Positions 1 to 64,000 of a DNA stretch of 64,000 bases are shown here, in pieces. The stretch spans positions 234,171 through 298,170 of the forward strand of contig JAKLGJ010000002.1 in assembly GCA_022710715.1 (NCBI GenBank). The letters run 5' to 3'. Under the pieces are notes generated by a model. The model ran no database searches and had not been told where the DNA came from. It saw only the letters and a list, made by a program, of their open reading frames with translations. Numbering within the stretch: the first letter of the stretch is position 1; every line of letters begins with the position of its first letter. A program made the position numbers and the translations under genes. The stretch comes from Candidatus Omnitrophota bacterium. Its GTDB lineage: Bacteria > Omnitrophota > Gorgyraeia > Gygaellales > Profunditerraquicolaceae.

Positions 1-186
1 CGAAGGAATTATGCCTCCGGTTCCGCCGGAAGATGATTCTCCGGTCGAACCGGTTGAGCCGGTCGAACCGGTTGAACCATAGGTGCCTAGTACGGTATCA
101 AAAGCCCAGGCAAGGTCGGTCAAAACCGGGTTAAGAATGAGTGCCAGCGATAAGGTGGCCGCGAGTAAGCTTTTCAGGGGTTTCAT
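1..186 (-). CDS. partial (5' end only) secreted protein: signal peptide MKPLKSLLAATLSLALILNPVLTDLAWA followed by (GST)n repeat. Extends beyond window start.
   Basis: ATG at 186..184 (rc). GGAGG SD 5 nt upstream (plus-strand cctcc at 190-194). Tandem CCGGTYGAACCGGTTGA DNA repeat at ~40-95 encodes GSTGSTG. Confidence 0.5.
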   Translation of the reverse strand, partial: MKPLKSLLAATLSLALILNPVLTDLAWAFDTVLGTYGSTGSTGSTGSTGESSSGGTGGIIPS

Positions 187-189
187 TGT

Positions 190-400
190 TGCCTCCGTTT
201 TGGGATTCTTGTCAAAATAAAAAACCGGATCGCTATCCTTATTCGGCAACCCGGTATCGGAAACAAAAAAGAGAACTTTTGTCTATCGATCCGTGGCTTT
301 GGTCTCTTCAACAAAACAGAAGAAACCCTTTATCGATAAGGTTTCCCAGTCCTCCCCCTGTCCGCTTAGGCGGACATTTCTATATGTCATAACAAGTATG
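190..400 (-). promoter_or_regulatory. conserved leader element, copy 3 (more diverged) of the leader found upstream of the two paralogous secreted-protein genes. Contains AAAGCCACGGATC.
   Basis: Shares blocks aaaa(t/a)ccggat(t/c)gct(t/a)tcct(g/t)at(t/t)tcggcaacccggt, ccgtggcttt and acttttgt(a)tct with 4141-4390 and 6161-6400. Confidence 0.35.
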
Positions 401-486
401 CCAGAAGAACCGGGAAATTTCAAATAGAATAACTAACTTTTGCTTCTATTAACAGAATAAAAAAAGACGATTTAATCCTGTTTGTT

Positions 487-530
487 GGGGCTGTGCCCCT
501 TGGTTTACCGGGGCACAGCCCTTTCGTTGT
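487..530. terminator. GC-rich hairpin (12-bp stem GGGGCTGTGCCC / GGGCACAGCCCC, 10-nt loop). A T-run follows on the + strand. Sits at the 3' end of the 531..2465 minus-strand gene, so possibly a bidirectional terminator.
   Basis: Inverted repeat 487-499 / 510-521, then tttcgttgtttattttagttta. Confidence 0.45.
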
Positions 531-2465
531 TTATTTTAGTTTATTCAATGCTTCACGGGCGGCATCCGCGACTTTCCACCACCAGCCCTGGGGGTCGTAA
601 CACTGCGCATACTTGTATTCGGCGAGAATGGTCTTATATTCGGTTCTCGCCGCTTCATTATCCTTCAAGGTTTTGTAAATATTTCCCAGGATCAGGTGCG
701 CTGTGCCGACGTCGTTCAAAGCCCAGTAATCCGCTGCTTTGCTTTCGGACGCAAATTTCGAAAGTGACGCCTGCTGTTCTTTGGCTTTGTCGCTGTAGCG
801 GGAGACGGCTTCTTTCGCTAGCGCTGCGGCGTTGCCATAGTCCTTTTTATCGAAGTATTTCCAGGCTTTGGCCAGCAGGGATTCGGAATCGGTGTATTTG
901 CTCAAGTCGGTCTCGGTTGCCGGAGGCAATACGCCGTCTGTGTCCGTGTCCGCATCATCCGTATTTGTATCGGTGCCGTTTCCGGTATCGTCGGTGTCGT
1001 CGTCCGTTGAGTTTATGCCCAGCTTGTCCCTGATCTGCTCGGCTTTTTCGGCATCAAGGGTTTCCAGCTCGGAGAGGATCTCTTTTGCCGAGGTTGACAG
1101 CTTGGAGAATCTACTCGAGAGTTTGTCGGCCCATTCGGAATCCAATCCCCAGTCTTCGAAATTGACATTTCTCCAGAAACCATATCTGCCCATGGATTTG
1201 AGAATATCCGCGCATTGATCTACGCTCAACGCATCGTCGGCGAGAATAGCCGCTGCCTTGGCAGAGTCCATGGTTTTGAATATGGCTCCGGCCTTGCTGG
1301 CCTTGAAGCTGCTGTCGGCCAGGACTGCCGCGGCTTTCGCCGGATCCATGTTCGCCAGGATCTCTCCGGCCTGCTTGGTTAAACGGCCTCGCTTGCCGGA
1401 GTTGCCGGTCCAGGGCCACAGATGGTCCCAGAACCCGCCGGAACCATGCCGGGTTTTGCCGGTCATGGACTGAAGTATTTCCGCAGCCCTGGCAGTATCC
1501 AGTCCTTCCATAATATCCGCAGCCTTAGCGGCATCGGCTTTACCCAGGATCGCCGCGGCTTTGGCGGATTTAAAGTCGGTATCCGCGAATATGGCTACGG
1601 CTTTTTCCGTATCCATGGCCGCAACGATGCTCGACGCGGTAGTTGCGGATGTGCTGGTTTTCTTACTGTTGAAAAACGAGCTCAAGTACGTCGGGTAGGT
1701 AGCCATGCTCATTAGTATCGCTCCGGCTTTTTTCACGTCAAGGCCTTCGAGCATGTCCGCGGCTTCTGCGGTATCCATGGTGGGCATGATGCGCGCTACA
1801 GTTCTGGCTGCAAGATCGTCGCTGTTAAGCAGTTGCGTGGCCCTTTCTGTCTCCAGCGCAGCCAGGATCTCTCCGGCCTGCTGCGTTCCTTTGGGCTGGC
1901 GGGTCAGATTGGTGATCACCGCGGCGGCGAATGGGTCGGCGAGGTCATTGACGATATCCGTCTTTTCCGCGGTAGTTTTGTCGTTGAAATTAACCACGCC
2001 GGTGAGCAGCTCTTTGTCTGTGGCGTCGAGCTTGGAGTCGTTGTTGAGGTCCATGGACTCGTCGAACTCTCCTGCGGTGATCTTGGCGTCCATGGCGTCG
2101 ATATCTTCCTGGTCGACTTTTTTGTCTTCGGTGAAGTCGAAAACTTTAGCCAGGGCGCTGTTCGGCCACCATCCGCCCTTCCAGAATGAGCCCCAGTTGT
2201 CGAATGAAGCGCCGTCCGGGAAGGTCCCTCTCTGTCCCGGTTTGTCGCCGTTGTCCCAGTTCCCCAGAGCACCCTGGGAAGCCTCGCCATTGTGGTCGTT
2301 AACATAGGGGATCATTCCGGCGGACGCTTTTATCGACTTGAAATTGGTCGAGGCCCCGGCAGGCACTTTGGCATTTTCTTTGTCGCTCATCTTGAATGAA
2401 GTGGCGTAGGCGGGCGGGCAGCTCAACATGGCGATGACGATGAGAATCAGGTATCTCTTGATCAT
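531..2465 (-). CDS. secreted protein with repeated MgtE_N/MotE-like helical repeats (D..KAA.IL..M x >=6), an Asp/Thr-rich acidic stretch and a C-terminal TPR-like region.
   Basis: Track ORF 531..2510. Preferred start is the ATG at 2465 (MIKRYLILIVIAML... signal peptide, AYA|TS cleavage site) with AAGGAGGA SD 5 nt upstream. Repeats are visible in the translation. Confidence 0.7.
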   Translation of the reverse strand: MIKRYLILIVIAMLSCPPAYATSFKMSDKENAKVPAGASTNFKSIKASAGMIPYVNDHNGEASQGALGNWDNGDKPGQRGTFPDGASFDNWGSFWKGGWWPNSALAKVFDFTEDKKVDQEDIDAMDAKITAGEFDESMDLNNDSKLDATDKELLTGVVNFNDKTTAEKTDIVNDLADPFAAAVITNLTRQPKGTQQAGEILAALETERATQLLNSDDLAARTVARIMPTMDTAEAADMLEGLDVKKAGAILMSMATYPTYLSSFFNSKKTSTSATTASSIVAAMDTEKAVAIFADTDFKSAKAAAILGKADAAKAADIMEGLDTARAAEILQSMTGKTRHGSGGFWDHLWPWTGNSGKRGRLTKQAGEILANMDPAKAAAVLADSSFKASKAGAIFKTMDSAKAAAILADDALSVDQCADILKSMGRYGFWRNVNFEDWGLDSEWADKLSSRFSKLSTSAKEILSELETLDAEKAEQIRDKLGINSTDDDTDDTGNGTDTNTDDADTDTDGVLPPATETDLSKYTDSESLLAKAWKYFDKKDYGNAAALAKEAVSRYSDKAKEQQASLSKFASESKAADYWALNDVGTAHLILGNIYKTLKDNEAARTEYKTILAEYKYAQCYDPQGWWWKVADAAREALNKLK

Positions 2466-2506
2466 GGTATCCTCCTTGTTTTGTCTGTTATTTCTGTTTA
2501 TAGTCT

Positions 2507-4135
2507 TCATTTCCGGTCTCCTGTATCTATAGTAACTAACCGGGCGATAGACTGCATCCCGGGGAGGGGGGAAGAGGATGCAGTCATTACGCCGGTTAAA
2601 TTATGGGGATTAAAAGATGAATCCGATGCTGGCAACCGGACGACAGACGCCACCCTGGGGAGGGGGGTAAAGGATGTAGTCATATCGCCGGTTAAATCCA
2701 GCATCAAATCAATAGAGAGCTGCATCCCGGGGAGGGGGGAAGAGGAAGCAGCTCTCTGCAACGTTAAGTTATCCTTAACGCCGGAAAATGAAAAATCGGA
2801 ATCAGTGATATGGTTAACAAGAGAATTATCGAAAGCAGGATGATGGGTTGGAGAATAAGAGAAAATGTTTGCGTCGGCCTTATGCTGCGCGGATTGGATG
2901 CGGGAAATAGAGGCAAGGCGATTTCCCGGAGGCGAGAGGCCGGTTTTTACATAATTAACCGCGGATACATCAACAATATCCGCTATATTCATCAGAATAT
3001 TATTTTTTTCATCCTTAAGGTTGCTATTGTGAGCCAGGCAGCACTGTTTTTCTCTCGCCGGGTTTTCTTGATTCAGGGTTTTATGCGCATCAACAGGTAT
3101 TTCAACTGGTTCTCTGGTCGAAGAGGCATTTTCCTGCGCAGGGAGCCTTAAATCTGCATCTGTTGTGGCGATGATTAGAGGTGATTGCTCCATGAGCATG
3201 GATTTTAAGATAGGAATAAGGCCAAACATCGCGAATTGAATCTTCTTTTCTTGATCTCCATCAGTTTCGCGGATATCTTTGACCTCGGATTTATTGGTAT
3301 AGACCGTATCAACCGTATCATTAGATATCGAAGTTTGATCCTTGCCCGATAGACTCTCTTTTGATGAAATAGTAACCTTGTTTTTAATTTGCGCTTTTAA
3401 ATGCGTTATTTCTGACTTAACAGATTTATGTAACATGTTTTTATCAGATTGTTCCGCCTTATATCCGTTTTTAAGGAGTGAATTCTGTAATTCAACCTGC
3501 GCGTTCCGAGATGCAATTTCTTCTTTATCGATTTGTGCGAAAGAAACGCCGGTTTTTTCTAAGTGCGTATTAGAAGTGTCGATTTTAGCTTTTTGCGCGT
3601 CCACTTTTAAAGCCACGGTGCTTTTTATAGCCGAATAAGTGGAATTGCTGTTTCGAGTTTCATTTTTCAGGTTTTTTTTGTTTTCCGAGTGCAGAGCGTA
3701 AAACCGTTCTTCCGAACCGCGGGTTTTGCTGAAGTAGTGATTGTTGAACAGGCTGGAAACAGACCGGTCATTCTGACTCGAATTCTTGCCATGGACATGA
3801 CGTTTGCGGCTTGAATCGTTGGAAGTGTGCGCGGACAGGTTTAACCAATTACTTTTGTGACTTGAGTAATTATTGCTGTATGTCGAGAAAAGTTTGAATA
3901 GCGGCGATCGCGAGCCTGCGGAGCTGGAATCTACGTTAGTATTGGTATCGGTCGATCTGTTGCGATAATTCTGCTGGCGGTTTGAGCTGTAGGCTTCTAT
4001 CTGCTTGGAATGTTTGAAAGTGCGTGCGCCGCTGGAAAAAGCGTAGCTGGGAGGCGCCGCCAAAACGGAGAAAAGCGCCAGGATAACAAAGGCGGTCGGG
4101 GTTCTCCAGATTGTCCGGTTCTCTTGCTTCTCCAT
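2507..4135 (-). CDS. hypothetical secreted protein, paralog A (N-terminus MEKQENRTIWR + signal anchor; Ser/Asn/Lys-rich; conserved C-terminal blocks DTVDTV, P(I/L)LKSM..EQ.PL..AT.D..LRLP, VNY.KTGLSPPGN).
   Basis: ATG at 4135 with GGGAG SD. Paralogous to 4754..6154 at both protein and leader level. Confidence 0.65.
   Translation of the reverse strand: MEKQENRTIWRTPTAFVILALFSVLAAPPSYAFSSGARTFKHSKQIEAYSSNRQQNYRNRSTDTNTNVDSSSAGSRSPLFKLFSTYSNNYSSHKSNWLNLSAHTSNDSSRKRHVHGKNSSQNDRSVSSLFNNHYFSKTRGSEERFYALHSENKKNLKNETRNSNSTYSAIKSTVALKVDAQKAKIDTSNTHLEKTGVSFAQIDKEEIASRNAQVELQNSLLKNGYKAEQSDKNMLHKSVKSEITHLKAQIKNKVTISSKESLSGKDQTSISNDTVDTVYTNKSEVKDIRETDGDQEKKIQFAMFGLIPILKSMLMEQSPLIIATTDADLRLPAQENASSTREPVEIPVDAHKTLNQENPAREKQCCLAHNSNLKDEKNNILMNIADIVDVSAVNYVKTGLSPPGNRLASISRIQSAQHKADANIFSYSPTHHPAFDNSLVNHITDSDFSFSGVKDNLTLQRAASSSPLPGMQLSIDLMLDLTGDMTTSFTPLPRVASVVRLPASDSSFNPHNLTGVMTASSSPLPGMQSIARLVTIDTGDRK
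2520..2790. repeat. 3 copies of a palindromic, G-rich element (..ACCGGGCGATAGACTGCATCC CGGGGAGGGGGGAAGAG GATGCAG..CGCCGGTTAAAT..) inside the 3' coding end of gene 2507..4135. Encodes the SSSPLPGMQ peptide repeat. The G-tracts have G-quadruplex potential on the + strand.
   Basis: Direct reading: GGGGAGGGGGG present three times, flanked by inverted arms CTGCATCC/GGATGCAG or AGAGCTGC/GCAGCTCT. Confidence 0.6.
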
Positions 4136-4140
4136 AGGGC

Positions 4141-4392
4141 TCCCGCAAAATAAAAATCCGGATTGCTTTTCCTGATTTCGGCAACCCGGTTAGTCAAAAA
4201 GGGAAACAATTCCATGGAGAAACAAATAATGTTTTCCCTGACCCCGTGGCTTTCCCCCCTCGAGAGGGGCTTTTCGATCAAGAATTTTACTGCGTGTTAC
4301 AAGCAAAGTATACCTTATGCGCTGCGGTTTTTCAATGCGCAAGAACAAACTTTTGTATCTGTTAACGCAGGCGTAAAGCCGGCTGTGCCGGA
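4141..4392 (-). promoter_or_regulatory. conserved ~250-nt leader, copy 1. In the mRNA sense it contains the GC palindrome hairpin CCCCTC-TCGA-GAGGGG, then GGAAAGCCACGGGG, then ...TTGACTAACCGGGTTGCCGAAATCAGGAAAAGCAATCCGGATTTTT, then the SD.
   Basis: ~80-85% identical by eye to 6161-6400. Confidence 0.45.
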
Positions 4393-4692
4393 CTATGCTT
4401 CAATCCGGCCGAGCAGGCTTTGGTAATCCTGGCGCGTTCTGATTATTACCAGATCATTGTTTAAAGCCTCTTGAATCGCATTAAGCACTATGGCAATCAA
4501 ATTGTCATTATCCATCTTTTCCCAGCGTCTGGCCAGGCCGTTGCGCCTGAATATAGAGTTGCTGCCGGCTGAAATGAAGAAAAGATGGATTCTTCCTGAT
4601 AATTCCTCTCTGGCTAGAAATAATATCGCCTGATTCCCCATGCACAGGACACCGTGAATAAACTTGAGCCGCAGAGAATCCGCCTGGTTCAC
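4393..4692 (-). CDS. hypothetical 99-aa protein (MNQADSLRLKFIHGVL...), GTG start.
   Basis: AGGAGG SD 6 nt upstream of GTG 4692. Sits between the two paralog genes. No family recognised. Confidence 0.45.
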   Translation of the reverse strand: MNQADSLRLKFIHGVLCMGNQAILFLAREELSGRIHLFFISAGSNSIFRRNGLARRWEKMDNDNLIAIVLNAIQEALNNDLVIIRTRQDYQSLLGRIEA

Positions 4693-4753
4693 TAAACACC
4701 TCCTGGTTGTGCTTTATCGCGCATAATCGTCGGTTCTCCTTTTAATCGCAAAT

Positions 4754-6154
4754 TTATAACCGGACGATAGGCTGGCCCTGGGGGGTGGGGTAGGGCACAG
4801 CCACATCGCCGGTTAAATTATTCGTTCCCATCGAAGGAAAAGATGCTGGCAACCGGGCGATAGACTGGGCCCTGGGGGGGTAGGGGAAGAGGGCGCCGTC
4901 ATATCGCCGGTTTAATCCAGCATCAAATGAATTATCAGATGTAATGATATGGTTTGTTGAATTGTTTGATGATGTGTCTGGTGCGAAATCAGTGGAATTA
5001 GAGAGATAAGAGGATGAATCCAGGCGGTTATCTTTATGCGAGGTTTGAACGCGGGAAACAGAAGAAAAGTTGTTTCCCGGAGGCGAAAGGCCTGTTTTCG
5101 CATAATTAACCGCAGTCAGAGCAATCAAATCAATGTTATTGAGAAGAGACTGTGAATTCTCAAAGTTATTATCAGGCGATCCGCCAATGTCGAAATGGTG
5201 AAATTGCTTATAGATATCTTCCGTGCGCGATTTATTTGCATCCAGCGGTAAGTCAAAAGGGTCGGCTTCGGGTAATGCTTCCTGGCTAATCGGCAAGCGC
5301 AGGCCTGTATCGGAAGTGGCGAGCATCAAAGGCAATTGCTCAATGATCATGTTTTTAAATATCGGCATAACTCCGTAAGGAGAATTCTGTATTTTCTTTT
5401 GATGTTTTGCGGTATCCTGCAGACTCTTCACCTCAAATTTCTGCGGAGATACCGTATCAACCGTATCGCGGGGCGAAAAAGCATGATTTTCTTTTCCGGT
5501 CAATGAATTCGAGCTATATGCCATCTTATTTTTGATTTCTAACGTCAAATGAACCGTAGATTGATTTTTATCTTTATTTACATCCATTTGCCGGGCTTCG
5601 ACTAAATTTTTCTTGTTTTTATGGTTCAATTCCATTGAGGCAGGGTTGGGAGTATTGATTGATCTGGATTGTTCGGGCTTTATCCTTGTCGCCGCCTCCT
5701 GATGATGCGTCTTCTGATTATTTTGCGTTGGGTTTTTATCAATACATGCTTTAACGCTTAACGCGTGCGTATTTGCGGGATTGGAAGCTTTGGCTCCGTC
5801 GGCCCGATTGGTTGTTGGTTGAACAGTGGAGGGAGTAACTAACCGATTAGCCAGGTTTTTAGTGAATTCTGCGGTACTGGCGGATGTTTTTCTCACGCTG
5901 ACATTGATTTTGGGAGAAGGGGATATCTGACGCAAGGTGAAAGCAGAGTTAAAGCCGTCGCCGCCGCGATCGTAACTCGAGGGAGACACGTCGAATTCTG
6001 CATAGCAAGGGGTTATAATGAGCGAGGAGAAACCTCCGATTATACGCCTGATTGCAATGTCATCAGCCAGTCCGCATTGACTGCTTAAAAATAAAGCGAT
6101 AATCGTAAGATTGACTATCCTGCGCCAGATTGTCCGGTTCGCTTGTTTCTCCAT
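4754..6154 (-). CDS. hypothetical secreted protein, paralog B (MEKQANRTIWR...).
   Basis: ATG at 6154. Shares N-terminus, C-terminal blocks and 3' G-rich repeats with 2507..4135. Confidence 0.65.
   Translation of the reverse strand: MEKQANRTIWRRIVNLTIIALFLSSQCGLADDIAIRRIIGGFSSLIITPCYAEFDVSPSSYDRGGDGFNSAFTLRQISPSPKINVSVRKTSASTAEFTKNLANRLVTPSTVQPTTNRADGAKASNPANTHALSVKACIDKNPTQNNQKTHHQEAATRIKPEQSRSINTPNPASMELNHKNKKNLVEARQMDVNKDKNQSTVHLTLEIKNKMAYSSNSLTGKENHAFSPRDTVDTVSPQKFEVKSLQDTAKHQKKIQNSPYGVMPIFKNMIIEQLPLMLATSDTGLRLPISQEALPEADPFDLPLDANKSRTEDIYKQFHHFDIGGSPDNNFENSQSLLNNIDLIALTAVNYAKTGLSPPGNNFSSVSRVQTSHKDNRLDSSSYLSNSTDFAPDTSSNNSTNHIITSDNSFDAGLNRRYDGALFPYPPRAQSIARLPASFPSMGTNNLTGDVAVPYPTPQGQPIVRL
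4760..4925. repeat. 2 copies of the same G-rich palindromic element as 2520-2790 (..CCTGGGGGGTGGGGTAGGG.. / ..CCTGGGGGGGTAGGGGAAGAGGG..), flanked by AACCGG(A/G)CGATAG ... ATCGCCGGTT(T)AAAT inverted arms.
   Basis: Direct reading. Four G3+ tracts per copy. Confidence 0.55.
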
Positions 6155-6160
6155 TTGGCC

Positions 6161-6400
6161 CCTTAAAAAGAAAAATCCGGATTGCTTTTCCTGATTTCGG
6201 CAACCCGGTCAGTCAATGAAAAGGGAAAATCAAATTGAGAAACAAAAGCAATTCCCCCGACCCCGTGGCTTTCCCCGCCGGAGCGGGGCTTTTCGATCAA
6301 GAATTCTGCTGCATTGTTCAGTCAAAGTATAGCTTACCGCGGGCGTATTTTCAAGGCAGAAAGGCCGACTTTTGTATCTGTTAACAAGCGGGTTAAATCG
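6161..6400 (-). promoter_or_regulatory. conserved leader, copy 2 (hairpin CCCCGC-CGGA-GCGGGG, GGAAAGCCACGGGG, GCGGGTTAAAT x2).
   Basis: Near-identical blocks with 4141-4390. Confidence 0.45.
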
Positions 6401-6406
6401 GGCGGG

Positions 6407-8374
6407 TTAAATATTGATTCCGTATCCGGTGGCTTTTTTGAGTCCGGCTAAGGCCAGGAAGTAGTTGCCCAGGGCCTGGAAATATTTGGTCTGGGCGTCA
6501 GCCAGGCTGAAGAGCGAATCCATGGCTGAAGAAAGGGAAGCGTCGTTGACCATGGCTCTGATCTTGGTGATCTCGGCCTGGTTGCGGCGGAAAGCCATAT
6601 CCGCTGCGGCGGTATTGAGTTGCAATATGGCTTTCTGGTAATTCAAAAAAGAATCCTGGACTTCGAAGGTGATCGTTTTTTTGGTTTCATTGAGATCGCT
6701 GTAAGAACGATGCAGGTCGACGTCGGCTTTTTTCAAAGAGGATATCCCGGCGAAATTATCCAGGATACCCAGTTCTGCGCTGGCAGAGGTGGTCTCGGAG
6801 TTGTTGGTATGCCCGTAGCGGCGCTGCATTTTTTCGTGCAAAAAGGAGCTTTTTAAAGAGCTGGCGCCCAGCATTTTGCTGACTTTGATGCCCGCGGCCC
6901 AGTTCGCGGAATTCTGGAGATCTTCGGTTTTGTAATTGCCCCAGTAGTATTCATAAGAACCCACGGCGTCTATGGCGAAATTATCCTTGTCCAGCTCGAT
7001 CTTCTTGCCGTATTTATTGAACTTGACCATCATCTCGCCGATGTATATTTCCGGCCGGCTTTTCAGGGCTACATCAAAAAGCTCGTCGAGATTAAGATTC
7101 GGCTTGGTGACTTCCGGTTCCGCGAGTTGTATTTCCGGCAAATCCTTGGTGTTGAGCACCTGCTTGAAAGTAAGCTCCGCCAGATAAATATCTTCCTTCA
7201 GACTGGCCAACTGGAATTCGATCTGTTCGAAAGACGATTGCGCGCTTTTTAATTCCAGCGGGATGATCATCCCGATATCGGCTAATTTCTGGATCCGGGT
7301 GAGCAGTTCCTGGGCTTCGGTGCGCAGGGCTTCTTTATAGCGCCAATGGGTGCGCGAAGCGATGAGGTTGTAATAAGCGGTTTCGGTTTTATGGATGATC
7401 TCATACTGCAGGCGGTTGAGGTTCATCTTGGAAACTTCCAGGTTGGCTTTAGCGTGCTCGATGGAATCCAGCAATCTCCCGCCGTAATAGATCGGCTGGT
7501 TTACCTCGATTTTCGCATTCATTTCGCGATAAGGTCCGGAGTAATCACCGTCGGTATAGCTGCTGGAAACTTTAGCCGTGGGCAGAAGATTGCGCATGGC
7601 TTCTTTGACTTTGAACTCCGCCAGGTCCACTTCTTTCTGCGCGACCGCAGTAGGTTTATTATTCTTAAGGGACGTTTGAATGAAAGCGCTTAGTTCTTCC
7701 GGCCAGCGGACCGCAGAAGCTTTGGGTTCATAGCGGGTGGCGATCGGTATGCCTATGTCGACGGGTTGCTGCATGGGAGAGAATGCGGGTTGTTCCGGGC
7801 TTTCTTCTTCCGTCGCGGGCTGCTCTTCCTGTTGCGCGAGTAACTGCTGTAATTCTTCCGGCGAAACTTCGCGCTCGTATACGCCTTCCTGCTCCAGCGC
7901 CATTTCGGATTCGCCTTCCAGCGGCTGCGAGAAATCCGGTTCATAAAAATTCGGTTGCGAGGGCACCTCGATTATATCGCCCAGGTCATCCGTACTAATG
8001 TCGGAGATCGCGTATCTTAACGGTAAAACTATCTCCACTTCTTCGTAGCCGTCATAGTCTTCCGGCAACGGATACGGTCCTGCGTCGCGCACTGCCGTTA
8101 CCGCCTGCTCATCGAGAATGGGGTATCCGGATGATTCGGCGATCATGATAGCTTTGAGGTTCCCATCCGCGGCAATCGTGACTTTAAGAGTAACAATTCC
8201 TTCCCAGCCATTTTCAATAGCTTCATCCGGATAGATGAGCAGGGAATTGATCTTTTGTTGCACAAAATTGAGATATTCAGTATTCAGGGGGGCGAGCTGG
8301 GCAAAGAGGCTGCAAAGCGGCAACGCCAAAGATAAAAAGAATAATACCAATAAGATAATGATTTTTCTCGGCAT
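6407..8374 (-). CDS. TonB C-terminal domain fused to a TolC-like outer-membrane efflux protein (OEP).
   Basis: Preferred start is the ATG at 8374 (MPRKIIILLVLFF signal; GAGGA SD); the track ORF starts at 8422. N-terminal YPDEAIENGWEGIVTLKVTIAADGNLKAIMIAESSGYPILDEQAVTAVRDAG matches the TonB_C pattern. The rest shows TolC-family coiled-coil/beta-barrel repeat character. Confidence 0.65.
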   Translation of the reverse strand: MPRKIIILLVLFFLSLALPLCSLFAQLAPLNTEYLNFVQQKINSLLIYPDEAIENGWEGIVTLKVTIAADGNLKAIMIAESSGYPILDEQAVTAVRDAGPYPLPEDYDGYEEVEIVLPLRYAISDISTDDLGDIIEVPSQPNFYEPDFSQPLEGESEMALEQEGVYEREVSPEELQQLLAQQEEQPATEEESPEQPAFSPMQQPVDIGIPIATRYEPKASAVRWPEELSAFIQTSLKNNKPTAVAQKEVDLAEFKVKEAMRNLLPTAKVSSSYTDGDYSGPYREMNAKIEVNQPIYYGGRLLDSIEHAKANLEVSKMNLNRLQYEIIHKTETAYYNLIASRTHWRYKEALRTEAQELLTRIQKLADIGMIIPLELKSAQSSFEQIEFQLASLKEDIYLAELTFKQVLNTKDLPEIQLAEPEVTKPNLNLDELFDVALKSRPEIYIGEMMVKFNKYGKKIELDKDNFAIDAVGSYEYYWGNYKTEDLQNSANWAAGIKVSKMLGASSLKSSFLHEKMQRRYGHTNNSETTSASAELGILDNFAGISSLKKADVDLHRSYSDLNETKKTITFEVQDSFLNYQKAILQLNTAAADMAFRRNQAEITKIRAMVNDASLSSAMDSLFSLADAQTKYFQALGNYFLALAGLKKATGYGINI

Positions 8375-8410
8375 TATTTCCTCAAATTTAGATATATTTA
8401 GACAAGCTAG

Positions 8411-8439
8411 ATTATATAGCAATGCTTAAAATTTGTCAA
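8411..8439 (-). promoter_or_regulatory. consensus sigma70 promoter for the TonB_C-OEP gene (TTGACA - 17 nt - TATAAT on the minus strand).
   Basis: Plus-strand ATTATA 8411-8416 and TGTCAA 8434-8439. Confidence 0.6.
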
Positions 8440-8447
8440 GAGTTATT

Positions 8448-8474
8448 TGATACGGTATCAGTGATACGGTATCA
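8448..8474. promoter_or_regulatory. two tandem 13-bp perfect palindromes, TGATACgGTATCA (8448-8460 and 8462-8474). Candidate dimeric-regulator operator in the divergent promoter region.
   Basis: Direct reading. TGATAC and GTATCA are reverse complements. Confidence 0.55.
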
Positions 8475-8556
8475 ATTGGTATTATCGGCAAACGTGGCAA
8501 TAAAATCAGTTAATTTAAACTTTTTGTTAAAGCAACAAAAATATAGCTCCGCTGCC

Positions 8557-8591
8557 TTGACAGTGCCCTTTCTGTATGTTACATTTTGTGT
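8557..8591 (+). promoter_or_regulatory. sigma70-like promoter (TTGACA 8557-8562, 17 nt, TACATT 8580-8585). It places the TSS at the A of ATG 8592, giving a leaderless mRNA.
   Basis: Spacing read from the sequence. No SD precedes ATG 8592. Confidence 0.45.
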
Positions 8592-8927
8592 ATGGTATGC
8601 AAACTATGCGGTAATGAATTCCAGCCTAGCAAATATCACGCCAATCAACAGGTTTGCGGCAGCGCGGAATGTCAGAAGACGAGGCAGCTGCAGAACCAGA
8701 AGGAATGGCGCCAGCGCAATCCGGATTATTTTAAATGCCTCGGCCAAGAACAGGCTTGGAAAGAGAAGCGCCGGCGTTATAATCGCCTCTGGAAAGTCAC
8801 GCACCAGGATTTCCTCAAGGACTACGATCAAGATCACAAAGAGCAGCGCAGGGAATATATGCGCGGCTACATGCGCCGCTACCGTAGTCAATCGTTAACA
8901 GAGAAAAAAGTTAGTATAATTACTTGA
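8592..8927 (+). CDS. small basic Zn-ribbon protein (MVCKLCGNEF...QVCGSAEC then a Lys/Arg/Gln-rich tail), FmdB-like flavour. Leaderless start.
   Basis: CxxC..CxxxxC ribbon. The track ORF uses TTG 8586; ATG 8592 is preferred. The TGA stop at 8925-8927 overlaps the -35 of the giant-gene promoter. Confidence 0.45.
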   Translation: MVCKLCGNEFQPSKYHANQQVCGSAECQKTRQLQNQKEWRQRNPDYFKCLGQEQAWKEKRRRYNRLWKVTHQDFLKDYDQDHKEQRREYMRGYMRRYRSQSLTEKKVSIIT

Positions 8928-8952
8928 CATAGCCATTATTAACGATTATACT
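8924..8952 (+). promoter_or_regulatory. consensus sigma70 promoter of the giant gene (TTGACA 8924-8929, 17-nt spacer, TATACT 8947-8952).
   Basis: Direct reading. Confidence 0.6.
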
Positions 8953-9015
8953 TTTGGTGGAACTAAGTGCTTTTTTAAATAAATGTAAATTTATAAAAAA
9001 AGTACTTCTTATACG

Positions 9016-9092
9016 AAAAAGGCAAACCAAGAGAAATCTTGGGACGCAAAGCCACGGATCCTCGAGAGAGAAACTTTCAGGATAGCCGAGTT
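9016..9092 (+). ncRNA. candidate c-di-GMP-I (GEMM) riboswitch aptamer. GGCAAACC (9021-9028); P1 6-bp stem with GAAA tetraloop (9027-9042); GGGACGCAAAGCC (9041-9053); P2 (ACGGATCC ... GGATAGCCGAG, to ~9090).
   Basis: Same architecture and near-identical conserved blocks as the Vibrio Vc2 aptamer, as remembered: GGCAAA-CCAUUC-GAAA-GAGUGG-GACGCAAAGCC. Confidence 0.6.
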
Positions 9093-9120
9093 ACCGAAAT
9101 GAGTAGCTCGGCTTTCTTGT
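9084..9120 (+). terminator. intrinsic terminator / expression platform. AGCCGAG-16 nt-CTCGGCT hairpin followed by TTCTTGTTT. Its 5' arm is the 3' arm of riboswitch P2, so the two are mutually exclusive.
   Basis: Inverted repeat 9084-9090 / 9107-9113, then a U-rich tract. Confidence 0.55.
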
Positions 9121-9138
9121 TTAAACGAGGGTAAGCCA

Positions 9139-9237
9139 ATGTATGCCTGGCGAAAAACAATCTGGTTTAAAACAGTAGCCCTGACCATGGTCGGGGTATT
9201 TCTGTTTTCTGAAGTTACCTGGGCTGCCAGGTCAGAT
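9139..9237 (+). other. domain: N-terminal signal peptide / membrane anchor (MYAWRKTIWFKTVALTMVGVFLFSEVTWAARS).
   Basis: Hydrophobic core and AxA-like site. Confidence 0.6.
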
Positions 9238-12200
9238 TACAGATATACTGTTCCCTCGGTACCGTATCAAGGCAACAACCCGCTGCCTACCGCTCCCAAA
9301 TCGGGTCTAAAAGAGACGATATGGCAGATGTTCCAAAAGATATCTACTGCTCTGATTCCGCAAGCTTATGCCTTCGATTTCGGCAGTTCAGGTTCACCTA
9401 CCAGTCTTTCTTCGGGTTCTTCTTCCGGATCGTCTTCTTTAGGTTCATCTTCACTGGGTTCCTCCTCTTCCGGTTCGTCTTATTCGGGTTCTTCAGGTTC
9501 ATTTAGTTTCAGCAATCCGGTCAGCTTTTCATCCGTATCAAGCAAGGGAACCGTATCAACAACCTCCAGCTCGTTATTCTCGAGCTTAAGCCCATCGTCC
9601 TCTTTAAGTTCGACCAGCTCGAACGGGTTAAGTAGCATTAAATTCTCTACGCCAAGCACCACTTCTTCTTTAATTAACTCCGGCTTAAACTATACTCAAA
9701 CCAGCGCCTTTTCCAATAATTACTCCAGCAATGTGCCGAATTCGCAGTCTACGATCAGTCCAAGCTTTTCCTTAAATAATACATATTCTGCCCAAACCGG
9801 AACAAACGCTGGCGCAGTGCAGGCTCCCAGCTTGAATTTCTCTAACAGCAGCCCTAACGCGCAACCGACTGTAACGATGCCGCAGCCTACTGCTTCTGCT
9901 ACTATTCCGGCACCTGCGAATTCCGCGAACAATGTTCAGAGCGTAGAAAGAGGTCAGAATGCGGCTAATGTGACCGGCGCTTCCGTTACCGGAGCCCAGG
10001 CAGCCCAGCAGTATGCTTTAGCGGTGAAATCGCCTGCAGCCACAACCACCGATGCGATGAAGGCTTTGTCTGCTAACGCGCCGGTTAAAGAGAACGCAAT
10101 AGCCAATGTTGTGAATGACACGGTTAATTCTGCCATTACCGGAGTGAAAGAGTTAGTGGCTGAAGCTAAAGATAATGCCCAGGTTTCTATGGAGCAGGCA
10201 TATCAGACTGCAGAAAACGCCAAAAAAGCGTTATTCGATAAATTAAATGATCAGAGTGCAGCTTTTGAGCAGGCTTTTATAGAGCTTAAACAGAATGCCC
10301 AGGACACCACGCAAACGGCTAAAGAGATCGGTAGTCAGCTGATCGCCCAGGCGAATATGAAAGTTCAGGAAACCTTTGCCAGCTTGAGCGAGCAGGTCAA
10401 AAAAGATATGGAGCAGACTTACAGCGTGATGTACCAGGCTATCGCTACTGCGGTAGATGCTTTCAACAACAATATGAAGATGCCTCCGCTGAACCAGGCG
10501 ATTACGCCGATGGCGAATCGTCAGTCTGCAGTCAACGAAGACAGCCAGGCGCAGCTCGACAAGAGCAACCTCGTTTCTACCGTATATGATGCTCTGACCC
10601 AATATGCCCTGGATAATCTCAACGCGACTAAAGCCGAATATCAGGATTTCAGCAATATACTTATTGAGACGGTTTCGAAACAGTATCAGCCTACCGGTCC
10701 TCCGGCGGCGAACACCACTTCTTCCGCCTCTAAAACTCTCGTCGATAACTATATCACCGGCGCTGCCGGCTTGGCCGCTAAATCCACTGAACTGCTTTCC
10801 GCTCTCCAGGAAGCCAGCTCTTACGTCAAAGAATACATTTCCAATTATAAGCTGAATGATTCTCTCACTCTGCATTCAAATGATCCGCCCTGCGGCGCCG
10901 TAGCTCTCGCTCCTATCCTCGGCGTCAATGCCGGCACATTATCCACGGAGTTATCTTCCTCTAATAATAACCAGAATTCCATGTACGAGCTGCAGACCGT
11001 AGCTGCGAATCATGGAACTACCCTTAACGGCAGGAATATTTCCTATACCGATCTGACCCAGATCAGCGGCGAATCCACTATCGCTTATCTGGATATGGGC
11101 AACAATCAGGGCCACTATGTGACCGTGACCGGCGCTACCGCTGATACGGTTACTTATTGCGACGCCACCGGCTGCAATACGGTTTCCAGCGCGCAGTTCC
11201 AGTCCCAGTGGACCGGCGCGGTTCTGACCACCAATAATACGGTCGGCCAGCCTATGCCTGAAGCTACTTTAAGACAGACGTACGGCGGATATGACGTTTT
11301 GGGTACCATTTCTTCCGGCTTGAGCACAGCGGCTGGGATGGTTACGGGAGCAGCTGGAGCGCTCGTAGGCGGTGCAAGCAGCGCTATAAACACAGCTCTT
11401 TCCGGCGGCAGCTTGCCCCAGACCGTGAATAGCGGTATTTCCGGGGCCCAGAGCGGGTATAATACCGGCTATCAGCTGGGAAGCACGGCAGTTAAGAGCG
11501 CTGCCAGCACGCTTTCTTCCGGCGCCAGCTCGTTGTTGAGCCTGGGTTCATCTTCTTCGAGCAGCTCTTCCAGCAGCAGCCTGGCCGCCAGCGTCAATTC
11601 CAATAAGAGCACTTCCGGTTTGAGCCTTCTTTCCAACGGATCTGTACTCAATACCAATCTTTTCAGTTCCGGCAATAAGACTACCACCCAGACTACTTCT
11701 AAAACGGCATCCAGCCCGAGCGCGCTTACCAGCCTGACTACCTGGGTTAACAGCGGTATTCAGACCGTCAAGCAGGTGGGCGGCGATACCGCGAAAGAGA
11801 TCATGAGCCTGGGCGCGGCCGATACCGTTACCTATAATAAGGCGGCTTCTTCTCCGACATTCAGCCAGGTTGCTTTGGATACCGCCAAAGAAGTGGTTTC
11901 GTTTGGACAGGCCAATACCGTTACCTATAATAAGGTTCCTGCGTCCACTTCGCTGGTTGATTCTGCCAAGTCTGGATTGAATACAGTTACTGCTGCCGGC
12001 ACTGGTTTCCTGAAAGTCGGCGCAGGAGAAACTTTGAAAGTTACCGGTTCTGTGGTCGGCATTGCCGATCCGAACCTGGGCAAAACCATTCAGAAAGTCG
12101 GCGATGCGCTGATCGCAGATGGCGTTGCTTCCAGCCCGGCAGTAGAGGTTGTTGTGGAGCATCCGCTGACCCAGTTTATCGGCCAGAACGTGAATAAGCA

Positions 12201-15200
12201 GGTGCAGGCGGCTACCGACGGGACCAGAGCGGCGATTGATACTGCCGCGAAAATGATCGAATACAAAGCAGGCGAAACGATTAAAGATATTGTCGCTCCG
12301 GTAGTGAACATGGTCAGCCCGGATGCCGCCAAAGCTTTCAGCAAAGTCGGCGACGCGCTGACTACTGATGCGCGCAAAAATCCGGTCGTGGAAACCGTGG
12401 CTAAGACCGAAGAAGCCTTCAAGCAGGCAGTGGTTGATCCGATCATCACCACCGCGAGCAAAGCTATTGCTCCGGTTACGGAAACTGTGGCTAAAATCAC
12501 CTCTTCTTTTGCCCAGCCGGCACAGTCGTCCGAAACCCCGGTTATTATCGCGCAGTCCTCCAACACCACTCCCAGCATATTCAGCAAAGAAAATCAGGCT
12601 CAAGTCAAAGCTTTGATCAACGGAGTGAACAGCCCGATCAGCGCGCAGGCGGCGACTACCCCGAATGAAGGTTATACCTTCGTCAGCGGCACTGCGGTCA
12701 ACGGCACTGCCGCCAACCAGGCCGTTTCTCCGGCGTTCAACCAGACCCAGACCACTTCGAGCCCTTCGATTGTGTCTACTATCGCTTCGGCCATTTTCTC
12801 CTCTTCCACCGTGCAGAATCCTGCTACCGGCGCCGCCACCACGACGTACAGCGTCCTGGGCGTTCCGGTGGCTACCTATAATACGCAGACCCAGAGCGGC
12901 ACTATCGGCGTGGGCGCGGTTACTTTCATGAACTACAATTACAATTCCTCAACCGGCGCAGTTACCTATACTTTTGCGCCCGGCATCGAAACCTCCAGAC
13001 TGACCCCTGGGGCTAATGGGTCGGGGACTGCTTCAACGCAGACCCCGGCCCGTTACACTACTTCCGGCAATACCACGCCGGCAGTGGATGGGGCGTCTGT
13101 TAATAAAGAAGTGCAGACCAGCAATCCCGGGCAGCAGGTTGGCTTAACCGCAGGTCTGGCAGCCATGGCTGCGGTGATGGGGCCGTTGGGCGTGGCTTTG
13201 CTCACCGGCGCGAACCTGTATAACGCGGCCCAGGACTGGACTACCGTTTCTAAACCTGCGGCTGCAGATGTGGCTTCTGAAGACGCCAGCAGAGCCGTGC
13301 AGGCTTCCACCGGCAATGCCCAGCAGACCGGTATACTCGATGGGATCAAGACGTGGTTTAATAATACCTTCAATAAGGACAATTCTACGATCCAGCAGGA
13401 TCAGCTGATCAAGGATCAGAATCAGGACAAGCAGGTTTCCAACGGCGGCAATCTTCTGCCGGTCCTGGATAAAATCAATGCCAACGGTCTGCTCAAGAAT
13501 ATGAGCGCCAGCAAGACGCTTCCGGCCGGCGCTCCCGCAGGCGAAGCCGTTGTGCCCGCCGGCACCGGCGCCAACAACCAGACTAACGACGCTAATAACC
13601 CTACCAGCCAGGTTAAGGATACCAATGTGATCAACCAGTTCATTTCCTGGGTCGGCGGATGGTTCACCGATCCCAATTCGAGACGTACTACCGGTGTGGC
13701 TCCGCCGTCCGATAACTCTACTACTTCTTCTAATCAAACCGCATCGACTTCTGCCACCACCGGCACCAATCCTATCGCTAGCTTCTTAGGCAATGTCTTG
13801 TCCGCCTTCACCGGCAAAAATGATAAAGCTCTTGATCTTGATCAAACTGTAAGCAGCGCTTCTTTGATCTTCACTGCCATAGCTCCTCAAATCCCGGCAC
13901 TGGCCGCTATCTTTACCGGCAAGAATCCTACCCAGCCTGTAATGGACGGTATCGGCAAGCTTCTGAATCCCGAAAAACCAACCACTGCGATACCCGCTTT
14001 CAAAGTCAATGACACTCTGCTGCAGCAGTACAAAACCTCCTGGCCCAACGGTTATGGCGCGGCCATGGCTAATGTTACCGCGAATCAGGCCGTTCTTGAC
14101 CAGAAAGCCAAAGCCCTGGACCAGTATTTTACTGCAGTCGAAGAAAATGGCAAAACCTACTTACAGCCTAAACCGAATGTTAACCAGGCTGCCGCTGACC
14201 AGGCATATCAAGAATTTCAAGAGGCCCATACCAATTATCTCAATGCTACCAAAGCGGCCAATATAGGAGAAGACGGAAAGATTACTCCTGAAGCCGCGAA
14301 GGCTCTTAATGATTTCGAAGAGGCCTATGATTATGCATCCTTCACCGTTAATAATGGCCAGGGCGCGCAGACGTACAACTATGTCGGCGTGAATGGGTCG
14401 GTCTACGGCATTGACAGCAGCAAGGTTTACACCACCCAGAAAATCGCGGATAACACCTATTTGCTCCAGGATAACGGTAAGACCGTGTCCATTCTCACTA
14501 CCGATGCCCAGGGCGCTCCGGTCTCCATGATGGCGGTTGCTCCCAATGCGCAAGTCAGCACTGTGAACGGCCAGGTCGTTTTGACCTCCGGGGATAATAA
14601 ATACAAAGCTACGGTCAGCCCGGTGAAGAACGCCGCTGACCAGACCGTGCTCCAGGTTTCTGCCGAAGAATTCAAAACCTCTTTTGCGGATTTCGCCAAG
14701 AGCTGGGTTTTGAATGCCATCGGCGTGGAAAACACCGCTCCGGGTAATTATGAATCTGTGGGCGCGGTGAGTTTCAATGTGGGTTATACTGCACAGCATC
14801 CTACCGGAGAAACCACCTATACCTATGCCACCAGCATGCCGCAGCCGGGCGTTGTGGAATTTATTCAGGGGCTCATTGGTGCAAAGGTAACAAAGCAGGA
14901 TTACGAGTTACGCGCCAAAGATCAGACCATTATTTCAACCGGTACCGATGGTGCGCAGAATTATTCCGCTGCCAGAAAGACGACCCTGCAGGATTATGCG
15001 CAGATGGTGCTCAATCCGGAGGTTGACCCTACCACCAAAGCTATTGTTGCTGATCAGGCGGTTGCCCGCGAATTTACTCCTGCCCCGCTTGATTATCTCT
15101 GGGCATATATGACCAGCGGCGGAAATCCCGCTTTGGCCACTATGCAGGTGATGCAGAAAACCAGCGATAAAATAGAAACATTCGGCGCTTCCCAGGATCC

Positions 15201-18200
15201 TTCCGCAGTGATTATCCGTGATTATCGCCAGAGCGTGGAGTATCAGAAGACCATTCAGACCGACGCGTATAAGAATCTCGACGGTCAGCATATGAACGCT
15301 GCTTTAATTACCCGCACCGGAACAGGTTTATATGCTTTTGACGCGACTGTAGGCGCGGCAGCGTACACATTAGGCCTGAACAACAAATGGAATCAGTATG
15401 TTTCCGCGAATCAGGATAAGCTGGCAAGCGCTGGCATTGCTCCGGTTCAGGAAATATATACCGTGCTTGATCTCGGGTTCGATATCCTGACCGCGCTGGC
15501 CATTGCGGATATTGCAATTCCTGGCGGCGATGAAGCTTTGGTTATGGCCGCAAAAGCAGGATCTAAAGGCAGCCAGCTGGCCGTTGCCCAGACTGCGAAG
15601 ACCGGTTTGGCGCAGACTTTCAAACAGGGATTTAAGACTGCGGTGCGCGGCATGGCTACGGAATATGTCAAGGGCGGCGCGGCATTCGTGGCCCTGGATA
15701 ACGGTATTAATCTGGTGGCCAATCATCGTTTGAGCACTCCGGAAGAGATGGGGCAGTCTTTCAAGAGTGGTGCGACGTTGGCAGGAAGTGTAAATCTTTT
15801 GGTAAAAGGGGTAGGGTATGGGTTGAAATGGAAAACAGGGATTTCCACCGAAACGATTTCAAAAACGTTAAAATGGAATGAAGAGACCGGCAAAGTCGTA
15901 GACCAGGAAGGCCGACTGTTCAATTCTGTATCCGCCGCCGAAGATGTGCTTAAAAGCACAGAAGCAACCAAACTAAGCAAATTGAGCGCTGCCGGAAGAG
16001 TTGCTGGCGGCAGCGTTGTGGAACGTTTGATCCAGACCACTGTAGCTCCGGAACTGGCCTCGGTCAGTCTCAAGCAGATCGGCAACTGGGCAGGCATCGG
16101 CGTAGCGATGAACGTGGTCAGCGCGGGGATTTTCGAACACAGGCTTCCTTCCTTTGATGAAGTAATTGTTTCCGGTCTTTCTACAGCCAAGGATGCTTTC
16201 TGGCTGCAGCCGATGTTAGGCCTGGGCCAGCTCGACCGCGCAGTATTGCCGAAGACCAATATTCTGAATCGCCTGGCTGCAGAAGGTCATAGCGTGTCCA
16301 GCGTAGTGAAATTGAGCAAAACCGGCACAAAGTTCATCGAAGAGGGTGGAAAGAGATTAACTAACGTCGCTAAGCGTATGCCGACAGCCGGTGTTCCCGG
16401 AAAGATCACGCAGAAAGTTCTATTGCCGACAGTTCGCCAGGTTGCGGGCGTGATGGACAACGCCTTCTTTATTGCTCCGTTGCTGGAAGTAGAGAAGAGA
16501 GGGCTGGATGCTATTCCTGGCGTCGACGGAACGACCGCCGATAAAATCGCTTTCCTTTCCCTGTTATTCTTGCCTGCGAAAGTCGGTCTGATTGATTCCG
16601 CCCGCGCCAAGAAGAACGCCGTTGATACCTATCCGGACATTGTTAAATTAGGCAAGGTCGAGACATTCTATCAGGATGGTTTATTGAAGGCTACGACAGA
16701 AGGGAAAGAATATATAGCGAGTTATTTTGAACCGCTCTACAAGTCCGTCGATCCCGATACTCAAATTTCGTCGGCTACTCGCGATGTGGAGACCAACAAC
16801 GGTTATGTCCAGTATAAGAGTTTCAAACTGATCGAAGCCCGGGAAGAAGCAGAGACCGGTGTGCATATCTTTAGAAGCCTGGATGCGATCGGAGTGTTGC
16901 CTAAAGTGGGAAAATCCATTTCGGTGGGGAAGGTTGATTATCTGGGCGATTATACGAAGCTGAAAGATCAGCCTGCCGATGCCCAGATCAATCCGGATAC
17001 CAAAGGCAAAGATATAGTTACTTCTTTTCTGGCATATGAGGACGGACGGGTTATCGGCGAAGCAGAAGCAAGCGTGGCTTCAGCGGTGAAAGGGGTGCAA
17101 AAAGTTCTGCTGGAGCGCTCTTTGAACGGAAAATCGGATACTGATCTTGCTGCTATTGCTGCCGCCGGGAAAGCCGCGCTTGACAACAGGCAGGAGTTTG
17201 ACAGGTTAGAGGATGCTGATATTAAGCTGGTCGCGGACAGAATGCGCGTGGCTTCTTTTGTCACCCTGGATGCCAAAGCGGCACAGGATGTACTGTTTGC
17301 TCTGGCCGTAGACGAGAATAATGCGTTTGCCCAGAAACGGATTGCCGATGAAATTAAGATCCGTCAGAATCCCGCCATTGCCCAGGAATATGAGAAATTT
17401 ATCGAAGCCAGACGTACCGAAAAAGAGAGCAAAACAAAAATCTCTAACGAACGCGCCTTGAGTTTGTTGATTGCTGCGGGGATCGCGCCTGCGCTTATTC
17501 AGAGTTCGAATAGTTATCAGGAGAGGGAAAAAGAGTGGAAAGCCCTGGTTGAGGCAAAGACTTCCCGTTTGACCGACGAAACCAGAAGCAGCATCGAACA
17601 GCTTATCAAAAACGACCCGAGAGTGCTCTTGACTCAACCCAGAAGTTTTGATGCGGTTATGACGCTGCGCGGCTTGAGGGATTCCAGGGATATCGATTGG
17701 AAAGCCGGGATTGTCACGGAGAATGGCGAGGTTGTCGGTTATGATGCGAAGCAGCTTCCGCAGTTGCATAGCGATAAAGAAATCGACGGCGAGCTCAAAG
17801 AGGAAATTCAAGCCAGCATCGATAGATTCGGGGAAACGCTTGACGGCACCACTACCTTTGACTATACCAAGTTAATCAGACAGATCCCGGCGTTGATTAC
17901 GGAGCCGTTGCGCGTGATGGGTGAAAGCAGCGGCAGGCTGGTGGTTACTGACGCCGGCGCTGAACAGGGTAAGAGCGCTCTCGGTATTCCGTCAATCGCG
18001 CGTTATTTCATGCGTCGGGGCATCAAAGGAGCAGGCGTTAATCCTACGGCAGAGCTCGCCCGGCAAGGGTTCGATAAAATGGTGAAGGTCGATGCCACTA
18101 GAGATGAAGCCCAGGTGGAGGTTGGCGGGGAGAAAAAGAACGTTCGCATCCTGACCAATGACGATACCAAAGATCCTCTTGCCTTGCTCAAATTTGTGGA

Positions 18201-21200
18201 AGACGCTGATTTTCTTTACTACGATCTGGCAACCTACATGAATCTGCGTTTGCGCGCCAAAGATAATCCGGATTATCTGCCCGTGGTCAAGGCTCTGGAG
18301 AACCGCGATTTTACTCTGCTCGATGAAGTGCAGGATTTGATTTCCGCTGCTCCGCATATCGTCGGCTACGACAACAACAAATTGACCCAGGAGCAAAAAG
18401 ACGCGAATAGCAAGCTCCTCAAAGATCTTTTGCCGGCAATGTGGGGGTTGGCCGGCAAGGCCAAAACAAGCGGGTTTACCCCTAAATTCATTGAGGCCAT
18501 TATTGAAAAAGGAAATGACGAATGGCAGGGTATCGCAGAATGGAGCGGTAAAGAGCCCGGCAAGGGTGTTCTGGAGCCGACAGAGAAATTTTTCAACATT
18601 CCGGGTATGGAGGCTTACCGTGACAATACCCAGATGAAAAAACTTGTTTACGGTATGTTCGAAGCGCTGGGAGGCAAAGGCGGCAACGCCATGTCTTTGA
18701 AAGACGGTAAAGTGTATCCTAATCATAACGGCTACCTGCATGAAGATATGCATTTCCAGAGCGTGGAAAGATCCGTAGCCTACCAGATATTCGGACGTCT
18801 GGCTTTAGAGAACGGCAATGCCGCCGCACACTATAAGAACCTGGGAGATAGCAAGTATCTCGATGCCGAACTGGACAAAGTTGATGTCAGCGACAAATCT
18901 TTACAGACTGTGGCTCTGGAGTTATTCGTCAACCTCAAATCACCACTGAAACTTTCTTTCTCTGCTACGCCGGAAAGCATTATTGGTTTAAGCGAAGTCA
19001 TGGGCGTAACTTTGGCTAAAACGCGGGCAGTTGAGGTGGAAGGCGGAGAAGTGCGTATCGAAACCACTGCATCCCCTGTTCTTAACGTCGATAAATTAGC
19101 TGCCAATTTGGCCGGAGAAGTGAAAGCTTTCTGGGACAGCGGCCGTATGGAGATTAAGTCCACCCGCGACCTCGACCAGATCACCCAGAGGATAAAAGAA
19201 TCGCACGATGCTAATAAGCCTGCAGAGCTAAGGAAGCAAGTCACGATCATCGTAGCCATTGACGGCAATCATTACGATCAGATCGTAAGAATGGCCACTG
19301 AAGCCGGCGTCCCTGTTTATAGCATGGTTGCCGAGAATGGCATATTTAAACAGCTTGATGCAGTCAAGTGGGAAAATGCCGCAGTCAAGAACGGCGAGCG
19401 CGTTAGTCAGGATGATTTGGTTAAGCGCATGAAGACGGGCGATGAAATGGTGGTGCTCTATAACCGCCCGCATTTTCAGGGTATTGATAAATTTGTTCCG
19501 GATAAGCGTGCGGACGACAAGACAATGCTTTCTCGCGAGTGGATTGTGATCGCCGATCGCTCGACCACTTTGAAGAAGCTGGCACAGGCCATTAGAAGGC
19601 CGCGTCTGGATGTGAAGAATGAAGCAATCCCGATGGAGCTCTGGCTGCTGGGCAACGGCAAGGAATTTACCGTTAACCAGGCGTTGGATCAGTTCACCCG
19701 GAATGAAATCCAGGAACTTAATGACCTGCGTTTCAAGACGTTGCATGAAGGAGCGGTTATGGGCTATGACCGCGCTTTCAGCGAAGCTTATGATCGCGCC
19801 GAGAGCGCTGCAGAGAAAGAAGCTATCATTAACGCCTGGAGAGAATATTATTCCAAGACTTCTACGCAGGACAGTATTACCAAGAAACAGGATATCCAGG
19901 CGGATCAATTGTTGCAGTCGCAGCTGACCAGCGCTTCCTCCAGGTTTATTGAAGTGTTTGGTGATGACTTCACGTTTAAGGCAAGCCTCAAGCCTGCGGC
20001 GCTGGAAGTGATCGAAGATTATCTGCTTCAGGCGAACGCCATCAAGTCGGGCGTTACTTTCAGAGGCGATGATGTGGCTCTGGCGGATTTCGTCCGCGAG
20101 AATATCGGCTTGGCTAATTTGCGGCCGGCAGATTACATCAAGGTGATCGAGGGCGCGTATAAAGCCGAGGATCTGGCTAAGCTGGAAGTTTCCACCAAGC
20201 GCACCGGCACGCCGGCAGCGGAAGTGGCGGCTCGTGAAGGGGTGAAGATTCTTTCCCAGGCCAAGGCCGAAGGGCGGGATATTACTGCCGGCGAGCTTTC
20301 TACCGAATTGACGCCGGTGCTGCGCGATGCGGGATTTTCCGCCAAGGATATTCGCAGCGGTATCATGGCGTTATTCGGCATACTCTTCAAGGAAAAGGAT
20401 GCCGCCAAGAATAACGATGACCTGGATAAAGTCATCATGGAATCGAAACATGCCATGACCGACGGTCTGAAAGTGTGGGCGAACAGAGCGGATCCGGCGA
20501 ATATTTACGGCAGCAAATCGACCATGACCACTTTTGGCAAAACCGTGATCGATGCCGAGAATTTGATCAATGGCGAAGAGGACAGCCTGTTGATCTTGAC
20601 TGCGGCGGTACATAACATGCCGGAAGGCGCGAAGAAGACCGAAGCGACCAAGCTCCTGGCCGAATTGGTCCAGAATAATCAGGGCACTTTTGCCAGCTAT
20701 CCGAACTGGATGAGTCTGCATACTCTTGGCGTGATGGATGCTTCAGTGATTTCTTCGCTTATCGGTCTTTACGGCATCTTCAAGGATGACGACACCGGTT
20801 CCGCGTCCCCCTATGTGGATACTTTCAAGGATCTGAATAAAGTCTCGGGAGTCGCATTGAAAGATGTTATCGGGGTGGAAGCCGGCGCTGCCGAACAGAC
20901 GTTGTTGAGCATGGTCAAGAATATCGCCGCGCCTGCGTTCGCCAAAGCCGGATTCGACATGCCGGATTTCGCAGGTATGGATACCGCCAACCAGATGCGG
21001 CGGATCAATAACGCGCTGGACATTCTGGAGCTGGGTATCGAGAACTTCCGCACTTTCTCGCCGGCGATCAGCGGTCTGAAAGGTCTGAATGAGAATAATG
21101 ATATCCTGTTCACTTTGACTTCTCCGCTGAATAATCGGCTGTTCGTTCTGGCCGATGCGCTGGCTCGCGTTGACGTGGAACCGCAGGTGCTCAAGACGTA

Positions 21201-24200
21201 TCTGGATAGCTTTAATAATCTTCCTGAAGCGGAGCGGATGAATCGTCCTCCGATCGAGATCGCCACCCTGTCCGGCCTGGACGGCAGCGTTGGCTCAACC
21301 ATCCGCAGGCTGGATATGGAAATCTCGATGACTGCGGACGCTTCCCGCAAGCAAATGCTCCAGAATGCCCGCAATACGCTGGCGACCACTTTGATTGAAT
21401 ATAACGCCAAGAATATGGCGGAAAAGAACCAGGATAAAGATTTCGATATGGAAAAAGAATTCAAGGATAAATGGACTCTCGTAACCGATCTGATGGAACA
21501 GGATGGCGCTTTCGACAATAAGGCTGCCGGCCTGGCGTCACTTATGGGTGCTTTCTACCCGGCCAGGGACATTTCTACTCCGCAGCTGTTGTTCAAACAG
21601 ATTTACGATACCGCAGAAAAAGCCGGTAAGAATGCCTACGATATGATCGCTGGCTCCGAGGTTCGCATTAACAACCTGTACCGTTCGAATAAAGAAGACG
21701 GGGACCAGTTAAAAGGATTATTCCTGCAGATCGGCAAGCAGGTGAACAATGACAACAGCTTTAAGCTTCCCGAAGAATTCGTGAATATTGGTGAGGATGG
21801 CATTGCCAGGATTAACGAAGCGCAGGAACGGGAAGGCAAAACCGCGCTGGATGCCAAGACGCTTGGTCTTGGCAGCACCGCCGCCAAAAAGGTCCTGGGC
21901 GGATTGTTCGAACATCCGCTGTATAAATTTGCGCAGCAGACCGGCGACGCGGATTTTGCCCGGCAGACCCTGAACAACCTGATGATCGCCAGCTACGGCT
22001 ATACACCGGAAATTTATTCCTTCGACACTATCCTGAATCAAGAGAAGATGGGTTGCGTTATGTATTCTTTGACCAACTATATCGGTATGAGGCTGAATGG
22101 CATCGCGGATGAAGATATCGTGATCAGCCGTCTGGAATCCAGCCGGAACTCCTACAGCCACGTTGTGGCAGGCAACATCTACGAACGCAATGCGGAGAAT
22201 CCCGATGATTATAAAGCCACCTATTATGATCCTACTCCGTTAGGAGTAAGACGCGGACTGAAAGTCGCCCTGGATTTCGGTCAGCTGGCTAAAGATTCCT
22301 CCGCCCCGGATAAATTTGCCCTCAAGGGTCTCAACACCGGCAACGCCTATTTCGATACCTATGATACCATTCGGCATATTTCCAACGGCAAAGGTCCGGA
22401 TGGTCTTTTTGCCGCGATCCTGCGCAACCGTCCGGCAATCATGGAGAATTACCATGCTCTGCAGGCCGCCACACAGCTTGATCCTTATGACATGGGCGCA
22501 AAGAGGAAGTTCGACAAGGTCAACGCGCCGGTAGAGCAATTCAACAGGGTATTGCAGGGTGCTGTGAATAAAGCGAAGGCAGAGGCTGCGGCAGCTGCCG
22601 CAGAATCAACCGAAGCGCAAGATTCCAAGTCTGGTGAGACGCCCGTACCTTCATCCTCCTCGGGGACCCCCGGCTCACCGGCTGTTAACAACGCTAACGC
22701 CGGCAACAGCAACGAAGAAAACGCCGTCGTTACCGATACCGATAGGGGCAACGCTCCTCAAGCAGTCAGCGGAGCAACTGAAGCAGATGTCACTCCTGCC
22801 GCAGAAGAAATCGGCAGCTCACATAATCGCGGTCCTCCGGCAACTGAAACCACTACTTCTTCTGAATCAGAGAATGCAGTGAAGAATGCAGAAGATGAAG
22901 AAAATGACGGAGGTAAGAAATGGTCAAATTCACTTATCAAGAACTCCAGATCAACCATCTGGTCAGCTTCAAGCAGGACGACAGCATACTCGCAGCGTGC
23001 CGAGAGAACGGCAAATCGCGCTTATTCATGGCTTTCCCGGACAGGGTTTACGTCCATACCGCAGGCAATTGGGAACTTCTCGAGGAGACCGCAAGCACGG
23101 ACATCCTTAGCCGGATCCAGCAAGCGGTCCAGCGCGGCATCACTATCTTCCATCTCGACAGCAGCGTCGCGGTCACGCAAGGAAGATTTAACAACTAGCA
23201 GGAAAGTTTCAGCAACCGGCTTCATACCTTTCATAAAGAATCTCTTCCGCGTTGGCGCGTATGTCGCCAACGTGTTGACGGTCATATATACGAAGTTCAC
23301 CGAGCTGCCCATATCCCTATCCACCGTGGCTGGTAGGAGAGAGATTACCGGGCAGCTCATTAATTTTAACGGCCTTAGACAGACTCTCGATCATGCTTCA
23401 CTTTCCGTGGCTGGTGAGGGGCATAGATTTATCGAGAACACTGCTAAGGCCGTGACTATTTTCGTGCAATCACTTCGGCTGCCTGTTGCACTGCTTTCCG
23501 TGGCTGGCAGGCACTTTGCGCAGGCAGCCGGTAGATTTGGCTCCAGATCAAGCGAAATCAAAGCTTCACCTTCCGTGGCTGGTGGGGAGCAAAAGATTAC
23601 CGCTTCTGGAGCCTCTTATTCTTGGTCCGGGTTCAGCCCTGATTATGCATCACTTTCCGTGGCTGGTGAGGGGTATAATTTTGCGGCTTCCCGGACCTCT
23701 TTGGATTATTTTGGGCTGCCTGCATCTCTATCTACCGTGGCTGGTGGAGACGTGCAGGCGGCCTTTACCTTTGGCTCCGGCTTCAATTATCAATTCGCTT
23801 CATCTTCCGTGGCTGGTGAGGGGCAGATTGATGAAGCCGGAGCTTTTGATTCCAACGCGTTCCTGGGTCGGAACGCACAACCGGCTGTCCTGACGTTCAC
23901 CCGGGCGGGTGACGCAGTACAGACGGACAGAACTGTTGTTATGGGCGGCGAAAAAAGAGTCCCTACCTCCGGGAAATCTGACCCCTCTTTGAGTAGTCGC
24001 CCTAACAACGAAATCGGAGGTGTCACATGGTCAAGGTCAACGGGAACTGGATCGAGCTCAAACACCTGGTCGTATTCGACAACGGCAGCAAAATCTTCGC
24101 AGCAGGAAGAGAATGCAGCAGCAACAGCAGAAAACAGCTTCGCTTATTCCTTATCAACGAGCATACCGGCGAGATATTCTCTCGTAACGGCAGAGCAGAA

Positions 24201-27200
24201 TCATGGGAACTGGTCAGCGATTCCGCAATCCGCGACAACATCTCCGGAACCGTCTACAGCGCTTACCAGACCCGCAACATCCCGGTCTACAGGATCCACG
24301 GCGAATTCAACGCATAATATCGGCGGCGCCTTCTTCAGCGCAGCCGCGATGGCGCCTCTAAGCATGACGGTGGTGAATCCTGAAGCAATCACTAACGCAG
24401 GCAACGTAGGGATTGTCGGATTCATCACCATGATCGGCGCGTTCACCTTATCCATACTGTTGAGCGCGCATAAGGACAGCGTCACGGTGATCAGAGCCGG
24501 ATTGATCAGCCTGGCCGCAACCGGGGTTGTTGTGGCCGTGCTGATGTTCGGCAATATCGATCTTGCCGGGATCGCGAGCTACCTGGCGGATTCAGCCGTT
24601 TCCGTCATTTCCAGCCTGCCGGCTGTTCTGGGCGTGGTCGGTTTCGCCGGTAAACCGTCATTCGACAAGGAACTTGACGGCGGCAGATCGCAGAAGCTGT
24701 TCGCGAAGATGACCATTCTCGGGCAGAAGATATTCGAGGCGTTGCAAAAACTGTGGCGTTACGGCGCAGTGGTGGCTATGTTCGGCACCCAGGAAAGCTT
24801 CGATTTGAGAGAAGTTTCCGTGATCCCCGTGGAAGCGAGACGCCGGCAGGAGAACGAATTCGGCGACGGCGGAAGACACGGGAATACCCACAGCGACCCG
24901 TTACGCGCCGTGATCAATGATCCCAGCTTGATGGGCGTAAAGATCAGGGGGAGAGAAGATGATTACGCGAGGATCTTTGCTCTGAAAATCGACATGGCGC
25001 TGGATGCTTTGAAGAAAAACATCGCGCCCCGTACCGCGCTGGTGATCGGCCCCGGTTCTACTGTGGTGGAGCCGCAGACGCTGGCAGCCAGATTCCCGTC
25101 GCTGGCAGATATTTACATGGTAGAGCGTGCGCCTATGAATCTGTCGCTTCTGGGTAAGCAGTATCTCGAGGCATTCGGCGAGTCCACCGCGCGGATACAT
25201 CTTATATACGGAGATGTCCGTTCCTTGCCTTTCGCGGATGACTCGATCGACCTGGCAGTCGGATTCAAGGTTCTGGTCGGCGAAATTTTCAGGGAGGAAG
25301 ACGACCTGCGCTCCGCCTGGAAAGAAACGGAACGGGTTTTGAGCAGCGAGGGGACCGGCATTGTCTATCAGACCCGCTTCCCGGATTTCGAACAGAGAGC
25401 AACGTTCAAATATTTGCAGCTCACGCTTTCTTTAGGACCGGAGCAAGCGAGCTTTAAGCAGCGTATTGCTTACCGCGCGCAGCTGGATGCGCCTGAACTC
25501 AACAGCTGGGCCGGCGACCATATCGGCGATATCGTGGTCTGGACCAAGGCAGAGGACGGCGGCAGAAAACTGACCGACGATGAAGCGATCGCTATTGTCA
25601 GGCAAGCGTACGCCTCCAGAGGGATTTATTTCGAAAAATTAAGCGGCAATGACGCGCAGGAGATTCTCGCGGCAGCGGTTAAGCAGGCGCAGGCAAGAGC
25701 CGACACTATGGCGAATCCGCAGGAGCAGAGCGAATCGCTGCCGGGGCTGTACCGCCGGGCGAATCAGGCTTTGCTGGTCCTGGTGCCGCTCGGATTGATC
25801 GGCCTGGGCGGGGTGATGGCGAAGGATCAACTGCATTTCGCCGAAGAGGGCGATATCGCCAAAGATATCGTCAAAGCTATTTACGCCGTCAGCGCGATCA
25901 ACGACCAGATCAACGAATTCAATCCGCTCATCGCTTCTGCGGCAGTCACCGGTCATCACATCGAATTGGGGAAAAATCCCCGCTGGGAATCATATTCCTG
26001 GGATCTGGATCAGACCACTGATGTCCGGACCCGAGAAGAAATAGTGGTCAAGCTGGATAATAACCAGGCAGGCAATAAAATCGTGGTCCAGTTATATGAC
26101 ATCAACACCCTGGATGACGAAAGCCGGGGTCGTTCCAGCGCGATTGTATTGAACGAGACCGGGGTCCAGGAAGTCCGCGTGCCCATCGACAGTATCATGG
26201 GAGCCAATCGAACCATTATCCGCAGGATCGGCGTGCATGTGGGCCGCGAAGTCTGGGGTCAGGATAACAATCCTGCGACTGCCAGGATCACCGTGCTGGA
26301 CATTGATCTCGCCGGAGAGCGGCCGCTGCCCGGAACCGGCGCGCCTTCAGTCATCCCCGGGTTCGGGCTCTGGGAAGTGTTCGGCGCTTTGATTGCCGCA
26401 ACCGGCATCATTCATTTACGCAAAATTATCTTCACCAGCCCGCAGGAAGATATCGTCAGAACAACCTTAACTGAAGGAGCTGTAGATATCCGCGGGCCTC
26501 CGTCTTCCGACACCGAAACCGATCCGGATGGCGGTAAAGTCACCGCGCGTGACGTCGCAGCCAATGCCGTTATCTTCGGACTCGGGGCTGGAATAATTTC
26601 ACTGATCGTGTCTTTCTTCGGATTGCCTCTGATCGCAGGTTCAGGCGTAGTCGTCTTAGCCACTCTGGCCATAATCGCCGTGGCCTTCGGCGCTTACTGG
26701 TTATTCACCACCAGACTGAATTCCGAGACCACCCAGACCTTTAACCAGGCGTTGAATAAGGCCCTGGAAGCCAACGAAAAATATCAGAAGCTGGATTCGA
26801 AAGAACAATCCAGGATCCGCACTCTGGTCAGAAGAGCCAAAAACGCGCTCTTCATCAAAGATCAGCAGCTGGCTTTCTCCCCGGCAGCCAAATTTCTGTC
26901 CAATCGCGATATCAAAACCGGACGCCTCGCCGGTTACGCTGTTTCCGCAATCGATGCCGTGTTCCAGGTCGTATTCATGCTGGTGCTGTATACCTTCCTG
27001 CTCAAGCATTACCTGGTGCCTTCGGCCCAGGCGATCAACGCGTTTTCCTCCATGATTCCCGAGGATACGCTTGACGCCATGGTCAAAGATGCCATTCGCG
27101 ACCTCAAGGAAAGCCAGCAGCTTTCCCCGGCTATGCAGAAAGCGGTCACCGCCAAAGACATCCTCACCTTAAAAGTACTCTTCGATTACATGGATGAACA

Positions 27201-30200
27201 GATCGATCATTTCGGCGAGCTGACCGTCGAGAATAAACTGTATATCGTTCCGCTGGCTTATTTCGTAGGCGCCAAAGCGTTCTTCTCTCTGGTAACCCAG
27301 AGAATCGTGATCGCCATCGCTTCCGGCTATATCGCCGGTATCCTGCTGCCTCTGGCTATTCCCGCATCTATTCTGACTACGGAACTCTGGTCTACGATGC
27401 TTCCGCTGTCCATCAAATTTACCGTCACGCCGTATCTGATCCTGAACAGCTTTATCGTCATCTATCTATTGAGCCTGCAGCAGCTCTGGGATGCCAACCT
27501 GCCGTTGGTGCGCGCTTTTGAAGCCGGCAGGATCACCGGATTGAGAATGCTTGGCCTGGCCCTGATCAATTCCGCGATCATCCTGATCCCGGGCACAATT
27601 TCGATGATGCTGGTTTCCGCGGAAATCGAAGCCGCTTTAAAAATAAGCGCTCCGTTCCCGTTTCTCAGAGATGCCATGAAATGGATGGAAGAGATTATTT
27701 ACGGCGCCAACGGCAGGACCGGTCTTGGCCAGGCGATCCTGGTGAAGGTAGGCGATTTCCTGGGCATCCAGCTGGTGCCGACGGTCTATGATCCTCTTGC
27801 CGCGGCACTGGGCCGGCCGGATTACCAGACTACCGGAGTATTGATGAATCTGTATACCGGCCAGCAGGCTGCCCAGAAAGCCGGCGATCCGCTGAAAGTT
27901 TCGTTGCTCAACGCGCTTATCCGCGGCGTCGAATCCGGCGATATCAAATTCTCGATCGATAATCCGCTGATTCCCAGCGCCGCCGCCGCCGAGATCACCG
28001 ATGCGAATGTGCTGAAGACCGTAACCTTGCCCCAGACCATCGATGTGGCGGCTGCCGAGAAGTTCATTGCCAACTCCAAAGGCGAATACGGCCTGTATGC
28101 CAGCCATAACGGCGAGAAGGCGGCATATACCTATGATCAGGCGCTGGTGGTGATGACCTTTATCGCCAAGGGCGACGAAGCCAATGCCCGGGCATTGCTG
28201 GATATTTACGCGAATAAAATTCCGAAACACGCCAGCTCCCTGTATTACAACGGTTATTACGCCGACAGCCAGTCCTATGCCGTTCAGGAAGGCATCGTGC
28301 ATGTCGGACCGAACGCCTGGATGGCCCTGGCTATGGCCCAGTACGACACCCGTTTCAACAGCGATCGGTATACCGGAAACATCAAAGGGATTGCCGACGC
28401 GATCAAACTTTACCAGAGACCCAACGGCAGTATTTACGGGGGTCCCACTGTCAGTTGGGTCTCTACCGAACATAACCTGGACGCCTTCGTCCTGTATAAT
28501 TACCTGGCCACCACTTCCGGCGAGGCCAAGTATGTTGAAGCCCGCGACAAAGTCGAGAACTGGCTGCTTACCGAAGCTTACTCCAACGGTTCGTTCTTGA
28601 GAGGCCAGAACGACAATATATTCGCCACCGACACCCAGGCCTGGGGCGCTTCGATTCCTGAATTACCGCAGCAGGTCGATCGCCAGGCATTGCTGGCTTC
28701 CGCCGAGCAGAATGCTCAAGTGACCGTTACCTTCAACGGAAAACAGGTGACCGGATTCGATTACGACCGCAGCTCGCAGCAGGGTACGCCGGTGATGGTC
28801 ACTCCGGAATGGACCAGTGAAATGGTCATTGCCTACGCTATCAACGGCCAGCAGGCCAAGGCCGAAGCGACTTTGAAAGAACTGGCTAAACTGCAGCTGG
28901 CTAACGGCGGATTCCCCTATGCCACCCAGGCGGGCGCCGACACCGGCCACGGCTGGAAGACTCCCGGAACCGGCGGTTCCTTAGCCGGCACCACCTACGC
29001 GATCATGGCCCAGAAAGTATTCAATCCGTTCGACATTTCCGGCACGAGCGTTCCCGCTACTGCGCAGCCTTCTCCTGTGACGACTCCTGTGACGACTCCG
29101 GTGACGGTAACTCCGGTAATCACCGCGCCGGAAACTACCGCGCAGCCTGTTCCGTTCACCACTTTGCCGGTGCCCTTCGTCAACGGCACAATCAATGTTA
29201 CGACCAACTGGACGTTCGTCAATCAAACCGTCAACGGGACCGAGATCAGAGGGCCTCCGGCGTTCAACATTACCGCGAACCAGACTGCTACCAACGCCAC
29301 TTCTTTCGCGCAGGCCGTGTTTACCGACGCGCTGAACGTACATCCGAACGCATTAAGGATCGACCCGGCCGCCGTAGCCAATCTTACCGTTCCCGATGTC
29401 TACACCTTTGCCAACAGCAAGGACATGCTGGTCAGCTTCGACGCCGACCGTACCGACGCAAACACCACCTATATTTATTCCGTAACTCCCGTAGCCAAAG
29501 CGCAGGCCCTGGCGCTGCTGACCGAAAAAGCCAATGCCGCTGCTACTCCGGAAGAACGCCAGTCCTACGAAACCAGGATCGCAGCCTACAACCAGGATTA
29601 CGGCTATACCCTGACGCCGGTGGCCGAGAAATCCTCTTACTCCTCCCAGACTTTCTACAATCTGGACCAGGGCATGTATGTGCTGGAAGTCTGGAAAACC
29701 GGCGTGGATCTTACCGATAAAGACAGTGAAGTCGCTTCTCTGGAACGGGTCACCCAGCCGGTGCTGGTGGATGTGGTTATCGATACCGCCAACCGCTTCC
29801 CGGCCCTGACTACCCACGTGGGGTATCCGGCGGGCGACGGATTCGGCGGCGCCACCGTGGAGAAGATCCTTGAAGTCAACCCCGAGACCAACCTCAAGAC
29901 TACCCGCGACCTGTATACAGTCAGCAGCAACGCGGTGAAACTGAACTTCGATTTCGCCGGCATCAAGGACGGCACTAAGGCCGCAGCGTTGAAGAAAGAT
30001 ATCGCCGGGATGATCGTGCTGCGCACCGATACCGGCACCAGCCGCATCGAATCGTTCGCCGTGCCCAAGTCCGATGCCGCGCAGGTCTATCCTTTCGAAT
30101 TCGTGGATACCACCACAGAAACCGGGCATACCTATGAATATACCGCTTATGTCTACGGCAACAATTACACCAGCAGCGAGGAATCCGAGCCGGTGCTGGT

Positions 30201-33200
30201 CAAAGTGGGCAATCTGGTTGAGCCGATTTCCCAGGCGCCGACGCTGACCGTATACGGCACGGAAGGCAAGCTGCATGTGATGATCGAGTTGACCGAGTTC
30301 AAGGATAAGGTCGGCACCAGGTACAACGGCCCGCTGGTGGGCGCTTACGAAGTCAAGATTATCGATACGAAGACCGGCGTGGAAGCGTTCAGCGAGGTGA
30401 TCGGCGCCAATTACGACGCTTCCAAGCATAACGGCCTCTGGGACGAAGAGATCCGGCCACACCTGGCTCTGGACCTGGGCGCCGGCGATTACGATCTGAT
30501 GGTCAAAGCCTGGGAGCGCAATCCGCTGGAGTACAGCAATTTCAAGGGTTCCAGTCCGTGGGCAGTCAAGCATATTTCCCTTGAAGCCGAGAACGCCTGG
30601 CAGACCAGGATCTACGAGAATGAAGCTCCGTTCTTCACCCAGGAAACCAGGGATATGAAGCTCAAGGACAACACCCGCGATTTCTACGTCACCTGGGATG
30701 CTCCGATGGAAGCGGATTTCGACAATTATATTTTCCAGTTCTCCTTTGACCAGAAGTACTCCACCGACGCCGCTAAAACCTGGTACACCTTTACCCTGCC
30801 CAAGAGCCAGCAGGGCTTCCATGTCGCGGTCATGCCGGAAGACGTGAAGAACTACTTCACCCTGGCTAACGGCGTGTACAGCGGCAAGGTGGACTGGAGG
30901 ATCAAGAACGTCCGCGATACGGATTCCGTCAAGATCGGAGACATCTCCTCGGATTACGTCTTCATGAGCCGCAACCTGAATATTCGCGCCGAGGATGTGG
31001 ATGCGTTCTCGCGGGATATCGCCGCTCGCCAGCATTCTCTCCAGGACGTCGGGTATGTCTATAATTCCATCCCGCACACCCTGCTGGTGGAGAACCGCTT
31101 CAGCGAGACCGAGGACAACAAAACCTATCAGTATGCGCTTCAGCGTAATTACGAGATTTTGACCGGCAACAAGACCGAGCTGTTCAGCAGCGAGCTGTAT
31201 CGCATCGAAGGCAATAAAGAATGGACCTTCATCCACGGTCTGTACCCCCGCGAGAATAAAGAAGCGGTTTTCAACGGCAGGATGACTTTTAGAGAAGCCG
31301 CCACTATGGAAGGGATCAAGCTTCCGGGTTCCATATCTTCCGAATTCCGCGCAATCTATCCCGAAGAGACCGAGTTCAATTTCTACACCGAGACCATCCG
31401 CGGCATGGAGATGTACAAATTCTATCATCCGTCTTATTCCCGTCTGCCGGCTCTGGAATTCACCCGCGACGGCATCTCCGTCTACGACATCGCCACCCAG
31501 GAGAAAGCAGCTTACTACAAGACAACCAGCGACCTGGTATTCAACGAGCATCCCGTCGGAGTTATCCAGGGCGCCGATATGTCCACCGAGCTGATGGCCT
31601 TCCTGGAAGCCAAGGGCGTGCGTATCAACGCCGGCCGCAAAGATAATTTCAAGGCGGTCCTGGATCAGACCATCAGCCTGATGCCCAAGGCGATCATCTG
31701 GGAAAAGGCAGCCTCCAACGGCAAGACTTCGTATCTGATCTACGACAGCATTCATGACGAGCCGGCCATCGTCGTGGACGATAAAGTGTTCTTCACCCAG
31801 GTCCTCTGGAAGGGCATGATTGTGCAGTACGTGTTCAGTAAGGAATACCGCGATATCCCGCAGACCACCCCGGTGATCGCCGACGGCAGCATGAAGGTTA
31901 AGAGCGGGTCGGACTCTTTTGCGGTCAACGTGTGGGATCCGGCGACCAATCAGACTTCTCTGCTGATGCCGGAGACCGTGGTGGATACCTATGAAGTCCG
32001 CGACACTGCCAACAACATTCTCTTCACCGCCTTGCTCGAAGCCAACTCCCAGTTCGGCCGGGTGCTCGCCCAGCAGTCGAAAATGAAAGACGCCGCGGGC
32101 AATGAAGCAACCTATATGTACGTGGTGACCAAATTCTCTGAAAAGGATATCTACGAACCCCTGGAGTCGGTGTTGCTCAAATATAACGCCGGTAAACAGG
32201 TCTGGGAGAAGGTGACCGGGACTACCACCGAAGCCAAAGAATCTGCGCAGGCAGTCGCGCAGTATAATGACATGCCGGAATGGATGCAGCAGGAAGTGGT
32301 TAACGTTACCGCGTTCATCAGCCATACCCAGAAGCCGGCGAACCTGGTCAAGTCCGCCGTGGTAACCACGGAAGGCGAAGTGTACCATACCTGGGTGGTC
32401 GAGGGCGACGCCGAAGGCCGCATCGTGTTCATGGATCGCGGCGGCGATTTCACCTTCAACGCGGATTTCTTCGGCTACAGCAATACCCCGCTGCGCGGAT
32501 ACATCATCAATAAGGCCAGCGGTAAGATCTACGCTTTCGAGAACAAGGACGGCAAAGAATCAAAGATCCTGCTTAACGGCGCGGAGTATATGCTGGCTAA
32601 CGATGAAGATGACGATTTCATGCGCGTTATGTTCCAGGGCCTGGACGCCGCCGGCGCCAGAACCGACGCGCCGTTCTTCAGATGGTATCCGTCGTTCGAT
32701 CCCATCGGCGGAAGATACAATTACGAGCAGAGAGGGTATTTTACCATTACCGGCCAGTCCGCTACCTGGGTGCCGTTCGAGCAGACCGACGCCAGCTGGT
32801 TCGACAACAAATACGTGATCCAGGAAGCTAAAGTCTACAAGCTGGAGATGATGCCCGACAGCAACCAGGTGGAAAAGAGATATTCCCACAGCATCTTTGG
32901 TGACGCGCTGATCTCCAGCACCGCCCAGACCGCAGAACTCCAGGGCTTGGGCACGCTGGCTCGCACCGCTCCCAACGCCGGCGTCCTGGATAATCCCGTT
33001 TACCTGACCGCGCAGGAACAGGTCGAGCTTTCCGATCTGCTTGCCAACGGCTTCCCGGCCCGCAAATCGCCGGTCGAATATGCGAATGGAAACAAACTTG
33101 TACGGTATTATCCTCTGACTTTTGGTCGCACCGAGCAGATTGTGGAAAGCGTTAATGAATACGTCATTAACCTTAACTGGCAAGAAGATCCGCAAGGCGG

Positions 33201-36200
33201 ATATTACGCCAAAGCTGTGGTTCTTGATAAAAATGGTTTGGGGGTTAAGAAGGTAATTTCTACTCCATCAAACCAAGTGGTCTATGGGGAATTGGTGAAT
33301 AATACTATACGTGTAGCATACAATGTCGCAACGCATGAAGATTTAGACGGATATATTCATTCATATGCTCAAGCATATGGAGAGAATGGGGATGAATTGG
33401 CTTTACGTCAGAGGATCATTTATAAATTCCTTCCTATTTCGGGTGAGGATCAGACTGCTAATTTAAGCACTGTCGCAATCCCGATGCAACAATATTATTT
33501 GGCGCAGGATCAATTTGCGGATTCACTCATAGAAAAGAGTCCGGTTTCGGAAAGGGAAAGCCAAACCACAGTTAAAATATGGCAATATCGTTTAGAAGAT
33601 ACCTTTGGTATTATGCCGCGAGCTGTTTCTTACTCCAGCGAAGAAATCGAATTGGTCGAATTTGATCATAAACAGAAAGAGGTTGGGTTATACAATACAA
33701 CAACCGCGACAATAGAGACAATTCCGGTTAATCAAATATCGCCTTTTGACTATGCGCTGGTTTATAACGTCCAATCTTTGAACGCAGAAAAAGTTTCTCA
33801 TCAAGAAATCCGGTTGCCTAATAATGTGAAAGTTCAGGATATTTACGAATCCCAAATCGGCCGCGCGGTCAATAAGTTGCCTTGGACGTCCGGCACTGAA
33901 ACTATACAGTATAACCGCGATCTCCCCTACGAAGATCCGGTGATATCGTTTAATAGGGCCACCGGCCAGTGGACCAAGAAGTGGGATCGGAAGATTTACG
34001 ATCCTAGCAAAGAGGCGTACGCGGAATTCAAAACAACCGAACGTGAGCTGCAGGCCCCGGATAAAGTTGCCACTTGGACTCACACATTTGATGTGTACGG
34101 TAAGGAAAAACTTCATAAAGACGTAATTGGGGATGCGTCAAGAGAAGTCGTGGCCGGAATTAATTCTTTGCTGGGCAATGTGTGGCTATTGATGGCTTTG
34201 GCGGTGGGGATCGTAACATGGTTAAGTATTCTCTTGGGGGTTCCCCGCATAATCAGATGGATGAATGAGGGCAAGAAAAAGCAAGGTGTTCGGTCCGAGA
34301 TTGACTCGGCGGATATCGATTCAACGGATGCAGCAGCGGACCAGCGTTTAATTAATCGGGATATGATTCTTGAAGTGTTGGAATCATTCGTTAATAAAAA
34401 AGGTGAGATCAAGAATAACCTGATTATAATCGATGCCATGGAACGAGTTGGTGCTGTATTGCCGGCAGATTATAGCCTTGAAGATATCGAGAACTTGATG
34501 GGTTACGAAGCGCCGATTAAAGATTTGAAAGAGTGGATCACCCGCAATAGAAATGAGGAGTTGGCTGCTTTGTTGACAAAGGCCAATATTAGCGCCTTCG
34601 AATTTACCGTATTGACACTTGTCATTTATAGCATCGGTAAAGAATACAAATATGCGAATCCCCCGGTAATGTATTATCTTATTGATAAAGCAATCAGAAT
34701 GATTATTCAGGGCAAACGGAACGAGATAATTCCCGAAATCCGTTCTGATGTAGAAGCCATGAGAGATTTCTTGAACAGAAGCTATCCGCCTGTTCCTCAA
34801 GGCGGTATGAGCAAAGATTGGTTGCGTCGATATAGCAGTATTGATGAAAAAGGGCGAAAGAAGGAAGAATTGCGCGGCGGTTTGTATGAATCGTTCCTTA
34901 TGAGCGAGCGCAGCGGTTTGACTGTAGCGCAGAAGGCAACGTTGAGGAAAGATTTGGAAATTTTGCGCGCTCATGAAGCCGCGATGGATGATCTCGATCG
35001 AGAAATCGACCTGTTAAAACATCAGAAAGAAATTACTGCCGGGGAAAAAGATAAGGATAATCTAACCGTACAGATTGACAAGTTATCCGGTCAGCAGAAA
35101 GCGAACAAGGATATCAAGGCAGCCATAGAAGAGCAAATTAGGAATCAATTCTGGCTGAATCCCATTAAGAAATACTACGTTACATTTGAAGATCTCGAAG
35201 ATCGGTTGAATGGCTATAAAGAAGATTTTGATCTGATTGCTGAATGGGATGCGCTTGAAGGCAACAGTAAAGAAGACAAGAGAGACTATCTCATAGGGAA
35301 AGGATTGAATTTAAAGACTTATCCGGATGAAGTCGGAATCAGACAATTCTTAAAGAATATCTGGCCTGTTATTATTCCGGTTATTCCTTCGGTACTCGCG
35401 GTTACCTTTGTGCCATTGTTTGTGTCCATGCCTTGGGGGTTGCTAATTGCGCTTGGGGTTGCTTTAACTGGTTTAATACCTTTAATTAAAGGGGATTTGG
35501 GCTACAGCAAGAGCATGGGGCCGCTTTCTTTCGATCAAACCCGCCAGATAAGAAACACCTACATTGCGTTTACTTTGTTTACTGTCGGATACACCGTATG
35601 GAATTTTGTGTTACTTTCGTCATCTTATCCGGTTGTGGGGACGATTTTGTTGACTTTTAACCCCGCCTTAATGGTGACTACAATTATGATCTTTGGGTTG
35701 GTTTATTTCTTCTCTGTTTTGGCAATTTGGGCAATTATGCCGATCATTCTTACTCAATTTGCCTATGTGCAAGGAAAAATTGACGGGATTGGAGCGATTA
35801 GAGATTGGAAAGAAGCGTTGCAGCAAGATAATATTAATGCAGCTAAGAAGCGATTTACGAGTTTCTTGCCAAACCAGTTAAGAACGCGGTCTGACGACCT
35901 GTGGAATGTTTTTGTAGATACGTACATCAATAAGATGGGAGAATTTAATAAGATTAGAGCTGAAGATAGGGAGCTCTTAAAGAAGATCCTGAAAGCAGAA
36001 AAATTAACTGAAATAGAAGTCGCGCAGAAAAATAAGATGCTAATAGAAGGTTTGGGCGATAACGAGGCACATGATAGAATACGGCGATTTATTGGAGCCT
36101 GGTTTATTGAATCTCCAGTGTCTTTTATCTGGGACGAATGGCCCATGTTAACAGCGATTATTACTTGTTTTGACGAAGCAATTATTACGGAATTCAAAAC

Positions 36201-39200
36201 CCTCAATTCTTTGCAGAATGGAACCGTTCCCCTGAATTGGTTTATTAAAACTTATGGGCGGGATTGGGTGAATTTTGTCAATACCCTGCCAGAACCGGCC
36301 AGAGGAGTGCTGTTAAAGCATTATGAAGAGAATGTCAAAAAAGGCAAGTTGTATATTCGACTTGAAGGTGATTATATAGATGCAACGCTTGAGGAACAAA
36401 TTGTAAAGTGGGTTGGTCTCCACTTTATTCGTCCGGACAAAAGTCTTGCCGAAGCGAATGAGATGTACGCGGTGTATAAATTCTGGGCTATGGCGAGGTT
36501 CTTTGAAGGGAAGAGATATGAAGAATTAAACGAAGAAGACCGAGCCTACTTAAATGGCAAGATTAAAGAAAAATTGCAGATATTGCTCATATACGAAGCT
36601 TATGAATTCGCATCCTTTGTAAATAGAATGGCGTTAATACAAGCTTTGGCCCAATATCCTTTCACTGAGCTTTTCCTGGGATATGGGAAGTTGTATCAAA
36701 TCAAAGAAAGTTATATTGGGCAATCTTACGCAGAGATAGTGGCAAAAGGAAAGCAATTTAAAAAAGAGGTTCAAGAAAGAGATGAATTCTTAGAAGAAAT
36801 TAACTCCAGCTTGGGCGAATTTGGTCCGCATGCAGCGGTCAAACCAAACCGCATCATGAAGGGTAAGACTATTGGACAGAATGCCGGAACTGAATATGCC
36901 AGAGGCGATGTTTGGATTTTCTTTGATTCCAACGCTTCAATGAGATTTGAAGAACTCATAAGAATCCCTGCAGCTTTGGCTGAATTCAAGAGAAATCCCC
37001 GGGTTAAGCTGGTTCTTTTCGGAGAATACATTAATACCAAAGAATATTCCTGGATGGCTGGGTGTTTGGCGTTTGGCGAAGAAGCATGGACCCAGGTAAT
37101 GCAGCGCAGCCTGGATTCTTTTGGGGCTTGCGGATTTTATGGCCACAGTGCATTTATCAGGGCTGATGCAATGAAAGCCGCTGGCGGATTGTTAAGTTTC
37201 TACGCTTCTGAAGACTTGCTTTTAGCTATACGCTTATGGGGCAATGGTTCTTTAACCGCTCACAGAGAGTATATTTTGTTTGGTAAAGGAAGAGAAAGAG
37301 GGTATATCGCTTCGAATGTTCCGCTGGGAAGATGGTCGGAAGGGTCGTCAGAGCTGATTCTTGGTCGACAGGTGCAGCGTGCCCTGAAGGGAAATAATTT
37401 GCACATGGGGCAGAAGATGATGCTGATCTATGCTTTGTCTTTCTTCTCCAAGAAACCTTTGGTCATCGTTGCCAATAATTTATATCTATTCTTACTTATC
37501 TTCCTCGGTTTCAGTCCGTTTATTGGATTTCCGTTAGCATTAATGTTCGGAGTAATAGGAATACTTATTTCTCAAGCTATCAATACAACGGGATTGCTTT
37601 ATCTGATTGAGAATATGGGGGTGTGGAACGGAACTATTGAATTTTTGCATATGTTCCCCAAACTGTACACGTTCTTTGTTGCCGAAATCACGCCGTATGC
37701 CCAGAGATTTCTTAATGGCGCTATTAGTGGCGCCAGCGGTTTTGCTATGAGCTTACGTGGTTTGGATTTGGAATTCGTGAAATTCGATGATATCTGGGTT
37801 AACGCGACCACAACGCCTTTACGGCATACTGCTATTGCTACTATTATTTTGAGCAGCTTTTTGTTTATCGGTTCAGCAGTAAGTTTCCTTGCCCCTGTTC
37901 TTCCCGAGATACTTTTAATTACTCCTTTAATCCCGGCCATCACTTTACTGTCGATCATAGGTCTGGGAATCCTTCCTATTGTGGCTGTGGCAGTGTGGCA
38001 TAAATTGTTCCTCGGTCCCAAAGGCGTAGCGGTAAGATTGCAGATGACTTTGTCTATTCCGATGATGGCTTATGTTATCCTGGGCATCTGGTTCTGGGGT
38101 GGTGTAGGCACGAGTTTGGCTTTTGGATTCGGATGGCTGGCTTTATTTGCGACGTTATTCATTTATGGATTTGGTAGTTTTAGAGACAACAAAGTAATCA
38201 GCATGGGTGGCTTACTGCTATTCTTAGCAACCATTGCACTTACTACTTATTTTATCGCTCCCATATTCTTGCTTTTCTCGTTCTCCTTGTTTTACTTGAT
38301 CATGCCTTTTGACTGGTTCTTCATGCCGATACTTGCTCATCCAAGGATGCTGCATAATTTTCGCTATTGGAGAGCCAACGAACGGTATCTTAAGGAGATC
38401 CGGAATTTGGCGCGAGATGGGAAAGTGATTAAAGAAATGACCTCAATAATCATGGCGACCCAAGAATATGCGGAGCTTGCCCAAGAAGGAAAAATCATTG
38501 ATTTGTTTACGAAAGAACTCCCCAGGGTCCGTTCGTTAAAGGATGATTCGATCTGGCAATATCTGTCTGCGCAATCGCAGAAATATTTGGTTGCAATAAC
38601 CGGGAATCAAGAAAAAGAAATTCGCGCTAAATTCTTCTCAGAACTGTTGGCAATTGAAATTGAAAGCAAAGGAAAAACAGTGACCATCTTAGACCGCGAA
38701 ATCAACTTGAAAGGCAAGAAAGATACCATTGCCCAGATAGTTCAGGCGCGAGTAAAAGAGTTGTTGGAGAGAAACAAGGTGGAAACATTTGATGCCGCAT
38801 TGCCTGATGCTCAGGATGTCGAAGTTACTATGGAGGCCGAAAAAGGCAATATTCTTGACGTTATGATTCCTGCCGAGCTAACCCAAGGAATGGTTGCCGA
38901 TATCCAGGATGCCGTAAAAGAAGGCAGAATCAGCATTCATGGCAAGTCAGGCGATATCGAGACACCGGAGAATATTCTTACCGGGGTGGATATTAGCGTC
39001 AAAGATGACAACGACGGTGGAACTGTTTCGGCCATCTTTTATGGAATAGGGATGTTAGCCGAAGACATCATCAGCATTTATTTCTGGATGCCCTTGATTG
39101 CTGCAGCCATCGCGGGGGTAACTATATATGGGATTTTGCAGCTTTTGTTATATCCCGGCAGAAGAACAGAAACCTTATTTACTATTCAGAGTTTTAAGGA

Positions 39201-42200
39201 TTGGGGCATATGGTTTATAACTGGTCTGACCGTGGGGACTGTTACAGCACTGTTGAGATATGCTTTGCCAATGGGGTGGGGCATGGTGAACGCGGGCAGC
39301 ATATTTATTTTATCACTTGAACCCGGCATCGCTTGCGGGGTTGCGGGTATCCTTTTAGCTAGAGAGCTGAAGAAATATACCATTAATAAACCAGCTTCTT
39401 CTTTGCGCCATCAACTCCCCTATAAAGCTCTTTCTTTGCAGGGAGTTTTAGTTATGATGGGTGGATTTATTGGGTTAGTTTCTGGGACAATCTTTGAAGC
39501 GTTAATAAGCACGCATTTATGGACAGCCGATCCGCTCGATTTAACAATATTTACTGTCTTGCAGATTTTGTCGCCGATTCTGGGAGCGTTGTTTGGAGCC
39601 AAGATCAGCGGTTTATTGACCAGACCCCTTGCTCCTTCAGTCAACACGGCTACTTCTTCCCGTGAAAATGATAATGATGGAGGCAAAGCCCAGCTACGAA
39701 AAATTATAGCGACTATTCTTGCTGCTTGGAAACACCTTCAAGACACCGTGATCAGCACTTTCGGTGCATTGGTAACTACTCAGATGACACTGACGCATAT
39801 CAAGCAGAATCCAATGTACAGCGATCTGGATGTCGACGTGATAGTTCGCAAGATCGAAGTCGGACAGTTGGAATTGAGAGGCGAGGACCTTGATATCGTG
39901 GATGAAAATGATCAGCCGATAGCCGCGCTAGACAGGAATATCGCGCATGAATATGGATTGGCGCATAGGGCTGCTAATGCTATGGTAGCGATAGTCGAAA
40001 ACGGAAAGCTCGAATTTGTACTGCAACGCAGAGCTCATCATATCAAGAGGTTCCCGTTGCACTTATCGCTCTACGGAGGGCATGTGACAAGCGGTGCGAC
40101 GTACCAGCAAACGATCATTCACGAGATACAGGAAGAATTATTCCGGGGACAGGTGGCGGGCTTGAAGGGTACATTCAAGGAGATCGAGCTTAAAGACCGT
40201 TATTCCAAGGATCCGGAGAACAGGAACAATGAATTTCGCAGGCTTTATGTTTATGTGACAGCGGATGCTCAAGAAATCGGCATTATTCGTGCATACGCCC
40301 AGGAGCTCGATGAGAAGAAAAAGACCCTTACTGCAGAAGAATTTAAGCAATGGCTGGAAGAGGAAGCTCAAAAAGAGGGATATGGCGAAATCTGGAGCAT
40401 GCTTTTTGTTGACCTGCAGACACTTCTTACTGCCCCAGAATCGGTTGAAGAGAACCAGCCGGCAGCTAATAAATATATTGACCTTAAAGCAACAGATAAG
40501 TTGGCAGGATTTGAGCAACAGGAAGCAGGGCAGTATGCTCATGCGCAATTTACTCCCGATCTGCTTGATCCGTTGTTGAGGAATGGAGATGTTCTCGCGG
40601 TTTTAAAACAACTTGAGCCTGGTATTCCTGGGGCCGTTTCTGCGGTAGGAACAACGTTTGAATCAAAAGCGAAACCCGGCACGGTTCCCATGGAAATTCA
40701 TTTTAAAGTTGATTTGAAAAAGCTCCCGCCTGGAACTTACGATGCGCTAGAGATAGTCTGGGGCAACAAAAAACGCACCATTACCTTGCCGCAATCTATT
40801 GAAATCAAAGCGAACGTTGAGGAAGCCAAACAAGAAGCACAACCTGATAAGCAGGCTCCTCCTGAGAATGTCGCCGAGCCCATTGTTAATGAACAGACTT
40901 CAAGAGATCATTCAAAATCAGGCAGCATGGAAGGTAACGACGGCGGCGAGATCAGGACCGATAAGACCGAGATCAGGATGATCGAGCAGTGGGAAAAGAG
41001 ATTTGATGCCGAGACGGATGAAGATGTTCTGCGCACATCCGAGCCTAGATTGCGCTATGATCTCACGGCGTATCCCAAGATCGCGCAATTTGTTCCCGTT
41101 ACTCCCGGGAGAATATTGGAAGTGGGATCGGCCAGCGGGCGTTGGTTGTTACGGTTCGCCGGGCTGCATAAAGATTATGAGGCGTTTGGCCTGGATGTCT
41201 CCCGGAAATTATCCCAGGTTGCCAGAAGAGGCGCTTTGTTAAGAGAATTTCTCAATGTGGATATCGTCAAAGCCGATGCGTTGAATATTCCTTATAAAGA
41301 CGATGTTTTCGAGGCAACCACATGCTGCGGATTGATTGAACATTTCAAGCGCGAAGAGCAGCTAAAGATTGTCCGGGAAATGGTCCGGGTAACCCAGCCC
41401 GGCGGAGTGATTATCGTCGCCACGCCGAATTATTATTGCCCGTCCCTGATCGTTTCCATGCTCATAAGCGGCCTGGACTGGAGAAATGTCGAAAAACGCG
41501 AAGGCTGGAAGAAATGGACGTTCGGTTATGAACAGCCGCAAAAGCCCGAGGTTCTAATCGGCATATTGAAAGAGCTCGGATTGAAGGATATCGAAGCCGA
41601 TGGTTGGCTGCCGTGGTACGGGCTCGAGGGAGTGCGCAAATGGCATGAAGACACGGGCGCCGTTACATTCCCGTGGTATGCGCCTTTCTTGAAGCGTTTT
41701 GCGCAGGTATTAGATCTCGCGACGCCTTTCCTGGATACGATCTCGCATAACAGATTTTCTGCCCGGTTTGGATATGAGATCGTGATTAAGGCGACTAAGG
41801 ATGTACAAGACGGCGGCACGGCCGGAAAAATCGACATCGTTTCCCGCCTGATCGCGGCCTGGAGAACGCTGGTGGATGATTTTGAAAGCACCTTCGGCGC
41901 AGTAATGATGATGTTCGGCCAGCAGAGTGTCGTTCGGGTTCCTTCCTGGAGCGATGTGATAGACGGCGGCATGACGGTTGAAGACATCCGGATGCTGGAA
42001 GCGGCTCTGCGGATTGCGGAAAAGAATCGCAGCGCCGAGAATAAGCATGCCGTGGGCGCGGTCATATTCGACTCGAACGGACAACCGGTAGTGACCGCTA
42101 CCCGTGAGATGATCGCGGACGGCATCTATCAGCACGCTGATCGTCAGGCTATTCTGGAGGCGGATAAATTAGGGATCAAGGATTTCTCAACATACACCAT

Positions 42201-45200
42201 GGTGCTGACTGCCGAACCGTGCCAAACCTGCGCGCATTGGATCGCCCGCCGTAACTTCAAGAAGGCTATTATCGGTACCCTGGATACCAACATGCTGGAT
42301 ATTTTCGGCGCAGGGGTAATGATCCTGCGGGAAGCCGGCATTGAGGTGGCGGTTGCTCAAGGCGAGTTGCAGCGCGAGAGCAAAGCTTTGTTTACCGAAG
42401 ACCGCACGGTGGCTCAAGAGCAGAAGGACAATATGGCGTTGAGCCCGAGAGAACTTGAAACGCTTATTGCCGCGATGCTGGAATATCGCGCTAACGGCAT
42501 CTATCCGCTTTCGCCGGAAGTGGACGCTTTGATCAACAAAGCGCTGCACGCGGATTCGAATTTCATCCTCGGCCAGATCCAGGCTGCGCGCCGCGAGAAT
42601 AATATCGTCCGGTTCGAATATTTAACGAAACGCTTAGGCTGGTTGATGAACCCCCTGAATGCGCTCTATGCTTTTGACGCCGATCTCGAGAAAACCGAAG
42701 AAATAGAGCACCTAATTTTGAGACAGCGGATCCGCGGCGCCGGCCCGGACATGGCTGTTGCCATGGTTGTAGGTTCGATTGCTGCGCGGCAGGCGTTCAA
42801 AACAGCTTTACTCAACGGGAACTATTTTGCTCCGGGACACGTTTTCGAACTGGCTAACTTGGGCAAGCCGGGAGAAGAAGGGATTAATGACGGCGGCAAG
42901 CTGAACGAGGAAGAGTATAGAGATGGTTTCCGGTCCCTGGTCGGCCTTACTGCGGAGCAGATTGAGCAGAGACTGCATTCCGGACGGGTGAAATTTGATT
43001 CTAAGACACTTGAACCGATCGATTTTGCCGGAACGTCGGTTATCTTCTTCCTGGAAGACGCGCAACTGGTGGCTCAACTGCAGAAGAAAGCGCAGCAGTT
43101 CAAGGACGCACTGCGAGACGCCGGCCTGGACGATAAGTTCGCCCTGGTCAGTTTCGACTCGTTCCATGTCACCACATTCGATCTGGTCTGTGTCGAGGAT
43201 ATCAAGAAGAAAGACGGCCAGCGGGATGACGCTTTATACGGCCAGGTGTTCCCGGCAGTCAAAGCCGCGGCCGGCGCATTCATGAGCCGTGAGCCGCTTA
43301 AGGATATCAAAGCCCAGGTGACCGGTATTTCGATGTTCGCGCCTATCGTGTTGAAGCTGGCCGTGCAGATCGGCGATGCGGATCAGGCGGAACTGATTGA
43401 TTACCGGATGAGGCTGAATCAGGAACTCACCGGCATTCCCGGCTATCCTCGCAGCGCCGAGTGGAACCCGGGATACTCCGCGCATATCACCTTCGGTTAT
43501 ACCGTCAACCCGATGAACGAGCGGGAGATCGAGAAGTTTATCGCTCTTCTGAAGAAATTCAACGCGGAGTTCGAGCCGATCGCATTCGTGATGAATAAAG
43601 GCCGGGTGATGGATTTCTCGGATATGGACCATTTCTTTGATGGCGGGGATGCGACGAAAACCAGAAGCGCTTCCCGGCTGGTCGCGGCCTGGAGAACGCT
43701 CTGGGATACGTTCGACAGGGTCCTTTTCGGCGCGCTGGTGATGACCTTCGGCCAGCAGACCCGCATGCAGGATTGGAATATGATCAGCATGATCGGCAGT
43801 TACAGGACTTCCGGTCAATTCGCAACCCGAACCGGCGAGTATTCGCAGATCCAGGATATGCTGGAGCATAGTGTGATCGCGCGCGGGCCTCCTGCTGCCA
43901 GCGCCTTTTCCTATTCATTCGCATATTCAAATCCCGCGAACATATTTACCCGCTATTCTACCGGCGAATCCCTTCCTTATGACGGTCGCTCGCTGCCTTT
44001 ACGGCCTGACGCGAACGTCGATGATTTCACCTTTACCCATATACCTCTAATTACCATAAAGCAGGCTCCGACTTCCTCTACCGTGGCGGAGATGATTTCG
44101 GGGCCTGCTGGTAATTTGAGGGATCTGATGGACGGCGGCATTGCCCGGCGCATCGCGCAATTGCGCCAGGATTGGCATTTACCGTTCACCGACCAGGAGT
44201 TGCAGGCGCTTGACGCCCGTTATGCGCGGTTTACTTCCGCATCGCCGATATCCGCAGCGGAGCACGCAGCTGCACAGGTTTCCCGCCACCAGCGGACCAT
44301 TGCTCCCTTTGAAGGCGTAACTTTTACCGGCACAGGTTGGCATTCAGGCAAACAGATATCGATGACGCTTAAGCCCGCTCCCGCAGGGACCGGGATCGTA
44401 TTCGTACGTACCGATCTGCCGGGTCGTCCGCAGGTCAGGGTTATCCCGGAGAACGGCAAACAGATCTTCAAGACCGTGGCTCTGGAAGAGAACGATGTGC
44501 GCGTGCTCACCGCAGAGCATTTGCTCGCCGGCCTGGCCAGTCTGGGCATCGACAATGCTTTCATCGAGCTTGATTCAGAAGAAGTCCCGATCATGGACGG
44601 CAGCGCAATAAGCTACAGCTTGCTGGAGCTGCGCGCGCACGAGCTTATCCGCGAATTGGATGCGGACAGATCGATTGTTCCCGGTCTCGCTTCTCCGGTT
44701 ATCTACTCCAAGGAGTTCGATAACGGAGCGGTAGTCGCTCTGCCGTCGCAGGAACCGGGTTTGAAGCTTACCTATATAATCGACTTCGGTCCGCAAAACG
44801 AAATCGGCGGACAGGCGATCAGCCTGACCATCACGCCGGAGATTTTCTGGAATTATATGGCATTCGCCCGCACCTTTGTGGTGGAGAATCCGGAGATCGA
44901 CGAGCTGCGCAGATTCGGTTTCCTGCGCGGAGCAAAGCATAATACCACCGCGATCTTCGTGCCCGAGCAGAAGGTTCGGGGAGAGAAGAGGTTTGACCGG
45001 ACAGATGCGCCGGTGCTGCATAAACTGCTCGATCTGTACGGCGATCTGCAGGTGCTGAACAATCGTCTCGAAGGCGTGCATGTCATCGCCATTGAAGCCG
45101 GACACACCGATCATCTCAATTTTGTGAAGAAGCTGGATAGAACGCTGCGCGCAGAGGAATCCCGGCCGTTTACCGCCGAAGATGTCGCGCGGGTCAGCGA

Positions 45201-48200
45201 CAGGCTGGAATATTTATACACTGCCAAAAAAGCCCTGTCCGGGGATTTATACCGGCAATTGCGCAGCGAGCTGGCACCTTACGCCGGCACGCAGGACGAT
45301 GATTCGGTATACGCGCAGCTGCTCGCCGAGCAGTCGGATCCGCAAGCCTTCATCCAGGACCTGCGCAGCAAATTCGTGCATAATCAGATCGACGCCGCTT
45401 CCTATGGCCGGTTGATGCGCGCCGCCGGCAGAGAACCGTTCGTATTCCTGGGCGGCGTAGAGTTGAGCCGGGCCAGTATTGAAGGCATGGCTGAAGCCGG
45501 GTATATTCCGGATGTGGTATTCTGCTATGATCCGGAAAAATGGTCGCATATGGTCGGATTTGCCAGATTCGACGATTTAGCCGAACGTTACGGATTCAAA
45601 CTGATACCTGTAGCTACTATCAACAGTCCTGCTGTAGTCGAATTTATCCGCGATCTGCATCCGAGAGTCATGCTCATCGGCGGCTGGTCGCAGCTGATCA
45701 AGCAGGAGATCATGGATATCCCGCAGTGTTGCATCAATATTCACCCCACCGCTCTGCCGAGAAACCGCGGCCAGGCTCCTTTGCCCAATACCTTCTTCGG
45801 TCTGCAGGATAAGCTTACCGGCACCGGCGCAGTGAGCATGGTGTTTGTGGTTCCCGGAGAGCCGGATTCCGGCCCGATCATCGGCCAGAAATCTTTTGAG
45901 ATCACCGCTGTCGATACCAGCGCCACCATTTATGAAAAGGTTAAACAACTGCATAAAGAGCTGGTTCAGGAGAATATCGCGGACATCCTGAACAATCCTT
46001 TCTCGGTGCGTACCGTCAAACAGAATGAGCGCCAGCGCGTTTTGAGCAAAGCCCGGTATCCTTACGACGGCTTGATTGATTGGTCGCTTTCTGCCAATGA
46101 GATCTATAATTTCATCCGGGGGTTAGGCAAGCCGTATCCCGGCGCATTCACCGGTTACGGAACGAGCAAGCTGTTTATCTGGAAAGTAGCCGCGCCGGTT
46201 GAAGATATCGGAGTTGCGGCCGGACAAGCCGGAGAGATCATCGTAAAAGACGGCGCAGTTTACGTAGCGGTCAAGAACGGTTATCTGCAGTTACAGCAGG
46301 TCAGTTTTGACGATGAAGCGAGAATGTATGAACCGGAAGAGCTTGTTGCCTCCGGTCGCCTCATCTCCGGTGAAATGTTGGACAACAAGCAGGTGATCGA
46401 ATCGGATCTGCTCAATATCGACCTGGAACCTTCAACGACACGGCAGACTCTGGGATTGCGCATGCTCGCCCGGAATGTGGTCAAGGTTGCCGGTCAGGAT
46501 AAGGCTTATGCTCTGCAGACGCTGGATTCCATTCTGGCTAAAGTCAATATTCTGTACGCCAGGGGATTAAGGGGCGGCTTCATTCTCTTCCCGGATATCG
46601 CGCAGAGTTACATGCTCCTGGGCCAGGAGAAATTGGCCCGGGATCGTCTGGAAAAGACCCTGGATACTCTTGGTACAGAATATCTCGCGGCCAGACAGGA
46701 AAAGATCGAAAGCCTGCCGCAGATCCGGGAATGGGTATATCTTGCCCAGGCCTACAGCTATTTCGCGCCGCAGAAAGCCGCGACCATACTCCTGTACGCG
46801 GTGAAAGAATTACGCTGGATCAAATGGTTCTCTTACGAAAAATATGAAGATCTGGCCCAGGATGCGTTCGCTTTCGCGCAGGCCATCACCGAAGGCGCGG
46901 AACGGCTGAATCCGAATCAAGCCAGGACCGTGCTCGCTGCGCTGGAAGAAATCCCTGCCGAATCTCTGTTTGCCCACCGGCAGCATGTCCGCTTCTTCAG
47001 AACCATAATTTTTAAAGGCTACATTCACGCCGGGCTGGAAAAAGAAGCGCAAGCTCTGCAGGAACGCAATCGGCATATGTCGCTGGCGGAAGACCGTGTC
47101 GCCTTGATGCCCGTCATGCCCGAAGGATTGAGCATGGAGGAGATCGAAGAATTTGTAGACTCATTCCCGTTCGGCCGGACGCCTGCCGGTTTCATTGCTG
47201 TGATGCTGGGTCTTCTGGCCACATCGGTGATCGCGGGCTTGCTCGTAGGGACTTATTATCCCGCAGCCTGGCCGGTGCTGATAGCCGTTATTCTGGGTTC
47301 GATCTATCTGACGAAATATTTAGACAAAGCGGTGCTTTTTGTCCAGGATTTTATCCGCGACCATAAATTCCACTCCTACGAAGACTCTATCGCGGATGTT
47401 TTTGGCGCACCGACCGGCAATGACGGCGGGAGAGCCGTTCAGGCGATCTTGAAGAAAGCGCAGTCCATCGGCTATGTCCTGCTCGAGAAACTCGAACAGT
47501 GGCTTTTCGGCGCGGTGGTCAGGACCGAGGGGAGCATCACCTATCTGAATACGAACGACGCGGCAGTAAGCCTCTTCGAGCCGGTAATGACCGAAGGCGG
47601 CGCCATCGCAGCCCTCATCTCGCATTTTGCCGGGCAATTGTCCGGATTGAGCAAGTTCACACCGTTGACCCAGGATACCAGCCTGCCCTTCCAGGTAGCC
47701 ATCAATAAGGGCAAGAAGGGAGATAAAGGAAAATTCGTGCATTACCACACTCCTGCGCCGGGTCAGATCGCGCCGCGTCAGGAAATTCTCATTGTGCTCG
47801 ACGGCCAGATCAAAGGTCTGGTATACGATCTCAACGGCAAGTTCATCAAAGAAACCATAGTCGATCAGGGCGAAGCCATCCAGTTTATCCAGGCGCATAA
47901 CATCGAATTCCTGGAAGATTCGACCATACTGGAGATCAAGCAGGGGCCGTTCCCCGGTCCGGATAAGGACAAAGTGGTGTTTGATGCTCCGGATGGCGGC
48001 AGGTCGGCGGACTATCTTTGGACCCTGAAATGGCTGGAGCCGGGAAAAACGCTTAAAGTCAGCGCCAGGGCGTACCGCGATGATCTGCTGGCGGCCAGCG
48101 GCGACGTAACTATCGACAGCGCCGGCGCGCGGGTGTACAGTTGCTGGCTGGAATATTTTTCGGACGATCATGGCGCTGACTTGATCAGAACCCTTTTCCG

Positions 48201-51200
48201 GGGCGCCGCCGGACTGGGTAGAAACTTCGGTCTCAATCCCGAATGGGCGTTTGTGTATGCGCAGTCCCAGGAGCTGGAGGATTTCAGCGATCTGGATACG
48301 ATCAATGCGGTGATGCGTCATATGGGATTCGTTGCGGACAGCAATCACGTGGCGCGCGAGCAGATGCGCAACCCCAATCTGGATCGGTTGATCGCGCTTT
48401 CCAGCGCGGAGTTTTCATGTCTGCTGGGCTATGCTTACTGGTTCAGTCCTCTGTCCGCTTTCGCGCAGGAAAGCCCGGCGTATACGTTCGACGCAGACGG
48501 CGGGGCATCGTTCATCCTTTCGTTCGACGAGCCCGGCGCGCGGGATGTGGCTCTGGTCGGCGGCAAAGGCGCAAGTCTCTCCGAACTGGCCACCATTCCC
48601 GGAACCAGGGTGCCGGAAGGATTCGATCTGACGGTGAAAGCTTACGACCGTTTCATTCACCGCAACAATATTTCTCCGCTCATAGCGCGACTGGATATTC
48701 TTTCCGAACGGTGGATTGCGGCTTCGCTCAACGGCGATGTCCAGCTGGCGGAAGAGCTGGAGAAAGAAGTCTTCGCGCAATCGCTGGTAATAAGGGAAGC
48801 GATGCTTGCCGGGGTCATTCCCGCAGACGTGCGCAGGGAATTGGAAGAGGCGTATGTCCGGATGGGCGAAGGTTCGGTGGCCATCCGCAGCTCCGCTACC
48901 GCCGAAGACCTGCCCAACGCTTCTTTCGCCGGCAGACAGGAGACGTTCCTGAATATCAGAGGCAAAGACAACGTGGTGGAAAAAGCCAGAGAATGCATGG
49001 CCTCGCTGTTCGGCGACCGCGCCGTGTATTACCGCAATAACGATTTGAGCCTGGAGGCGATCAAAGAAGCGCGCAAGGCCGGAAAGCCTCTGGATGATGC
49101 TCTGATGGAATCCGGAATTTTGCGCCACAGTTCGGTCAAGCTGGCAGTGGTGGTTCTGCGCATGATCTATCCGTATGGCGCCGGCGTCGGGTTCAATGTG
49201 GATGTCCGTAACGGCGAGGAGGCTATTCTTATCGAAGGCAATTACGGGCTGGGAGAATCGGTGGTCAAAGGCATAGTCGAGCCTGATCTGTGGGTGCTGG
49301 ATAAAGAGGGCGCAGAGATCATTGAAAAGAAGATGGGCACCAAGACGCTGAAGATCATTTTCAGCGATCAAGGGACCGTCGAGGTCGAAGTCCCGGCTGA
49401 AGACAGAAACAGGCTCTTCCTGGATGACGCCACAGTCAAAGCCCTTGCCGCGCAGATCCGGGTTATCGGAGAGCATTACCGGTCCGCGCACGGGTATAAG
49501 TTCATGGATATCGAGTTCGTCATCGATGCGGACGGGACGATCTATTTCGTCCAGGCCCGGCCTGAAACGGTGTGGTCGAACCAGGAACTGGTCAGCCGCG
49601 GGATTCCCGTGGAAGTCGCCCGAAAAGCGAAAATCATTTTTGAAGGCGGCACTGCCGGCTTCCCGGGCGTGGTCAGCGGCACGCTGCGCATCTGCTCGAC
49701 TCTGGAAGAAGCCAGAGAAAAAGTCAAAGCCGGCGACATCCTGGCGGCCAAGGTGACCGATCCCGAATGGAACATCGTCATGTCGAAAATAGTCGGCGTG
49801 ATGGTGGACATGGGCGGGATCACCAGCCATACCGCGATCGTCAGCCGCGAAGCAAAAATCCCGAGCCTGGTGGCTACCGGCGACGCTACAGTCATGCTTG
49901 CAGGCCTGGAAGGGCAAGTCGTTACGCTTGACGCCAATAACCGGGTGGTATATCTGGGCGGCCTGGAAATAGTCGAAGGCCCGCTGGCCGAGTTCGCCCG
50001 CGACGACATTCAGCGCCGCGAGCGGGAGATCCGGACCAACGTGGTGCACAAGGAGAACGCCGAAGGCAAATGGATCGGTAAGCCGGAATATCCGCTCTCC
50101 GGCTGGCAGCTCTATTGCTACCTGCAGGCGATCAAGCTGATAGAAAAAGAATTCGATTTCGCGTTCCCGTCATTACACGTCGATCAGGGGATCATTTATA
50201 TCAAGGAAGAGGAGATCAATACCCGGTTTAACGCGCACCTCAAGAGCCTGGGCATCGATCGGCTGGAGCAGGTGCTTGCCGACCGCAAGGAAACGCTGCG
50301 CCGGTTCCTGGAGCTGGTCGATGTGCTTACGCTCACCCCCGCACAGTTCGAAGAACTCACGCAACTGTATATCCGGCTGATCATGCATTTCCATATCCGC
50401 TGGGGATTCGGCGCCGTGGTCATGGAATCTTTGCAGAGAGAACAGGTGCAGCAGTTGCCCGCCCAGTTGCAATCGGAGATCATGCAGTATTTTCATCCGT
50501 TCGAATTCAGCGAGACCAAGAAGATGGGATGGGATTTCAATGCTCTGGCCGCCGAATCCAGGGAGTTTGCCGGGCTGTTCCAGGGTAGCGTGGAAGAAAC
50601 GATCGCGGCTTTACAGCGGCAGGCTCCTGCGCTCTGGAAAAAGATCGTCCGTCACGCCAGCCAATACAAGTACGACAGCGACGATATCCGTCTGCCGGTC
50701 CCGGTGCTTAAAGTGGTCAAGAACCTGCAGGATAGAGTGCAGTCGCCGGAAGCCGCTGCCGCGGCAACGCCTGTTGCCGAAACCAACGGCGCGGAAGCTC
50801 CGGAAGCGCTCTTAAGGGAAGTCAGAAAACACGTTCGGGATTTCGACCTGTTCGTCCGCGTGCTGCAGTTGACTCACGAGCAGGCCATGCAGAAAGAGAA
50901 CGAGCATCATTTCCAGGTGAGAAAGCAATGGATCATCAGAGAGCTTTTCCTGGATTTCGGCCGGATGCTGGCCGAGCGGGGCGTGCTGGCGCAGGCGGAA
51001 GATATCTTCGACACAAACGCCGCGGATATGCTGCGGTACGTCGAAGAATACGCGCCTGCGGGATTGGATCAGACGGACGGCGGAAAACGTCAGGAAGCGG
51101 AAGCCGTTTTCCGGAAAGCGGACCGGAGCTGGAATGCGCAAGATTTCGCGGCAGCGCAAGTCCTCTACGAAGCGGCGCGCCGGCTATACGCGGAATTGAA

Positions 51201-54200
51201 CGATCAGGACAACGTGAAGCTGTCGGCGATGAGAGCGCAGGTGGCAGGCCGGGCAGTAGAAGAGCGCCGGAGCCTGGCGGACGTGTATTCTCCGGACGGC
51301 AGCTCCATAGTCGGACAGGTGACTAAGGAACAGGTGCATTTGCGGGGCGAACCGCATGCGACTTATGGCTTGCAGGTGATCACTCCTCTGGGCCGCGCGC
51401 TGTTCCAGATCAGGGATAGGGAAAAGAACAACTTTGCCGGCGCCGCCACTTTGACTTTGTGCGGGCATACGCAACCCGGCGAGAGCGCTCTGGCCGCTTT
51501 GGCCAGGGATCTCAAGAAGAACCTCGGGCTCGATCGTTTCGATCCGGTCCGCCTGACCAAGTTCGTCCTGGTCCCCGGCCAGGAATACGACCTCTACGGC
51601 TATCTGGAGATGTACACTTTCATCGCTCTGAACGCAGAGCAGGACAACGCGCTCATCGAGCTCGCCGCAGATACAATGGCTTCCGGTCGGCGCAACGGCA
51701 ACAAGCCGCTGGATCAGGTCATGGCGGTGTATCAGCCCGGCTGGCATACGCTGTCGGTTTATATCTTCCGGGAAAACAGCCGGGAAGCGCTTGAGCGCGC
51801 GGTGCGCCGGATCAGTGCGCTGACGGGTATCGGTCATACCGACCATGTGGTCAACCGGGAATGGAAAGCTATCTATCAGTATGCGATGAGCGGCGAGGAG
51901 TTATCCCGCGTATTGAATTCGGCGAACGGCGCGCAGTTTGCCCAGCGCGACCTGGAAGAAACGATCACTGATTTTAACGCCAACCCGGAGAATTATACCG
52001 ATACGTTTGTTCCCCTGTTTACCGATCCCCGGTTAGCTGGGCAGTTCAAAGAAGGTCTGGTTGTCCTTTCCGACGGCGGAGATACGGACGCTTTGCTGCC
52101 GGAAGACGAAATGTCCGAAGCGCGAGTTGAGCTGGGCAGGGACCGGTATGATCATGACCTGTATTATTTCGCCAAAAAGGGTATGTATGGACGGATCCCG
52201 CTTATCGATTTGTTGCTCGATGAGCGGATCAACGATCTGTCATTCACCTGGGACGGCGATCTGCGGCTGGGAGACCGGCAGTTCTTCTTCGCGAACGAAG
52301 CGACGCCTATCGAGAGCTTCGCCAGGGGATATCTGTCCCGGCACTCTGCCATCGTTTCCTTCAACAATCTCGGCTTCTTGAGGGAATACGCCGCCTGGAA
52401 AAGAGGCGTGCTCTACCGGAATCCGCAATCCGTCAGCCGGCAGTATTACGGCCTGGTGCACTGGAAAGAACGGTACCGCGAAAACATGTTCGAACCGTTG
52501 ACCGGGGAGCTGATTTCGTTCGAAGGCGACCGGGTGATCCGCGAAGAGGAAGATATCAGCGACGAAGTCGATTTCGCCATCTGTCCCTGTCCGATCGTGA
52601 TCAACGGCAAGCCCGTTCCGCTTACCGCGCTGGCCGACTGGTTTACCGATCTGCGTCACGCATTCATTCTTCCCAACGTGCAGGCGCCCGAGAGCGCGGC
52701 GCAGGCAGCCGGACAACAGAGCGCTTTCCGCCAGGAAATGCTGCTGGGCAGATGGGAATTGTCCAATGATCGCCGCATGCTGGAACAGGCGTTGCTGGGT
52801 ATGCCGGTGAGCTTCGACCTCTCCGCATATCTCGAAGTCAGCGGCGCAGCGTATATCCAGTCGCAACTCCGGAAGTTTGCGTACAAACCGGCTGCCGGCA
52901 TTCCGGCCCGTCGCGGTCAGTACCGCATCGACGGCAATGAAATCTCCATCAACTTCAGGGAGAGCAGATTCCCTCATCAGGTTATCGGCCTGCAGGACCG
53001 TCAGCCGGCGTTCTATTCCTTCCTGGGCGTAAGTTCCCTGTATAAGGGGCCGACGTTCAAAGAAATGCAGAAGATACTTATTGCTGATCGCGTGAGCGAC
53101 GCATTTATCCTGGTCAACGGCCGGGACGTTTTCATCAAGCAGGGCAGCGGTCCGGTGTTCGATGCCCGGTATTTAAGCGAAAGACTGCGCATCAAGCCTT
53201 CGTATGCGGACGATATCAAGAGCCACCGCGACGAAATCATGGCTGCCATCGTGCTGGTAGACGGAGGGACGTTCGCGCAGGCGATGATAAGGAAGGCCCA
53301 GTCGATCGGGTATATTATTCTGGAAAGACTCGAGGAAATGCTCTTCGGCGCGGTGGTGATGACCATGGGTAAGGTGTCGTATGTCATGCTCAAGGGCGGG
53401 GTATGGGGAGGGTTGGATCCGCTTACGCGCGAACAGATCAAGCAGCGGCTGACCGGCACCTATGCGGTTTTCGAAGGCGAAGTCAAGCATGAGACCATTA
53501 ACGACGTCATCGAACGCTGGGGCCATACTTCGTTTACCTATACGCTCACGGCAATGGAAGAATCTGGCGAATTCGATCAGGATGATGTTGAATGGGGCAG
53601 AATGCTCGTTGCCCAGCGTGACGGAGAGGGTTTTGCCGCCTGGTTCAAGGAGATGAGAGCCCGGTATCCGCATAATGCCATTCTGCGGGAGTTCGATCTC
53701 TGGCTGCAATACAGCCTGAAAGGATCGCAGAACCTTATGCTCATCCGTACGGCTTCCCGCCGGGACGTGTTGAAGGCCTTCGGGCTGGATGTCAAACAGG
53801 CACAGTCCCTGCTCAAAGGCAGGAATCCGTTTGAGGTTGATGAGCAGGATTTCGTCAAGGCGATTGTGGTCGGCGCAACCGATGTGAGCGCGGCGCATGA
53901 AGGCAGCTTGCGCAATGCGGTGTTGAAACGTTATCAGATCCCGGGGAGCCTGGCGGACTTTGCGGCTATCGCGATCGCCAACGGCGTTGCCCGGGATAAA
54001 GTAAGCAAGCTCTTTAACGCCGTGCATTGCGCGGCTGCCGGCGAAGAGCTGGTCATCGAATTCGGCCTGATGAAGGAAACCGAGGCCGGGTACTTTGCCG
54101 ATCAGTTAGTTCGGGCTGCCCGTCAGAACGAGGATTTAGACGGCGGCGATCGTTATCCGACCAGCCAGGGAAGAGACCGTCACATCCATCTGGAAGGTTC

Positions 54201-57200
54201 GATATCGTCTCGAGCAGTCAGACAGATAGCGCAGTTGATCGAGGCGCGGGCCACGGAAGAACAAAAGGCGGATTTCTGGCAGTGGATGCTTTATCACGAG
54301 CCTTACGGCGCGAAGGTGCACAGATTTAACGATATTAATACCGTTGAACAGGCCAAAGATCTTTTGCTGTCCGGCGATATCAATAGACTGAAGGATTATA
54401 TCGAGTATTCGGAAGGCATAGCCAATCATTCCAGCCGGGGAATAAAAACAAAGTTCGACAGCTTTATGCACCGTTTTTACGGTATACGCGCCGTTCTGTT
54501 CAGAACCGGCGCTCCGAGATTTGACCCCGAGCTCCAGGCGAAGATCTGCGAGATCGCGATGAATGATGTAGCGCAAGAAGCTCGAAATCAGGGTATCGTA
54601 GAGCTTGATTTGAGGGTGAAACTGGATACGACCAATAAGTCTCTGGCGGACGAACGGTGTATGGAATTCGTGAATGCCGTGATCGCTGCGGCTGAACAGG
54701 CCGAAGCGCAGTACGGGGTTAAGATCAACCTGGTCATTCCTTTCCGCCGCGACCTGATCGCCCAGGCTCTTGATCAGGGCTATACCGCCGATACCATGGA
54801 GCAGTGGATCGAAGAACGCTGGATCGCGCCGCTCAAGACGCTGGATGCCGTAAAGCTGTCCAGATTCACCGGTATCGACCTGGTGGGCAATGAACTGGGT
54901 AATAAGCCGCAGATCGAAGCGTCCGTAGCGCATTTCGATACCATGGCGGAGAAATTGAGCGTCGTGACCGGCAATCAGATCGAAATCCACGCTCATGCCG
55001 GGGAGAATTTCGATCACGACTGGGACTGGGGCATCCGCAGCATCGAAAATCTGGTGTATGGTTTGAATCACCTCAAATATATCGTGCATGGCGCGGCGCT
55101 GGCCAATGCCGATGAAGCGCGTTTCAACAGGATCTGCTGCGTCATGAAAGAGAAGGGCGTGGAAGTGCTGATCAGCATCAGCTCGAATTTGCACACCGGC
55201 GCGCTCGAGGATATGCGTCAGCATCCCGCTCCCCGGTTGCGCGACGCCGGAGTCAAAGTCATCGCCACCACCGATGATCCCGCTTCTTCCGGCATGATCA
55301 CTCTCGCCGGAGAGGAAGCTCTCCTCCGGGAGCTTTACCGCAATGACGGCGGCAAAGATGAGCTCCTGAATGAGGAGGCTGCGCGCGGGTATATTGACAA
55401 TGGCTGGCCGTTTAATTTTAAAGAAACCCTGAAACAGGCTTATCGCCAGGAATGGGAGAAAACCATGCGCACGGCTGCCGGCGATATCGCGGCAGGAACG
55501 TTGAATAAAAACAACTGGTTCAATCCCGCCATCAACCCGAACCAGGAATTCGTCACTTTTGTCATTCATCCGGACCGGGAAACCGCCCGCACCATTCACG
55601 ACGTGACCAGAAGCCTCGAAGATCTTATGCCCGAGGTTGCGCCGTCAGAGTTGCGCAGCGCCGGCATAGATGATCTGCCTGCGATGTCCGCGTGGTATCA
55701 GGCGCCGAATACGTATCATACTACCGTCTTTGCCGTCAAAGGTTTTCTGCCCCGGAAGCAAGCCGTCGAATTGTACCGATCGGTGATGTCAAGAGAGAAT
55801 CAAATCAGCCGGGCGTTGGCGAAGATACCGTCATTTGAAGTCTTTATGGAAGGGTTGATGATGACGTCTAACGGGACCTTGTTCGCCAAAGGTATTATCA
55901 CCAGCGGTAACTTCTTCCATGTCAAGAAGCTGCTTAAGGAAATCAGCTCTGAAGCGGATCCGGTATTTGCCAGACAGCCCACGCTGCTGTTTGCGCATAT
56001 GAGCCTGGCCAGGATCGTGGGAAAACTTGATCCCGCGGCCTTCGAAGCTCTTAAGGAAGAGATCAGCCAGCGGCAATATCTTAAGATGGGTTCATTTACG
56101 GTCAGCGCGGTGCGCTTCGCACACACCAACTCATACATGGACTGGGCGGACAGCGACTACACACTATTCGACCTCAACGACGGCGGATTAGTTGAAGAGA
56201 TCACCAGCGATGACCAGAAGCTGGCAGCCGTCCTCTACCATATCGCCGGGCAGCTCTCTATCGAGAAATTCAAGGGTTTGACCCCGGACGAAACCCTGTC
56301 TATGCAGGTGGGGATCAACCGGGGTAAGGCAGGGACATCCGGCCCGATGATGCATTATCTTTCGCCCAGGGCCGGGGAAGATAAACCCAGAGAGATAATT
56401 ATCTACGTGCTGGAAGGCGCGATCGAAGCCGTGGAGCTTGACCGTGCGACTTTGCAGGAGAAGACCCAGGTGATCCAAGCCGGGGAATTAGTGCAGTTTA
56501 TCGGACCGCATACCATTCGTTTCCTGGAAGATTCTCTCTTGCTTGAAATCAAGGAAGGGCCGTATCCCGGACCCAGGAAAGACAAGGTTCTGGTATCGGT
56601 TATTCCCGACAGCAAGGTGATCGCGGAGATCGTTGACGCCACGGGCGAAGTGAATGATCTGCTGGCGGGTTTGTCGGCCGCGGTCAAAGCGCTCGATGAT
56701 AACAACGATTTCATCAAAAAGCTCAATATCGCGTTGCGCATTGTGGATAGCGAGAAATTACCGGTCGCATTTACCATTAAGGTCCAGGAAAATGTCGGTT
56801 TGCTGGGCGCGGTGGGAGAGGATAAGAAATCGGTTTTGATCGATTCGAGTATGCTGGCCAGAGGCCCCCCGCAACTCGCCGCTTTTGTCCTCCTGCTTAA
56901 TGCGTACTCCATGGCCTATCCGGAGCAACTCGAGGCCGTGAAAAGAATCGTTCTGCGCGCCCTTTTCAGAGAGCATGTCTATAATCCCGAACCCGCTCAA
57001 AGCATTCTCACCAGAATGCTGGAGCAGGCTTCGCTTCCCGCGGACTGGCTTGATTCCCTGCGCGAGTTGCAGTCGGTGATCGACATGCGTCTTCCTTCCA
57101 TCCTGAACAATCCAGCCGCATATACAAAGCTCTACGACTACCTTACCTATATGGCGGTTATTGCCTATGACCCGGCGCAGGGCCTGGGAACCAAATCCTA

Positions 57201-60200
57201 TTTCGGCGGCCTGATCAAAGCGGTATATTCGCGCGTGCGCGCTGATCGTCCCGGCGCCGCCTTTACCTATAATTATCCGGCCACGCAGGATATTAAGAAT
57301 CCGGCAACGGGAGCAGATCTTCTCGCCGCGCGGGCCACGCATCCCGCAGCCGACAAATTCTGCGAGCTCTGTAACAACGTCGCCATCAGGATCGAAGAAC
57401 TGGCTTTGATGGCGTTCATCCCGGCCGTTCATCGGATCTGGCGGTTGCGTCCCAATCAATTCCCCATTTATCGTAATCATGTGTTGCTTGTTGCTCTGGA
57501 TGACGACGGCGAGCTGGCGATAGACGGCCAGCGGATGACCGCGGAATACCTGGAAGACCTGATCTATATCAGCAAGAACTATCCGCTGCTGAAGATGTTC
57601 TTCAACGGCTACGGCGCAGGCGGGACCCAGCCGCATTTCCACGCCCAGGGATTGTTCGAGCATCAGCTGGGCTTCGAGACCCAGCCGCGTGAATTTGTCG
57701 GTACGTTCGACGGAGTGAAAGTTTCCCGCATCCGGGAGTATCCTGCGGTGGTCCTGGTCCTGGAAAGCTCAAACCGCAAAGCCCTGGCGCAAACCGCCTA
57801 CGGATTCGTCGAGTATCTTAACGCGCAATCCAATCCGCACAATATCTTCTTCATCAACGGCGCAGTCTATCTCTTCCCCAGAGAATGGGAGATCCCGCCG
57901 CAGCATTTCCCCAGAGTCCGGTTCGGCTCGCTGGAAATGGGAGGCGAGATGATCCTGTCTTTCTGGGTGGATTACCTGAATATCAGCCAGGCAATGAAAA
58001 CCATGGTGCTGCAGGTGCTGGATAAGGTCAAGAATACAGCTGCATTGAAGCAGGACCCGCAGCAGCCCACCAGAGGAACTATCGATGAGGTATTGGCTGC
58101 AGCCGGCGTTGAAGAACGCGATGAGGTTGAGCAGATTTTTGCGGACATCAAGGCCCGCGGCGTGGATATTATCAAACCGGCAACACTGGAGCCGCTGGGC
58201 GATCTGATCGATCCGAACCTCGGCCAGAACATCCTCGACGCCATCAAGTACGTTACCATGACCGAGGAGCATTACGCGCAGATGATCGCCTGGGCCGGCG
58301 AAACGTTTAACGACGGCGGATACGTGTTCGCTCTTAACGGCGAGCATGGCGCGGGCAAAAGTACGCTGGCCAAAAAGCTGGTCGAGCTTACCGGCCTGGT
58401 GAAGTTCAGCGGCGGCGCGATGATGCGCCAGTTCGCCGCGCAGCGCGGCATGAGCCTTACCGAGTATACCGATACCTACCTGCTTTTGCCGGAGAATGTG
58501 CAGGAGAATGACAAAGTCAACGCCGCTATCGACGAAACGCAGGAGAAAGCTATTCTGGACGGCGATATCATCACCGAAAGCAGCCTGGGCGTTTATTTCG
58601 CCGGCAAGCACAAAGAAACGCTGTCTGGCCGGGGGATCAAAGTGGTCCGGGTGCTGCTGGTTGCGGATTCCCGCGCGCGGGCCGAGCGTTCGGTCAACGG
58701 CATCATGAATGGGACGCGTTCAAACGACCGACTGATGACTGTGAATGAAAAAGAAACGGAATTGATCGGCAGGGATATGTTCGATCAAAAGAAATTCCTG
58801 GGCATGACTAACGGCGAATTCGATATCTTCGAAATCCTGAATTACGAGATAGTTTTGAACGTCAGCGATACAACGCTGGAAGACGTTCCTGCGATGGCGC
58901 GGGCAGTGCTTGCCTTCGCCGGTTACCGGCAGGACGGCGGTACAATGAGGATCGCTAGAGAGAATGTTTCGACAAAAATAGTTATGGCGCGGGCTCCGGG
59001 TACATCTACCGTGGCAGGTGAGGATTCGGGGTCCGCGCTTTTCCATACTGACGGCGGCGAGATTGATCATCTGGTTGGTTCTATTGAGCAGAATGTGGAT
59101 TCCGGGTTAGGAGAGATTTTATATGGTAAAAATTGGCGGAAAGCCCTGGTAGCTTTTACTGATGCGCTGAATCAAGCTCAGCGTTTGTTGCAATCTGCCG
59201 AAGAGGAGAGTTATTCCGATCTCATCAAGCAGTATTATGCGAAAAACAGGTTTTTAACCGGCCGTGCTTTTTCCGGCAATACGAAAGAAGCCGTGCGACA
59301 GTTAATTACTCTCATTCGCAAAAAACGTCTTGAGGTCCTGGGAAATCTTTTGCTTCAAGAGGCTTTAAATAATCGGTATTTCCATCGGCCTGTTTATCTG
59401 GGCAAAGACGACTTGACTCTTATTCCATACGTGCATCAATTATATACGAGGTTGAATGAAGCGGAAATCCGCGACATTATAGCCGCGGCATTGTGGAAGA
59501 TGGGCGAGGAGACGCCGGCCGGACGAGCTTTAAAACAGACGGTAATAGATGAAACTGGAACGGAAGCAATAAAAGCCAGCATTAGAGATGCCCTCGGGTT
59601 TGTTAATAGGGAAGTGGGGATTGAAGGATATGAAATGCCCGGCGTTGATTACTATACGGCGCAATTAAGCAGAATAACATTTGAGAGAGATGATCCGCTG
59701 ATGGAAAAAATGAACGAGATAACCAGGGCCTTCTTGCAGGAATATCCTCAGACTGCCACTATAATCGATATGGGTGTGTGTGACGCAAGCTCTACGCTTG
59801 GTTTGGCAATGATGCTTGAGGGGAAGAATAAAGTGGTCGGGACCGATCTTTTGCTGAATTTCTATATTCTGAGTGACGGAGAATTCAAGTATGTTTTTGA
59901 TGCGTTCGGAAATCTTATGCAGATGCGGGCCGACTATATCCGGGCGGTGAAGCTGGGCCATTGGTTAGTGAAAGGCCGGGACAGCGTTTATGATTATGTG
60001 GAGTGGATTAAGTTCTCCCGCGAGTACGAAAAAGAAATATACCTGGATAGCAGCAATAGAGTAGAGACCGAAGTGGAGTACCGGGATTATCCATTATCCC
60101 GGGGCATTCAAGATGGGGAGGAAATTGAAATTTTCTCCGGTTTCGCCCGACTTGAAAGCATAGAGCGCTTATTCAGGAAGATGTATCTGGAAATGCTGCG

Positions 60201-63200
60201 AAAAGGCCAGGATAGCTATCATTGGCAGCGCTATTCCCTTCATCAGGTGAGTTTTTTGAATCCCGCGGTTTATGTGTTTAAACCCGAGAATCTCTCTTTT
60301 AAGGCGTGGGATCTTTTTGTTCCGTATCCGGAGAAAGCCAGTCTGATACGCTGTTTCAATGTATTGCGAGCGGAGTCTTATCGTCCGTATACCGACCGGG
60401 AGATACAACAGGCGCTGAAAGTGATGGGGAATTCGCTGATCAATAACGGGATCTTGATTGTTGGGAAAGCCTGGTATTCGGCGGGCGACAGAACCCGGAG
60501 CAGCATGGAGTATGACGTGTATAGGCGTGTTGGAGATGAGCTTGTATATGATCATTCGAAAGAATTGAAGCTTGCGGATAGAGGTTTCTCCATACAGTGC
60601 GTAGAGAGGCAATGGGCGCACAACAAGGAAGCCATTGATTTGTCCCGCGAGTATGCGGATATGGCCTCGCGACGCAGGATACTATCTTCGCAAACCATGC
60701 AGGAGCTGCGATTATGGAAGGATGCGATTGCTCCTTCTCAAACCAGGATGGAATTGCTCGATGAACTGAGGGCAAGGGAAAAGGCCGGTGATGTGAATAA
60801 AGAAATCGCGATAAAGCGGACTCTTGACGCGCTGGAGAATGGTGAAATAGATCTTAGCGCATTCCCGGAATACCAGGACGGCGGGATCAAGGTTAAGTAT
60901 TACAAAGGCAACGGCGAAGGCGCGCTGGTGCACAAGATCGCCGGGGATATCCAGAGCGAAGGGTTGATCAAAAAGCTGTTTGATTCCGAGCTGAAATGGT
61001 GGGATAGCGTCAAGAAAGCGTATATCGATAACAAAGAGCGCCTGGGATGGCTGGATATCCTGACCCGGCTGGAGAAGAAAGGGACGCTGGACTATATCGC
61101 CGGCCTGATCAAAGAGGCCCGCGCCCAAGGGATCGAATATGTGGTGAATATCGGGATCGGCGGCTCGGGCAACGGCGCAGTGTCCCTTAAAGGATTGTTC
61201 AAAGGAGTTCCGGAAACGGATAACTTCTTTGTGCTCGGATCGGTCGAACCCACGGTGATCGCCAATCTGGAAAGATCATTGAGCGACGCAAGCGGAGAAG
61301 TGCGTATCGACAAGTCGCTGTTTATCATCATTTCAAAATCCTGGACCACGGTGGAGACCGACCAGCTTAAGAATCATTTCTACGGCCTGGCCAAACGTTT
61401 CTATGAAAAGGAATACCCGCAGGCCGATGCCGAAGAGATCGCCGAAAAAGCCGGCCGTCATTTCATCGTTATCTGCGATCCGGGCAAAGCCGAAAATGAA
61501 CTCCGGGAAAAACACTTCCGGGCTGTGGTCGATCACGATTTGACTACCGGCGGTCGCTTCGCATCCTATTTCGACGTGGTCGGGCTTCTGCCTGCGGCGG
61601 CCATGGGGATCATGGATGCGCTGGTAGCTTCCGGTAAAAAAGGCATGCAAGCTTGCCGGCAGCCGGAGGTATTCAAATCCACCGGCGAGATCGTTAACTA
61701 CGGCGCATTCCTGGCGGCATTCCTTTATATTAATGAGATGAAACGGCGCCACGCCACATTCATTTTGCCGGGCGCGCTCAAGGATTCCTATACCTGGCTC
61801 GGCCAGATCTTCGTGGAGTCGCTGTGCAAGAAAGACCGCTACAACGATAAACGCGGCATTTTCACCGTGCTGGCCGACGATAACCTGGATCCGGCAGCCT
61901 GGGATGCTACCGAGAATTTCTTCATCTATATCCATCTCAAAGACGACGTTTCCCGGCAGCAGGAAGCGCTCAAGCTTGGTCGCAGCGGTTTCTCCGTGCT
62001 GGAGATCGTTCTCGACAGCAAAGAGGATATCGGCGAAGTGATCGCGATGTTCAATACCGGCATCGCTTTGACCGGCTACCTGATGAACGTGAATTTCGCG
62101 GATGAACCGGGGGTCTGGGTGTCCAAGGATCTGGTGCTGAAAGTGTTCATTCCTCTTCTGGAAAAGAATTTCCGCGGTCTCAAGAGCGAGTTCCTTAAGA
62201 TGATCGTCGGGCTGGCCGAGCACAAGGAGAAGCTGGAAAGCGAGCACCTGGTGCTGGATTATTGCTATATCTTGAAGGAAAAGTATCTCAACGCCGAATT
62301 TGAAGCCATGCTCGAGCAGATCAGCCTGGCGGAAGGCAAGCATGTAGAGACTATCCGCAAGGACATGCCGTCGGTCCTGGCGGCAGTACTTCTGGTCGCA
62401 GCCCGTCACCGTCCGCTCTTCGATATGCTCATTTACGGAGACGTCGACAGCTACGCCGGAGTGATGGCTGATTTCAGTTCCCTGGTCAGAGGACAGCTCA
62501 AAGTCAATCCCGGCGCCTACGCCGAGCCGGAAGCCCAGCACTGGTTGCACCAGGGGCTGCAGGACAGCCGGTCGTTGAAACTCCTGATCATCCTGGGCGT
62601 GCTCAATTACCGTTCGAAGGATATCGCCACTCCCAGCTACAGTCTGGATTTCGGCGAGCTGACCCTGCTCCAGCGGTTGGCAAACTATCTGATCCTTTCC
62701 GGCGGGTTGCCTAAGCTGTACGAGGCTCTGGAGAATGAACCGGTGGCCCGGGAATTCTTCGACAAAGTAGCCGGTCAGGGCCTGCTGGAAGCGGCTTCTC
62801 CCCAGCTGGGGATCAACATCGATCTGAAGGAGCATAGTCCAGAAGCGCTGGCCGAACTGCAGTCGCTCTTCGAGAAATCATCGGATATCGTGGAAAAGAT
62901 GCTGCGCATTCAGCGCGGCGAGCGTATCTCCGTCGCGCAGGTCGTGGCGGAAACCGTGGAGATCCTTGCCAGACATATTGCCGATATCGCGGATAATCTT
63001 GACCTGGAGGATACGGGAAAACTGCTGGATATGCTTCAGGAAACCCGCGAACTGATTATCGCGGGAGTGGGCAGAAGCGGCATCGCAGCGCAGATCAGTA
63101 AGTTGTGGCTGAAGAAAGTGGGCATCAGGGCTGAAGTGATCGAAGCCGGCGACGACTCTGTGTCTTACGATTACGGCAGAAGCCCTGCGGACCGGTTCAT

Positions 63201-64000: not shown

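Follow-up and report, generated by a model that had tools for sequence, protein, structure and literature searches.

Straight-P1b relatives of the GEMM-I riboswitch in the leaders of three secreted-protein genes of an Omnitrophota bacterium

Introduction

What connects three genes for secreted proteins with a giant gene, 2.6 kb from their leaders, that carries a canonical c-di-GMP riboswitch? In a 64,000-nt stretch of Candidatus Omnitrophota DNA (GCA_022710715.1, JAKLGJ010000002.1:234171-298170; hereafter the window), the minus-strand leaders L1 (214-453), L2 (4147-4366) and L3 (6165-6385) have long blocks in common with each other and with that riboswitch (9012-9099). The preliminary description proposed a common cis element linking these envelope genes to the giant gene, for instance a protein or sRNA binding site or a co-regulated attenuator, and held that the leaders were not GEMM copies. 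We found that the common element holds and that the attenuator was near the mark. We describe here the homology of the leaders to GEMM-I, their fold, its covariation, the overlap with a terminator and conservation in other species. Our reading, to which we give a probability of about 0.6, is that L1-L3 are paralogous copies of the GEMM-I module, simplified in structure but still sensing c-di-GMP.

Results

Every shared block quoted in the preliminary description was found where it had been placed. The 10-mer AAAGCCACGG is exact at 291-300, 4244-4253 and 6263-6272 (minus) and at 9048-9057 (plus), a further exact match at 3609 being coding and unrelated; with one mismatch allowed, there were 14 matches against 5.0 expected. 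CCGGGTTGCCGAA occurs exactly three times, once per leader, and the block ACTTTTGT(A)TCT is a portion of a 19-nt box, GTTAACAGAnAnAAAAGTT, which is present four times in the window (three leaders and the giant-gene promoter, 8894-8912) against 0.12 by chance, and also in the related loci L162 and L230. The 13/13 match between L1 and the riboswitch, AAAGCCACGGATC, is correct, and both GC hairpins exist (P1b of L2 and L3 in Table 1). Two of the copies are indeed close, although L2 and L3 are 77-81% identical rather than ~80-85%, and the supposed ~250-nt leader is in fact a box and promoter (~80 nt) plus a 5′ UTR (~165-200 nt). Full-length identity of L1 to L2 and L3 is only ~54-55%, with ~48% for shuffled sequence, and the similarity of L1 is therefore confined to blocks. 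In a four-way alignment with the canonical module, the box, promoter, P1a, J1/2, linker, P2, J3/1 and terminator are all in common.

Table 1. Coordinates of the leader modules, the adjoining genes and the giant-gene reference module in the window.
Feature	Position	Strand	Remarks
L1 upstream box GTTAATAGAAGCAAAAGTT	435..453	-	common to four modules; presumed transcription-factor site ~12 nt upstream of -35 hexamer
L1 sigma-70-type promoter TTGAAA-17-CATACT	395..423	-	
L1 aptamer-like three-way junction	237..341	-	RF01051, 28.5 bits, E=0.022; z=-3.8
L1 P1a	334-341 paired with 237-245	-	
L1 J1/2 AUAAAG	328-333	-	
L1 straight P1b GGUUUCUUC/GAAGAGACC	301-327	-	
L1 linker AA and P2 5′ strand	287-300	-	
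L1 P2 3′ strand	248-259	-	
L1 J3/1 GC	246-247	-	
L1 intrinsic terminator ACCGGGUUGC...GCGAUCCGGU, then U6AU4	214..255	-	5′ strand = P2 3′ strand
Gene under putative L1 control, start portion	1..186	-	ORF extends beyond window
L2 upstream box GTTAACAGATACAAAAGTT	4348..4366	-	
L2 promoter TTGAAA-17-TATACT	4307..4335	-	
L2 aptamer-like three-way junction	4169..4284	-	RF03167, 25.8 bits, E=0.011
L2 P1a	4275-4284 paired with 4169-4180	-	
L2 J1/2 AAAAG	4270-4274	-	
L2 straight P1b CCCCUC-UCGA-GGGGGG	4254-4269	-	
L2 linker and P2 5′ strand	4240-4253	-	
L2 P2 3′ strand	4183-4195	-	
L2 J3/1 GC	4181-4182	-	
L2 intrinsic terminator CCGGGUUGC-(14-nt loop)-GCAAUCCGG, then AU5AU4	4147..4189	-	ends 11 nt ahead of ATG at 4135
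Gene under putative L2 control	2507..4135	-	542-aa secreted protein
L3 upstream box GTTAACAGATACAAAAGTC	6367..6385	-	
L3 promoter TTGAAA-17-TATACT	6326..6354	-	
L3 aptamer-like three-way junction	6188..6303	-	RF01051, 18.9 bits, E=4.9
L3 P1a	6294-6303 paired with 6188-6199	-	
L3 J1/2 AAAAG	6289-6293	-	
L3 straight P1b CCCCGC-UCCG-GCGGGG	6273-6288	-	
L3 linker and P2 5′ strand	6259-6272	-	
L3 P2 3′ strand	6202-6214	-	
L3 J3/1 GC	6200-6201	-	
L3 intrinsic terminator CCGGGUUGC...GCAAUCCGG, then AU5CU5	6165..6208	-	
Gene under putative L3 control	4754..6154	-	466-aa secreted protein
Giant-gene reference module	8894..9113	+	box 8894-8912, promoter 8924-8952, terminator 9084-9113
Giant-gene canonical c-di-GMP-I-type aptamer	9012-9099	+	71.6 bits

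Searched with Rfam models, all three leaders match models of the c-di-GMP-I clan over their full length, with losses only at the P1b internal-loop positions. The scores fall below the gathering thresholds (28.5 bits against 35 for L1, 25.8 against 59 for L2 with RF03167, 18.9 against 35 for L3), and none of L1-L3 was reported in the Rfam search at that level; these low values (19-29 bits) arise because a plain helix stands where P1b would carry its conserved internal loop and GNRA tetraloop. For both L2 and the window's canonical copy, the highest score came from RF03167. Straight-P1b leaders are overlooked by standard annotation.

Folded alone, the aptamer domain of each leader has the P1a/P1b/P2 junction as its minimum-energy structure, with the P1b and P2 hairpins closed by P1a and AAAGCCACGG paired with CCGGGUU in every copy. 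The thermodynamic z-score was -3.8 for L1; those of L2 (-1.3) and L3 (-1.1) were not significant. Positions that contact the ligand, which include G20, A47, A48 and C92 (PMC3764141), were mapped onto the leaders by Rfam alignment and the same source. J1/2 is AUAAAG or AAAAG, ending in the G20 equivalent, J3/1 is GC ahead of the P1a CG, and AAAGCC directly follows P1b in L1-L3 and in all relatives; the AAA linker has only 2 exceptions in 322 GEMM RNAs (PMC1950547). The strings GGCAAACC and GGGACGC are missing from the leaders, as had been observed, yet the claim that these are not GEMM copies is wrong. Besides their full-length, sub-threshold clan matches and the same three-way junction, they have in common with the canonical riboswitch nearby P1a, J1/2 (G20), the AAA linker, P2, J3/1 (C92) and the terminator that overlaps P2; all they lack is the internal loop and tetraloop of P1b.

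The full leaders fold as the terminator state, in which the P2 3′ strand is engaged. As in the canonical module (9084-9113), the 5′ strand of the terminator overlaps the 3′ side of P2. The terminator is favoured over the aptamer state by 1.7-2.6 kcal/mol in L1-L3 versus 12.9 kcal/mol in the canonical copy; the near-equal energies could alternatively reflect constitutive leaky read-through.

In the solved Vc2 structure, a 3x3 internal loop (with C44) and a GNRA tetraloop clamp P1b onto P2, and the internal loop was noted as highly conserved in the original GEMM paper (PMC1950547). In L1-L3, P1b is uninterrupted: L2 and L3 have no nucleotides at the model positions for AAACC and GGACG, and L1 has GGUUU paired with AGACC. 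The P1b loops are UGUUUUGUU (L1), UCGA (L2) and UCCG (L3), none of them GNRA, and the base 5′ of CCGGG, where a bulged G83 would be expected, is A in all three. Indeed, 224/225 canonical-like elements have G at the G83 equivalent, the base that would contact the lost C44, against only 3/10 straight elements (Fisher p=1e-10, a figure whose independence is overstated by kinship among the elements). The position is thus relaxed in straight elements, and the clamp has therefore truly been given up. In Vibrio cholerae Vc2, the substitutions G83C and C44G/G83C break the C44-G83 contact and make c-di-GMP binding undetectable, and weakening the tetraloop-receptor contact leaves the RNA trapped in misfolded states (PMC11705072). 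On the Vc2 scaffold, an RNA with neither contact should thus bind poorly.

Genomes and metagenomes of other Omnitrophota yielded seven further straight-P1b elements (L015, L072, L091, L162B, L162C, L230C and L167). L015, L162 and L230 are syntenic with the window, having the same TolC/TonB_C gene (protein 44% identical to the window's in L015 and 61% in L230; the L162 contig has only the 3′ end of the gene), and related gene pairs lie downstream of L2, L162C and L230C; the design has persisted at syntenic sites in no fewer than three genomes. In 10/10 elements P1b forms a helix, with 82 of 83 pairs standard in spite of quite different sequences. In an alignment fitted to the model, on which the covariation count is based, 98.7% of cells pair and 17/26 pairs change on both sides. 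Such an outcome was reached by 0/500 shuffles (again with independence overstated by kinship), and slid controls paired in 26-54%. The covariation, in P1a, P1b and distal P2, backs the three-way junction. Little or no variation is seen in J1/2 ...AAAG, the AA linker, (G/A)C and the CG/CG that tops P1a. Because the patterns that found several comparison sequences fixed the linker, P2 and J3/1, invariance at those positions is in part ascertainment; the near-invariance nevertheless includes L162B and L230A, neither of which was picked by the search pattern. Outside the pattern, L1 and L015 are near-identical over ~40 nt of aptamer core, despite an identity of only 44% between their TolC-like proteins.

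The products of the genes under L1-L3 are secreted or belong to the envelope, as is classic for the GEMM regulon (PMC1950547). The full ORF of the L1 gene encodes 2,554 aa with a signal peptide, Ser/Thr-rich sequence and MgtE_N-like repeats. The 542-aa L2 protein matched no Pfam family; its gene is followed in the operon by one for a 659-aa MgtE_N-like protein (531-2510). The L3 protein (466 aa) is also secreted and is paralogous to the 542-aa protein, with 35% identity and the N-terminus MEKQxNRTIWR in both.

Discussion

The most likely function of L1-L3 is that of a transcription-attenuation ON switch. Each unit would lead from the shared upstream box and sigma-70 promoter into a 5′ UTR able to fold as a three-way junction (extended P1a, J1/2 ending in the G20 equivalent, P1b, the AAA linker A47-A49, P2, and J3/1 with the C92 equivalent), and then to an intrinsic terminator before the start codon. 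Because the 5′ strand of the terminator is the 3′ strand of P2, a folded junction would block the terminator, and RNA polymerase would transcribe into the secreted-protein gene, with wiring predicted to be identical to that of the canonical giant-gene copy. The junction would bind its ligand, likeliest c-di-GMP, less tightly than the canonical aptamer; that is, the response to c-di-GMP is probably retained with weaker binding. The smaller binding energy may be compensated by the weaker terminators, and the four units would answer one signal at different thresholds. The straight-P1b element is a new structural variant of a riboswitch class that is itself already known, and it is probably functional in Omnitrophota, since related species carry the same variant.

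It is possible, though we consider it unlikely, that L1-L3 are relics, duplicated GEMM-I modules that have lost both the P1b clamp and c-di-GMP binding. Such leaders would give fixed partial termination or react to temperature, NTP levels or the speed of transcription, and co-regulation with the giant gene would come from the shared box and promoter, not from RNA. The behaviour of Vc2 G83C and C44G/G83C, which do not bind (PMC11705072), the missing internal loop and GNRA loop and the relaxed G83 are all consistent with this; so are the near-isoenergetic aptamer and terminator, as a leaky constitutive attenuator predicts, and the box at all four promoters, which provides a separate route to co-regulation. 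A structure-only attenuator, however, requires pairing, not sequence, and yet J1/2 AAAAG, the AAA linker, (G/A)C and CG/CG are fixed, including the ligand-contacting G20, A47, A48 and C92 (PMC3764141), while between genomes with TolC-like proteins of 44-61% identity the flanks, P1b and distal P2 either diverge or covary. Moreover, J1/2 plays no part in the terminator, and loss of function sits poorly with a design that persists at syntenic positions in at least three genomes.

We think it improbable that the straight-P1b junction is a separate, so far undescribed riboswitch subclass descended from GEMM-I, with a clamp-independent pocket that recognises either another ligand or c-di-GMP itself in an altered mode of binding; if it were, the surface-protein/giant-gene cluster of this bacterium would gain a second RNA-sensed input. 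Changed specificity, in the form of a distinct aptamer subclass for pGpG, another cyclic or linear dinucleotide or an unrelated ligand, which would likewise give the cluster two inputs, appears slightly more improbable still. GEMM-I variants of altered specificity are known (c-AMP-GMP; PMC7266159), the architecture is systematically unlike the canonical copy of the same locus, and the base of P1b is conserved in sequence in the L1 type (GGUUU/AGACY in L1 and L015). The specificity-setting positions are, however, unaltered (G at 20, A at 47, C at 92), the canonical copy controls a gene of the same kind as the leaders do, and no positive evidence points to another ligand. Hardly credible is the proposal made earlier that AAAGCCACGG and the GC hairpin form a protein or sRNA site unrelated to the riboswitch fold. 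Although the 10-mer is exact in all four leaders and GGA motifs lie within the terminator loops, AAAGCCACGG is in each copy the AAA linker plus the P2 5′ strand, paired with CCGGGUU. It is a general GEMM-I consensus across many phyla, and of 120 elements bearing it in other genomes, 111 are c-di-GMP-I aptamers of the ordinary kind. Between species the GC hairpin conserves only pairing, not sequence, and the analysis turned up neither an sRNA nor a protein as candidate partner.

Read as simplified GEMM-I modules, the leaders share with c-di-GMP-I (GEMM-I; RF01051, clan CL00126, Vc2 type) the P1a/P1b/P2 junction, J1/2 ending in G (G20), C92 in J3/1, the linker, described there as 'virtually always AAA', both strands of the P2 consensus (AAAGCCACGG and CCGGGUUGCC), a terminator in competition with the P2 3′ side, and extracellular or membrane protein targets. 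In c-di-GMP-I, P1b consists of 2-bp and 6-bp stems around a highly conserved 3-nt internal loop (A23, A25, G42, C44), whereas the leaders are without this loop (A23-A25/G42-C44), the GNRA tetraloop and the G83 bulge base; their P1a is longer (8+2 bp), their terminator is weaker relative to the aptamer and their scores lie under the Rfam gathering thresholds. The c-di-GMP-I-GGC and -UAU families (RF03167, RF03168) of the same clan are natural variants of the GEMM-I scaffold with substitutions at ligand-contacting positions and the P1b internal loop kept (as read from Rfam consensus lines and family names); the leaders instead keep the contact nucleotides (G, A, C) and alter the scaffold. Assignment to RF03167 was rejected, as that family requires G for A at 47 (consensus ...ACGCGAAGCC), and the leaders and the canonical copy have A (AAAGCC). 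In the c-AMP-GMP riboswitch (GEMM-Ib), G20 is changed to A and P1b is intact. Like the leaders, it is a GEMM-I derivative that stands alongside canonical copies and builds a separate regulon; unlike it, they keep G20 and simplify P1b, and identity with GEMM-Ib was rejected on J1/2, which ends in G, not A, in all three. A further likeness is to those GEMM RNAs, roughly half of the set first described (PMC1950547), that have no tetraloop receptor and show that natural members can dispense with the tetraloop-receptor contact; these RNAs, unlike the leaders, have the conserved P1b internal loop, usually a GYRA loop, and often extra bulged A residues in P2 (PMC1950547).

The leaders derive from c-di-GMP-I riboswitches

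We found that the three minus-strand leaders of secreted-protein genes (L1, L2 and L3) are clearly derived from c-di-GMP-I (GEMM-I) riboswitches and represent a new structural variant of this known class. The window belongs to a Candidatus Omnitrophota genome (GCA_035453765.1), which is also contained in ENA assemblies and in anaerobic digester samples such as JGI 3300009776. The preliminary description had quoted sequence blocks shared by the leaders, and all of them are present as described. AAAGCCACGG matches exactly in L1, L2, L3 and the riboswitch of the giant gene, CCGGGTTGCCGAA matches exactly in all three leaders, and ACTTTTGT forms part of a 19-nt box, GTTAACAGAnAnAAAAGTT (also written as the GTTAACAGAAGCAAAAGTT box). 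The box occurs four times in 64 kb versus 0.12 occurrences expected, at all four sites ~12 nt 5′ of a predicted TTGAAA/TTGACA-17-TATACT promoter, one of which is that of the giant gene. L2 and L3 are 77–81% identical. Identity of L1 to L2 and L3 is ~54–55%, versus ~48% for shuffled sequences, and the similarity of L1 is thus confined to blocks.

The interpretation of these blocks, in contrast to the observation itself, was borne out only partly. The leaders had been taken not to be GEMM copies; a permissive Rfam scan, however, gave full-length matches to the c-di-GMP-I clan in all three, each below the gathering threshold (see table). The only model positions lost in these alignments were AAACC and GGACG, which form the two sides of the P1b internal loop (helix names after Strobel, PMC11705072: P1a, closing stem; P1b, first hairpin; P2, second hairpin). 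When the three leaders and the canonical module were aligned, all four proved to have the box, promoter, P1a, J1/2, linker, P2, J3/1 and terminator in common, P1b being the sole differing arm. Minimum-energy folding of the isolated aptamer domains gave P1a - AAAAG - P1b - AA - P2 - GC - P1a, and folding of the full leaders gave a terminator hairpin, CCGGGUUGC...GCAAUCCGG, followed by a U-run. This predicted terminator uses the 3′ strand of P2 as its 5′ strand and holds the 3′ strand of P1a in its loop; the canonical copy is wired in the same way (predicted terminator, 9084–9113). Since folds and alignment make AAAGCCACGG the AAA linker plus the 5′ strand of P2, we rejected the proposal that it is an independent protein or sRNA binding site. 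Thermodynamic z-scores were non-significant for L2 and L3 and were therefore left out of the evidence. No further copies were found in the remaining window or in the 10 kb past L1.

L1 has two hairpins that L2 and L3 lack: GUCCGC-CUAA-GCGGAC, directly after the predicted start site, and GGGAAACC...GGGUUUC with a U-rich run, which would compete with P1a and P1b.

Features of the locus and of related elements on other contigs (three-digit handles such as L162; positions without such a handle refer to the window)
Feature	Position	Strand	Remarks
Leader L1, clan match	242-338	minus	28.5 bits, E=0.022
Leader L2, clan match	4176-4279	minus	25.8 bits, E=0.011
Leader L3, clan match	6196-6299	minus	18.9 bits, E=4.9
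L1-specific 5′ hairpin	359-376	minus
L1-specific alternative hairpin	320-347	minus
TolC-like/TonB_C fusion gene	6407-8422	minus	first in minus-strand order
L3, 466-aa secreted protein, 99-aa ORF		minus	next after TolC-like/TonB_C gene
L2, 542-aa secreted paralogue, 659-aa MgtE_N-like protein		minus	after L3 unit
L1, secreted ORF leaving the window		minus	last of the minus-strand units
Full-length ORF behind L1	1-186; L243 12325-19989	minus (window)	2,554 aa, secreted
Canonical c-di-GMP-I-type riboswitch	9012-9099	plus	RF03167, 71.6 bits
Giant ORF	9139-64000; L243 1-2694	plus (window)	unclosed at window end, >18,287 aa in
Palindrome TGATACGGTATCA, two copies	8446-8480
TolC-like/TonB_C promoter	8439..8411		perfect TTGACA-17-TATAAT
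64-80-nt repeats, five copies	2530-2606, 2626-2702, 2700-2775, 4748-4826, 4840-4924	minus
Intermediate P1b arm, L162	8182-8313	minus
Intermediate P1b arm, L230	5279-5450	plus
Intermediate P1b arm, L052	2393-2514	plus
Intermediate P1b arms, L029	4-128, 732-859	minus
L117 element	rc 4014-4064 + 70 nt upstream

The leaders lack the P1b clamp

The internal loop of P1b is highly conserved in GEMM-I, and its terminal loop was 'almost always GNRA' in the original description (PMC1950547). Two contacts hold P1b and P2 together in Vc2, a base pair between C44 in the internal loop and G83 bulged from P2, and stacking of the tetraloop on its receptor; no c-di-GMP binding is detectable for G83C or C44G/G83C, and A62G folds slowly (PMC11705072). 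Both the C44–G83 and the tetraloop–receptor contacts are absent from the leaders, whose G83-equivalent base is A in L1, L2 and L3. Among the matches listed from our searches, G occupies this position in 224 of 225 canonical-like elements versus 3 of 10 with a straight P1b, a plain helix (Fisher p ~1e-10, for sequences that are not independent). The partner of the internal loop has drifted together with it, so the loss of the loop is a genuine architectural change rather than a product of misalignment.

Relatives of the leaders

A search of genome contigs with both secreted paralogues gave no related loci, and a homologous-protein search returned the query itself as sole match; distant homologues do exist, as seen by later BLASTP. 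The protein searches failed because the downstream proteins are fast-evolving orphans. Relatives were found by two DNA-pattern scans, both of which fix the linker, P2 and J3/1. Among the matches listed from the genome scan (AAAGCCACGG-N28-58-CCGRGTTRCCGAA, one genome per species), 111 of 120 elements, from many phyla, had the canonical GGCAAACC...GGACGC arm and serve as a baseline only; three Omnitrophota elements (L015, L072 and L091) had an uninterrupted P1b. The metagenome pattern was designed for short P1b arms but also fits canonical GAAAG tetraloops, so that 113 of the 130 matches listed were canonical; among the others were L162C and L230C (the letter denotes one of several leaders on a contig) and L167. 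Elements from Patescibacteria (L117) and Elusimicrobia (L024) have the P2 pattern, were not assignable to the variant and were left out. L117 has GEMM-I P2 and J3/1 sequences and two upstream hairpins, lacks the AAAG junction and is predicted to form a four-way junction.

Rfam scans of contigs L162 and L230 revealed whole clusters of c-di-GMP-I-like leaders. L162 has three on one strand (54.5, 23.4 and 22.6 bits) and only the 3′ end of a TolC-like gene; in L230, an opposite-facing canonical copy (64.3 bits) is followed by a TolC/TonB_C gene and leaders at 44 and 30 bits. The TolC-like proteins of L230 and L015 are 61% and 44% identical to that of the window, and the L015 element lies directly 3′ of its TolC/TonB_C gene, like L3. 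The downstream proteins form one divergent family, a distantly related secreted member of which follows each of L2, L162C and L230C; in both the window and L230, an MgtE_N-like gene is next in line.

The P1b arms that L162 and L230 carry at the L3 position are intermediate, with an AAU/UGC internal loop. L052 shares this type; the loop of L029 is GAU/GC. These arms, scoring around or under Rfam thresholds, thus carry AAU/UGC or GAU/GC in place of AAA/GAC and retain the C44 and G83 equivalents. Arms in this lineage therefore form a series running from canonical through altered-loop to loop-less, which is a graded erosion of the clamp.

Covariation supports a maintained structure

In P1b and P1a, MAFFT alignments of the variants disagreed with the structure, so we used a manual segmentation checked against the sequences and a covariance-model alignment. 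In the ten straight elements among the matches listed, P1b is 4–16 bp long and unrelated in sequence (for example, GGUUUCUUC/GAAGAGACC, CCCCUC/GGGGGG, CCUGCUC/GAGCAGG and GGUUUGACAG/CUGUCAGACU), and 82 of 83 pairs in this manual segmentation are standard. A covariance model trained on three relatives recovered L2, L3 and L1 at 76, 69 and 41 bits; the canonical copy was not among its matches at E ≤ 0.01. In the model-fitted alignment of these related sequences, 98.7% of cells at paired positions pair, and both partners have changed in 17 of 26 pairs. This result was matched by none of 500 shuffles, and slid registers paired at only 26–54%. Covariation falls in P1a, P1b and distal P2; proximal P2, which the search patterns had fixed, is invariant.

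The junction reads (A)AAAG or AUAAAG, AA and (G/A)C, with CG/CG at the top of P1a. The same nucleotides are found in L162B and L230A, neither of which was chosen by the patterns; J1/2 of L162A is AACAUG, yet ends in G. In the known structure, the ligand is contacted by G20, A47, A48 and C92, and A49 touches the second pair of P1b through an A-minor interaction (PMC3764141). The equivalents of all five are among the retained positions.

Proposed mechanism and alternatives

The predicted promoter, junction and competing terminator would make the leaders ON-type attenuators, laid out as in the canonical neighbour. The junction probably still binds a ligand, a reading supported by the retention of pocket nucleotides across genomes with TolC-like proteins of 44–61% identity and by the near-identity of L1 and L015 over ~40 core nt outside the search pattern. 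A simple two-state energy comparison, which leaves kinetics and tertiary structure aside, favours the terminator over the aptamer state by 1.7–2.6 kcal/mol in L1–L3, by 4.7–9.7 kcal/mol in relatives and by 12.9 kcal/mol in the canonical copy. With so small a margin, even a weaker binder could flip L1–L3, and the four units, with their common upstream box, would answer one signal at different thresholds.

The same margins also fit leaky attenuation independent of any ligand, the main rival and in our view rather unlikely given the retained pocket. That the straight-P1b junction has changed its ligand seems more improbable still, and nothing speaks for it, G20, A47 and C92 being unchanged. Two known types were ruled out for the leaders: the GGC variant by the A at position 47, and the c-AMP-GMP type by the G at position 20; Rfam scans matched no other family. 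Although the leaders are predicted to work as c-di-GMP-I riboswitches do, we do not file them as ordinary members, because four features that define the class are missing, namely the P1b internal loop, its GNRA loop, G83 and a score above the Rfam threshold. Our literature searches turned up no previous account of a GEMM-I without the clamp or of riboswitches in Omnitrophota.

If the leaders work, a c-di-GMP-I-type junction can function in nature without the P1b internal loop, C44–G83 and the tetraloop contact, all regarded as essential in structural and mutational work on Vc2, and would define a minimal natural aptamer. It would also hint at how one cell sets multiple thresholds for one second messenger, the strongly terminated canonical copy preceding the giant gene and the three weak-terminator variants preceding other secreted proteins. 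If they are blind relics, they offer a clear and likewise informative case of riboswitch decay with pocket nucleotides retained. Since such elements score below Rfam thresholds, the c-di-GMP regulons of Omnitrophota, and of uncultured phyla related to them, are under-annotated.

Other features of the locus

The giant ORF encodes a signal peptide followed by a long Ser/Thr-rich region; its product is 54,154 aa as called on the longest contig (a 914-kb ENA contig). Public gene calls split the ORF behind L1, placing a start at L243 13027, and annotate two small genes antisense to its Ser/Gly/Thr-rich 5′ part. The TGATACGGTATCA palindrome pair lies just 5′ of the TolC/TonB_C promoter and looks like a candidate operator for a dimeric regulator; a related motif, GATACGGTTGATACGGTTATAA, is present in L162 and L230 intergenic regions.

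The 64–80-nt repeats sit within the 3′ ends of the two paralogous secreted-protein ORFs, in frame and reading ..SSPLPGMQSIARL.., and are missing from the L162 and L230 homologues. All are predicted to form long hairpins of -22 to -42 kcal/mol, each capped by a C-rich loop of 12–16 nt (for example, CUUCCCCCCUCCCC), and the stems show compensatory differences from copy to copy. Insertion of palindromic elements could account for the repeats, or they may be structured 3′ modules of the mRNA. The repeat loop UUCCCCCCUC is complementary to GAGGGGGGAA of L2, possibly by chance.

Follow-up and report, generated by a model that had tools for sequence, protein, structure and literature searches.

Among the known systems closest to the elements described here are intrinsic (Rho-independent) terminators that lie within, or overlap, a gene's coding 3′ end and are repressed by the ribosome; the pyrBI attenuator is an example. 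The translating ribosome represses terminators that lie late in a reading frame or a few bp beyond the stop codon, as experiments on the position of tR2 in E. coli established (PMC4824070), and the progress of the ribosome through proline codons was found experimentally to affect intrinsic termination (PMC5021804). The five elements that we analyzed, encoded by an uncultivated Candidatus Omnitrophota bacterium represented by a MAG, resemble such terminators in several respects. Each is a stable mRNA-strand hairpin at the apparent end of a transcription unit, a stop codon lies within or just past the hairpin, U runs follow the type A copies (those with an outer stem) and several of the hairpins in homologous genes, and the ORF reads through the hairpin, which a ribosome would unfold. 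By contrast, their stems are far longer (22–30 bp, bulged) and their loops larger (12–16 nt), conserved and C-rich; they stand in tandem sets of two or three, and the type B copies lack a U-tract.

Other described palindromes share some of these properties. REP/BIME and ERIC repeats stabilize upstream mRNA in operons and occur as hundreds of dispersed intergenic copies, REP with associated RAYT transposases. The elements match them as repeated imperfect palindromes at cistron boundaries, in tandem and with structure better conserved than sequence, but they number only five, each within one of two paralogous ORFs, and no other copy turned up in 71 kb or in public scans. Rickettsia palindromic elements (RPE) are in-frame insertions in protein-coding genes, scattered over many unrelated genes, RNA genes among them. 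Like them, the elements are translated palindromic repeats, read in more than one frame and located where the protein structure is tolerant; unlike them, they are confined to the 3′ tail of one gene family, whose other members carry analogous hairpins of unrelated sequence at that place. Integron attC sites are likewise imperfect palindromes of 60–70 nt with conserved unpaired stem bases and a variable center, and the element ends ATTTAAC and GTT resemble R′′/R′ cores. Yet the locus contains neither an integrase nor a cassette array, the R′ side misfits GTTRRRY in most copies, and the elements lie 72–98 nt apart inside the ORFs of a duplicated gene. Finally, RNase III hairpins of phage T7 (R1.1 type) and lambda sib are comparable in being long, interrupted stem-loops of ~60–90 nt between polycistronic cistrons; the T7 intercistronic and sib sites are not translated, whereas the elements are.

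In the window, that is, the whole 64,000-nucleotide stretch analyzed, the elements are hairpin-forming imperfect palindromes of 60–80 bases that occupy the final 60–90 codons of two minus-strand paralogs, P1 and P2 (35% protein identity, E 1e-44; Table 1). Their number, their position inside the coding 3′ ends and the assignment of their G-rich + strand to the template strand agree with an initial annotation of this DNA. The same annotation gave every copy an AACCGG(G/A) end; the AACCGG/CCGGTT ends are missing from copy 3, whose outer stem is AGAGAG/CUCUCU instead and which is flanked by ATTT on either side. Translation of P1 runs through copies 3, 2 and 1, the last lying 28 nt ahead of a stop codon that overlaps the ATG of the next gene (ATGA, 2507–2510). 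The ORF frame stays open through all copies, whereas the other frames over the two tails contain 2–13 stops; each element by itself is free of stops in two of its three sense frames. The protein tail is predicted to be disordered (pLDDT about 30–35), and C-terminal tails show no protein-level conservation across the gene family. A giant gene adjoins the paralog locus.

Table 1. Elements, host genes and leader features of the window, with tail hairpins of homologous loci L090 and L095.
Feature	Position	Strand	Description
ORF P1	2507–4135	−	542 aa; N terminus signal-peptide-like; motif NYVKTGLSPP
ORF P2	4754–6154	−	466 aa; P1 paralog; tail translated through copies 5 then 4
Copy 1 (type B)	2538–2601	−	22-bp interrupted stem; mRNA-strand loop CCUCUUCCCCCCUCCCC; 92.4 bits
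Copy 2 (type A)	2625–2705, core 2634–2697	−	added outer stem GAUGCUGG/CCAGCAUC; 90 bits
Copy 3 (partial)	2714–2757	−	40.3 bits; loop as in copy 1; inner stem 1 base different
Copy 4 (type B)	4758–4818	−	85 bits; P2 stop UAA (4754–4756) 1 nt past stem
Copy 5 (type A)	4842–4924, core 4851–4916	−	outer stem; 84.6 bits
P1 promoter-like site	4335–4307	−	TTGAAA-17-TATACT
P1 c-di-GMP-I-GGC-like aptamer	4279–4176	−	25.8 bits, below gathering
P1 terminator-like hairpin with U run	4189–4147	−	part of leader region 4147–4335
P2 promoter-like site	6354–6326	−	within region 6165–6354
P2 c-di-GMP-I-GGC-like leader	6298–6195	−	20 bits, below gathering
L090 hairpin	7264–7318	mRNA strand	then UUUUUU
L090 hairpin	7401–7436	mRNA strand	loop ACCCCCCC, then UAA and AUUUUU
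L090 hairpin	~10441–10492	mRNA strand	then AUUUUUAUUU
L095 hairpin		mRNA strand	AAUCCGC-CUAA-GCGGAUU, then U7

The left arm, AACCGGRCGAYAGRC, occurs four times against 0.84 expected, a count that none of 100 shuffles reached, and the right arm, CATATCGCCGGTTAAAT, occurs five times with at most three mismatches (0.11 expected), four of them inside elements. An extra outer stem, GATGCTGG/CCAGCATC, extends copies 2 and 5, and the loop CUCUUCCCCCC is identical in copy 1, copy 3 and copy 2 of the related strain L089. Because copies 5 and 2, and likewise copies 4 and 1, have flanks in common, they were duplicated with the gene and not inserted independently. The ORFs run through the copies to their stops, as the annotation of these sequences as encoding C-terminal tails had implied, but the frames are not all alike: copy 5 begins ...LNRRYDG... 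where copy 2 reads ...LTGDM..., and the frame in which copy 5 enters its loop, relative to copy 2, is not the one in which it leaves. Given this variation in reading frame, the copies are not a peptide repeat. A covariance-model search without filters over 85.6 kb found no further copies, its sole extra match being a weak, unrelated hairpin at 458–541. When 185,579 species genomes, JGI metagenomes and IMG/VR were scanned for the pattern, only apparent chance matches came up, two of them viral, and none of the genome and metagenome matches had the palindrome or the G-rich loop.

The hairpin, and not the G-run of its loop, is the conserved feature. On the mRNA strand all five copies fold far better than shuffled sequences (z −4.7 to −7.8); the folds of the + strand are less convincing (z −3.0 to −4.7), and copy 2, for instance, reaches −44.5 kcal/mol on the mRNA strand (z −6.9) against −35.8 on the other. 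Pairing is found in 85% of stem cells, compared with 27–45% when the partners are slid. Six stem pairs have changed on both sides, and copy 3 has retained its hairpin despite a different outer-stem sequence. These compensatory changes indicate selection on structure, with the proviso that all copies share one ancestor, so that conserved bulges and loops could partly reflect ancestry or gene conversion. Wobble pairs point to the C-rich mRNA strand as well (13 G-U versus 5 A-C), in copies that are not independent of one another.

Comparison with L089 places this conservation in the elements themselves. They are present and still structured in that strain, as a check proposed with the initial annotation asked of homologs, and their cores differ at 13 of 255 positions (5%), whereas 300 of 1211 positions (25%) differ in the P1 body and 11% in the P2 body. 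The P1 tail is more conserved than its body (Fisher p = 3e-9); the P2 tail is not (p = 0.58). Copy 4 is 100% identical (0/61 differences), while 9 of the 24 spacer positions that separate copy 5 from copy 4 are different (37%). On the mRNA strand, UUUU (2612–2615) follows copy 2, 9 nt past the outer stem and 4 nt past the predicted extended stem, and UUUUCC follows the stem of copy 5 immediately; the UUUU after type A copies is conserved in L089, where the rest of the spacer diverges.

Homologous genes of other Omnitrophota carry hairpins at the same position. Eight family genes from five loci were compared, and in seven of them the 70-nt window that folds most stably lies in the ORF tail. The hairpins there are unrelated in sequence to the elements and have quite different loops. 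Several, placed ahead of the stop codon or at it, are canonical mRNA-strand terminators. That unrelated hairpins recur at one spot suggests a role specific to this position.

These observations bear on several alternative explanations. According to the initial annotation, the G-rich loops of the template strand form G-quadruplex DNA that pauses polymerases or mediates recombination or copy-number change of the C-terminal repeats, a reading that is weak and, as an account of the elements, very unlikely. G4Hunter (25-nt window) does score all five loops at 1.80–2.04, above threshold and among the nine highest regions of the 64 kb, and copy 5 fits the canonical (G3+N1-7)x4 pattern (4874–4893, + strand), with a three-layer G4 in its loop when the minimum-energy fold allows G4s. 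But the other four copies lack four G3 tracts and remain plain hairpins in such folds, and the L089 ortholog of copy 5 scores 1.44, has no canonical match and keeps its hairpin. The G tracts are enclosed by a strong 22–30 bp stem that competes with G4 folding and itself carries the conservation and co-variation, wobble pairs favor the opposite strand, and homolog loops are C7, G6 or non-G/C. A change in copy number does separate the strains, P1 having three copies here and two in L089. Yet the 126-nt in-frame indel responsible (42 codons, including copy 3) has boundaries that do not match repeat units and so provides no evidence for slippage driven by a G4 or by repeats; another 50 nt that it takes out are unique sequence. 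Five near-identical assemblies from different samples, overlapping the window by 14 kb in four cases and 2.9 kb in L012, are the same except for one SNP, and thus reveal no visible instability; that SNP (4882, in L012) falls in the loop of copy 5. It is scarcely credible that the C6-C7 homopolymers of the loops are contingency tracts whose slippage shifts tail frame, C terminus and downstream coupling (phase variation). Several family genes have such runs (in one case G6) in their tails, and the open frames and the frame shift across the copy 5 loop would permit it. Tract lengths, however, are equal in the window, the five other assemblies and L089, runs of 6–7 are short for efficient slippage, and the long conserved stems would be left unexplained. 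Very improbable, too, is a role as protein, in which the palindrome would be incidental to a repeated C-terminal peptide (LTGD...P.P...I.RL) that might, for instance, direct secretion or anchoring. The ORF is open through all elements and across the 42-codon indel, and three of four half-elements share a frame in P1 and P2 (...S(I/V)(A/V)RLPAS, NLTG(D)(V/M)). Against this, copies 5 and 2 differ in the frame of their first half, a protein-level reason for a 22-bp inverted repeat with compensatory changes is lacking, the tail is predicted to be disordered and tails are unconserved, and between strains the substitutions within elements are for the most part non-synonymous or lack third-position bias.

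Two further alternatives deserve somewhat more weight. A selfish or neutral palindromic repeat of the REP, MITE or RPE type, spread locally by duplication and gene conversion and tolerated in-frame in a disordered protein tail without a function of its own, is distinctly unlikely. Multiple copies with inverted-repeat ends are what it predicts, copy 3 with its ATTT flanks resembles an extra insertion relative to P2, two open frames and a disordered tail make tolerance easy, and the 81% similarity of the paralogs' elements, set against 35% protein identity, could mean gene conversion. However, additional copies were absent from the available sequence and from the public scans, the shared flanks speak for duplication with the gene, no transposase or RAYT gene lies nearby, and neither the compensatory stem changes with the retained copy 3 hairpin nor the unrelated hairpins that homologs have in this place fit this account. 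The hairpins may instead be RNA processing or binding platforms and not terminators, with stems cut by RNase III or C-rich loops to which a protein or a G-rich RNA would dock, the latter being for instance a Shine-Dalgarno region or the G-rich riboswitch leader of the gene itself; we regard this as unlikely. The 22–30 bp stems with conserved bulges and the large loops of conserved, in part identical, sequence argue for it, and among Rfam families the sRNA ar7 comes nearest through its hairpin with a C-rich loop, at a non-significant E of 1.3. Moreover, the P1 leader contains perfect 10-mer complements of the copy 1 loop (4261–4252) and of its 3′ arm (4194–4185; 11 nt in L089). But leader-loop complementarity is absent for P2 and lost in L089, where the leader hairpin has changed, comparable matches occur in about 4–6% of control windows, and loops are small or different in homologs from other genera. 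A candidate binding protein is also missing, ORF99 and its neighbors having no informative family match.

We tentatively favor, at rather less than an even chance, the interpretation that the elements are mRNA-strand stem-loops with C-rich loops that act as translation-sensitive terminators or 3′-end signals. The five would be copies of one RNA module, active as RNA on the minus strand, and the G-rich + strand would be the mere complement of the RNA loop. A pair consisting of a type A and a type B copy probably arose at the 3′ end of an ancestral gene and was duplicated along with it, giving P2 and P1, with copy 3 gained later in P1. The hairpins would then form the 3′ ends of two separately promoted, riboswitch-led transcription units, most likely by terminating transcription or by forming or protecting these ends. 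Because the reading frame is open through the hairpins, the passage of a ribosome along the tail would melt them, and the choice between termination and read-through to downstream genes would depend on translation of the paralog. The nucleotide-level constraint on the element cores relative to the P1 body and the UUUU after type A copies are consistent with termination. Against it stand the absence of a U-tract after copies 1 and 4, tracts of just four U in type A, loop and stem dimensions unlike those of typical intrinsic terminators, and the tandem arrangement in twos and threes, which a terminator model leaves unaccounted for. The conserved loop sequence, needless for a plain terminator, hints at a specific partner.

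The upstream ends of the two units are consistent with this tentative assignment of the elements to 3′ boundaries. Since each paralog has a promoter-like site and a riboswitch-like leader of its own, a 3′ boundary signal is expected; the promoter, aptamer and terminator-like region of P1 (4147–4335) marks the 5′ boundary of the unit that the elements would close, and the P2 leader contains the same terminator-like hairpin. The simple terminators of this locus (for example 4189–4147 and 9084–9113) look unlike the elements. A c-di-GMP-I-GGC-like leader stands in front of each gene of the family.

Five imperfect palindromes lie on the + strand between 2520 and 4925, inside the coding 3′ ends of two paralogs; this description, made in the initial annotation, was confirmed by the sequence and the ORF calls. 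The host genes are the minus-strand ORFs P1 (2507-4135; 542 aa) and P2 (4754-6154; 466 aa), which share 35% identity (E 1e-44), and the elements occupy their final 60-90 codons. A hypothetical protein from a Candidatus Omnitrophota MAG has exactly the P1 sequence, and the P1 stop shares the ATGA at 2507-2510 with the start of the following gene. The arms of the four complete copies read AACCGG(R)CGAYAG... and ...CAYWWCGCCGGTT(A/T)AAT and enclose a G-rich center of 12-16 nt; both arm motifs occur in the sequence far above chance expectation. Copies 2 and 5 (type A) carry an additional outer stem, GATGCTGG/CCAGCATC, and the partial copy 3 has the same center as copy 1 and a nearly identical inner stem. 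On the mRNA strand, UUUUCC immediately follows the outer stem of copy 5 and UUUU lies 4 nt past the extended stem of copy 2, while no U-rich tract follows the stems of copies 1, 3 and 4. No Rfam family matched the elements at its gathering score, the best match at E≤5 being ar7 (18.7 bits, E 1.3).

Coordinates of the elements, of tail hairpins in homologous loci and of three-part leaders (window and contig coordinates)
Feature	Sequence	Position	Remarks
Copy 1 core	window	2538-2601	complete; type B
Copy 2 core	window	2634-2697	complete; type A; with outer stem 2625-2705
Copy 3	window	2714-2757	partial; outer stem different (AGAGAG/CTCTCT)
Copy 4 core	window	4758-4818	complete; type B
Copy 5 core	window	4851-4916	complete; type A; with outer stem 4842-4924
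Tail hairpin	L090	7264-7318	then UUUUUU; 120 nt ahead of stop
Tail hairpin	L090	7401-7436	loop ACCCCCCC, then stop UAA, AUUUUU
Tail hairpin	L090	~10441-10492	then AUUUUUAUUU
Tail hairpin	L095	~1395-1420	GCGGAUU then U7
Tail hairpin	L093	~2140-2200	canonical-looking intrinsic terminator
Tail hairpin	L093	~2270-2305	canonical-looking intrinsic terminator
Tail hairpin	L093	~3905-3950	canonical-looking intrinsic terminator
Three-part leader	window	4147-4335 (-)	
Three-part leader	window	6165-6354 (-)	
Three-part leader	L089	1381-1487	
Three-part leader	L090	5802-5956	
Three-part leader	L090	8850-8943	
Three-part leader	L093	739-851	
Three-part leader	L093	2471-2589	

The hairpin is the selected feature of these elements. 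Folded as mRNA, where the loops are C-rich, the copies reach -22.6 to -44.5 kcal/mol with z of -4.7 to -7.8 against shuffles, and they present the G+C-rich hairpin of an intrinsic terminator. The G-rich strand folds more weakly than the mRNA strand (z -3.0 to -4.7), with every copy still beating its shuffles. When we aligned the five copies with the four orthologous copies of a related strain (contig L089), 85% of the stem cells paired, compared to 27-45% with the partners slid, and six stem pairs in this nine-sequence alignment displayed changes on both sides. Stems on the mRNA strand contain 13 G-U pairs, versus five positions that are G-U only on the opposite strand, a mild bias among copies that are not independent.

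Comparison of the window with L089 reveals where sequence has been retained. The two differ at 25% of positions in the P1 body, 11% in the P2 body, 35% in the ORF termed ORF99 and 37% in the spacer between copies 5 and 4; the element cores differ at 5% (13/255), and copy 4 at none (0/61). The UUUU that follows the type A copies is likewise kept in L089, while the remainder of the spacer has diverged. The P1 tail is more conserved than the P1 body (Fisher p = 3e-9); for P2, no such excess over the body is seen when the entire tail is considered (p = 0.58). The sole difference in length between the strains is a stretch of 126 nt of P1 (2712-2837; L089 ~2738) that is absent from L089 and covers copy 3 and an NHITDSDFSF motif. 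Because P2 keeps the adjacent NHI.. motif that the L089 P1 has lost, this difference is most simply explained if the L089 lineage underwent a deletion. Over 14 kb, the window sequence recurs without a single change in four assemblies, each from a different sample. Over 2.9 kb, the near-identical assembly L012 (GCA_035915995.1) differs once, by A>C at 4882, within the copy 5 loop; this change converts GGGGGGGTAGGGG to GGGGGGGTCGGGG and replaces Tyr with Asp in P2. The locus of another related strain, L098, ends before the P2 tail and contributes no data on the elements.

The palindromes had been put forward as G-quadruplex candidates, for which low G4Hunter scores would have been the contrary sign. 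All five loops score above threshold (1.80, 1.84, 1.80, 1.80 and 2.04; score >1.5, 25-nt window), and on this count the proposal is not contradicted. Yet the canonical motif (four tracts of at least three Gs with loops of 1-7 nt, searched by regular expression on both strands) occurs among the copies only in copy 5, at 4874-4893, and is missed by copies 1-4. ViennaRNA, run with quadruplexes allowed and with RNA parameters rather than DNA quadruplex energetics, likewise places one in the minimum-energy fold of copy 5 only, the rest staying hairpins. Moreover, two of the G tracts of copy 5 are lost in its L089 ortholog (GGGG to GAGG and GGG to GAG), which leaves a G4Hunter score of 1.44 and an intact hairpin, and the G runs lie in a loop closed by a stem of 22-30 bp. 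We therefore conclude that the quadruplex is not what is conserved here. That a conserved hairpin has a loop with a high G4Hunter score is no evidence for a quadruplex as the functional unit. Elsewhere in the window a single canonical four-tract motif occurs, GGGCGGGGTATGGGGAGGG at 53394-53412 (+; G4Hunter 2.12), on the coding strand within a giant gene.

Because the elements are translated, their repetition could in principle reside in the protein. Read in the sense of the mRNA, copy 2 contains ...LTGDMTTSFTPLPRVASVVRL..., and copy 5 (...LNRRYDGALFPYPPRAQSIARL...) is entered one frame off copy 2, the common frame being regained after copy 5's longer loop. Since copies 5 and 2 are entered in different frames, the repeat is a nucleotide-level feature; the tail, moreover, shows no protein-level conservation across the family, and we rejected a protein tandem repeat on both grounds. 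The gene frame contains zero stops through any element, compared to 2-13 stops in the two other frames over the same tails, and the 126 nt missing from L089 amount to exactly 42 codons. It seems that the reading frame is kept open across the hairpins, which is not a very hard condition because two of the three sense frames are open per element. Phase variation at the poly-C tracts is unlikely, as every assembly and L089 have C tracts of the same length. The copy-number variation that the initial annotation envisaged is visible as three elements in the window P1 versus two in that of L089.

A dispersed mobile repeat of the REP or MITE type predicts copies elsewhere. With filters off, a covariance model of the copies (R1) recovered the five copies and no further ones in the window and in L008 (85.6 kb), and no extra copies over the homolog loci. 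Its sole weak extra match (458-541, 21.4 bits) corresponds to a GC-rich hairpin past the stop of the gene at 531-2510. This hairpin (487-522, minus strand; GGGCUGUGCCCC-GGUAAACCAA-GGGGCACAGCCC) starts 8 nt past that stop and has no adjacent U-tract, a U7 run following about 25 nt further on. Pattern scans of 185,579 species genomes and of JGI metagenomes, both of which apparently lack the source MAG, gave matches that on reading look like chance, without palindrome or G-rich loop; this reading covered the genome and metagenome matches, an IMG/VR scan having given two viral ones as well. The only sign of a target-site duplication is a possible ATTT pair around copy 3. With no other copies in the 85.6 kb or among the genome and metagenome matches, flanks that are common to both paralogs and no transposase (RAYT) gene among the neighbors, a mobile repeat is unlikely. 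For a recombination site of the attC type, the minus-strand sequence was compared with the pairing cores: ATTTAAC in copies 1, 2 and 4 fits the R″ core RYYYAAC; the R′ core GTTRRRY is poor, the copies reading GTTAGTT, GTTGCCA and GTTATAA with one to three misfits. Neither a tyrosine recombinase or integron integrase nor a cassette array was found among the called genes of the locus, whose right side is one giant ORF, and the attC reading was rejected. Retron, DGR, CRISPR, frameshift signal and CsrA site, considered from the sequence, each failed because the defining partner (RT, template repeat, regular spacing or slippery heptamer) is missing or because the motif is not in all copies.

Homologs of P1 and P2 are few. 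Apart from the two proteins, word-indexed searches returned only a strain variant and a single distant homolog (P0009), an exhaustive profile search found eight distant relatives, and Pfam and NCBIfam gave no match for either protein. The relatives all appear to be proteins of Omnitrophota type that combine a signal peptide and a low-complexity body with the motifs G.MP.LK and NY.KTGLSPP. The family (P1, P2 and P0003-P0010) appears restricted to Omnitrophota, its members having a signal-peptide-like N terminus and a long low-complexity body. AlphaFold2, given the 10-sequence alignment, predicted a mostly disordered protein (pLDDT 38), a model of insufficient quality for searching by fold. In one locus, L090, the gene order is that of the window: giant gene, TonB_C-TolC fusion, two family members. 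Among eight family genes, which are related and so not independent, seven have the most stable 70-nt stretch of their full length in the ORF tail, past the conserved motif. The initial annotation had made its proposal depend on structured repeats in homologs. L089 keeps four of the hairpin copies. The tail hairpins of the distant homologs bear no sequence relation to the window's elements and have different loops. On the mRNA strand, several of them have the form of textbook intrinsic terminators, located at the stop codon or ahead of it. Two of the tail hairpins are common to L090 and L093, with compensatory changes. The terminator-like ones (U5-U7) lie inside the ORF 35-120 nt ahead of the stop, or the stop falls between stem and U-tract.

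The 5′ ends of these genes are also alike. P1 and P2 each have their own leader, in which a promoter-like site (TTGAAA-17-TATACT) is followed by a c-di-GMP-I-GGC-like aptamer of sub-threshold score and, immediately ahead of the start codon, by a terminator-like hairpin with a U run; the same three-part leader precedes all family members whose upstream sequence is available. The aptamers score 20-54 bits, under the gathering score of 59, and one stem carries a long insertion. The family leaders may represent a divergent riboswitch subclass controlling a small regulon beside the giant gene. That gene is itself directly preceded by a c-di-GMP-I-GGC riboswitch (9012-9099, +) scoring 71.6 bits, above gathering. 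Its ORF (9103-64000, +) is open to the window end over 18,299 codons and forms the beginning of a gene that, on a 914-kb ENA contig, is called at 54,154 aa. In syntenic L090, the same riboswitch type (64.3 bits) lies ahead of a 46,982-aa gene. The one giant-gene preprint consulted does not mention riboswitches.

The best-supported reading is that the elements are mRNA-strand stem-loops at the 3′ end of riboswitch-led transcription units, where they would serve as terminators or 3′-end-stabilizing hairpins. So placed, they would mark the 3′ boundary of these units and act in termination or in stabilizing the mRNA end. Because the ORF reads through them, the hairpins would be translation-sensitive, with a ribosome translating the tail altering their activity. 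In published work, the ribosome represses terminators that lie toward the end of a coding region or a few bases past its stop codon (PMC4824070), and intrinsic termination is affected by ribosome progress through proline codons (PMC5021804). Several features point beyond a plain terminator, perhaps to RNase III processing or to a loop-specific partner: U-tracts are missing from the type B copies, stems and loops are of unusual size and the loop sequence is conserved. A bolder scheme, which we regard as improbable, would give the giant-gene loci of Omnitrophota a gene family with RNA control at both ends. At the 5′ end would stand a c-di-GMP-I-GGC-type riboswitch with its own terminator, and at the 3′ end one to three terminator-like hairpins placed deliberately inside a translated, disordered, proline-rich tail. 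Downstream transcription or mRNA survival would then need a ribosome translating the tail, the C-rich loop with its Pro codons would be a pause or recognition site, and the window's five elements would be the most elaborate version.

Hairpin repeats, terminators that overlap ORF ends and in-frame palindromic repeats are each known already. What is unusual is their combination in a strongly conserved, tandem, long-stem module with C-rich loops in a translated tail, together with the recurrence of analogous forms across a lineage-specific, riboswitch-led gene family beside giant genes. Should the hairpins prove to be end-of-gene signals that respond to translation, they would provide a natural, evolutionarily maintained case of terminators inside an ORF, which to our knowledge have so far been studied mainly through engineered constructs and leader peptides. 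The phylum Omnitrophota is uncultivated, noted for its giant genes and suspected of a predatory lifestyle. If this reading is true, the hairpins and riboswitch-like leaders outline a small RNA-controlled regulon adjoining the giant gene and offer a concrete handle on the regulation of giant-gene loci that is accessible to metatranscriptomics.

Two further observations concern the same locus. The ORF at 6407-8422 (-) encodes a TonB C-terminal domain (residues ~50-140) fused to a TolC/OEP outer-membrane channel, and this fusion is conserved adjoining the giant gene in L090 and L098. In addition, as a lead toward possible leader-tail pairing, two 10-mers of the P1 leader, GAGGGGGGAA and ACUAACCGGG (4261-4252 and 4194-4185, -), are perfectly complementary to copy 1 RNA in the same mRNA, where they face the loop (2573-2564, -) and the 3′ arm with its flank (2544-2535, -). 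P2 has no comparable exact complementarity between leader and tail. In L089 the first match is lost, and the second is kept and has grown to 11 nt.

What the first reader, a model, noticed from the sequence alone, without database searches (positions are those of the whole stretch)
8375..9138. Compact divergent control hub: consensus promoters in both directions, tandem palindromic operators, leaderless Zn-ribbon mini-gene whose stop overlaps the giant-gene -35
The minus-strand promoter (8411-8439) and the giant-gene promoter (8924-8952) both match TTGACA-17-TATAAT/TATACT. Between them sit two adjacent 13-bp perfect palindromes, TGATACgGTATCA (8448-8474), at about -45 to -70 of the minus promoter. 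There is also a promoter-like TTGACA-17-TACATT ending 6 nt before ATG 8592, which gives a leaderless message for a 111-aa CxxC..CxxxxC basic protein. That protein's TGA (8925-8927) lies inside the next TTGACA. Such a small Zn-ribbon basic protein is a plausible nucleic-acid-binding regulator of the giant gene or the operators.
Basis: seen in the sequence. Interest (0 to 1): 0.5.

Follow-up and report, generated by a model that had tools for sequence, protein, structure and literature searches.

The report
Control hub of an Omnitrophota giant gene

Summary
Three points need correcting.

1. The main regulator was missed. A c-di-GMP-I riboswitch aptamer lies at 9012-9099 (Rfam 71.6 bits). Its 3' half is also the 5' arm of a terminator (9084-9113). 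This predicts an ON switch 25 nt before the giant ORF (9139 to beyond 64000, about 54,000 aa).

2. The "palindromic operators" are two copies of a conserved 9-mer, TGATACGGT.
- In related loci it occurs as direct repeats that start 8-9 nt beyond the -35 of the outer-membrane-protein promoter.
- It occurs again inside the first 2 kb of the giant ORF, on both strands and in four reading frames. That points to selection on the DNA.

3. The 3' end of the small gene overlaps a conserved 21-bp box, GTTAACAGAGACAAAAGTTAG.
- Box, promoter, aptamer and terminator together form a cassette present four times in the window.

The leaderless small zinc-ribbon gene is real: its -10 ends 6-7 nt before the start codon in 23 of 30 loci. 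It is always linked to this hub. It has no known family or fold, so its role as a regulator remains an inference. The FmdB-like assignment is not supported.

The parts
6407..8374 (-). Divergent gene for a TonB_C + OEP (TolC-like outer-membrane) fusion protein of 655 aa. Its GAGGAA ribosome-binding site is at 8383..8378.
   Evidence: Pfam: OEP 1.2e-34 and TonB_C 3.8e-15. The gene is conserved next to the small gene in every hub locus.
8411..8439 (-). P_OEP: TTGACA-17-TATAAT, with the predicted transcription start near 8404.
   Evidence: 12 of 12 matches. A TTGACA-17-TATACT or TATAAT promoter lies on this strand in 25 of 32 related loci.
8448..8474 (+). Two copies of the 9-mer TGATACGGT (8448-8456 and 8462-8470). 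Here each copy is extended to a 13-bp palindrome. The first copy starts 8 nt beyond the -35 of P_OEP.
   Evidence: Orthologous arrays of 2-4 direct repeats lie in the same place and orientation. The offset to the -35 is 8-9 nt in 16 loci.
8557..8585 (+). P_small: TTGACA-17-TACATT with TGn. The -10 ends 6 nt before the ATG.
   Evidence: The promoter is conserved, with a 6-7 nt gap to the start codon in 23 of 30 loci and no Shine-Dalgarno sequence in 28 of 30.
8592..8927 (+). Leaderless gene for a 111-aa basic protein (pI 9.7, net charge +12). It has an N-terminal CxxC...CxxxxC zinc knuckle followed by four helices.
   Evidence: 17 homologues at 55-69% identity with invariant Cys and an invariant NPDYFKCLGQ motif. 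AlphaFold2 pLDDT is 83.7. No family match was found.
8894..8914 (+). GTTAAC box, GTTAACAGAGAAAAAAGTTAG, ending 9 nt upstream of the -35 of P_giant. In this genome it lies inside the tail of the small ORF.
   Evidence: 4 copies in the window against 0.01 expected. There are 48-51 non-redundant copies in related loci, every one followed by a promoter. The box is coding in some loci, non-coding in others, and read in a different frame here.
8924..8952 (+). P_giant: TTGACA-17-TATACT, with the predicted transcription start near 8959.
   Evidence: 11 of 12 matches. It is conserved in all aligned loci, with a 17-nt spacer in 47 of 48 cassettes.
8965..9007 (+). AT-rich leader hairpin containing a T-run, upstream of the aptamer.
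   Evidence: It forms in the minimum-free-energy fold; the z-score for the whole leader is -6.1. A T-run at about +12 to +25 recurs in other loci. Its function is unknown.
9012..9099 (+). c-di-GMP-I (GEMM-I) riboswitch aptamer.
   Evidence: Rfam RF03167: 71.6 bits against a gathering score of 59, E = 5.5e-15. An orthologous aptamer scores at or above gathering in 16 of 20 hub loci. 11 of 17 base pairs show compensatory changes.
9084..9123 (+). Intrinsic terminator: stem 9084-9113 and T-rich tail 9114-9123. Its 5' arm is the 3' part of the aptamer.
   Evidence: -24.1 kcal/mol, z = -6.9. The same overlap design occurs at essentially all of 39 non-redundant aptamers.
9139..64000 (+). Giant ORF, open to the end of the window (more than 18,287 codons). 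Its GAGGG ribosome-binding site is at 9127-9131, and a Peptidase_C39 domain covers aa 580-700.
   Evidence: A public gene call gives 54,154 aa from an internal start.
9261..11150 (.). Intragenic 9-mer copies: 9261-9269 (-), 9550-9558 (-), 10680-10688 (-), 10748-10756 (-) and 11142-11150 (+).
   Evidence: In 20 loci the first 700 nt of the giant ORF hold 56 copies against 1.3 expected, on both strands and in several frames.

Best explanation
This is the conserved control region of the giant-gene locus of Candidatus Omnitrophota. It has three promoters.

- P_OEP (minus strand) drives a TonB_C-OEP outer-membrane gene.
- P_small starts transcription at, or within a base of, the A of ATG 8592. This gives a leaderless mRNA for a 111-aa basic zinc-ribbon protein. 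No terminator follows that gene, so its transcript runs into the riboswitch.
- P_giant is preceded by a 21-bp GTTAAC box and starts a leader of about 180 nt near 8959.

The leader contains a c-di-GMP-I aptamer (9012-9099). Its 3' strand (AGCCGAGUUAC) is also the 5' arm of a terminator hairpin (9084-9113).
- Without ligand the terminator forms, and transcription stops about 25 nt before the ORF.
- With c-di-GMP bound, the aptamer helices hold that strand. RNA polymerase then reads into a gene of about 163 kb. This is an ON switch.

The same cassette (box, promoter, aptamer, terminator) precedes three further genes on the minus strand, so the locus behaves as one c-di-GMP-gated regulon.

A second layer is an array of the 9-bp site TGATACGGT. 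It abuts the -35 of P_OEP and is also embedded in the 5' coding part of the gated genes. It most likely binds a locus-specific DNA-binding protein that acts at P_OEP and as a loop anchor or roadblock inside the genes. The small protein is the leading candidate for that factor.

Status of each step:
- Shown by sequence and comparison: the promoters, the leaderless geometry, the aptamer, the mutual exclusion of aptamer and terminator, and the non-random, multi-frame placement of the 9-mer and the box.
- Inferred: the ligand, the ON logic in vivo, protein binding to the 9-mer (about 0.65), and the identity of the binder as the small protein (about 0.3).

The overall confidence of 0.75 applies to the core: a conserved three-promoter hub with a c-di-GMP ON riboswitch gating the giant gene, plus the 9-mer array and the box as real cis-elements.
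For: Aptamer:
- 71.6 bits, E = 5.5e-15.
- It has an A where the canonical consensus has A and the GGC-variant consensus has G, and it has GUUACCGA (alignments).
- Its P1b loop is GAAA.
- 11 of 17 pairs covary across 13 Omnitrophota copies.

Terminator:
- -24.1 kcal/mol, z = -6.9, and it forms in the minimum-free-energy fold of the whole leader.
- In one search, 39 non-redundant aptamer 3' cores all show a hairpin that uses the core as its 5' arm, with compensatory arm changes. All but one are followed by a T-run on inspection; the automatic flag caught 23 because further hairpins downstream confused it.

Promoters are conserved.

Synteny OEP | small gene | aptamer | giant gene:
- It holds in loci fetched through the small protein.
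- It also holds in 4 of 4 loci fetched independently through distant OEP homologues of 35-42% identity.

GTTAAC box: 4 in the window against 0.01 expected. 37 of 51 copies have an aptamer core within 400 nt.

9-mer:
- 15 copies in window 1-11150 against 0.74 expected, but 4 in 11151-64000 against 3.2 expected.
- 58 against 1.2 expected upstream of the small gene, and 56 against 1.3 in the first 700 nt of the giant ORF.
- Minus-orientation copies fall in all three frames, encoding PYQ, TVS and NRI/DRI.

Small protein: basic, with a zinc knuckle. One relative is fused to a LacI-type sensor domain that has no helix-turn-helix.

Published context: pilZ genes follow the giant genes, and many giant proteins contain GGDEF domains (bioRxiv 10.1101/2023.11.21.568195).
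Against: - There are no transcript or binding data; the organism is uncultivated.
- The best Rfam model is the GGC variant, whose ligand I could not verify. The canonical model's own score is hidden by clan competition.
- The U-tract in this genome is imperfect (TTCTTGTTTA).
- Plus-orientation intragenic 9-mers always encode x-D-T-V, so selection on the peptide cannot be excluded for those copies.
- Its paralogues sit next to ROK regulators, at least one of which (L022) has its own helix-turn-helix domain.
- Nothing ties the small protein to the 9-mer rather than to the box, to RNA, or to the giant protein itself.
Confidence: 0.75

Rival explanations
1. The riboswitch and promoters work as described, but the small protein is not the factor that binds the 9-mer or the box. 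It could be a co-regulator that binds another transcription factor or RNA polymerase. It could be an RNA-binding or translation factor. It could also be a partner for export or assembly of the giant protein. The 9-mer and the box would then be read by proteins encoded elsewhere.
For: - No DNA-binding fold or family was detected.
- Paralogues lie directly after ROK regulators, at least one of which (L022) has its own winged helix.
- One relative carries an extra C-terminal region that I judged by eye, without a test, to look like a winged helix.
- No 9-mer occurs in or next to the small gene's own promoter at a fixed distance.
Against: - The small gene is present in every hub locus examined, including 4 of 4 fetched independently of it.
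- It is strongly basic and has a zinc knuckle.
- The 9-mer is absent from the paralogue loci that have a different context.
- One relative replaces the LacI helix-turn-helix with this domain.
Confidence: 0.45
2. The 9-mers are not protein-binding sites. The intragenic copies would reflect a repeated peptide (DTV) and codon habits in low-complexity N-terminal regions. The intergenic copies would be relics of the same repeats or of a small mobile repeat.
For: - All 40 plus-orientation intragenic copies are in the x-D-T-V frame, often as tandem DTVDTV or NDTVNDTV.
- The N-terminal regions are low-complexity.
Against: - 49 minus-orientation copies fall in three different frames and encode unrelated peptides.
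- Frame 0 of the plus orientation is a stop codon, so only two plus frames are possible at all.
- The intergenic copies keep one orientation and an 8-9 nt offset from a -35 hexamer in 16 loci.
- There are no copies in the small gene or in the leader.
- Copies are confined to the first 11 kb of the window.
Confidence: 0.12
3. The aptamer senses a ligand other than c-di-GMP (for example c-GAMP or an unknown ligand of the GGC variant class), or it acts as an OFF switch.
For: The top-scoring Rfam model is RF03167, c-di-GMP-I-GGC, not RF01051. Three sister aptamers in the window are strongly divergent.
Against: - The window's aptamer has ACGCAAAGCC, like the canonical consensus, not ACGCGAAGCC as in the GGC consensus.
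- It keeps the G before GCAAACC and keeps UUACCGA. From my own knowledge, these correspond to G20, A47 and C92 of the Vc2 structure.
- The terminator's 5' arm is itself part of the aptamer, which allows only ON logic.
Confidence: 0.1
4. The 9-mer cluster marks a replication origin or another chromosome-structure site, not a gene-regulatory element.
For: - The site is a 9-mer found in clusters on both strands, which is the format of a DnaA box.
- Genes diverge from the hub.
Against: - The sequence is unlike TTATCCACA.
- GC skew is positive to the left of the hub and negative to the right, the opposite of an origin.
- The cluster travels with the OEP/small-gene/giant-gene module in all lineages.
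Confidence: 0.03

Closest known systems
c-di-GMP-I (GEMM-I) riboswitch, Rfam RF01051 / RF03167 (clan CL00126)
   Same: - Full-length match above the gathering score.
- GNRA-capped P1b and a P2 with covariation.
- Conserved junction nucleotides.
- A terminator as the expression platform.
- Placement before a surface or adhesion-type gene, as is typical for GEMM (PMC7266159).
   Different: - It gates a gene of about 163 kb.
- It is part of a fixed cassette with a 21-bp upstream box and a consensus promoter, repeated four times in one locus.
- Three sister copies have a stripped-down P1b and fall below Rfam thresholds.
Omnitrophota giant genes (West-Roberts et al. 2023, bioRxiv 10.1101/2023.11.21.568195)
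   Same: - Same phylum.
- An N-terminal signal region followed by a C39 peptidase domain.
- A link to c-di-GMP, which that paper inferred from downstream pilZ genes and from GGDEF domains.
   Different: Neither that paper nor the 2026 complete-genome preprint contains the words riboswitch, promoter, zinc or TolC. The hub, the small gene and the cis elements are not described there.
Operator arrays with auxiliary sites inside coding sequence (lac O1/O2/O3, gal OE/OI, deo), acting by looping or roadblock. This comparison is from my own knowledge.
   Same: Sites lie upstream of a promoter and also inside the 5' part of the regulated ORF, so that they bracket the promoter region.
   Different: - The sites are asymmetric 9-mers in tandem with 9-14 bp periods.
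- They are far more numerous and are spread over several genes.
- The binding protein is unknown.
Leaderless mRNAs of small regulators (for example lambda cI from P_RM). This comparison is from my own knowledge.
   Same: The -10 hexamer ends 6-7 nt before the start codon, and there is no Shine-Dalgarno sequence.
   Different: The geometry is conserved across a whole protein subfamily in a phylum where leaderless translation has not been studied.
   Same: A small protein with four Cys and long helices.
   Different: - No Pfam hit, even at E up to 10, to either family.
- The Cys spacing is CxxC-x15-CxxxxC, at the N-terminus.
- The domain order is the reverse of DksA.

Membership tests
c-di-GMP-I riboswitch (GEMM-I) | Covariance-model score above the curated gathering threshold over the full model. 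| tested here: met
   RF03167: 71.6 bits against 59, model positions 1-80 of 80, E = 5.5e-15.
c-di-GMP-I riboswitch (GEMM-I) | P1b and P2 helices supported by covariation. | tested here: met
   RNAalifold on 13 Omnitrophota copies: 11 of 17 pairs have compensatory changes.
c-di-GMP-I riboswitch (GEMM-I) | Canonical ligand-contacting nucleotides (G20, A47, C92 of Vc2; numbering from my own knowledge). | tested here: met
   AAAGGCAAACC, ACGCAAAGCC and GUUACCGA are all present. The A matches the RF01051 consensus, not the G of the RF03167 consensus.
c-di-GMP-I riboswitch (GEMM-I) | Binds c-di-GMP and changes expression. | not testable with these tools
   This needs in-line probing or ITC, plus transcription termination assays.
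Intrinsic (factor-independent) terminator | A GC-rich hairpin followed directly by a U-tract. | tested here: met
   An 11-bp stem with 6 GC pairs, then TTCTTGTTTA; -24.1 kcal/mol. Orthologues mostly have T6-8.
Sigma-70-type promoters (all three) | -35 and -10 hexamers with a 17-nt spacer, conserved in orthologous positions. | tested here: met
   12, 10 and 11 of 12 matches. Conserved. Transcription starts were not mapped.
Leaderless mRNA | Transcription start at the start codon and no ribosome-binding site. | tested here: inconclusive
   The geometry fits: a 6-7 nt gap in 23 of 30 loci and no Shine-Dalgarno sequence in 28 of 30. The start itself needs 5'-end mapping.
   No Pfam family at E up to 0.01. 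No such family among weak hits up to E = 10 for 17 members. NCBIfam gave none.
Known DNA-binding folds (for the small protein) | Structural similarity to a solved DNA-binding domain. | tested here: not met
Transcription-factor operator (9-mer array, GTTAAC box) | A specific protein binds the site and changes promoter output. | not testable with these tools
   Only enrichment, fixed offsets and multi-frame embedding are shown.

The most novel reading that the evidence does not exclude
The leaderless zinc-ribbon protein founds a new family of DNA-binding regulators. It reads head-to-tail arrays of the asymmetric 9-mer TGATACGGT. These sites have been written into coding sequence in whichever frame permits them. 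They bracket the giant-gene promoter and riboswitch, forming a loop or roadblock. Transcription of a 163-kb gene would then need two inputs together: high c-di-GMP at the RNA level and release of the protein at the DNA level.
Probability: 0.25. Interest if true: 0.7.

Novelty: new variant of a known kind. Interest (0 to 1): 0.6.

Why it matters
- Omnitrophota giant genes encode some of the longest proteins known, and it is unknown when they are expressed or why. A c-di-GMP ON riboswitch 25 nt before the ORF gives a concrete, testable answer: the gene is read only when c-di-GMP is high.
- This fits the pilZ genes and GGDEF domains already reported for these loci.
- The repeated cassette of box, promoter, aptamer and terminator defines a locus-wide regulon.
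- The 9-mer arrays are an unusually clear case of a cis-element maintained inside protein-coding sequence in several reading frames.
- The small protein is an uncharacterised family (383 cluster representatives) that now has a defined genomic role to test.

Tried and rejected
- **Family and fold of the small protein.** These searches found nothing informative:
  - Pfam
  - NCBIfam
  - PDB sequence profile
  - Foldseek against PDB
  - the afdb50 library, which was unavailable
- **Alternative ORF 8422-8898 (+).** It has no family hit and is not the conserved frame.
- **TTG 8586 as the start codon.** Rejected: it abuts the -10 hexamer, and all homologues begin at the Met aligned with 8592.
- **Searching with the N-terminus of the giant protein.** This found nothing, because the tool needs shared exact words.
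- **Testing whether hubs exist without the small gene.** In 4 of 4 distant loci fetched through OEP homologues the small gene is present, even where gene callers missed it. No counter-example was found, so the test could not separate the small protein from other candidate binders.
- **Origin-of-replication reading of the 9-mer cluster.** Rejected on the direction of the GC skew.
- **Invertible-promoter (phase variation) reading.** Rejected because intragenic copies are in direct orientation in many loci.
- **Weak Rfam hits in the interval** (S15-Halobacteria, RAGATH-19/20 and others). All are far below their gathering scores and are treated as chance.
- **Meaning of the GGC variant name.** A literature search did not settle it. 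I relied on the consensus lines printed by cmscan.
Full report
**Source and setting**

The small ORF is 100% identical to a hypothetical protein of a Candidatus Omnitrophota MAG on a 914-kb contig. The plus-strand ORF that starts at 9139 has no stop codon up to the end of the window, so it has more than 18,287 codons. A public gene call gives 54,154 residues from an internal start. The finding therefore lies just upstream of one of the Omnitrophota giant genes described by West-Roberts et al. (bioRxiv 10.1101/2023.11.21.568195).

**Observation check**

- P_OEP: TTGACA 8439..8434, 17-nt spacer, TATAAT 8416..8411 (12 of 12).
- P_giant: TTGACA 8924-8929, 17-nt spacer, TATACT 8947-8952 (11 of 12).
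- P_small: TTGACA 8557-8562, 17-nt spacer, TACATT 8580-8585, ending 6 nt before ATG 8592.
- Two TGATACGGTATCA palindromes at 8448-8460 and 8462-8474.
- A 111-aa ORF whose TGA (8925-8927) lies inside the next -35.

The promoter scan alone is not significant: 6 sites against 3.3 +/- 1.8 expected. The case rests on conservation, described below.

- Rfam finds a single match above threshold in the whole window. It is a c-di-GMP-I-type aptamer at 9012-9099 on the plus strand (RF03167, 71.6 bits against a gathering score of 59, E = 5.5e-15).
- It lies between P_giant and the giant ATG.
- The best model is the GGC variant. At the position where the two printed consensus lines differ (ACGCAAA in RF01051, ACGCGAA in RF03167), the window has the canonical A. 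It also keeps AAAGGCAAACC and GUUACCGA.
- A hairpin at 9084-9113 (-24.1 kcal/mol, z = -6.9) is followed by TTCTTGTTTA. Its 5' arm, AGCCGAGTTAC, is the 3' strand of aptamer helix P2 and runs to the edge of P1.
- The hairpin is present in the minimum-free-energy fold of the whole leader.
- The aptamer and the terminator are therefore mutually exclusive. Ligand binding should prevent termination, which makes this an ON switch.
- The design is general. In one search, 39 non-redundant aptamer 3' cores from related loci all fold into a hairpin that uses the core as its 5' arm, with compensatory arm changes (GTTACC/GGTAAC, GTTGCC/GGCAAC, GCTGCC/GGCAGC). On inspection all but one are followed by a T-run.
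- RNAalifold on 13 copies supports P1b and P2, with compensatory changes in 11 of 17 pairs.

**Conservation of the module**

- The small protein has 17 close homologues with no Pfam domain.
- Their loci show the same order: TonB_C-OEP gene (-), small gene (+), giant gene (+).
- Seventy-seven further loci were fetched with the protein alignment.
- An aptamer at or above the gathering score lies between the small gene and the giant gene in 16 of 20 hub-type loci scanned.
- As an independent test I fetched four loci through distant OEP homologues of 35-42% identity. All four carry the small gene, twice uncalled by the gene finders (tblastn). All four also carry the 9-mers and the aptamer.

**The small gene**

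- The alignment shows invariant C22, C27 and C49, nearly invariant C3 and C6, and an invariant NPDYFKCLGQ block.
- Every homologue starts at the Met aligned with 8592.
- In 30 non-redundant loci the best promoter is TTGACA-17-TATATT. Its -10 ends 6-7 nt before the start codon in 23 loci, and 28 lack any Shine-Dalgarno sequence. The leaderless reading is therefore well supported by comparison, but it has not been mapped.
- The protein is basic (pI 9.7, net charge +12).
- AlphaFold2 gives an N-terminal zinc knuckle and four helices (pLDDT 83.7).
- No family, PDB-sequence or fold match was found. The FmdB-like idea is not supported.
- A profile search finds 383 cluster representatives.
- One relative is a LacI-type sensor domain without its helix-turn-helix, fused to this domain. 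That hints at a DNA-binding role.
- A more distant subfamily (41-49% identity) sits directly after ROK regulators; the one from L022 has its own winged helix. That weakens the hint. These paralogue loci have neither the 9-mers nor the giant-gene context.

**The "palindromes" are a 9-mer array**

- TGATACGGT occurs 8 times in the window against 0.15 expected.
- With the degenerate form TGATAYNGT there are 15 copies in 1-11150 (0.74 expected) and 4 in the remaining 53 kb (3.2 expected).
- Counts across 20 non-redundant loci:

| Region | Copies found | Expected |
|---|---|---|
| 400 nt upstream of the small gene | 58 | 1.2 |
| Small gene | 0 | 0.43 |
| Leader | 0 | 0.67 |
| Giant ORF, nt 0-700 | 56 | 1.3 |
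| Giant ORF, nt 1400-2200 | 24 | 0.8 |

- The upstream copies nearly always have the orientation of the small gene. They form 2-4 direct repeats with periods of 9-14 bp.
- The first copy starts 8-9 nt beyond the -35 of a TTGACA-17-TATACT minus-strand promoter in 16 of the 25 loci where that promoter is found.
- Only the window and L011 extend the unit into a palindrome.
- Inside the giant ORF, minus-orientation copies fall in all three frames (22, 18 and 9 copies). They encode PYQ, TVS and NRI/DRI.
- Plus-orientation copies are all in the x-D-T-V frame. Frame 0 would be a TGA stop.
- This pattern argues for selection on the DNA, not on a peptide.
- The other gated genes in the window also carry copies in their 5' coding parts: 5451-5459, 3303-3320 (encoding DTVDTV) and 92-100.

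**The GTTAAC box and the cassette**

- The C-terminal tails of many homologues read VNRDKS*. In the window the same DNA, GTTAACAGAGAAAAAAGTTAG (8894-8914), is read in another frame. In other loci it is non-coding. The conservation is therefore in the DNA.
- The box occurs four times in the window against 0.01 expected: at 8894-8914 (+), 6385-6365 (-), 4366-4346 (-) and 453-433 (-).
- Each copy is followed by a promoter, a GEMM-like aptamer and a terminator ahead of a gene.
- Across loci there are 48-51 non-redundant boxes. Near 2 bits of information are found at GTTAAC.GA..CAAAAGTT.G. The distance to the -35 is 9-10 nt, and the promoter spacer is 17 nt in 47 of 48. Of the 51 copies, 37 have the aptamer 3' core within 400 nt.
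The conserved feature is this upstream box.

**Mechanism**

The well-supported part:
- P_giant starts a leader near 8959.
- The aptamer-terminator pair decides whether RNA polymerase enters the ORF.
- No terminator-like site lies between 8592 and 9084. Transcripts from P_small therefore end at, or pass through, the same gate.
- Three further cassettes place the neighbouring genes under the same signal.
- This agrees with the reported pilZ genes downstream of giant genes and with GGDEF domains in many giant proteins. Neither Omnitrophota giant-gene paper mentions a riboswitch or a promoter, and no paper in the library links the three terms.

The inferred part:
- The 9-mer arrays and the box are protein-binding sites.
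- The small protein is the best candidate for the 9-mer binder, because it always travels with the arrays. Nothing here tests binding.

**Rivals**

- The small protein may have another role.
- The 9-mers might reflect peptide repeats. The three minus-strand frames, the fixed offset from the promoter and the intergenic copies argue against this.
- The aptamer might sense another ligand or act as an OFF switch. The canonical nucleotides and the overlap of the terminator arm with the aptamer argue against this.
- An origin-of-replication reading is contradicted by the direction of the GC skew.

**Verdict**

- The riboswitch itself is a new member of a known class.
- The composite hub is a new variant of known regulatory designs. 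It combines repeated box-promoter-aptamer cassettes, a 9-mer array embedded in coding sequence, and a leaderless protein of an unknown family. It lies in front of an exceptional gene.

Noticed in passing
window 6195-6298 (-), 4176-4279 (-), 242-338 (-): Three further GEMM-I-like aptamers, each preceded by a GTTAAC box and a promoter and followed by a terminator. All are below the Rfam gathering scores (20.0, 25.8 and 28.5 bits). In the first two, the P1b internal loop is replaced by a plain hairpin (CCCCGC-UCCG-GCGGGG and CCCCUC-UCGA-GGGGGG), and the J2/1 junction reads UGCC. L008 carries a similar stripped-down aptamer before its giant gene (L008 4430-4540). They could be a variant class or decaying copies.
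   Followed up: partly
window 9139 versus 9817 (L087 11226): The public gene call for the giant gene starts 226 codons downstream of ATG 9139 (54,154 aa). The conserved N-terminus, MxxWRxKxWxKxxALTxxGVFLFSEVTWAAR, and the GAGGG ribosome-binding site place the true start at 9139. That would make the protein about 54,380 aa.
   Followed up: partly
window 8959-9011 and the orthologous leaders (e.g. L046 3136-3180, L050 3108-3150, L059 4402-4440): Between the predicted transcription start and the aptamer there is a conserved T-run at about +12 to +25 and an AT-rich block (TTATTTnTAAATAGTTTT). In some loci a clean hairpin plus T-run resembles a second terminator just after the start. In the window a long hairpin lies at 8965-9007. 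The function is unknown.
   Followed up: partly
window 3303-3320 (-): Two abutting TGATACGGT copies lie inside the 542-aa gene (2507-4135) and encode DTVDTV. The same tandem DTV coding repeats occur in giant-gene N-termini of other loci (L001, L052).
   Followed up: partly
window 4754-6154 (-) and 2507-4135 (-): The two riboswitch-gated proteins (466 and 542 aa) have no Pfam or NCBIfam match and begin with the same peptide, MEKQxNRT. They look like paralogues.
   Followed up: no
L014-L032, L035, L069-L070 (e.g. L021 2832-4333, L022 2761-4387): A paralogous subfamily of the small protein (41-49% identity, lacking C49) lies directly after a ROK-family regulator gene, with the stop and start codons adjacent. 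It has no OEP gene, giant gene, 9-mer or riboswitch next to it. A third group (L032, L071, L074, L076) has its own consensus promoter with a short leader.
   Followed up: partly
P0046 (407 aa) and P0028 (261 aa): Two fusion proteins contain the small-protein domain. One has a LacI-type periplasmic-binding-like sensor without a helix-turn-helix, followed by the small-protein domain at the C-terminus. The other has the domain at the N-terminus followed by a C-terminal extension that looked like a winged helix by eye; this was not tested.
   Followed up: partly
L041 1163-1254 (-), L049 1385-1482 (-), L012 608-763 and 904-1026 (-), L009 12-119 and 742-850 (-), L086 7023-7134 (+): In related loci the genes downstream of the OEP gene carry full-scoring c-di-GMP-I aptamers, sometimes two in series within 300 nt (L012, L009).
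   Followed up: no
window 531-2510 (-), and the 2,320-aa gene that starts near 185 (-): A 659-aa protein with MgtE_N and FliG_M-like segments and a TPR repeat. Next to it is a large riboswitch-gated gene whose product starts with a signal peptide and GSTGSTG repeats. Both belong to the divergent arm of the locus.
   Followed up: no

Follow-up and report, generated by a model that had tools for sequence, protein, structure and literature searches.

A giant gene of the Archaeovorin type in an Omnitrophota bacterium is probably controlled by a canonical class-I c-di-GMP riboswitch in its leader, acting as a transcriptional ON switch. The window analysed here is the whole 64-kb stretch of DNA (64,000 nt), and the giant gene begins in it at ATG 9139. 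The leader contains an aptamer of the c-di-GMP-I family with the canonical ligand-contact nucleotides, the aptamer fold overlaps a terminator fold with which it competes energetically, and this design is conserved in diverged relatives. The features of the locus are given below, all on the forward (+) strand.

8904..8915, +, conserved A-tract/GTTAGT block just 5′ of the −35 box, possibly an UP-element-like or factor-binding site
8924..8952, +, predicted sigma-70-type promoter of the giant gene: −35 TTGACA at 8924-8929, 17-nt spacer, −10 TATACT at 8947-8952
8965..9007, +, AT-rich hairpin in the 5′ leader, between the putative transcription start and the aptamer (RNAfold)
9012..9099, +, c-di-GMP-I (GEMM-I) aptamer (full-length Rfam match, 71.6 bits, E 5.5e-15)
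9012/9014/9015 with 9099/9096/9095, +, pairs of P1, three only
9021-9028, +, GGCAAACC block (sequence)
9022-9047, +, P2, with GAAA loop at 9033-9036 (Rfam alignment)
loop at 9033-9036, +, 6-bp hairpin CCAAGA/UCUUGG with GAAA cap (sequence)
9041-9053, +, GGGACGCAAAGCC block (sequence)
9050-9092, +, P3 (Rfam alignment)
9021, 9045, 9048, 9085, 9094, +, key nucleotides G9021 (G20), C9045 (C44), A9048 (A47), G9085 (G83), and C9094 (C92)
9084..9113, +, predicted intrinsic-terminator hairpin, 11 bp with an 8-nt loop (terminator scan)
9114..9123, +, U-rich tract UUCUUGUUUA directly after the terminator stem (sequence, terminator scan)
9127..9131, +, Shine-Dalgarno (SD) sequence GAGGG, 7 nt 5′ of the start codon (sequence)
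9139..64000, +, beginning of the giant ORF, with no stop up to the window end, at least 18,287 aa

The giant gene and its divergent neighbour

The giant reading frame starts at ATG 9139, the start codon given in the first-pass annotation of this DNA, and runs without a stop to the end of the window. Its product is called at 54,149 aa on the ENA contig ERZ761563 NODE_5 (591,376 nt), which was located by an exact match of the upstream 158-aa ORF. Two other assemblies (L124 and L125) place the gene start exactly at 9139, and the start is also backed by the conserved N-terminus M-x-x-W-R in the orthologs. The N-terminal part of the protein comprises a signal-peptide-like N-terminus and a Ser-rich region, and a Peptidase_C39 domain lies at aa 580-700. 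Further domains in the first 18,287 aa are methyltransferase, NUDIX, cytidine and adenosine deaminase, LpxC, formyltransferase, PPDK_N/PEP-utilizers, AAA, PGI, and SIS; no GGDEF or HEAT domain was seen in this part of the protein. The divergent neighbour encodes an unusual fusion of a TolC-like OEP domain with TonB_C, and this protein is 100% identical to an NCBI protein of 'Candidatus Omnitrophota bacterium'.

Archaeovorins have a C39 domain near an N-terminal signal peptide, together with methyltransferases, NUDIX, and PPDK_N, and within the PVC group products of >30,000 aa are found in Omnitrophota only (bioRxiv 10.1101/2023.11.21.568195). The gene studied here combines Omnitrophota origin, a product of >30,000 aa, a signal-peptide-like N-terminus with C39, and the methyltransferase, NUDIX, and PPDK_N domains. 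The earlier description was of a giant surface or envelope gene; the product is more aptly called an Archaeovorin-type multi-enzyme giant protein than a simple adhesin.

Promoter and leader

The promoter proposed in the first-pass annotation is present as TTGACA-17-TATACT at 8924-8952, with an 11/12 match in a consensus scan. Both hexamers are kept in the diverged loci L127-L134, with spacers that vary. Transcription would begin at about 8959. In the conserved block just upstream of the −35 box, a AAAAGTTAGT-like sequence is found at the same offset in all orthologous leaders, while the adjacent bases are variable. By RNAfold, the region 8958-9012 folds with −12.8 kcal/mol, and the sequence of the AT-rich hairpin that it contains (8965-9007) is not conserved in the orthologs. 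The 121-nt leader as a whole has a folding z = −4.1 vs dinucleotide shuffles. The SD at 9127-9131, the counterparts of which are purine-rich in the orthologs, is unpaired in the aptamer fold and in the terminator fold alike, and translational control was set aside because of this. A second terminator-like hairpin at 9178-9197, within the conserved signal-peptide coding sequence, is probably incidental.

Aptamer match and architecture

Class membership was judged by a covariance-model match at or above the curated gathering score, in Rfam clan CL00126, which includes RF01051. A check of the GEMM-I assignment with Infernal had been suggested, and it gave a match in the c-di-GMP-I clan: the sequence 9012-9099 matches RF03167 over positions 1-80 of the 80 in the model, with 71.6 bits against a gathering score of 59 (E 5.5e-15). 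This is the sole Rfam match at the gathering threshold in the 64-kb window (Rfam 15). A second member of CL00126 is also above its own threshold at the same site, and it was suppressed for overlap only. The aptamer at 9012-9099 belongs to the class by this test. It had been placed at 9016 before; the match begins four bases earlier, and the expression platform extends to about 9123.

Every sequence block quoted in the first-pass annotation could be located in the window, including ACGGAUCC and GGAUAGCCGAG in the leader in addition to the two blocks listed above. The 6-bp, GAAA-capped P1 and the adjoining P2 that were described there are also present, and they are P2 and P3 in the nomenclature of the crystal structure. 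C9045 is found in a GAC bulge of P2 and G9085 in an AG bulge of P3. The GAAA loop at 9033-9036 has GNRA counterparts on P2 in most orthologs; in type 1 GEMM RNAs, a GNRA loop of this kind docks into a P3 receptor. The statement that the layout equals that of Vc2 is only approximately right: no classical 11-nt tetraloop receptor is visible in P3, which is a plain extended helix. P3 also contains a C-A mismatch (C9053/A9089), which is shared by 5 of the 8 orthologous leaders and also turns up in unrelated genomes. Because of this mismatch, the three-pair P1, and the lack of a visible receptor, the affinity of the aptamer could be low.

The predicted terminator and the competing folds

The hairpin reported previously, with AGCCGAG at 9084-9090, 16 nt, and CUCGGCU at 9107-9113 followed by UUCUUGUUUA, is indeed there, and its stem extends to 11 bp with an 8-nt loop. 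The terminator scan gives the stem at 9084-9113, with 6 G-C pairs of the 11, and then TTCTTGTTTA. This is a G+C-rich hairpin with a U-tract that shares its 5′ arm with an aptamer helix. The arm, 9084-9094, is composed of the AG bulge including the G83-equivalent, the P3 3′ strand 9086-9092, A9093, and C9094, and the terminator loop spans the P1 3′ strand. Since the 5′ arm is made of the P3 3′ strand and the ligand-contacting C, the ligand-bound aptamer and the terminator cannot coexist.

The Rfam pairs were mapped onto the sequence, and nascent transcripts and the full leader were folded under constraints. For the nascent transcripts 1-88 and 1-91 nt, ending at 9099 and 9102, the unconstrained MFE structure is the Rfam P2 + P3, at −22.9 kcal/mol. 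In the full leader, the terminator state has −37.6 kcal/mol vs −17.3 kcal/mol for the aptamer fold, a preference of about 20 kcal/mol for the terminator; folded alone, the terminator hairpin has −17.3 kcal/mol. The pair probability in the full leader is 0.98 for the terminator vs 0.0003 for P1 and lower P3. The mutual exclusion that had been put forward for checking is thus supported by constraint folding as a competition between the P3 3′ strand and the terminator. The layout is predicted by this modelling to be that of a classical kinetic ON switch, with default termination, and with read-through if the ligand locks the aptamer ahead of the emergence of the terminator 3′ arm.

The proposed mechanism is as follows. 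Transcription from the conserved sigma-70-type promoter would produce the aptamer, which could then fold into P2 and P3. Binding of c-di-GMP at the three-way junction (G9021, A9048, and C9094) would lock P1 and lower P3, and the locked aptamer would withhold 9084-9094 from the terminator 3′ arm at 9103-9113, so that the polymerase would read into the ~163-kb gene. If the ligand is lacking, the far more stable terminator hairpin would form, and transcription would stop at the U-tract. We infer both termination in this organism and the direction of the regulation in vivo from this arrangement of the leader.

It is conceivable, but unlikely, that c-di-GMP is bound and acts by another route or in the other direction, through mRNA stability or processing, Rho, or translation, or as an OFF switch. 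Such behaviour has precedents among class-I riboswitches: Vc2 is described as an off-switch via RNA stability (bioRxiv 10.1101/617340), and dual regulation is described for Bc1 (PMC11218506). Moreover, terminator function in Omnitrophota is at the stage of prediction. Against this, the 5′ arm of the terminator combines the P3 3′ strand with the ligand-contacting C, making the folds mutually exclusive, and this overlap and the U-tract are found in 8/8 orthologous leaders and in 7/8 paralogous leaders with a collapsed P2 (described below). The unpaired SD in either fold also argues against the translational route. An ON switch by anti-termination is the reading that we prefer.

Conservation among relatives

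A search of genome contigs with the N-terminus of the giant protein found no relatives, and the only homolog recovered when aa 250-1000 served as a protein query was P0001. When the C39 region alone was the query, there was no match; P0001 aligns there at 87% identity, so this result is a prefilter false negative and was not counted as absence. A strict metagenome pattern for the exact aptamer subtype gave 0 matches. In the close relatives (L001 and L122-L125), the leader hardly differs, and they are too close to the window for covariation. The aptamer of L001 has two substitutions, at 9020 in J1/2 and at 9069 in the P3 loop, both of them unpaired positions, and a 26-nt deletion in L001 takes out most of the U-tract, the SD, and the start codon.

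Diverged relatives were reached via the TolC+TonB_C protein as a synteny anchor. This protein has 73 homologs with 35-61% identity and the same domain fusion. Eight syntenic loci were fetched. In 8/8 of them a small ORF lies divergently before the anchor gene, and in most a very large gene comes next, truncated where the contig stops; the longest product called is 13,049 aa. The same gene layout is found with a ninth homolog, P0006. The giant-gene leader has an aptamer above the gathering score in six of the eight diverged loci (L127, L128, L129, L131, L132, and L134). In L130 and L133, there are decayed aptamer remnants, which are still recognisable, so that the control is dispensable in some lineages.

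Eight leaders were compared, those of the window, L001, and the six aptamer-bearing loci. The GCCGRGUUAC/GUAAYYCGGYU hairpin, the U-tract, a purine-rich SD, and the M-x-x-W-R start are kept in 8/8, and the sharing of the P3 3′ strand with the terminator, first noted in the window, is a design that the seven other orthologous leaders retain. When the aptamer structure is placed on the alignment, 89.7% is paired. In P2, all 6 of 6 pairs have changed on both sides, 97.8% of the cells are paired, and 0/500 shuffles reach the covariation seen. Lower P3 is almost invariant and for this reason uninformative on covariation, and P1 was poorly aligned by MAFFT because J1/2 differs in length. For the terminator, 94.3% of the cells are paired across the 8 leaders vs 23-55% in slid registers. 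Most of the changes replace G-C by G-U, on the free 3′ arm. The covariation is not significant (172/500 shuffles), as the 5′ arm is also constrained by the aptamer. On the alignment, what is conserved for the terminator is its pairing, as opposed to statistical covariation. The presence of the element in several diverged lineages suggests that control by a riboswitch is the general rule for this locus family.

These comparisons also bear on whether the leader still senses anything. It might be a former riboswitch that is now a constitutive attenuator or a leader structure only, and the C-A mismatch in P3, the weak P1, and the remnants in L130 and L133, which show that decay occurs in this locus family, would be in keeping with that. 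We regard this as very unlikely, since all of the conserved junction and ligand-contact nucleotides are intact and the score is well over the gathering threshold. Furthermore, the leader is identical in four independent assemblies, both of the L001 aptamer substitutions (9020 and 9069) fall at unpaired positions, and the pairing of P2 is maintained across lineages by compensatory changes.

Further aptamers and collapsed-P2 elements

The syntenic loci have more aptamers before neighbouring genes, with four in 14 kb in L129 and seven in L137. In the window, a permissive scan found two sub-threshold GEMM-like elements on the minus strand, at 4279-4176 with 25.8 bits and at 338-242 with 28.5 bits. 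Reading of the sequence added a third on that strand, at about 6312-6165, which is not reported by Rfam. Each of the three is located in the leader of a minus-strand gene. Delimited as collapsed-P2 elements, they span 6312-6165, 4293-4147, and 336-214. In all three, P2 is collapsed: they cleanly lack the GC/AAA and GAC/GC parts, and the G83-equivalent as well, but retain the counterparts of G20, A47, and C92 and a terminator that overlaps. There are at least 8 such elements across the window, L127, L128, L130, and L134, the sequence of the P2 helix differs in each, and all but one of eight have the terminator. Judged from these sequences, the collapsed-P2 elements look like a maintained structural variant, not decay.

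A wider interpretation, which we offer tentatively and would put at somewhat under even chances, is that a multi-riboswitch c-di-GMP regulon, conserved across Omnitrophota, comprises the giant gene together with its divergent neighbours. It would include a hitherto undescribed collapsed-P2 derivative of GEMM-I, with P2a, the internal loop, and both nucleotides of the interhelical C-G pair deleted, which escapes Rfam at its gathering scores. Should the collapsed-P2 RNAs have kept the ability to sense c-di-GMP or a related dinucleotide, they would represent a new class of structural variant, and c-di-GMP would be the master switch for the deployment of the largest known bacterial proteins.

Ligand class and the RF03167 label

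The best-scoring Rfam family for the window and for L001 is not RF01051 but RF03167, the orphan variant c-di-GMP-I-GGC. The label matters because the GGC variant may have another ligand. The diagnostic position of this variant was derived by comparing the consensus lines of the two families, GACGCGAAg in RF03167 vs GACGCAAAg in RF01051, in which G vs A is the only strongly conserved difference. The site is the first junction base after P2, A47 of Vc2, and the window has A9048 there in place of the diagnostic G. The other departure from the RF03167 consensus is A9093, the base before the junction C. Among canonical-core aptamers this base is freely A or G, and the RF01051 consensus shows it as a lower-case g; for these reasons it has no diagnostic value.

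We asked how the label is distributed among RNAs with the canonical base. A genome scan with a pattern allowing A or G at the diagnostic site gave 127 matches, and 127 of them have A. Nineteen of these loci, from many phyla and chosen for the canonical A47 core, were run through Rfam, and of the 20 aptamer hits in them, 14 are labelled RF03167 (62-79 bits) and 6 RF01051; 17 same-clan hits were suppressed among these loci. RNAs with G fixed at the A47 site are rare: the JGI metagenome collection yielded 14. These true G47 RNAs score 59-76.5 bits on RF03167, the same range as the canonical A47 RNAs, so the score does not discriminate between them. The RF03167 label reflects the scaffold, mainly a short P3 that lacks the 11-nt receptor, rather than the binding pocket, and it should not count as evidence for a variant ligand pocket. 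Identity with the GGC variant was rejected on the diagnostic nucleotide A9048. That the leader belongs to an orphan c-di-GMP-I-GGC class with an altered pocket for another signalling molecule, leaving the giant gene outside c-di-GMP control, is hardly credible: RF03167 is the top family for the window and L001, but the window carries A9048, 14/20 hits in A47-selected loci receive the same non-discriminating label, and the orthologous leaders L132 and L134 are labelled RF01051.

In Vc2, G20, A47, and C92 are reported to contact c-di-GMP, and conservation of the interhelical C-G pair is universal (PMC4744006, PMC5888326). The equivalents of G20, A47, C92, and both nucleotides of the C44-G83 pair are all present at the aligned positions of the window, and c-di-GMP is the predicted ligand since all of these are canonical. 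We also considered the c-AMP-GMP riboswitch (GEMM-Ib), a class cited in PMC7266159. This identity was rejected because the window has G9021, and G is found in all orthologs. An A at the G20 position reportedly marks GEMM-Ib, in work ascribed to Kellenberger and to Nelson in 2015. From its nucleotides, the aptamer is predicted to be a canonical c-di-GMP-I aptamer with c-di-GMP as its ligand.

Implications for giant-gene expression

Both the RNA class and the type of platform are known; it is the giant-gene context that is new. The word 'riboswitch' does not occur in the 2023 giant-gene preprint (bioRxiv 10.1101/2023.11.21.568195) or in a 2026 Omnitrophota preprint, and searches of the full-text literature found nothing relevant on Omnitrophota with riboswitch or on Velamenicoccus archaeovorus with c-di-GMP. 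This is the first predicted on/off control for an Omnitrophota giant gene, here one for a protein of ~54,000 residues. The Omnitrophota giant genes, whose products run to tens of thousands of residues, occur in uncultured hosts and have been implicated in predation or episymbiosis.

At the elongation rates usual in bacteria, one transcript of ~163 kb would take on the order of an hour. Since each transcript is such an investment of time, a default-off, c-di-GMP-activated gate before the gene would be a sensible commitment checkpoint. The default-off gate is a concrete regulatory hypothesis that is cheaply testable in vitro. Near the giant genes of Omnitrophota, pilZ genes are usually found downstream and GGDEF domains often inside (bioRxiv 10.1101/2023.11.21.568195), and the predicted gate ties in with both.

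Comparison with known systems

The closest functional parallel is Bc2, the leader of cap, a collagen adhesion protein gene of Bacillus thuringiensis BMB171, which was shown experimentally to be a c-di-GMP-I ON switch by anti-termination (PMC4933901). The ON-switch logic of the first-pass annotation agrees with this system. In both, a class-I aptamer precedes the gene for a very large protein, secreted or at the surface, and an intrinsic terminator adjoins the ORF; in the repression/de-repression model of Bc2, the ligand brings about an anti-terminator and switches the gene ON. The differences are the Firmicute host of Bc2 and its A at the G20-equivalent, where the window has G. In addition, the mechanism is experimental for Bc2, whereas it is predicted for the window, and the gene of the window, which is of another kind, exceeds cap in size by over an order of magnitude.

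Vc2, the leader of Vibrio cholerae tfoY and the crystallised reference, shares with the window the three-helix junction, G20/A47/C92, C44-G83, and the GAAA tetraloop of P2. It has a tetraloop receptor in a longer P3, whereas P3 in the window is plain and extended, and it is reported as an OFF switch acting on RNA stability, in contrast to the terminator platform of the window. RF03167 (c-di-GMP-I-GGC), the top model for the window, has the same overall scaffold with a short P3 that lacks the 11-nt receptor, but the diagnostic G of the variant at A47 is replaced by A9048 in the window.

The gene itself resembles the Archaeovorin genes (West-Roberts et al. 2023, bioRxiv 10.1101/2023.11.21.568195) in its Omnitrophota host, its product of >30,000 aa, its signal peptide-like N-terminus, and its C39, methyltransferase, NUDIX, and PPDK_N domains. 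A link of these genes with c-di-GMP was already noted there via PilZ and GGDEF, and the RNA-level control predicted in the window would be an additional one.

Results and Discussion

Three GEMM-I-like elements were found on the minus strand of the window, and elements of the same design recur among the eight diverged syntenic loci (L127–L134) that were reached through the neighbouring TolC+TonB_C protein.

GEMM-I-like elements with a collapsed P2
Window, about 6312–6165, minus strand: leader element upstream of ORF 4754–6154; no Rfam match
Window, 4293–4147, minus strand: leader element upstream of ORF 2507–4135; Rfam match at 4279–4176, 25.8 bits
Window, 336–214, minus strand: leader element upstream of a signal-peptide ORF starting near 186; Rfam match at 338–242, 28.5 bits
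L127, 10469–10593: element in a diverged syntenic locus
L128, 9598–9739: element in a diverged syntenic locus
L130, 8644–8760: element in a diverged syntenic locus
L134, 8038–8150 and 8379–8546: two elements in a diverged syntenic locus

The genes behind all three window elements are on the minus strand, and both Rfam scores in the window are under the gathering score. In all three window elements P2 is collapsed, with the P2a helix, the internal loop and the two nucleotides of the interhelical C-G pair all absent. The equivalents of the ligand contacts G20, A47 and C92 are retained, and a terminator overlaps the 3′ strand of P3. The sequence of the P2 helix differs in each of the elements from the syntenic loci, and an overlapping terminator is present in seven of the eight elements, those of the window included. 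This recurrence in diverged loci with differing P2 sequences, nearly always with the terminator, suggests that the collapsed-P2 design is being maintained as a structural variant of GEMM-I, one missed by Rfam at its thresholds.

Further c-di-GMP-I aptamers, scoring above the gathering score, are also found in these loci, where they precede genes downstream of the TolC/TonB gene.

Additional c-di-GMP-I aptamers
L127: 7958–8111
L128: 7953–8047
L129: 8131–8226, 9601–9773 and 12325–12416
L133: 8352–8457

The entire neighbourhood of the giant gene looks like a multi-riboswitch c-di-GMP regulon.

The aptamer in the leader of the giant gene itself has decayed in two syntenic loci, and further features lie around it in the window.

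Features of the giant-gene leader and its surroundings
Window, 8439–8411, minus strand: sigma-70 promoter, TTGACA-17-TATAAT, a perfect 12/12 consensus
Window, 8904–8915: conserved AAAAGTTAGT block, roughly 10 nt 5′ of the −35 box that serves the giant gene
Window, 8965–9007: AT-rich hairpin of 12+6 bp (−12.8 kcal/mol), lying after the inferred TSS and ahead of the aptamer
Window, 9178–9197: second terminator-like hairpin, GCCCTGACCATGGTCGGGGT then ATTTCTGTTT, within the signal-peptide coding region
L130, 5279–5440, minus strand: decayed leader aptamer remnant
L133, 4960–5300, minus strand: decayed leader aptamer remnant

The AAAAGTTAGT block stands at the equivalent position in all orthologs (L127–L134) and may act as an UP element or bind a regulator. 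No sequence conservation of the AT-rich hairpin was found among the orthologs. The minus-strand promoter is directed at the divergent TolC+TonB_C gene and overlaps the start of a 158-aa ORF (8422–8898), which gave no match in a Pfam search and has a positionally conserved counterpart of 98–146 aa in the syntenic loci. The hairpin at 9178–9197 overlaps Met17 of the giant ORF and is probably just a by-product of the coding sequence.

The L133 leader retains P3 and the terminator, with repeated AAGCCACGGATT units in place of the P2 half. In L130 just a P2-like hairpin and the 5′ strand of P3 remain and the terminator is absent. In the closest relative (L001, GCA_025490955.1), a 26-nt deletion at about 3826, equivalent to 9116–9141 of the window, takes out the start codon and the SD along with most of the U-tract, and the giant ORF is broken after 706 aa by a frame change at 5985–5991 of that locus. 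These lesions could reflect assembly error, strain variation or pseudogenisation.

The giant ORF (9139–64000) chains cytoplasmic-type enzyme domains: LpxC, PPDK_N with a PEP-utilizers domain, formyltransferase, cytidine and adenosine deaminases, PGI, SIS, NUDIX and methyltransferases. Its first 18,287 aa showed no GGDEF domain. A protein search with the C39 region alone returned 0 homologs, yet P0001, a homolog of the N-terminal part of the giant protein, is 87% identical across that region, so negatives from a word-prefiltered search do not mean absence.

Among the aptamer loci from the pattern scans (L003–L121, L135–L148), Rfam clan competition names most short-P3 canonical (A47) aptamers 'c-di-GMP-I-GGC' (RF03167 rather than RF01051), with complete overlap between the bit scores of the A47 (62–79) and G47 (59–76.5) RNAs. 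Automated annotations of the GGC variant therefore cannot be relied on without a check of the diagnostic base. A true G47 aptamer is found at 2523–2610 of L137 (JGI Ga0209515_10000418), where seven aptamer matches, located at 2523–9021, fall inside 13.8 kb. Its terminator overlap, GCCGAGCUACC/GGUAGCUCGGC, matches that of other leaders, and the ORF that follows extends past the end of the locus; because of this shared arrangement, G47 and A47 aptamers may coexist in similar contexts.

Follow-up and report, generated by a model that had tools for sequence, protein, structure and literature searches.

The window analysed here, a stretch of 64,000 nucleotides, covers the opening third of one real gene of about 163 kb, and we consider it very probable that this is a genuine 54,380-codon Omnitrophota gene for a giant membrane multi-enzyme whose transcription is turned on by a riboswitch of the c-di-GMP type. 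The host genome is assigned to the phylum Omnitrophota on the basis of the names given by NCBI to the flanking proteins of the window (HRZ14060.1 and HRZ14061.1, both Candidatus Omnitrophota bacterium) and of the titles of the MAGs, likewise Candidatus Omnitrophota, in which homologous, syntenic loci are found; the bacterium itself is uncultivated, ultrasmall and probably host-dependent.

Giant proteins of Omnitrophota have been reported with lengths of up to 85,804 aa (bioRxiv 10.1101/2023.11.21.568195) and of up to 147,155 aa (10.64898/2026.06.07.730766), and the genes encoding them fill about one-tenth of genomes of about 1.6-2 Mb. The supplements of both papers do not contain the present assembly. 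Judged from its predicted product, the gene belongs to the described 'Archaeovorin-type' or multi-enzyme class, and as a gene it adds one more member to a class that is already known. The first-pass annotation had stressed the great rarity of such a size; the giant is real, but size alone is no longer surprising, the class being well documented in Omnitrophota. The novelty lies in the conserved riboswitch leader of the giant gene, which appears to be new, with no earlier report apparent and no such leader in either of the two giant-gene papers (bioRxiv 10.1101/2023.11.21.568195; 10.64898/2026.06.07.730766). Published hypotheses on the function of these proteins (adhesion, digestion of prey cell walls) rest on domain content and one proteomic observation, and a conserved ligand-ON leader, if confirmed, would date the production of the protein to times when a second messenger, most likely c-di-GMP, is high.

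Extent and integrity of the reading frame

9126..9141, + strand: Shine-Dalgarno sequence GAGGG and start codon ATG 9139 (stop map; N-terminal homology from Met1 in 27 loci)
9139..64000, + strand: giant ORF, first 18,287 of 54,380 codons (stop map, translation, public gene calls)

An exact stop map places the last stop of frame 1 on the + strand at 9100 and finds none from there through 64000. The frame is open over 54,901 nt, and translation from ATG 9139 to the end of the window gives 18,287 stop-free codons, as the first-pass annotation had claimed. Frames 2 and 3 of the same strand contain 937 and 942 stops in the same window, and at their rate (0.044 per codon) about 806 would be expected in the open frame (log10 P(0) ~ -358). 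The further claim that the ORF outruns the window is also correct: public gene calls on contigs of 914 kb and 591 kb begin at internal start codons and give proteins of 54,154 and 54,149 aa, both of which correspond to 54,380 codons if counted from ATG 9139. The predicted stop lies at the window-equivalent coordinate ~172,281, and the whole gene would occupy record positions ~212,632-375,774 of ENA ERZ27257456 k141_570614, where window position x is record position 203,493 + x, with a matching part in ERZ761563 NODE_5. This total rests on precomputed gene calls, the sequence itself having been read within the window, outside which the remaining 108 kb (36,093 aa) lie. The starts chosen by the public gene callers are 9817, 9832 or 9877; on sequence grounds the true start codon is ATG 9139, which is preceded by the good Shine-Dalgarno sequence described earlier and from whose methionine the homology of the related loci begins.

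An artefact, either a mis-assembly that fused neighbouring genes or a non-coding stretch open by chance, might be suspected from the missing database homologs for most of the sequence and from an abrupt change in GC3 at ~nt 32,990. Mis-assembly would however have had to join many genes without a single shift of frame and without leaving a stop behind, and the chance probability is about 1e-358. Four public assemblies, produced with MEGAHIT and SPAdes and by JGI and NCBI from several samples, are 100% identical over the comparable 16,154 nt, and the two of them with full-length gene calls agree on the length of the ORF, which answers, as far as this comparison reaches, the concern over assembly raised in the first-pass annotation. 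Recognisable domains, moreover, occur in frame 1 between aa 580 and aa 18,109, and comparison with the L005 ortholog indicates purifying selection, with dN/dS values of 0.05-0.34 and thus below 0.35 throughout. We give an artefact next to no credence, and it can be regarded as effectively refuted. Reassignment of stop codons was likewise rejected; recoding is not needed, because the frame contains no in-frame TGA, TAA or TAG at all. In some homologs the frame closes early, within 119-1581 codons, and in L005 a 26-nt deletion has removed the Shine-Dalgarno sequence and ATG; these cases may be assembly errors or real pseudogenes.

A c-di-GMP-I-clan leader and its predicted switch

8924..8952, + strand: sigma-70-type promoter-like site TTGACA-17-TATACT (11/12), a putative promoter by its position
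9012..9099, + strand: c-di-GMP-I-clan riboswitch aptamer (Rfam RF03167 c-di-GMP-I-GGC, 71.6 bits)
9084..9122, + strand: intrinsic terminator whose 11-bp hairpin AGCCGAGTTAC...GTAGCTCGGCT runs into TTTCTTGTTT (overlap, fold, covariation)

The consensus promoter and the riboswitch-like leader of the first-pass annotation can both be located, the promoter-like site lying about 60 nt upstream of an aptamer whose best Rfam model, RF03167, reaches 71.6 bits, above its gathering score of 59 (E 5.5e-15). Weak Rfam matches to S15-Halobacteria and astro_FSE were dismissed as chance. At the signature column of RF03167, where the consensus has G (GACGC-G-AA), the window has the canonical A (GACGC-A-AAGCC) and keeps GUUACCGA; the same A is found in all homologous giant-gene leaders inspected, and AAGGC, GACGC-A-AAGCC and GUUACCGA are present in all nine of the leaders in which they were sought, at positions which we take to be the Vc2 ligand contacts G20, A47 and C92. 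Unlike the c-di-GMP-I-GGC family, the window aptamer is thus a hybrid, with a variant scaffold but the canonical A at the signature position, and from this sequence signature it should be filed under the c-di-GMP-I clan (CL00126) and not as a strict GGC variant.

The leader is tied to the giant gene across related genomes. In 9 of 11 loci tested, Rfam detects an aptamer in coding orientation ahead of the homologous ATG, and a leader covariance model gives a match immediately before that start codon in 27 of the 28 loci, representing 23 distinct sequences. Across nine leaders, 90.6% of the cells in the aptamer helices are paired, with five compensatory pairs; across 45 distinct leaders the corresponding values are 93.2% and ten, with a covariation score reached by none of 500 shuffles, in an alignment which, being fitted to the model, leans towards structure. 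The element resembles the c-di-GMP-I (GEMM-I) riboswitches in its above-threshold score, two hairpins, GNRA loop and covariation, and in its place within a 5' leader whose expression platform is an intrinsic terminator, as it does in having surface or envelope genes as predicted targets, the original sense of 'GEMM'.

The 5' arm of the terminator is also the 3' strand of the aptamer helices P2 and P1, so that aptamer and terminator are mutually exclusive, and this overlap is seen in every leader inspected. The terminator helix is 94.4% paired with two compensatory pairs, compared with 24-56% in slid controls, and the minimum-energy fold is the terminator conformer in nine of nine leaders, blocking it costing 11-19 kcal/mol. 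No terminator of similar quality occurs inside the ORF, where counts do not exceed shuffle expectation. We predict that promoter, aptamer and overlapping terminator form a ligand-ON switch of transcription. Transcription would start at the promoter-like site 8924-8952 and by default stop at the terminator 9084-9122; once its ligand, most likely c-di-GMP, is bound, the nascent aptamer (9012-9099) would hold the 5' arm of the terminator and RNA polymerase would read on into the 163-kb gene, an ON switch thereby sitting at the head of a very costly transcript.

That the leader senses another ligand (3'3'-cGAMP or the ligand of the GGC variants), or that it acts as an OFF or a translational switch, seems unlikely to us. 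RF03167, and not the canonical RF01051, is the top model for the window and for the related loci L005, L006 and L010, in the window aptamer the G19 of Vc2 is replaced by A and P2 contains a C-A mismatch, and the leader copies in front of neighbouring genes lack the conserved AAAC/GAC internal loop. Against this, canonical c-di-GMP-I is the best-scoring model for several orthologous leaders, the positions mapped to G20, A47 and C92 would be the canonical c-di-GMP contacts in every one of the nine leaders, and the sharing of a strand between terminator and aptamer is the standard geometry of an ON switch; the Shine-Dalgarno sequence is free, not sequestered, in the predicted folds.

A comparable arrangement is found in Bacillus thuringiensis, where the c-di-GMP-sensing leader Bc2 is reported to gate a large surface or adhesion protein, Cap; that target is a Firmicute collagen adhesin of ordinary size, whereas here a multi-pass multi-enzyme of 54,380 aa would be controlled (PMC4933901). 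A motif scan of the window and the homologous loci revealed no GGDEF or PilZ motif in any locus scanned. The predicted target, at 163 kb, is to our knowledge far larger than any gene under riboswitch control.

Architecture of the encoded protein

9160..9228, + strand: N-terminal signal anchor with the motif ..W.K..AL..VGVF.FSEVTWAA[RK] (aa 8-30; family alignment)
9367..10128, + strand: Ser/Thr-rich low-complexity segment (dS 1.02, dN/dS 0.34 versus L005)
10816..11316, + strand: C39-like cysteine peptidase module (PF03412, E 1.2e-7, aa 580-700; Cys585, His659)
11317..24405, + strand: long Cys-free, TM-free region without family matches, putatively extracytoplasmic (composition)
24406..27621, + strand: first predicted TM cluster (aa 5090-6161; hydropathy)
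27622..34146, + strand: second Cys-free region, aromatic-rich, no family matches (aa 6162-8336)
32989..41088, + strand: low-GC3 block (GC3 ~0.38-0.58), the AT-rich segment (codon composition)
34147..39597, + strand: TM-rich core (aa 8337-10153; Pfam, TM scan, PDB)
36772-37557, + strand: processive GT2-type glycosyltransferase domain, FKS1/BcsA-like (aa 9212-9473)
39979..43200, + strand: NUDIX, SAM-methyltransferase, cytidine/dCMP deaminase and weak 2H-phosphoesterase (Pfam, motifs)
44290..46377, + strand: LpxC-type deacetylase, then ArnA-type formyltransferase (Pfam, PDB, motifs)
47191..47994, + strand: TM hairpin (aa 12685-12719), then copy 1 of a ~240-aa unannotated module (TM scan, self-comparison)
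48508..50049, + strand: PEP-synthase/PPDK-type ATP-grasp and phospho-histidine swivel domain (GGITSHTAIVSRE) (Pfam E 1.7e-82; PDB 2ols E 3.7e-62)
54565..63465, + strand: adenosine-deaminase-like, P-loop kinase, PGI-like and SIS domains (Pfam, PDB, motifs)

The class to which the gene is assigned has been described by a C39 (or S8) peptidase domain near a signal peptide, many TM helices, and glycosyltransferase, methyltransferase, NUDIX, PGI and PPDK domains, with 'giant' defined by West-Roberts et al. as at least 30,000 aa (bioRxiv 10.1101/2023.11.21.568195), and a multi-enzyme metabolic cluster forms class 1 of the later study (10.64898/2026.06.07.730766). All of these elements are found here: a length of 54,380 codons by the two public calls, a signal anchor and a C39 module near the N-terminus (aa 8-30 and 580-700), numerous TM helices by hydropathy scan, and glycosyltransferase, methyltransferase, NUDIX, sugar-phosphate isomerase and PPDK-type domains. 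Archaeovorin itself (39,678 aa, Velamenicoccus archaeovorus LiM) is, like the present gene, a single Omnitrophota ORF of more than 30,000 aa, and the Archaeovorin type and the window protein have in common the signal peptide, the C39 domain, the TM helices and a shared set of enzyme domains, both consisting mostly of unannotated, fast-evolving sequence. The likeness is one of domain description, and unlike the Archaeovorin type the 18,287 aa in the window contain, by Pfam, no SecA-DEAD/preprotein-binding, HEAT/TPR, GT5/GT1 or glycosyl hydrolase domains. Most members of the class carry a divergent SecA-DEAD domain, and HEAT/TPR and glycosyl hydrolase domains are common among them. In the 9 kb upstream, the giant gene is flanked by a TolC/TonB fusion gene, where the Archaeovorin type has T2SS or pilus genes.

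About half of the window protein is Cys-free ectodomain or low-complexity sequence and about half consists of enzyme domains. The first ~9,000 residues are nearly free of cysteine, partly of low complexity, and broken by TM clusters. The Ser/Thr-rich segment behind the anchor is the fastest-diverging part relative to L005, the long region after the C39 module opens with a low-complexity S/T/A/G/N/Q stalk (~aa 727-1700), and a weak SAM-methyltransferase match (aa 5315-5407) falls inside the first TM cluster. A Kyte-Doolittle scan, the sole basis of the TM count, gives 37 hydrophobic peaks in about six clusters and more than 30 predicted TM segments. From this hydropathy scan and from composition we infer an extracellular location for those N-terminal parts that are Cys-free and Arg-poor.

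Some three-quarters of the window protein has no family match. NCBIfam gave zero matches in the first 10,000 aa, as did a PDB sequence search with aa 1-5000; when 19 tiles from the unannotated parts were compared with Pfam (E <= 1), the yield was noise, a second weak NUDIX and a faint cupin signal. A homolog search with aa 250-1500 found one 706-aa fragment only, and for the AT-rich block (aa 7951-10650) no homologs were listed by a database which evidently returns no giant proteins, this one included. AlphaFold2 run without an alignment reached a pLDDT of 32.4 for the ectodomain at aa 7000-7950 and of 38.9 for the TM-GT2-TM core.

This core lies within the low-GC3 block. GC3 is 0.69-0.81 in the second Cys-free region up to the break at ~nt 32,990, where it drops from ~0.76 to 0.41 at a sharp 5' boundary before recovering near nt 41,000, so the AT-rich segment remarked on in the first-pass annotation coincides with a shift in codon usage. 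The GT2 domain retains SED and GRW motifs, its DxD is degenerate and its QxxRW partly canonical. It gives sequence matches to BcsA and the fungal beta-1,3-glucan synthase FKS1 (E 3.9e-5 to 1.4e-4), which it resembles in being placed between TM bundles. In BcsA, c-di-GMP activates the enzyme by way of a PilZ domain. The similarity is weak, the window protein has degenerate DxD/QxxRW and no PilZ motif, and the proposed link to c-di-GMP would lie at the level of the RNA.

Fused enzyme domains then fill more than 8,000 residues, with catalytic motifs mostly intact. They comprise a NUDIX domain with a partly canonical NUDIX box (aa 10281-10383), a SAM-methyltransferase (aa 10648-10787), a cytidine/dCMP deaminase with a PCQTC motif (aa 10949-11049), a weak 2H-phosphoesterase match (aa 11285-11354), an LpxC-type deacetylase with AEH and HKLLD motifs (aa 11718-12003), an ArnA-type formyltransferase with an NIHP motif (aa 12112-12413), an adenosine-deaminase-like domain with HAHAGE and TTDDP motifs (aa 15143-15386), a P-loop kinase (aa 16399-16518), a glucose-6-phosphate isomerase-like domain with a GIGGSG motif (aa 17321-17571) and a SIS phosphosugar isomerase (aa 17939-18109). 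The PEP-synthase/PPDK-type module gave no match to a C-terminal PEP/pyruvate barrel, and the ~240-aa module, with its faint cupin-like signal, recurs at aa 14664-14746 and aa 15675-15824. From their normal Cys content and their nucleotide, ATP and PEP substrates we infer that these enzymes lie inside the cell. An NRPS/PKS megasynthase was rejected, Pfam giving no condensation, adenylation, KS, AT or carrier-protein matches in the 18,287 aa.

It has also been proposed by West-Roberts et al. that proteins of this class may be polyproteins (bioRxiv 10.1101/2023.11.21.568195). In the present case a single chain would be processed into many separate surface proteins and enzymes, whether through its C39 peptidase or through other proteases, and no 6-MDa protein would exist in the cell; the Cys585/His659 dyad is intact and is kept in close relatives (23 relatives were found), and normally stand-alone enzymes are strung together with unannotated linkers and TM segments between them. 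The C39 module follows directly after the signal anchor, however, and is therefore probably extracytoplasmic, out of reach of the putatively cytoplasmic enzyme array. We regard processing of this kind as somewhat unlikely, and it is compatible with the main explanation and not exclusive of it.

The expectation in the first-pass annotation that such genes occur in a few uncultivated lineages holds, but its adhesin-like character does not in the classical repeat sense, the product being a multi-pass membrane multi-enzyme instead. LapA-type adhesins are under c-di-GMP control, T1SS ABC exporters are typified by a C39 or C39-like domain, and a TolC-like gene is the conserved divergent neighbour, all of which would suit a giant repeat adhesin (LapA, SiiE, ice-binding RTX) secreted by a classical T1SS with the TolC-like protein as its channel. 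This is nevertheless very unlikely: tandem repeats, whether Ig-like, cadherin, RTX or other, are absent from the window protein, its >30 predicted TM segments and N-terminal signal anchor and its >8,000 residues of enzyme domains for cytoplasmic-type substrates speak against a repeat adhesin, and the 9 kb upstream contain neither ABC nor MFP genes.

Neighbouring genes and the proposed role

6407..8422, - strand: TolC-like outer-membrane channel fused to an N-terminal TonB-C domain, divergent neighbour of the giant gene
6159..6302, - strand: variant GEMM-like leader with overlapping terminator (leader covariance model 39.8 bits, E 1.6e-7)
4140..4282, - strand: variant GEMM-like leader with terminator (covariance model 45.1 bits; RF03167 25.8 bits, sub-threshold)
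207..341, - strand: GEMM-like leader with terminator (covariance model 57.4 bits; RF01051 28.5 bits, sub-threshold)

Related leaders also precede three neighbouring genes for secreted proteins, so that the locus looks like a surface regulon under the control of a second messenger. The leader at 6159-6302, which has no Rfam match at E <= 1, ends 4 nt before the ATG of a 466-aa signal-peptide protein (4754-6154, - strand), that at 4140-4282 precedes a 542-aa signal-peptide protein (2507-4135, - strand), and that at 207-341 precedes a large secreted protein whose ORF begins left of the window (ATG at L001 15969). The leaders of these neighbours lack the conserved internal loop of P1 (AAAC/GAC) and fall below the Rfam thresholds; on sequence features, aptamers without this loop may form a new GEMM subclass with altered specificity. 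The similar signal peptides and related leaders of the neighbouring secreted proteins suggest a duplicated leader-plus-signal cassette. The giant gene itself may be a recombinational mosaic, because its GC3 break is sharp and because dS is ~1.0 in the ectodomain compared with 0.23-0.28 in the flanks. Taken together, a second-messenger regulon of the surface apparatus in one lineage of Omnitrophota, duplicated leader-signal cassettes, a new GEMM subclass and a mosaic origin of the giant gene form a reading on which our judgement is evenly balanced. If the regulon reading is true, it would provide the first regulatory handle on bacterial giant genes.

High c-di-GMP in other bacteria is a signal for attachment and matrix production. 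If the switch operates as predicted, production would coincide with the cell's commitment to attaching itself to a host or prey cell, as suggested by the published hypothesis and by the classical role of c-di-GMP, and the product would serve as a surface coat or contact structure, supply a polysaccharide synthase and tether an array of enzymes to the membrane.

For gene annotation, the leader and the FSEVTWAA anchor together offer a cheap sequence marker for the true 5' ends of these genes, which are misplaced by current gene callers. The 158-aa ORF at 8422-8898 was rejected as coding, its substitutions relative to L005 showing no bias towards third codon positions. The TolC/TonB fusion gene is conserved as a neighbour in related loci, with 45-61% aa identity, and has a promoter-like site of its own (12/12) at 8439-8411.

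Open frame and start codon of the giant gene

The first-pass annotation had described a single stop-free reading frame from ATG 9139 to 64000 and interpreted it as a giant gene, and both the frame and the interpretation hold. In an exact stop-codon map of the window, the final stop of forward frame 1 lies at 9100 and is followed by 54,901 nt open to 64000, with no stop in between; the other two forward frames contain 937 and 942 stops. Translation from ATG 9139 gives 18,287 residues without interruption, a length in which approximately 806 stops would be expected at the background of 0.044 per codon (probability of none, ~1e-358). An exact-match search with the 466-aa product of a neighbouring gene identified four public records containing the locus, and positions 1-16154 of the window match all four with 100.000% identity and no gaps.

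Public records containing the locus
ENA ERZ27257456 k141_570614, 914,187 bp: giant gene called full-length
ENA ERZ761563 NODE_5, 591,376 bp: giant gene called full-length
NCBI GCA_035453765.1 DAOTDR010000001.1, 234,704 bp: giant gene truncated by contig end
JGI 3300009776 Ga0116154_10000041, 234,705 bp: giant gene truncated by contig end

The precomputed calls on the two long contigs (54,154 and 54,149 aa) run beyond the window, and both comprise 54,380 codons (~163 kb) when recounted from ATG 9139. The giant-gene sequence is already public, though with a misplaced start: the callers chose internal GTG 9817, TTG 9832 or ATG 9877, each without a Shine-Dalgarno sequence and 226-246 codons downstream of ATG 9139, so that the signal anchor is missed. 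The same public annotations also carry small ORF calls in the leader and the Ser-rich region, which are spurious. ATG 9139 is the true start, because it is preceded by a GAGGG Shine-Dalgarno sequence, lies 17 nt past position 9122, where the terminator tract of the leader ends, and begins a peptide, MYAWRKTIWFKTVALTMVGVFLFSEVTWAAR..., conserved from Met1 onward in 27 related loci. The flanking proteins HRZ14060.1 and HRZ14061.1 carry the NCBI label '[Candidatus Omnitrophota bacterium]'. Minus-strand open frames of up to 3,207 nt, antisense to high-GC3 parts of the giant ORF (29355-32562, 48417-50172 and 61335-62880), are taken to be shadow ORFs of the GC3-rich coding strand and not genes.

A conserved leader with aptamer and terminator

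Just upstream of the giant gene lies a leader with overlapping aptamer and terminator, the only Rfam family above its gathering score in the whole window being that of the aptamer.

Features of the leader
8924-8952, forward strand: promoter-like site, TTGACA-17-TATACT
9012-9099, forward strand: c-di-GMP-I-clan aptamer (RF03167, the c-di-GMP-I-GGC variant; 71.6 bits against a gathering score of 59)
9084-9122, forward strand: intrinsic terminator, an 11-bp hairpin with 6 GC followed by a T-tract

The 5' arm of the terminator is the 3' strand of aptamer P2/P1, and the unconstrained fold of the leader yields the terminator conformer; barring the terminator 3' arm from pairing raises the folding energy by 14.7 kcal/mol in the window leader, and by 11-19 kcal/mol in eight orthologous leaders. 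Ligand-ON transcriptional switches classically have the geometry predicted here. At the position of the G in the GGC-variant consensus the aptamer has an A, and it retains GUUACCGA; we take these to correspond to A47 and C92 of the Vc2 structures, both canonical contacts for c-di-GMP. The ligand would be c-di-GMP, the binding of which would block termination, so that the 163-kb transcript would be made only at a high level of the messenger. Across the 55 kb of giant ORF examined, no internal terminator as strong as that of the leader was found.

Relatives were collected with the conserved N-terminal anchor as probe, giving 9 loci in GTDB species genomes and 17 in JGI metagenomes. An Rfam c-di-GMP-I-clan aptamer is present on the coding strand, 35-70 nt 5' of the homologous ATG, in seven of the nine GTDB loci, and R1, a covariance model built on the aptamer together with the terminator, detects the leader in 27 of 28 loci (23 distinct sequences), with 2-93 nt between its end and the homologous start; L012 has a weak match and L014 none. 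Both structures are backed by covariation. Pairing of the aptamer reaches 90.6%, with five compensatory pairs, in nine leaders and 93.2%, with ten, in a model-fitted alignment of 45 distinct sequences; that of the terminator reaches 94.4%, with two compensatory pairs, compared with 24-56% after sliding of the partner strand. The ortholog locus of a related species, L005 (GCA_025490955.1), has flanks of ~95% nucleotide identity, the same synteny and the same aptamer at 70.6 bits. A 26-nt deletion there (L005 3809-3871) takes out the Shine-Dalgarno sequence and ATG, with the riboswitch upstream intact, and a frameshift follows after 706 codons (L005 5985-5991); the locus could be a pseudogene, or low coverage could have led to an assembly error. 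Where the contig is long enough, the downstream frame is open to the locus end (at least 3,414 codons in L006, L010, L017 and L025), and some homologs contain early stops in the giant-gene frame, possibly through faulty assembly or genuine decay. L008 (QMQO01000038.1), with a typical leader and a giant-gene 5' end of at least 2,964 codons, comes from a MAG under the title 'Candidatus Woesearchaeota archaeon', probably through mis-binning of an Omnitrophota contig; several others bear the title 'uncultured Planctomycetales'.

The conserved, putative second-messenger riboswitch is the most interesting aspect of this gene, and it makes the regulation of giant genes directly testable. Neither of the two giant-gene papers (10.1101/2023.11.21.568195; 10.64898/2026.06.07.730766) mentions a riboswitch or c-di-GMP, and full-text literature searches for riboswitch with Omnitrophota, or c-di-GMP riboswitch with giant protein, returned nothing relevant; the association appears to be unreported within the searchable literature.

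Architecture, class and possible mosaicism of the giant protein

The window portion of the protein (18,287 aa) was divided into parts by composition and hydropathy.

Parts of the protein, numbered from Met1
aa 8-30: signal anchor
aa 77-330: Ser/Thr-rich tract
aa 331-559: A/Q/E/K-rich region, helical-looking by composition
aa 580-700: C39-type peptidase module (PF03412, E 1.2e-7; Cys585 and His659 present)
After the C39 module to aa 5090: long low-complexity stalk, then unannotated sequence
aa 5090-6161: TM cluster
aa 6162-8336: second unannotated region, aromatic-rich
aa 8337-10153: TM-rich core around a GT2 domain

Domains of the putatively cytoplasmic part
NUDIX
SAM-methyltransferase
Cytidine deaminase
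2H-phosphoesterase (weak match)
LpxC-type deacetylase (E 5.6e-56)
ArnA-type formyltransferase
TM hairpin
PEP-synthase-type ATP-grasp with phospho-His swivel (E 1.7e-82; PDB 2ols, E 3.7e-62)
Adenosine-deaminase-like domain
P-loop kinase
Glucose-6-phosphate-isomerase-like domain
SIS isomerase

Only four cysteines occur in aa 1-9000, and aa 1-2000 contain 0.7-1% Arg and 34-40% S+T+N+Q; beyond aa 9000, Cys rises to 0.3-0.6% and Arg and His are normal. Because of this shift, the N-terminal parts are predicted to be extracytoplasmic and the C-terminal part cytoplasmic, which would place the enzyme array inside the cell. The GT2 domain matches FKS1 of fungi and BcsA of bacteria (E 3.9e-5 to 1.4e-4). 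Catalytic signatures are mostly intact (AEH with HKLLD, NIHP, GGITSHTAIVSRE, HAHAGE with TTDDP, GEHGAGKST, GIGGSG, and GVGRSG with SSSGKT), those of GT2 and NUDIX being canonical in part only. Family profile and PDB sequence searches gave no family match for about three quarters of the window protein. Internal repetition is minimal and tandem repeats are nearly absent in this portion; an unannotated ~240-aa module (HYH...G...P pattern; faint Cupin_2 signal, E 0.26) is present three times in the putatively cytoplasmic array, with 39-44% identity across the best-aligned segments.

Copies of the ~240-aa module
aa 12713-12952 (nt 47275-47994)
aa 14664-14746 (nt 53128-53376)
aa 15675-15824 (nt 56161-56610)

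West-Roberts et al. reported 46 Omnitrophota genes >90 kb, encoding up to 85,804 aa, with N-terminal C39 domains close to signal peptides and many TM helices, to which the 'Archaeovorin' type adds glycosyltransferases, methyltransferases, NUDIX hydrolases, glucose-phosphate isomerase and pyruvate-phosphate-dikinase domains (bioRxiv 10.1101/2023.11.21.568195). Proteins of up to 147,155 aa, including a 'multi-enzyme metabolic cluster' class, have been described by Nielsen and Lui (10.64898/2026.06.07.730766), and according to Seymour et al., who also review the proteomic evidence for the 39,678-aa V. archaeovorus protein, most Velamenicoccia genomes carry giant ORFs (PMC10066038). The present gene agrees with the Archaeovorin/multi-enzyme class on every feature tested save one, no SecA-DEAD, HEAT/TPR or GH domains occurring in the window third of the protein; the class is therefore already known and this gene is a further member. 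In line with the predation hypothesis in the literature and with what c-di-GMP usually does, the product may serve attachment or coat formation and may process sugars and nucleotides of host or envelope origin.

Across related loci, tblastn matches to the giant protein are confined to its N-terminal ~80 aa and its C39 module. Compared with L005, dS is 0.23 for the TolC-like gene and 0.28 for the anchor, and 0.48-1.02 for the ectodomain, where the dN/dS of 0.13-0.34 points to purifying selection. The ectodomain lineages have diverged much more deeply than the flanks, as expected if segments were exchanged by recombination. The sharp fall of GC3 from 0.76 to 0.41 near nt 32,990, with gradual recovery to ~nt 41,000, points the same way. 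This low-GC3 block (aa ~7950-10650) contains the TM/GT2 core, but membrane content alone is insufficient to explain it, since GC3 is high in the TM cluster that precedes it (aa 5090-6161); the block may be a recombinational import.

Neighbouring genes and further leaders

A divergent TolC-like/TonB-C fusion gene (6407-8422, minus strand) adjoins the giant gene in related loci, with 45-61% amino acid identity. Its 12-of-12 promoter-like site (8439-8411, minus strand) is adjoined by two tandem copies of TGATACGGTATCAG (8448-8474, forward strand), each an inverted repeat (GATAC-G-GTATC), an arrangement that resembles the operator of a dimeric regulator. Between this promoter and that of the giant gene lies a basic 113-aa ORF (8586-8927, forward strand; ...VCGSAECQKTRQLQNQKEWRQRNPDYF...) without a Pfam match, which L005 shares and whose substitutions there, only 11 in number, follow a coding-like pattern; an overlapping 158-aa ORF (8422-8898), called in some records, was rejected, its pattern not being coding-like.

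Further leaders with the aptamer-terminator-SD-ATG layout
6159-6302, minus strand: before the gene of a 466-aa signal-peptide protein
4140-4282, minus strand: before the gene of a 542-aa signal-peptide protein
207-341, minus strand: before the gene of a signal-peptide protein

The first two correspond to an 81%-identical repeat (4106-4366 and 6125-6385), and the 466-aa and 542-aa products begin MEKQxNRTIWR, similar to the N-terminus of the giant protein. None of the three leaders reaches the Rfam gathering score, two matching below threshold only and that at 6159-6302 having no Rfam listing at all, and the conserved P1 internal loop (AAAC/GAC) is missing in two; they may represent a variant subclass of GEMM, the c-di-GMP-I riboswitch. 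Such minus-strand leaders adjoin the giant gene in many related loci too. MgtE_N/FliG_M-like domains occur in large secreted or unannotated proteins encoded beside the giant gene in different species (window 531-2510, minus strand; L001 15969-21401, forward strand; L017 3969-6740, minus strand), and at least two of these genes are preceded by riboswitch-type leaders.
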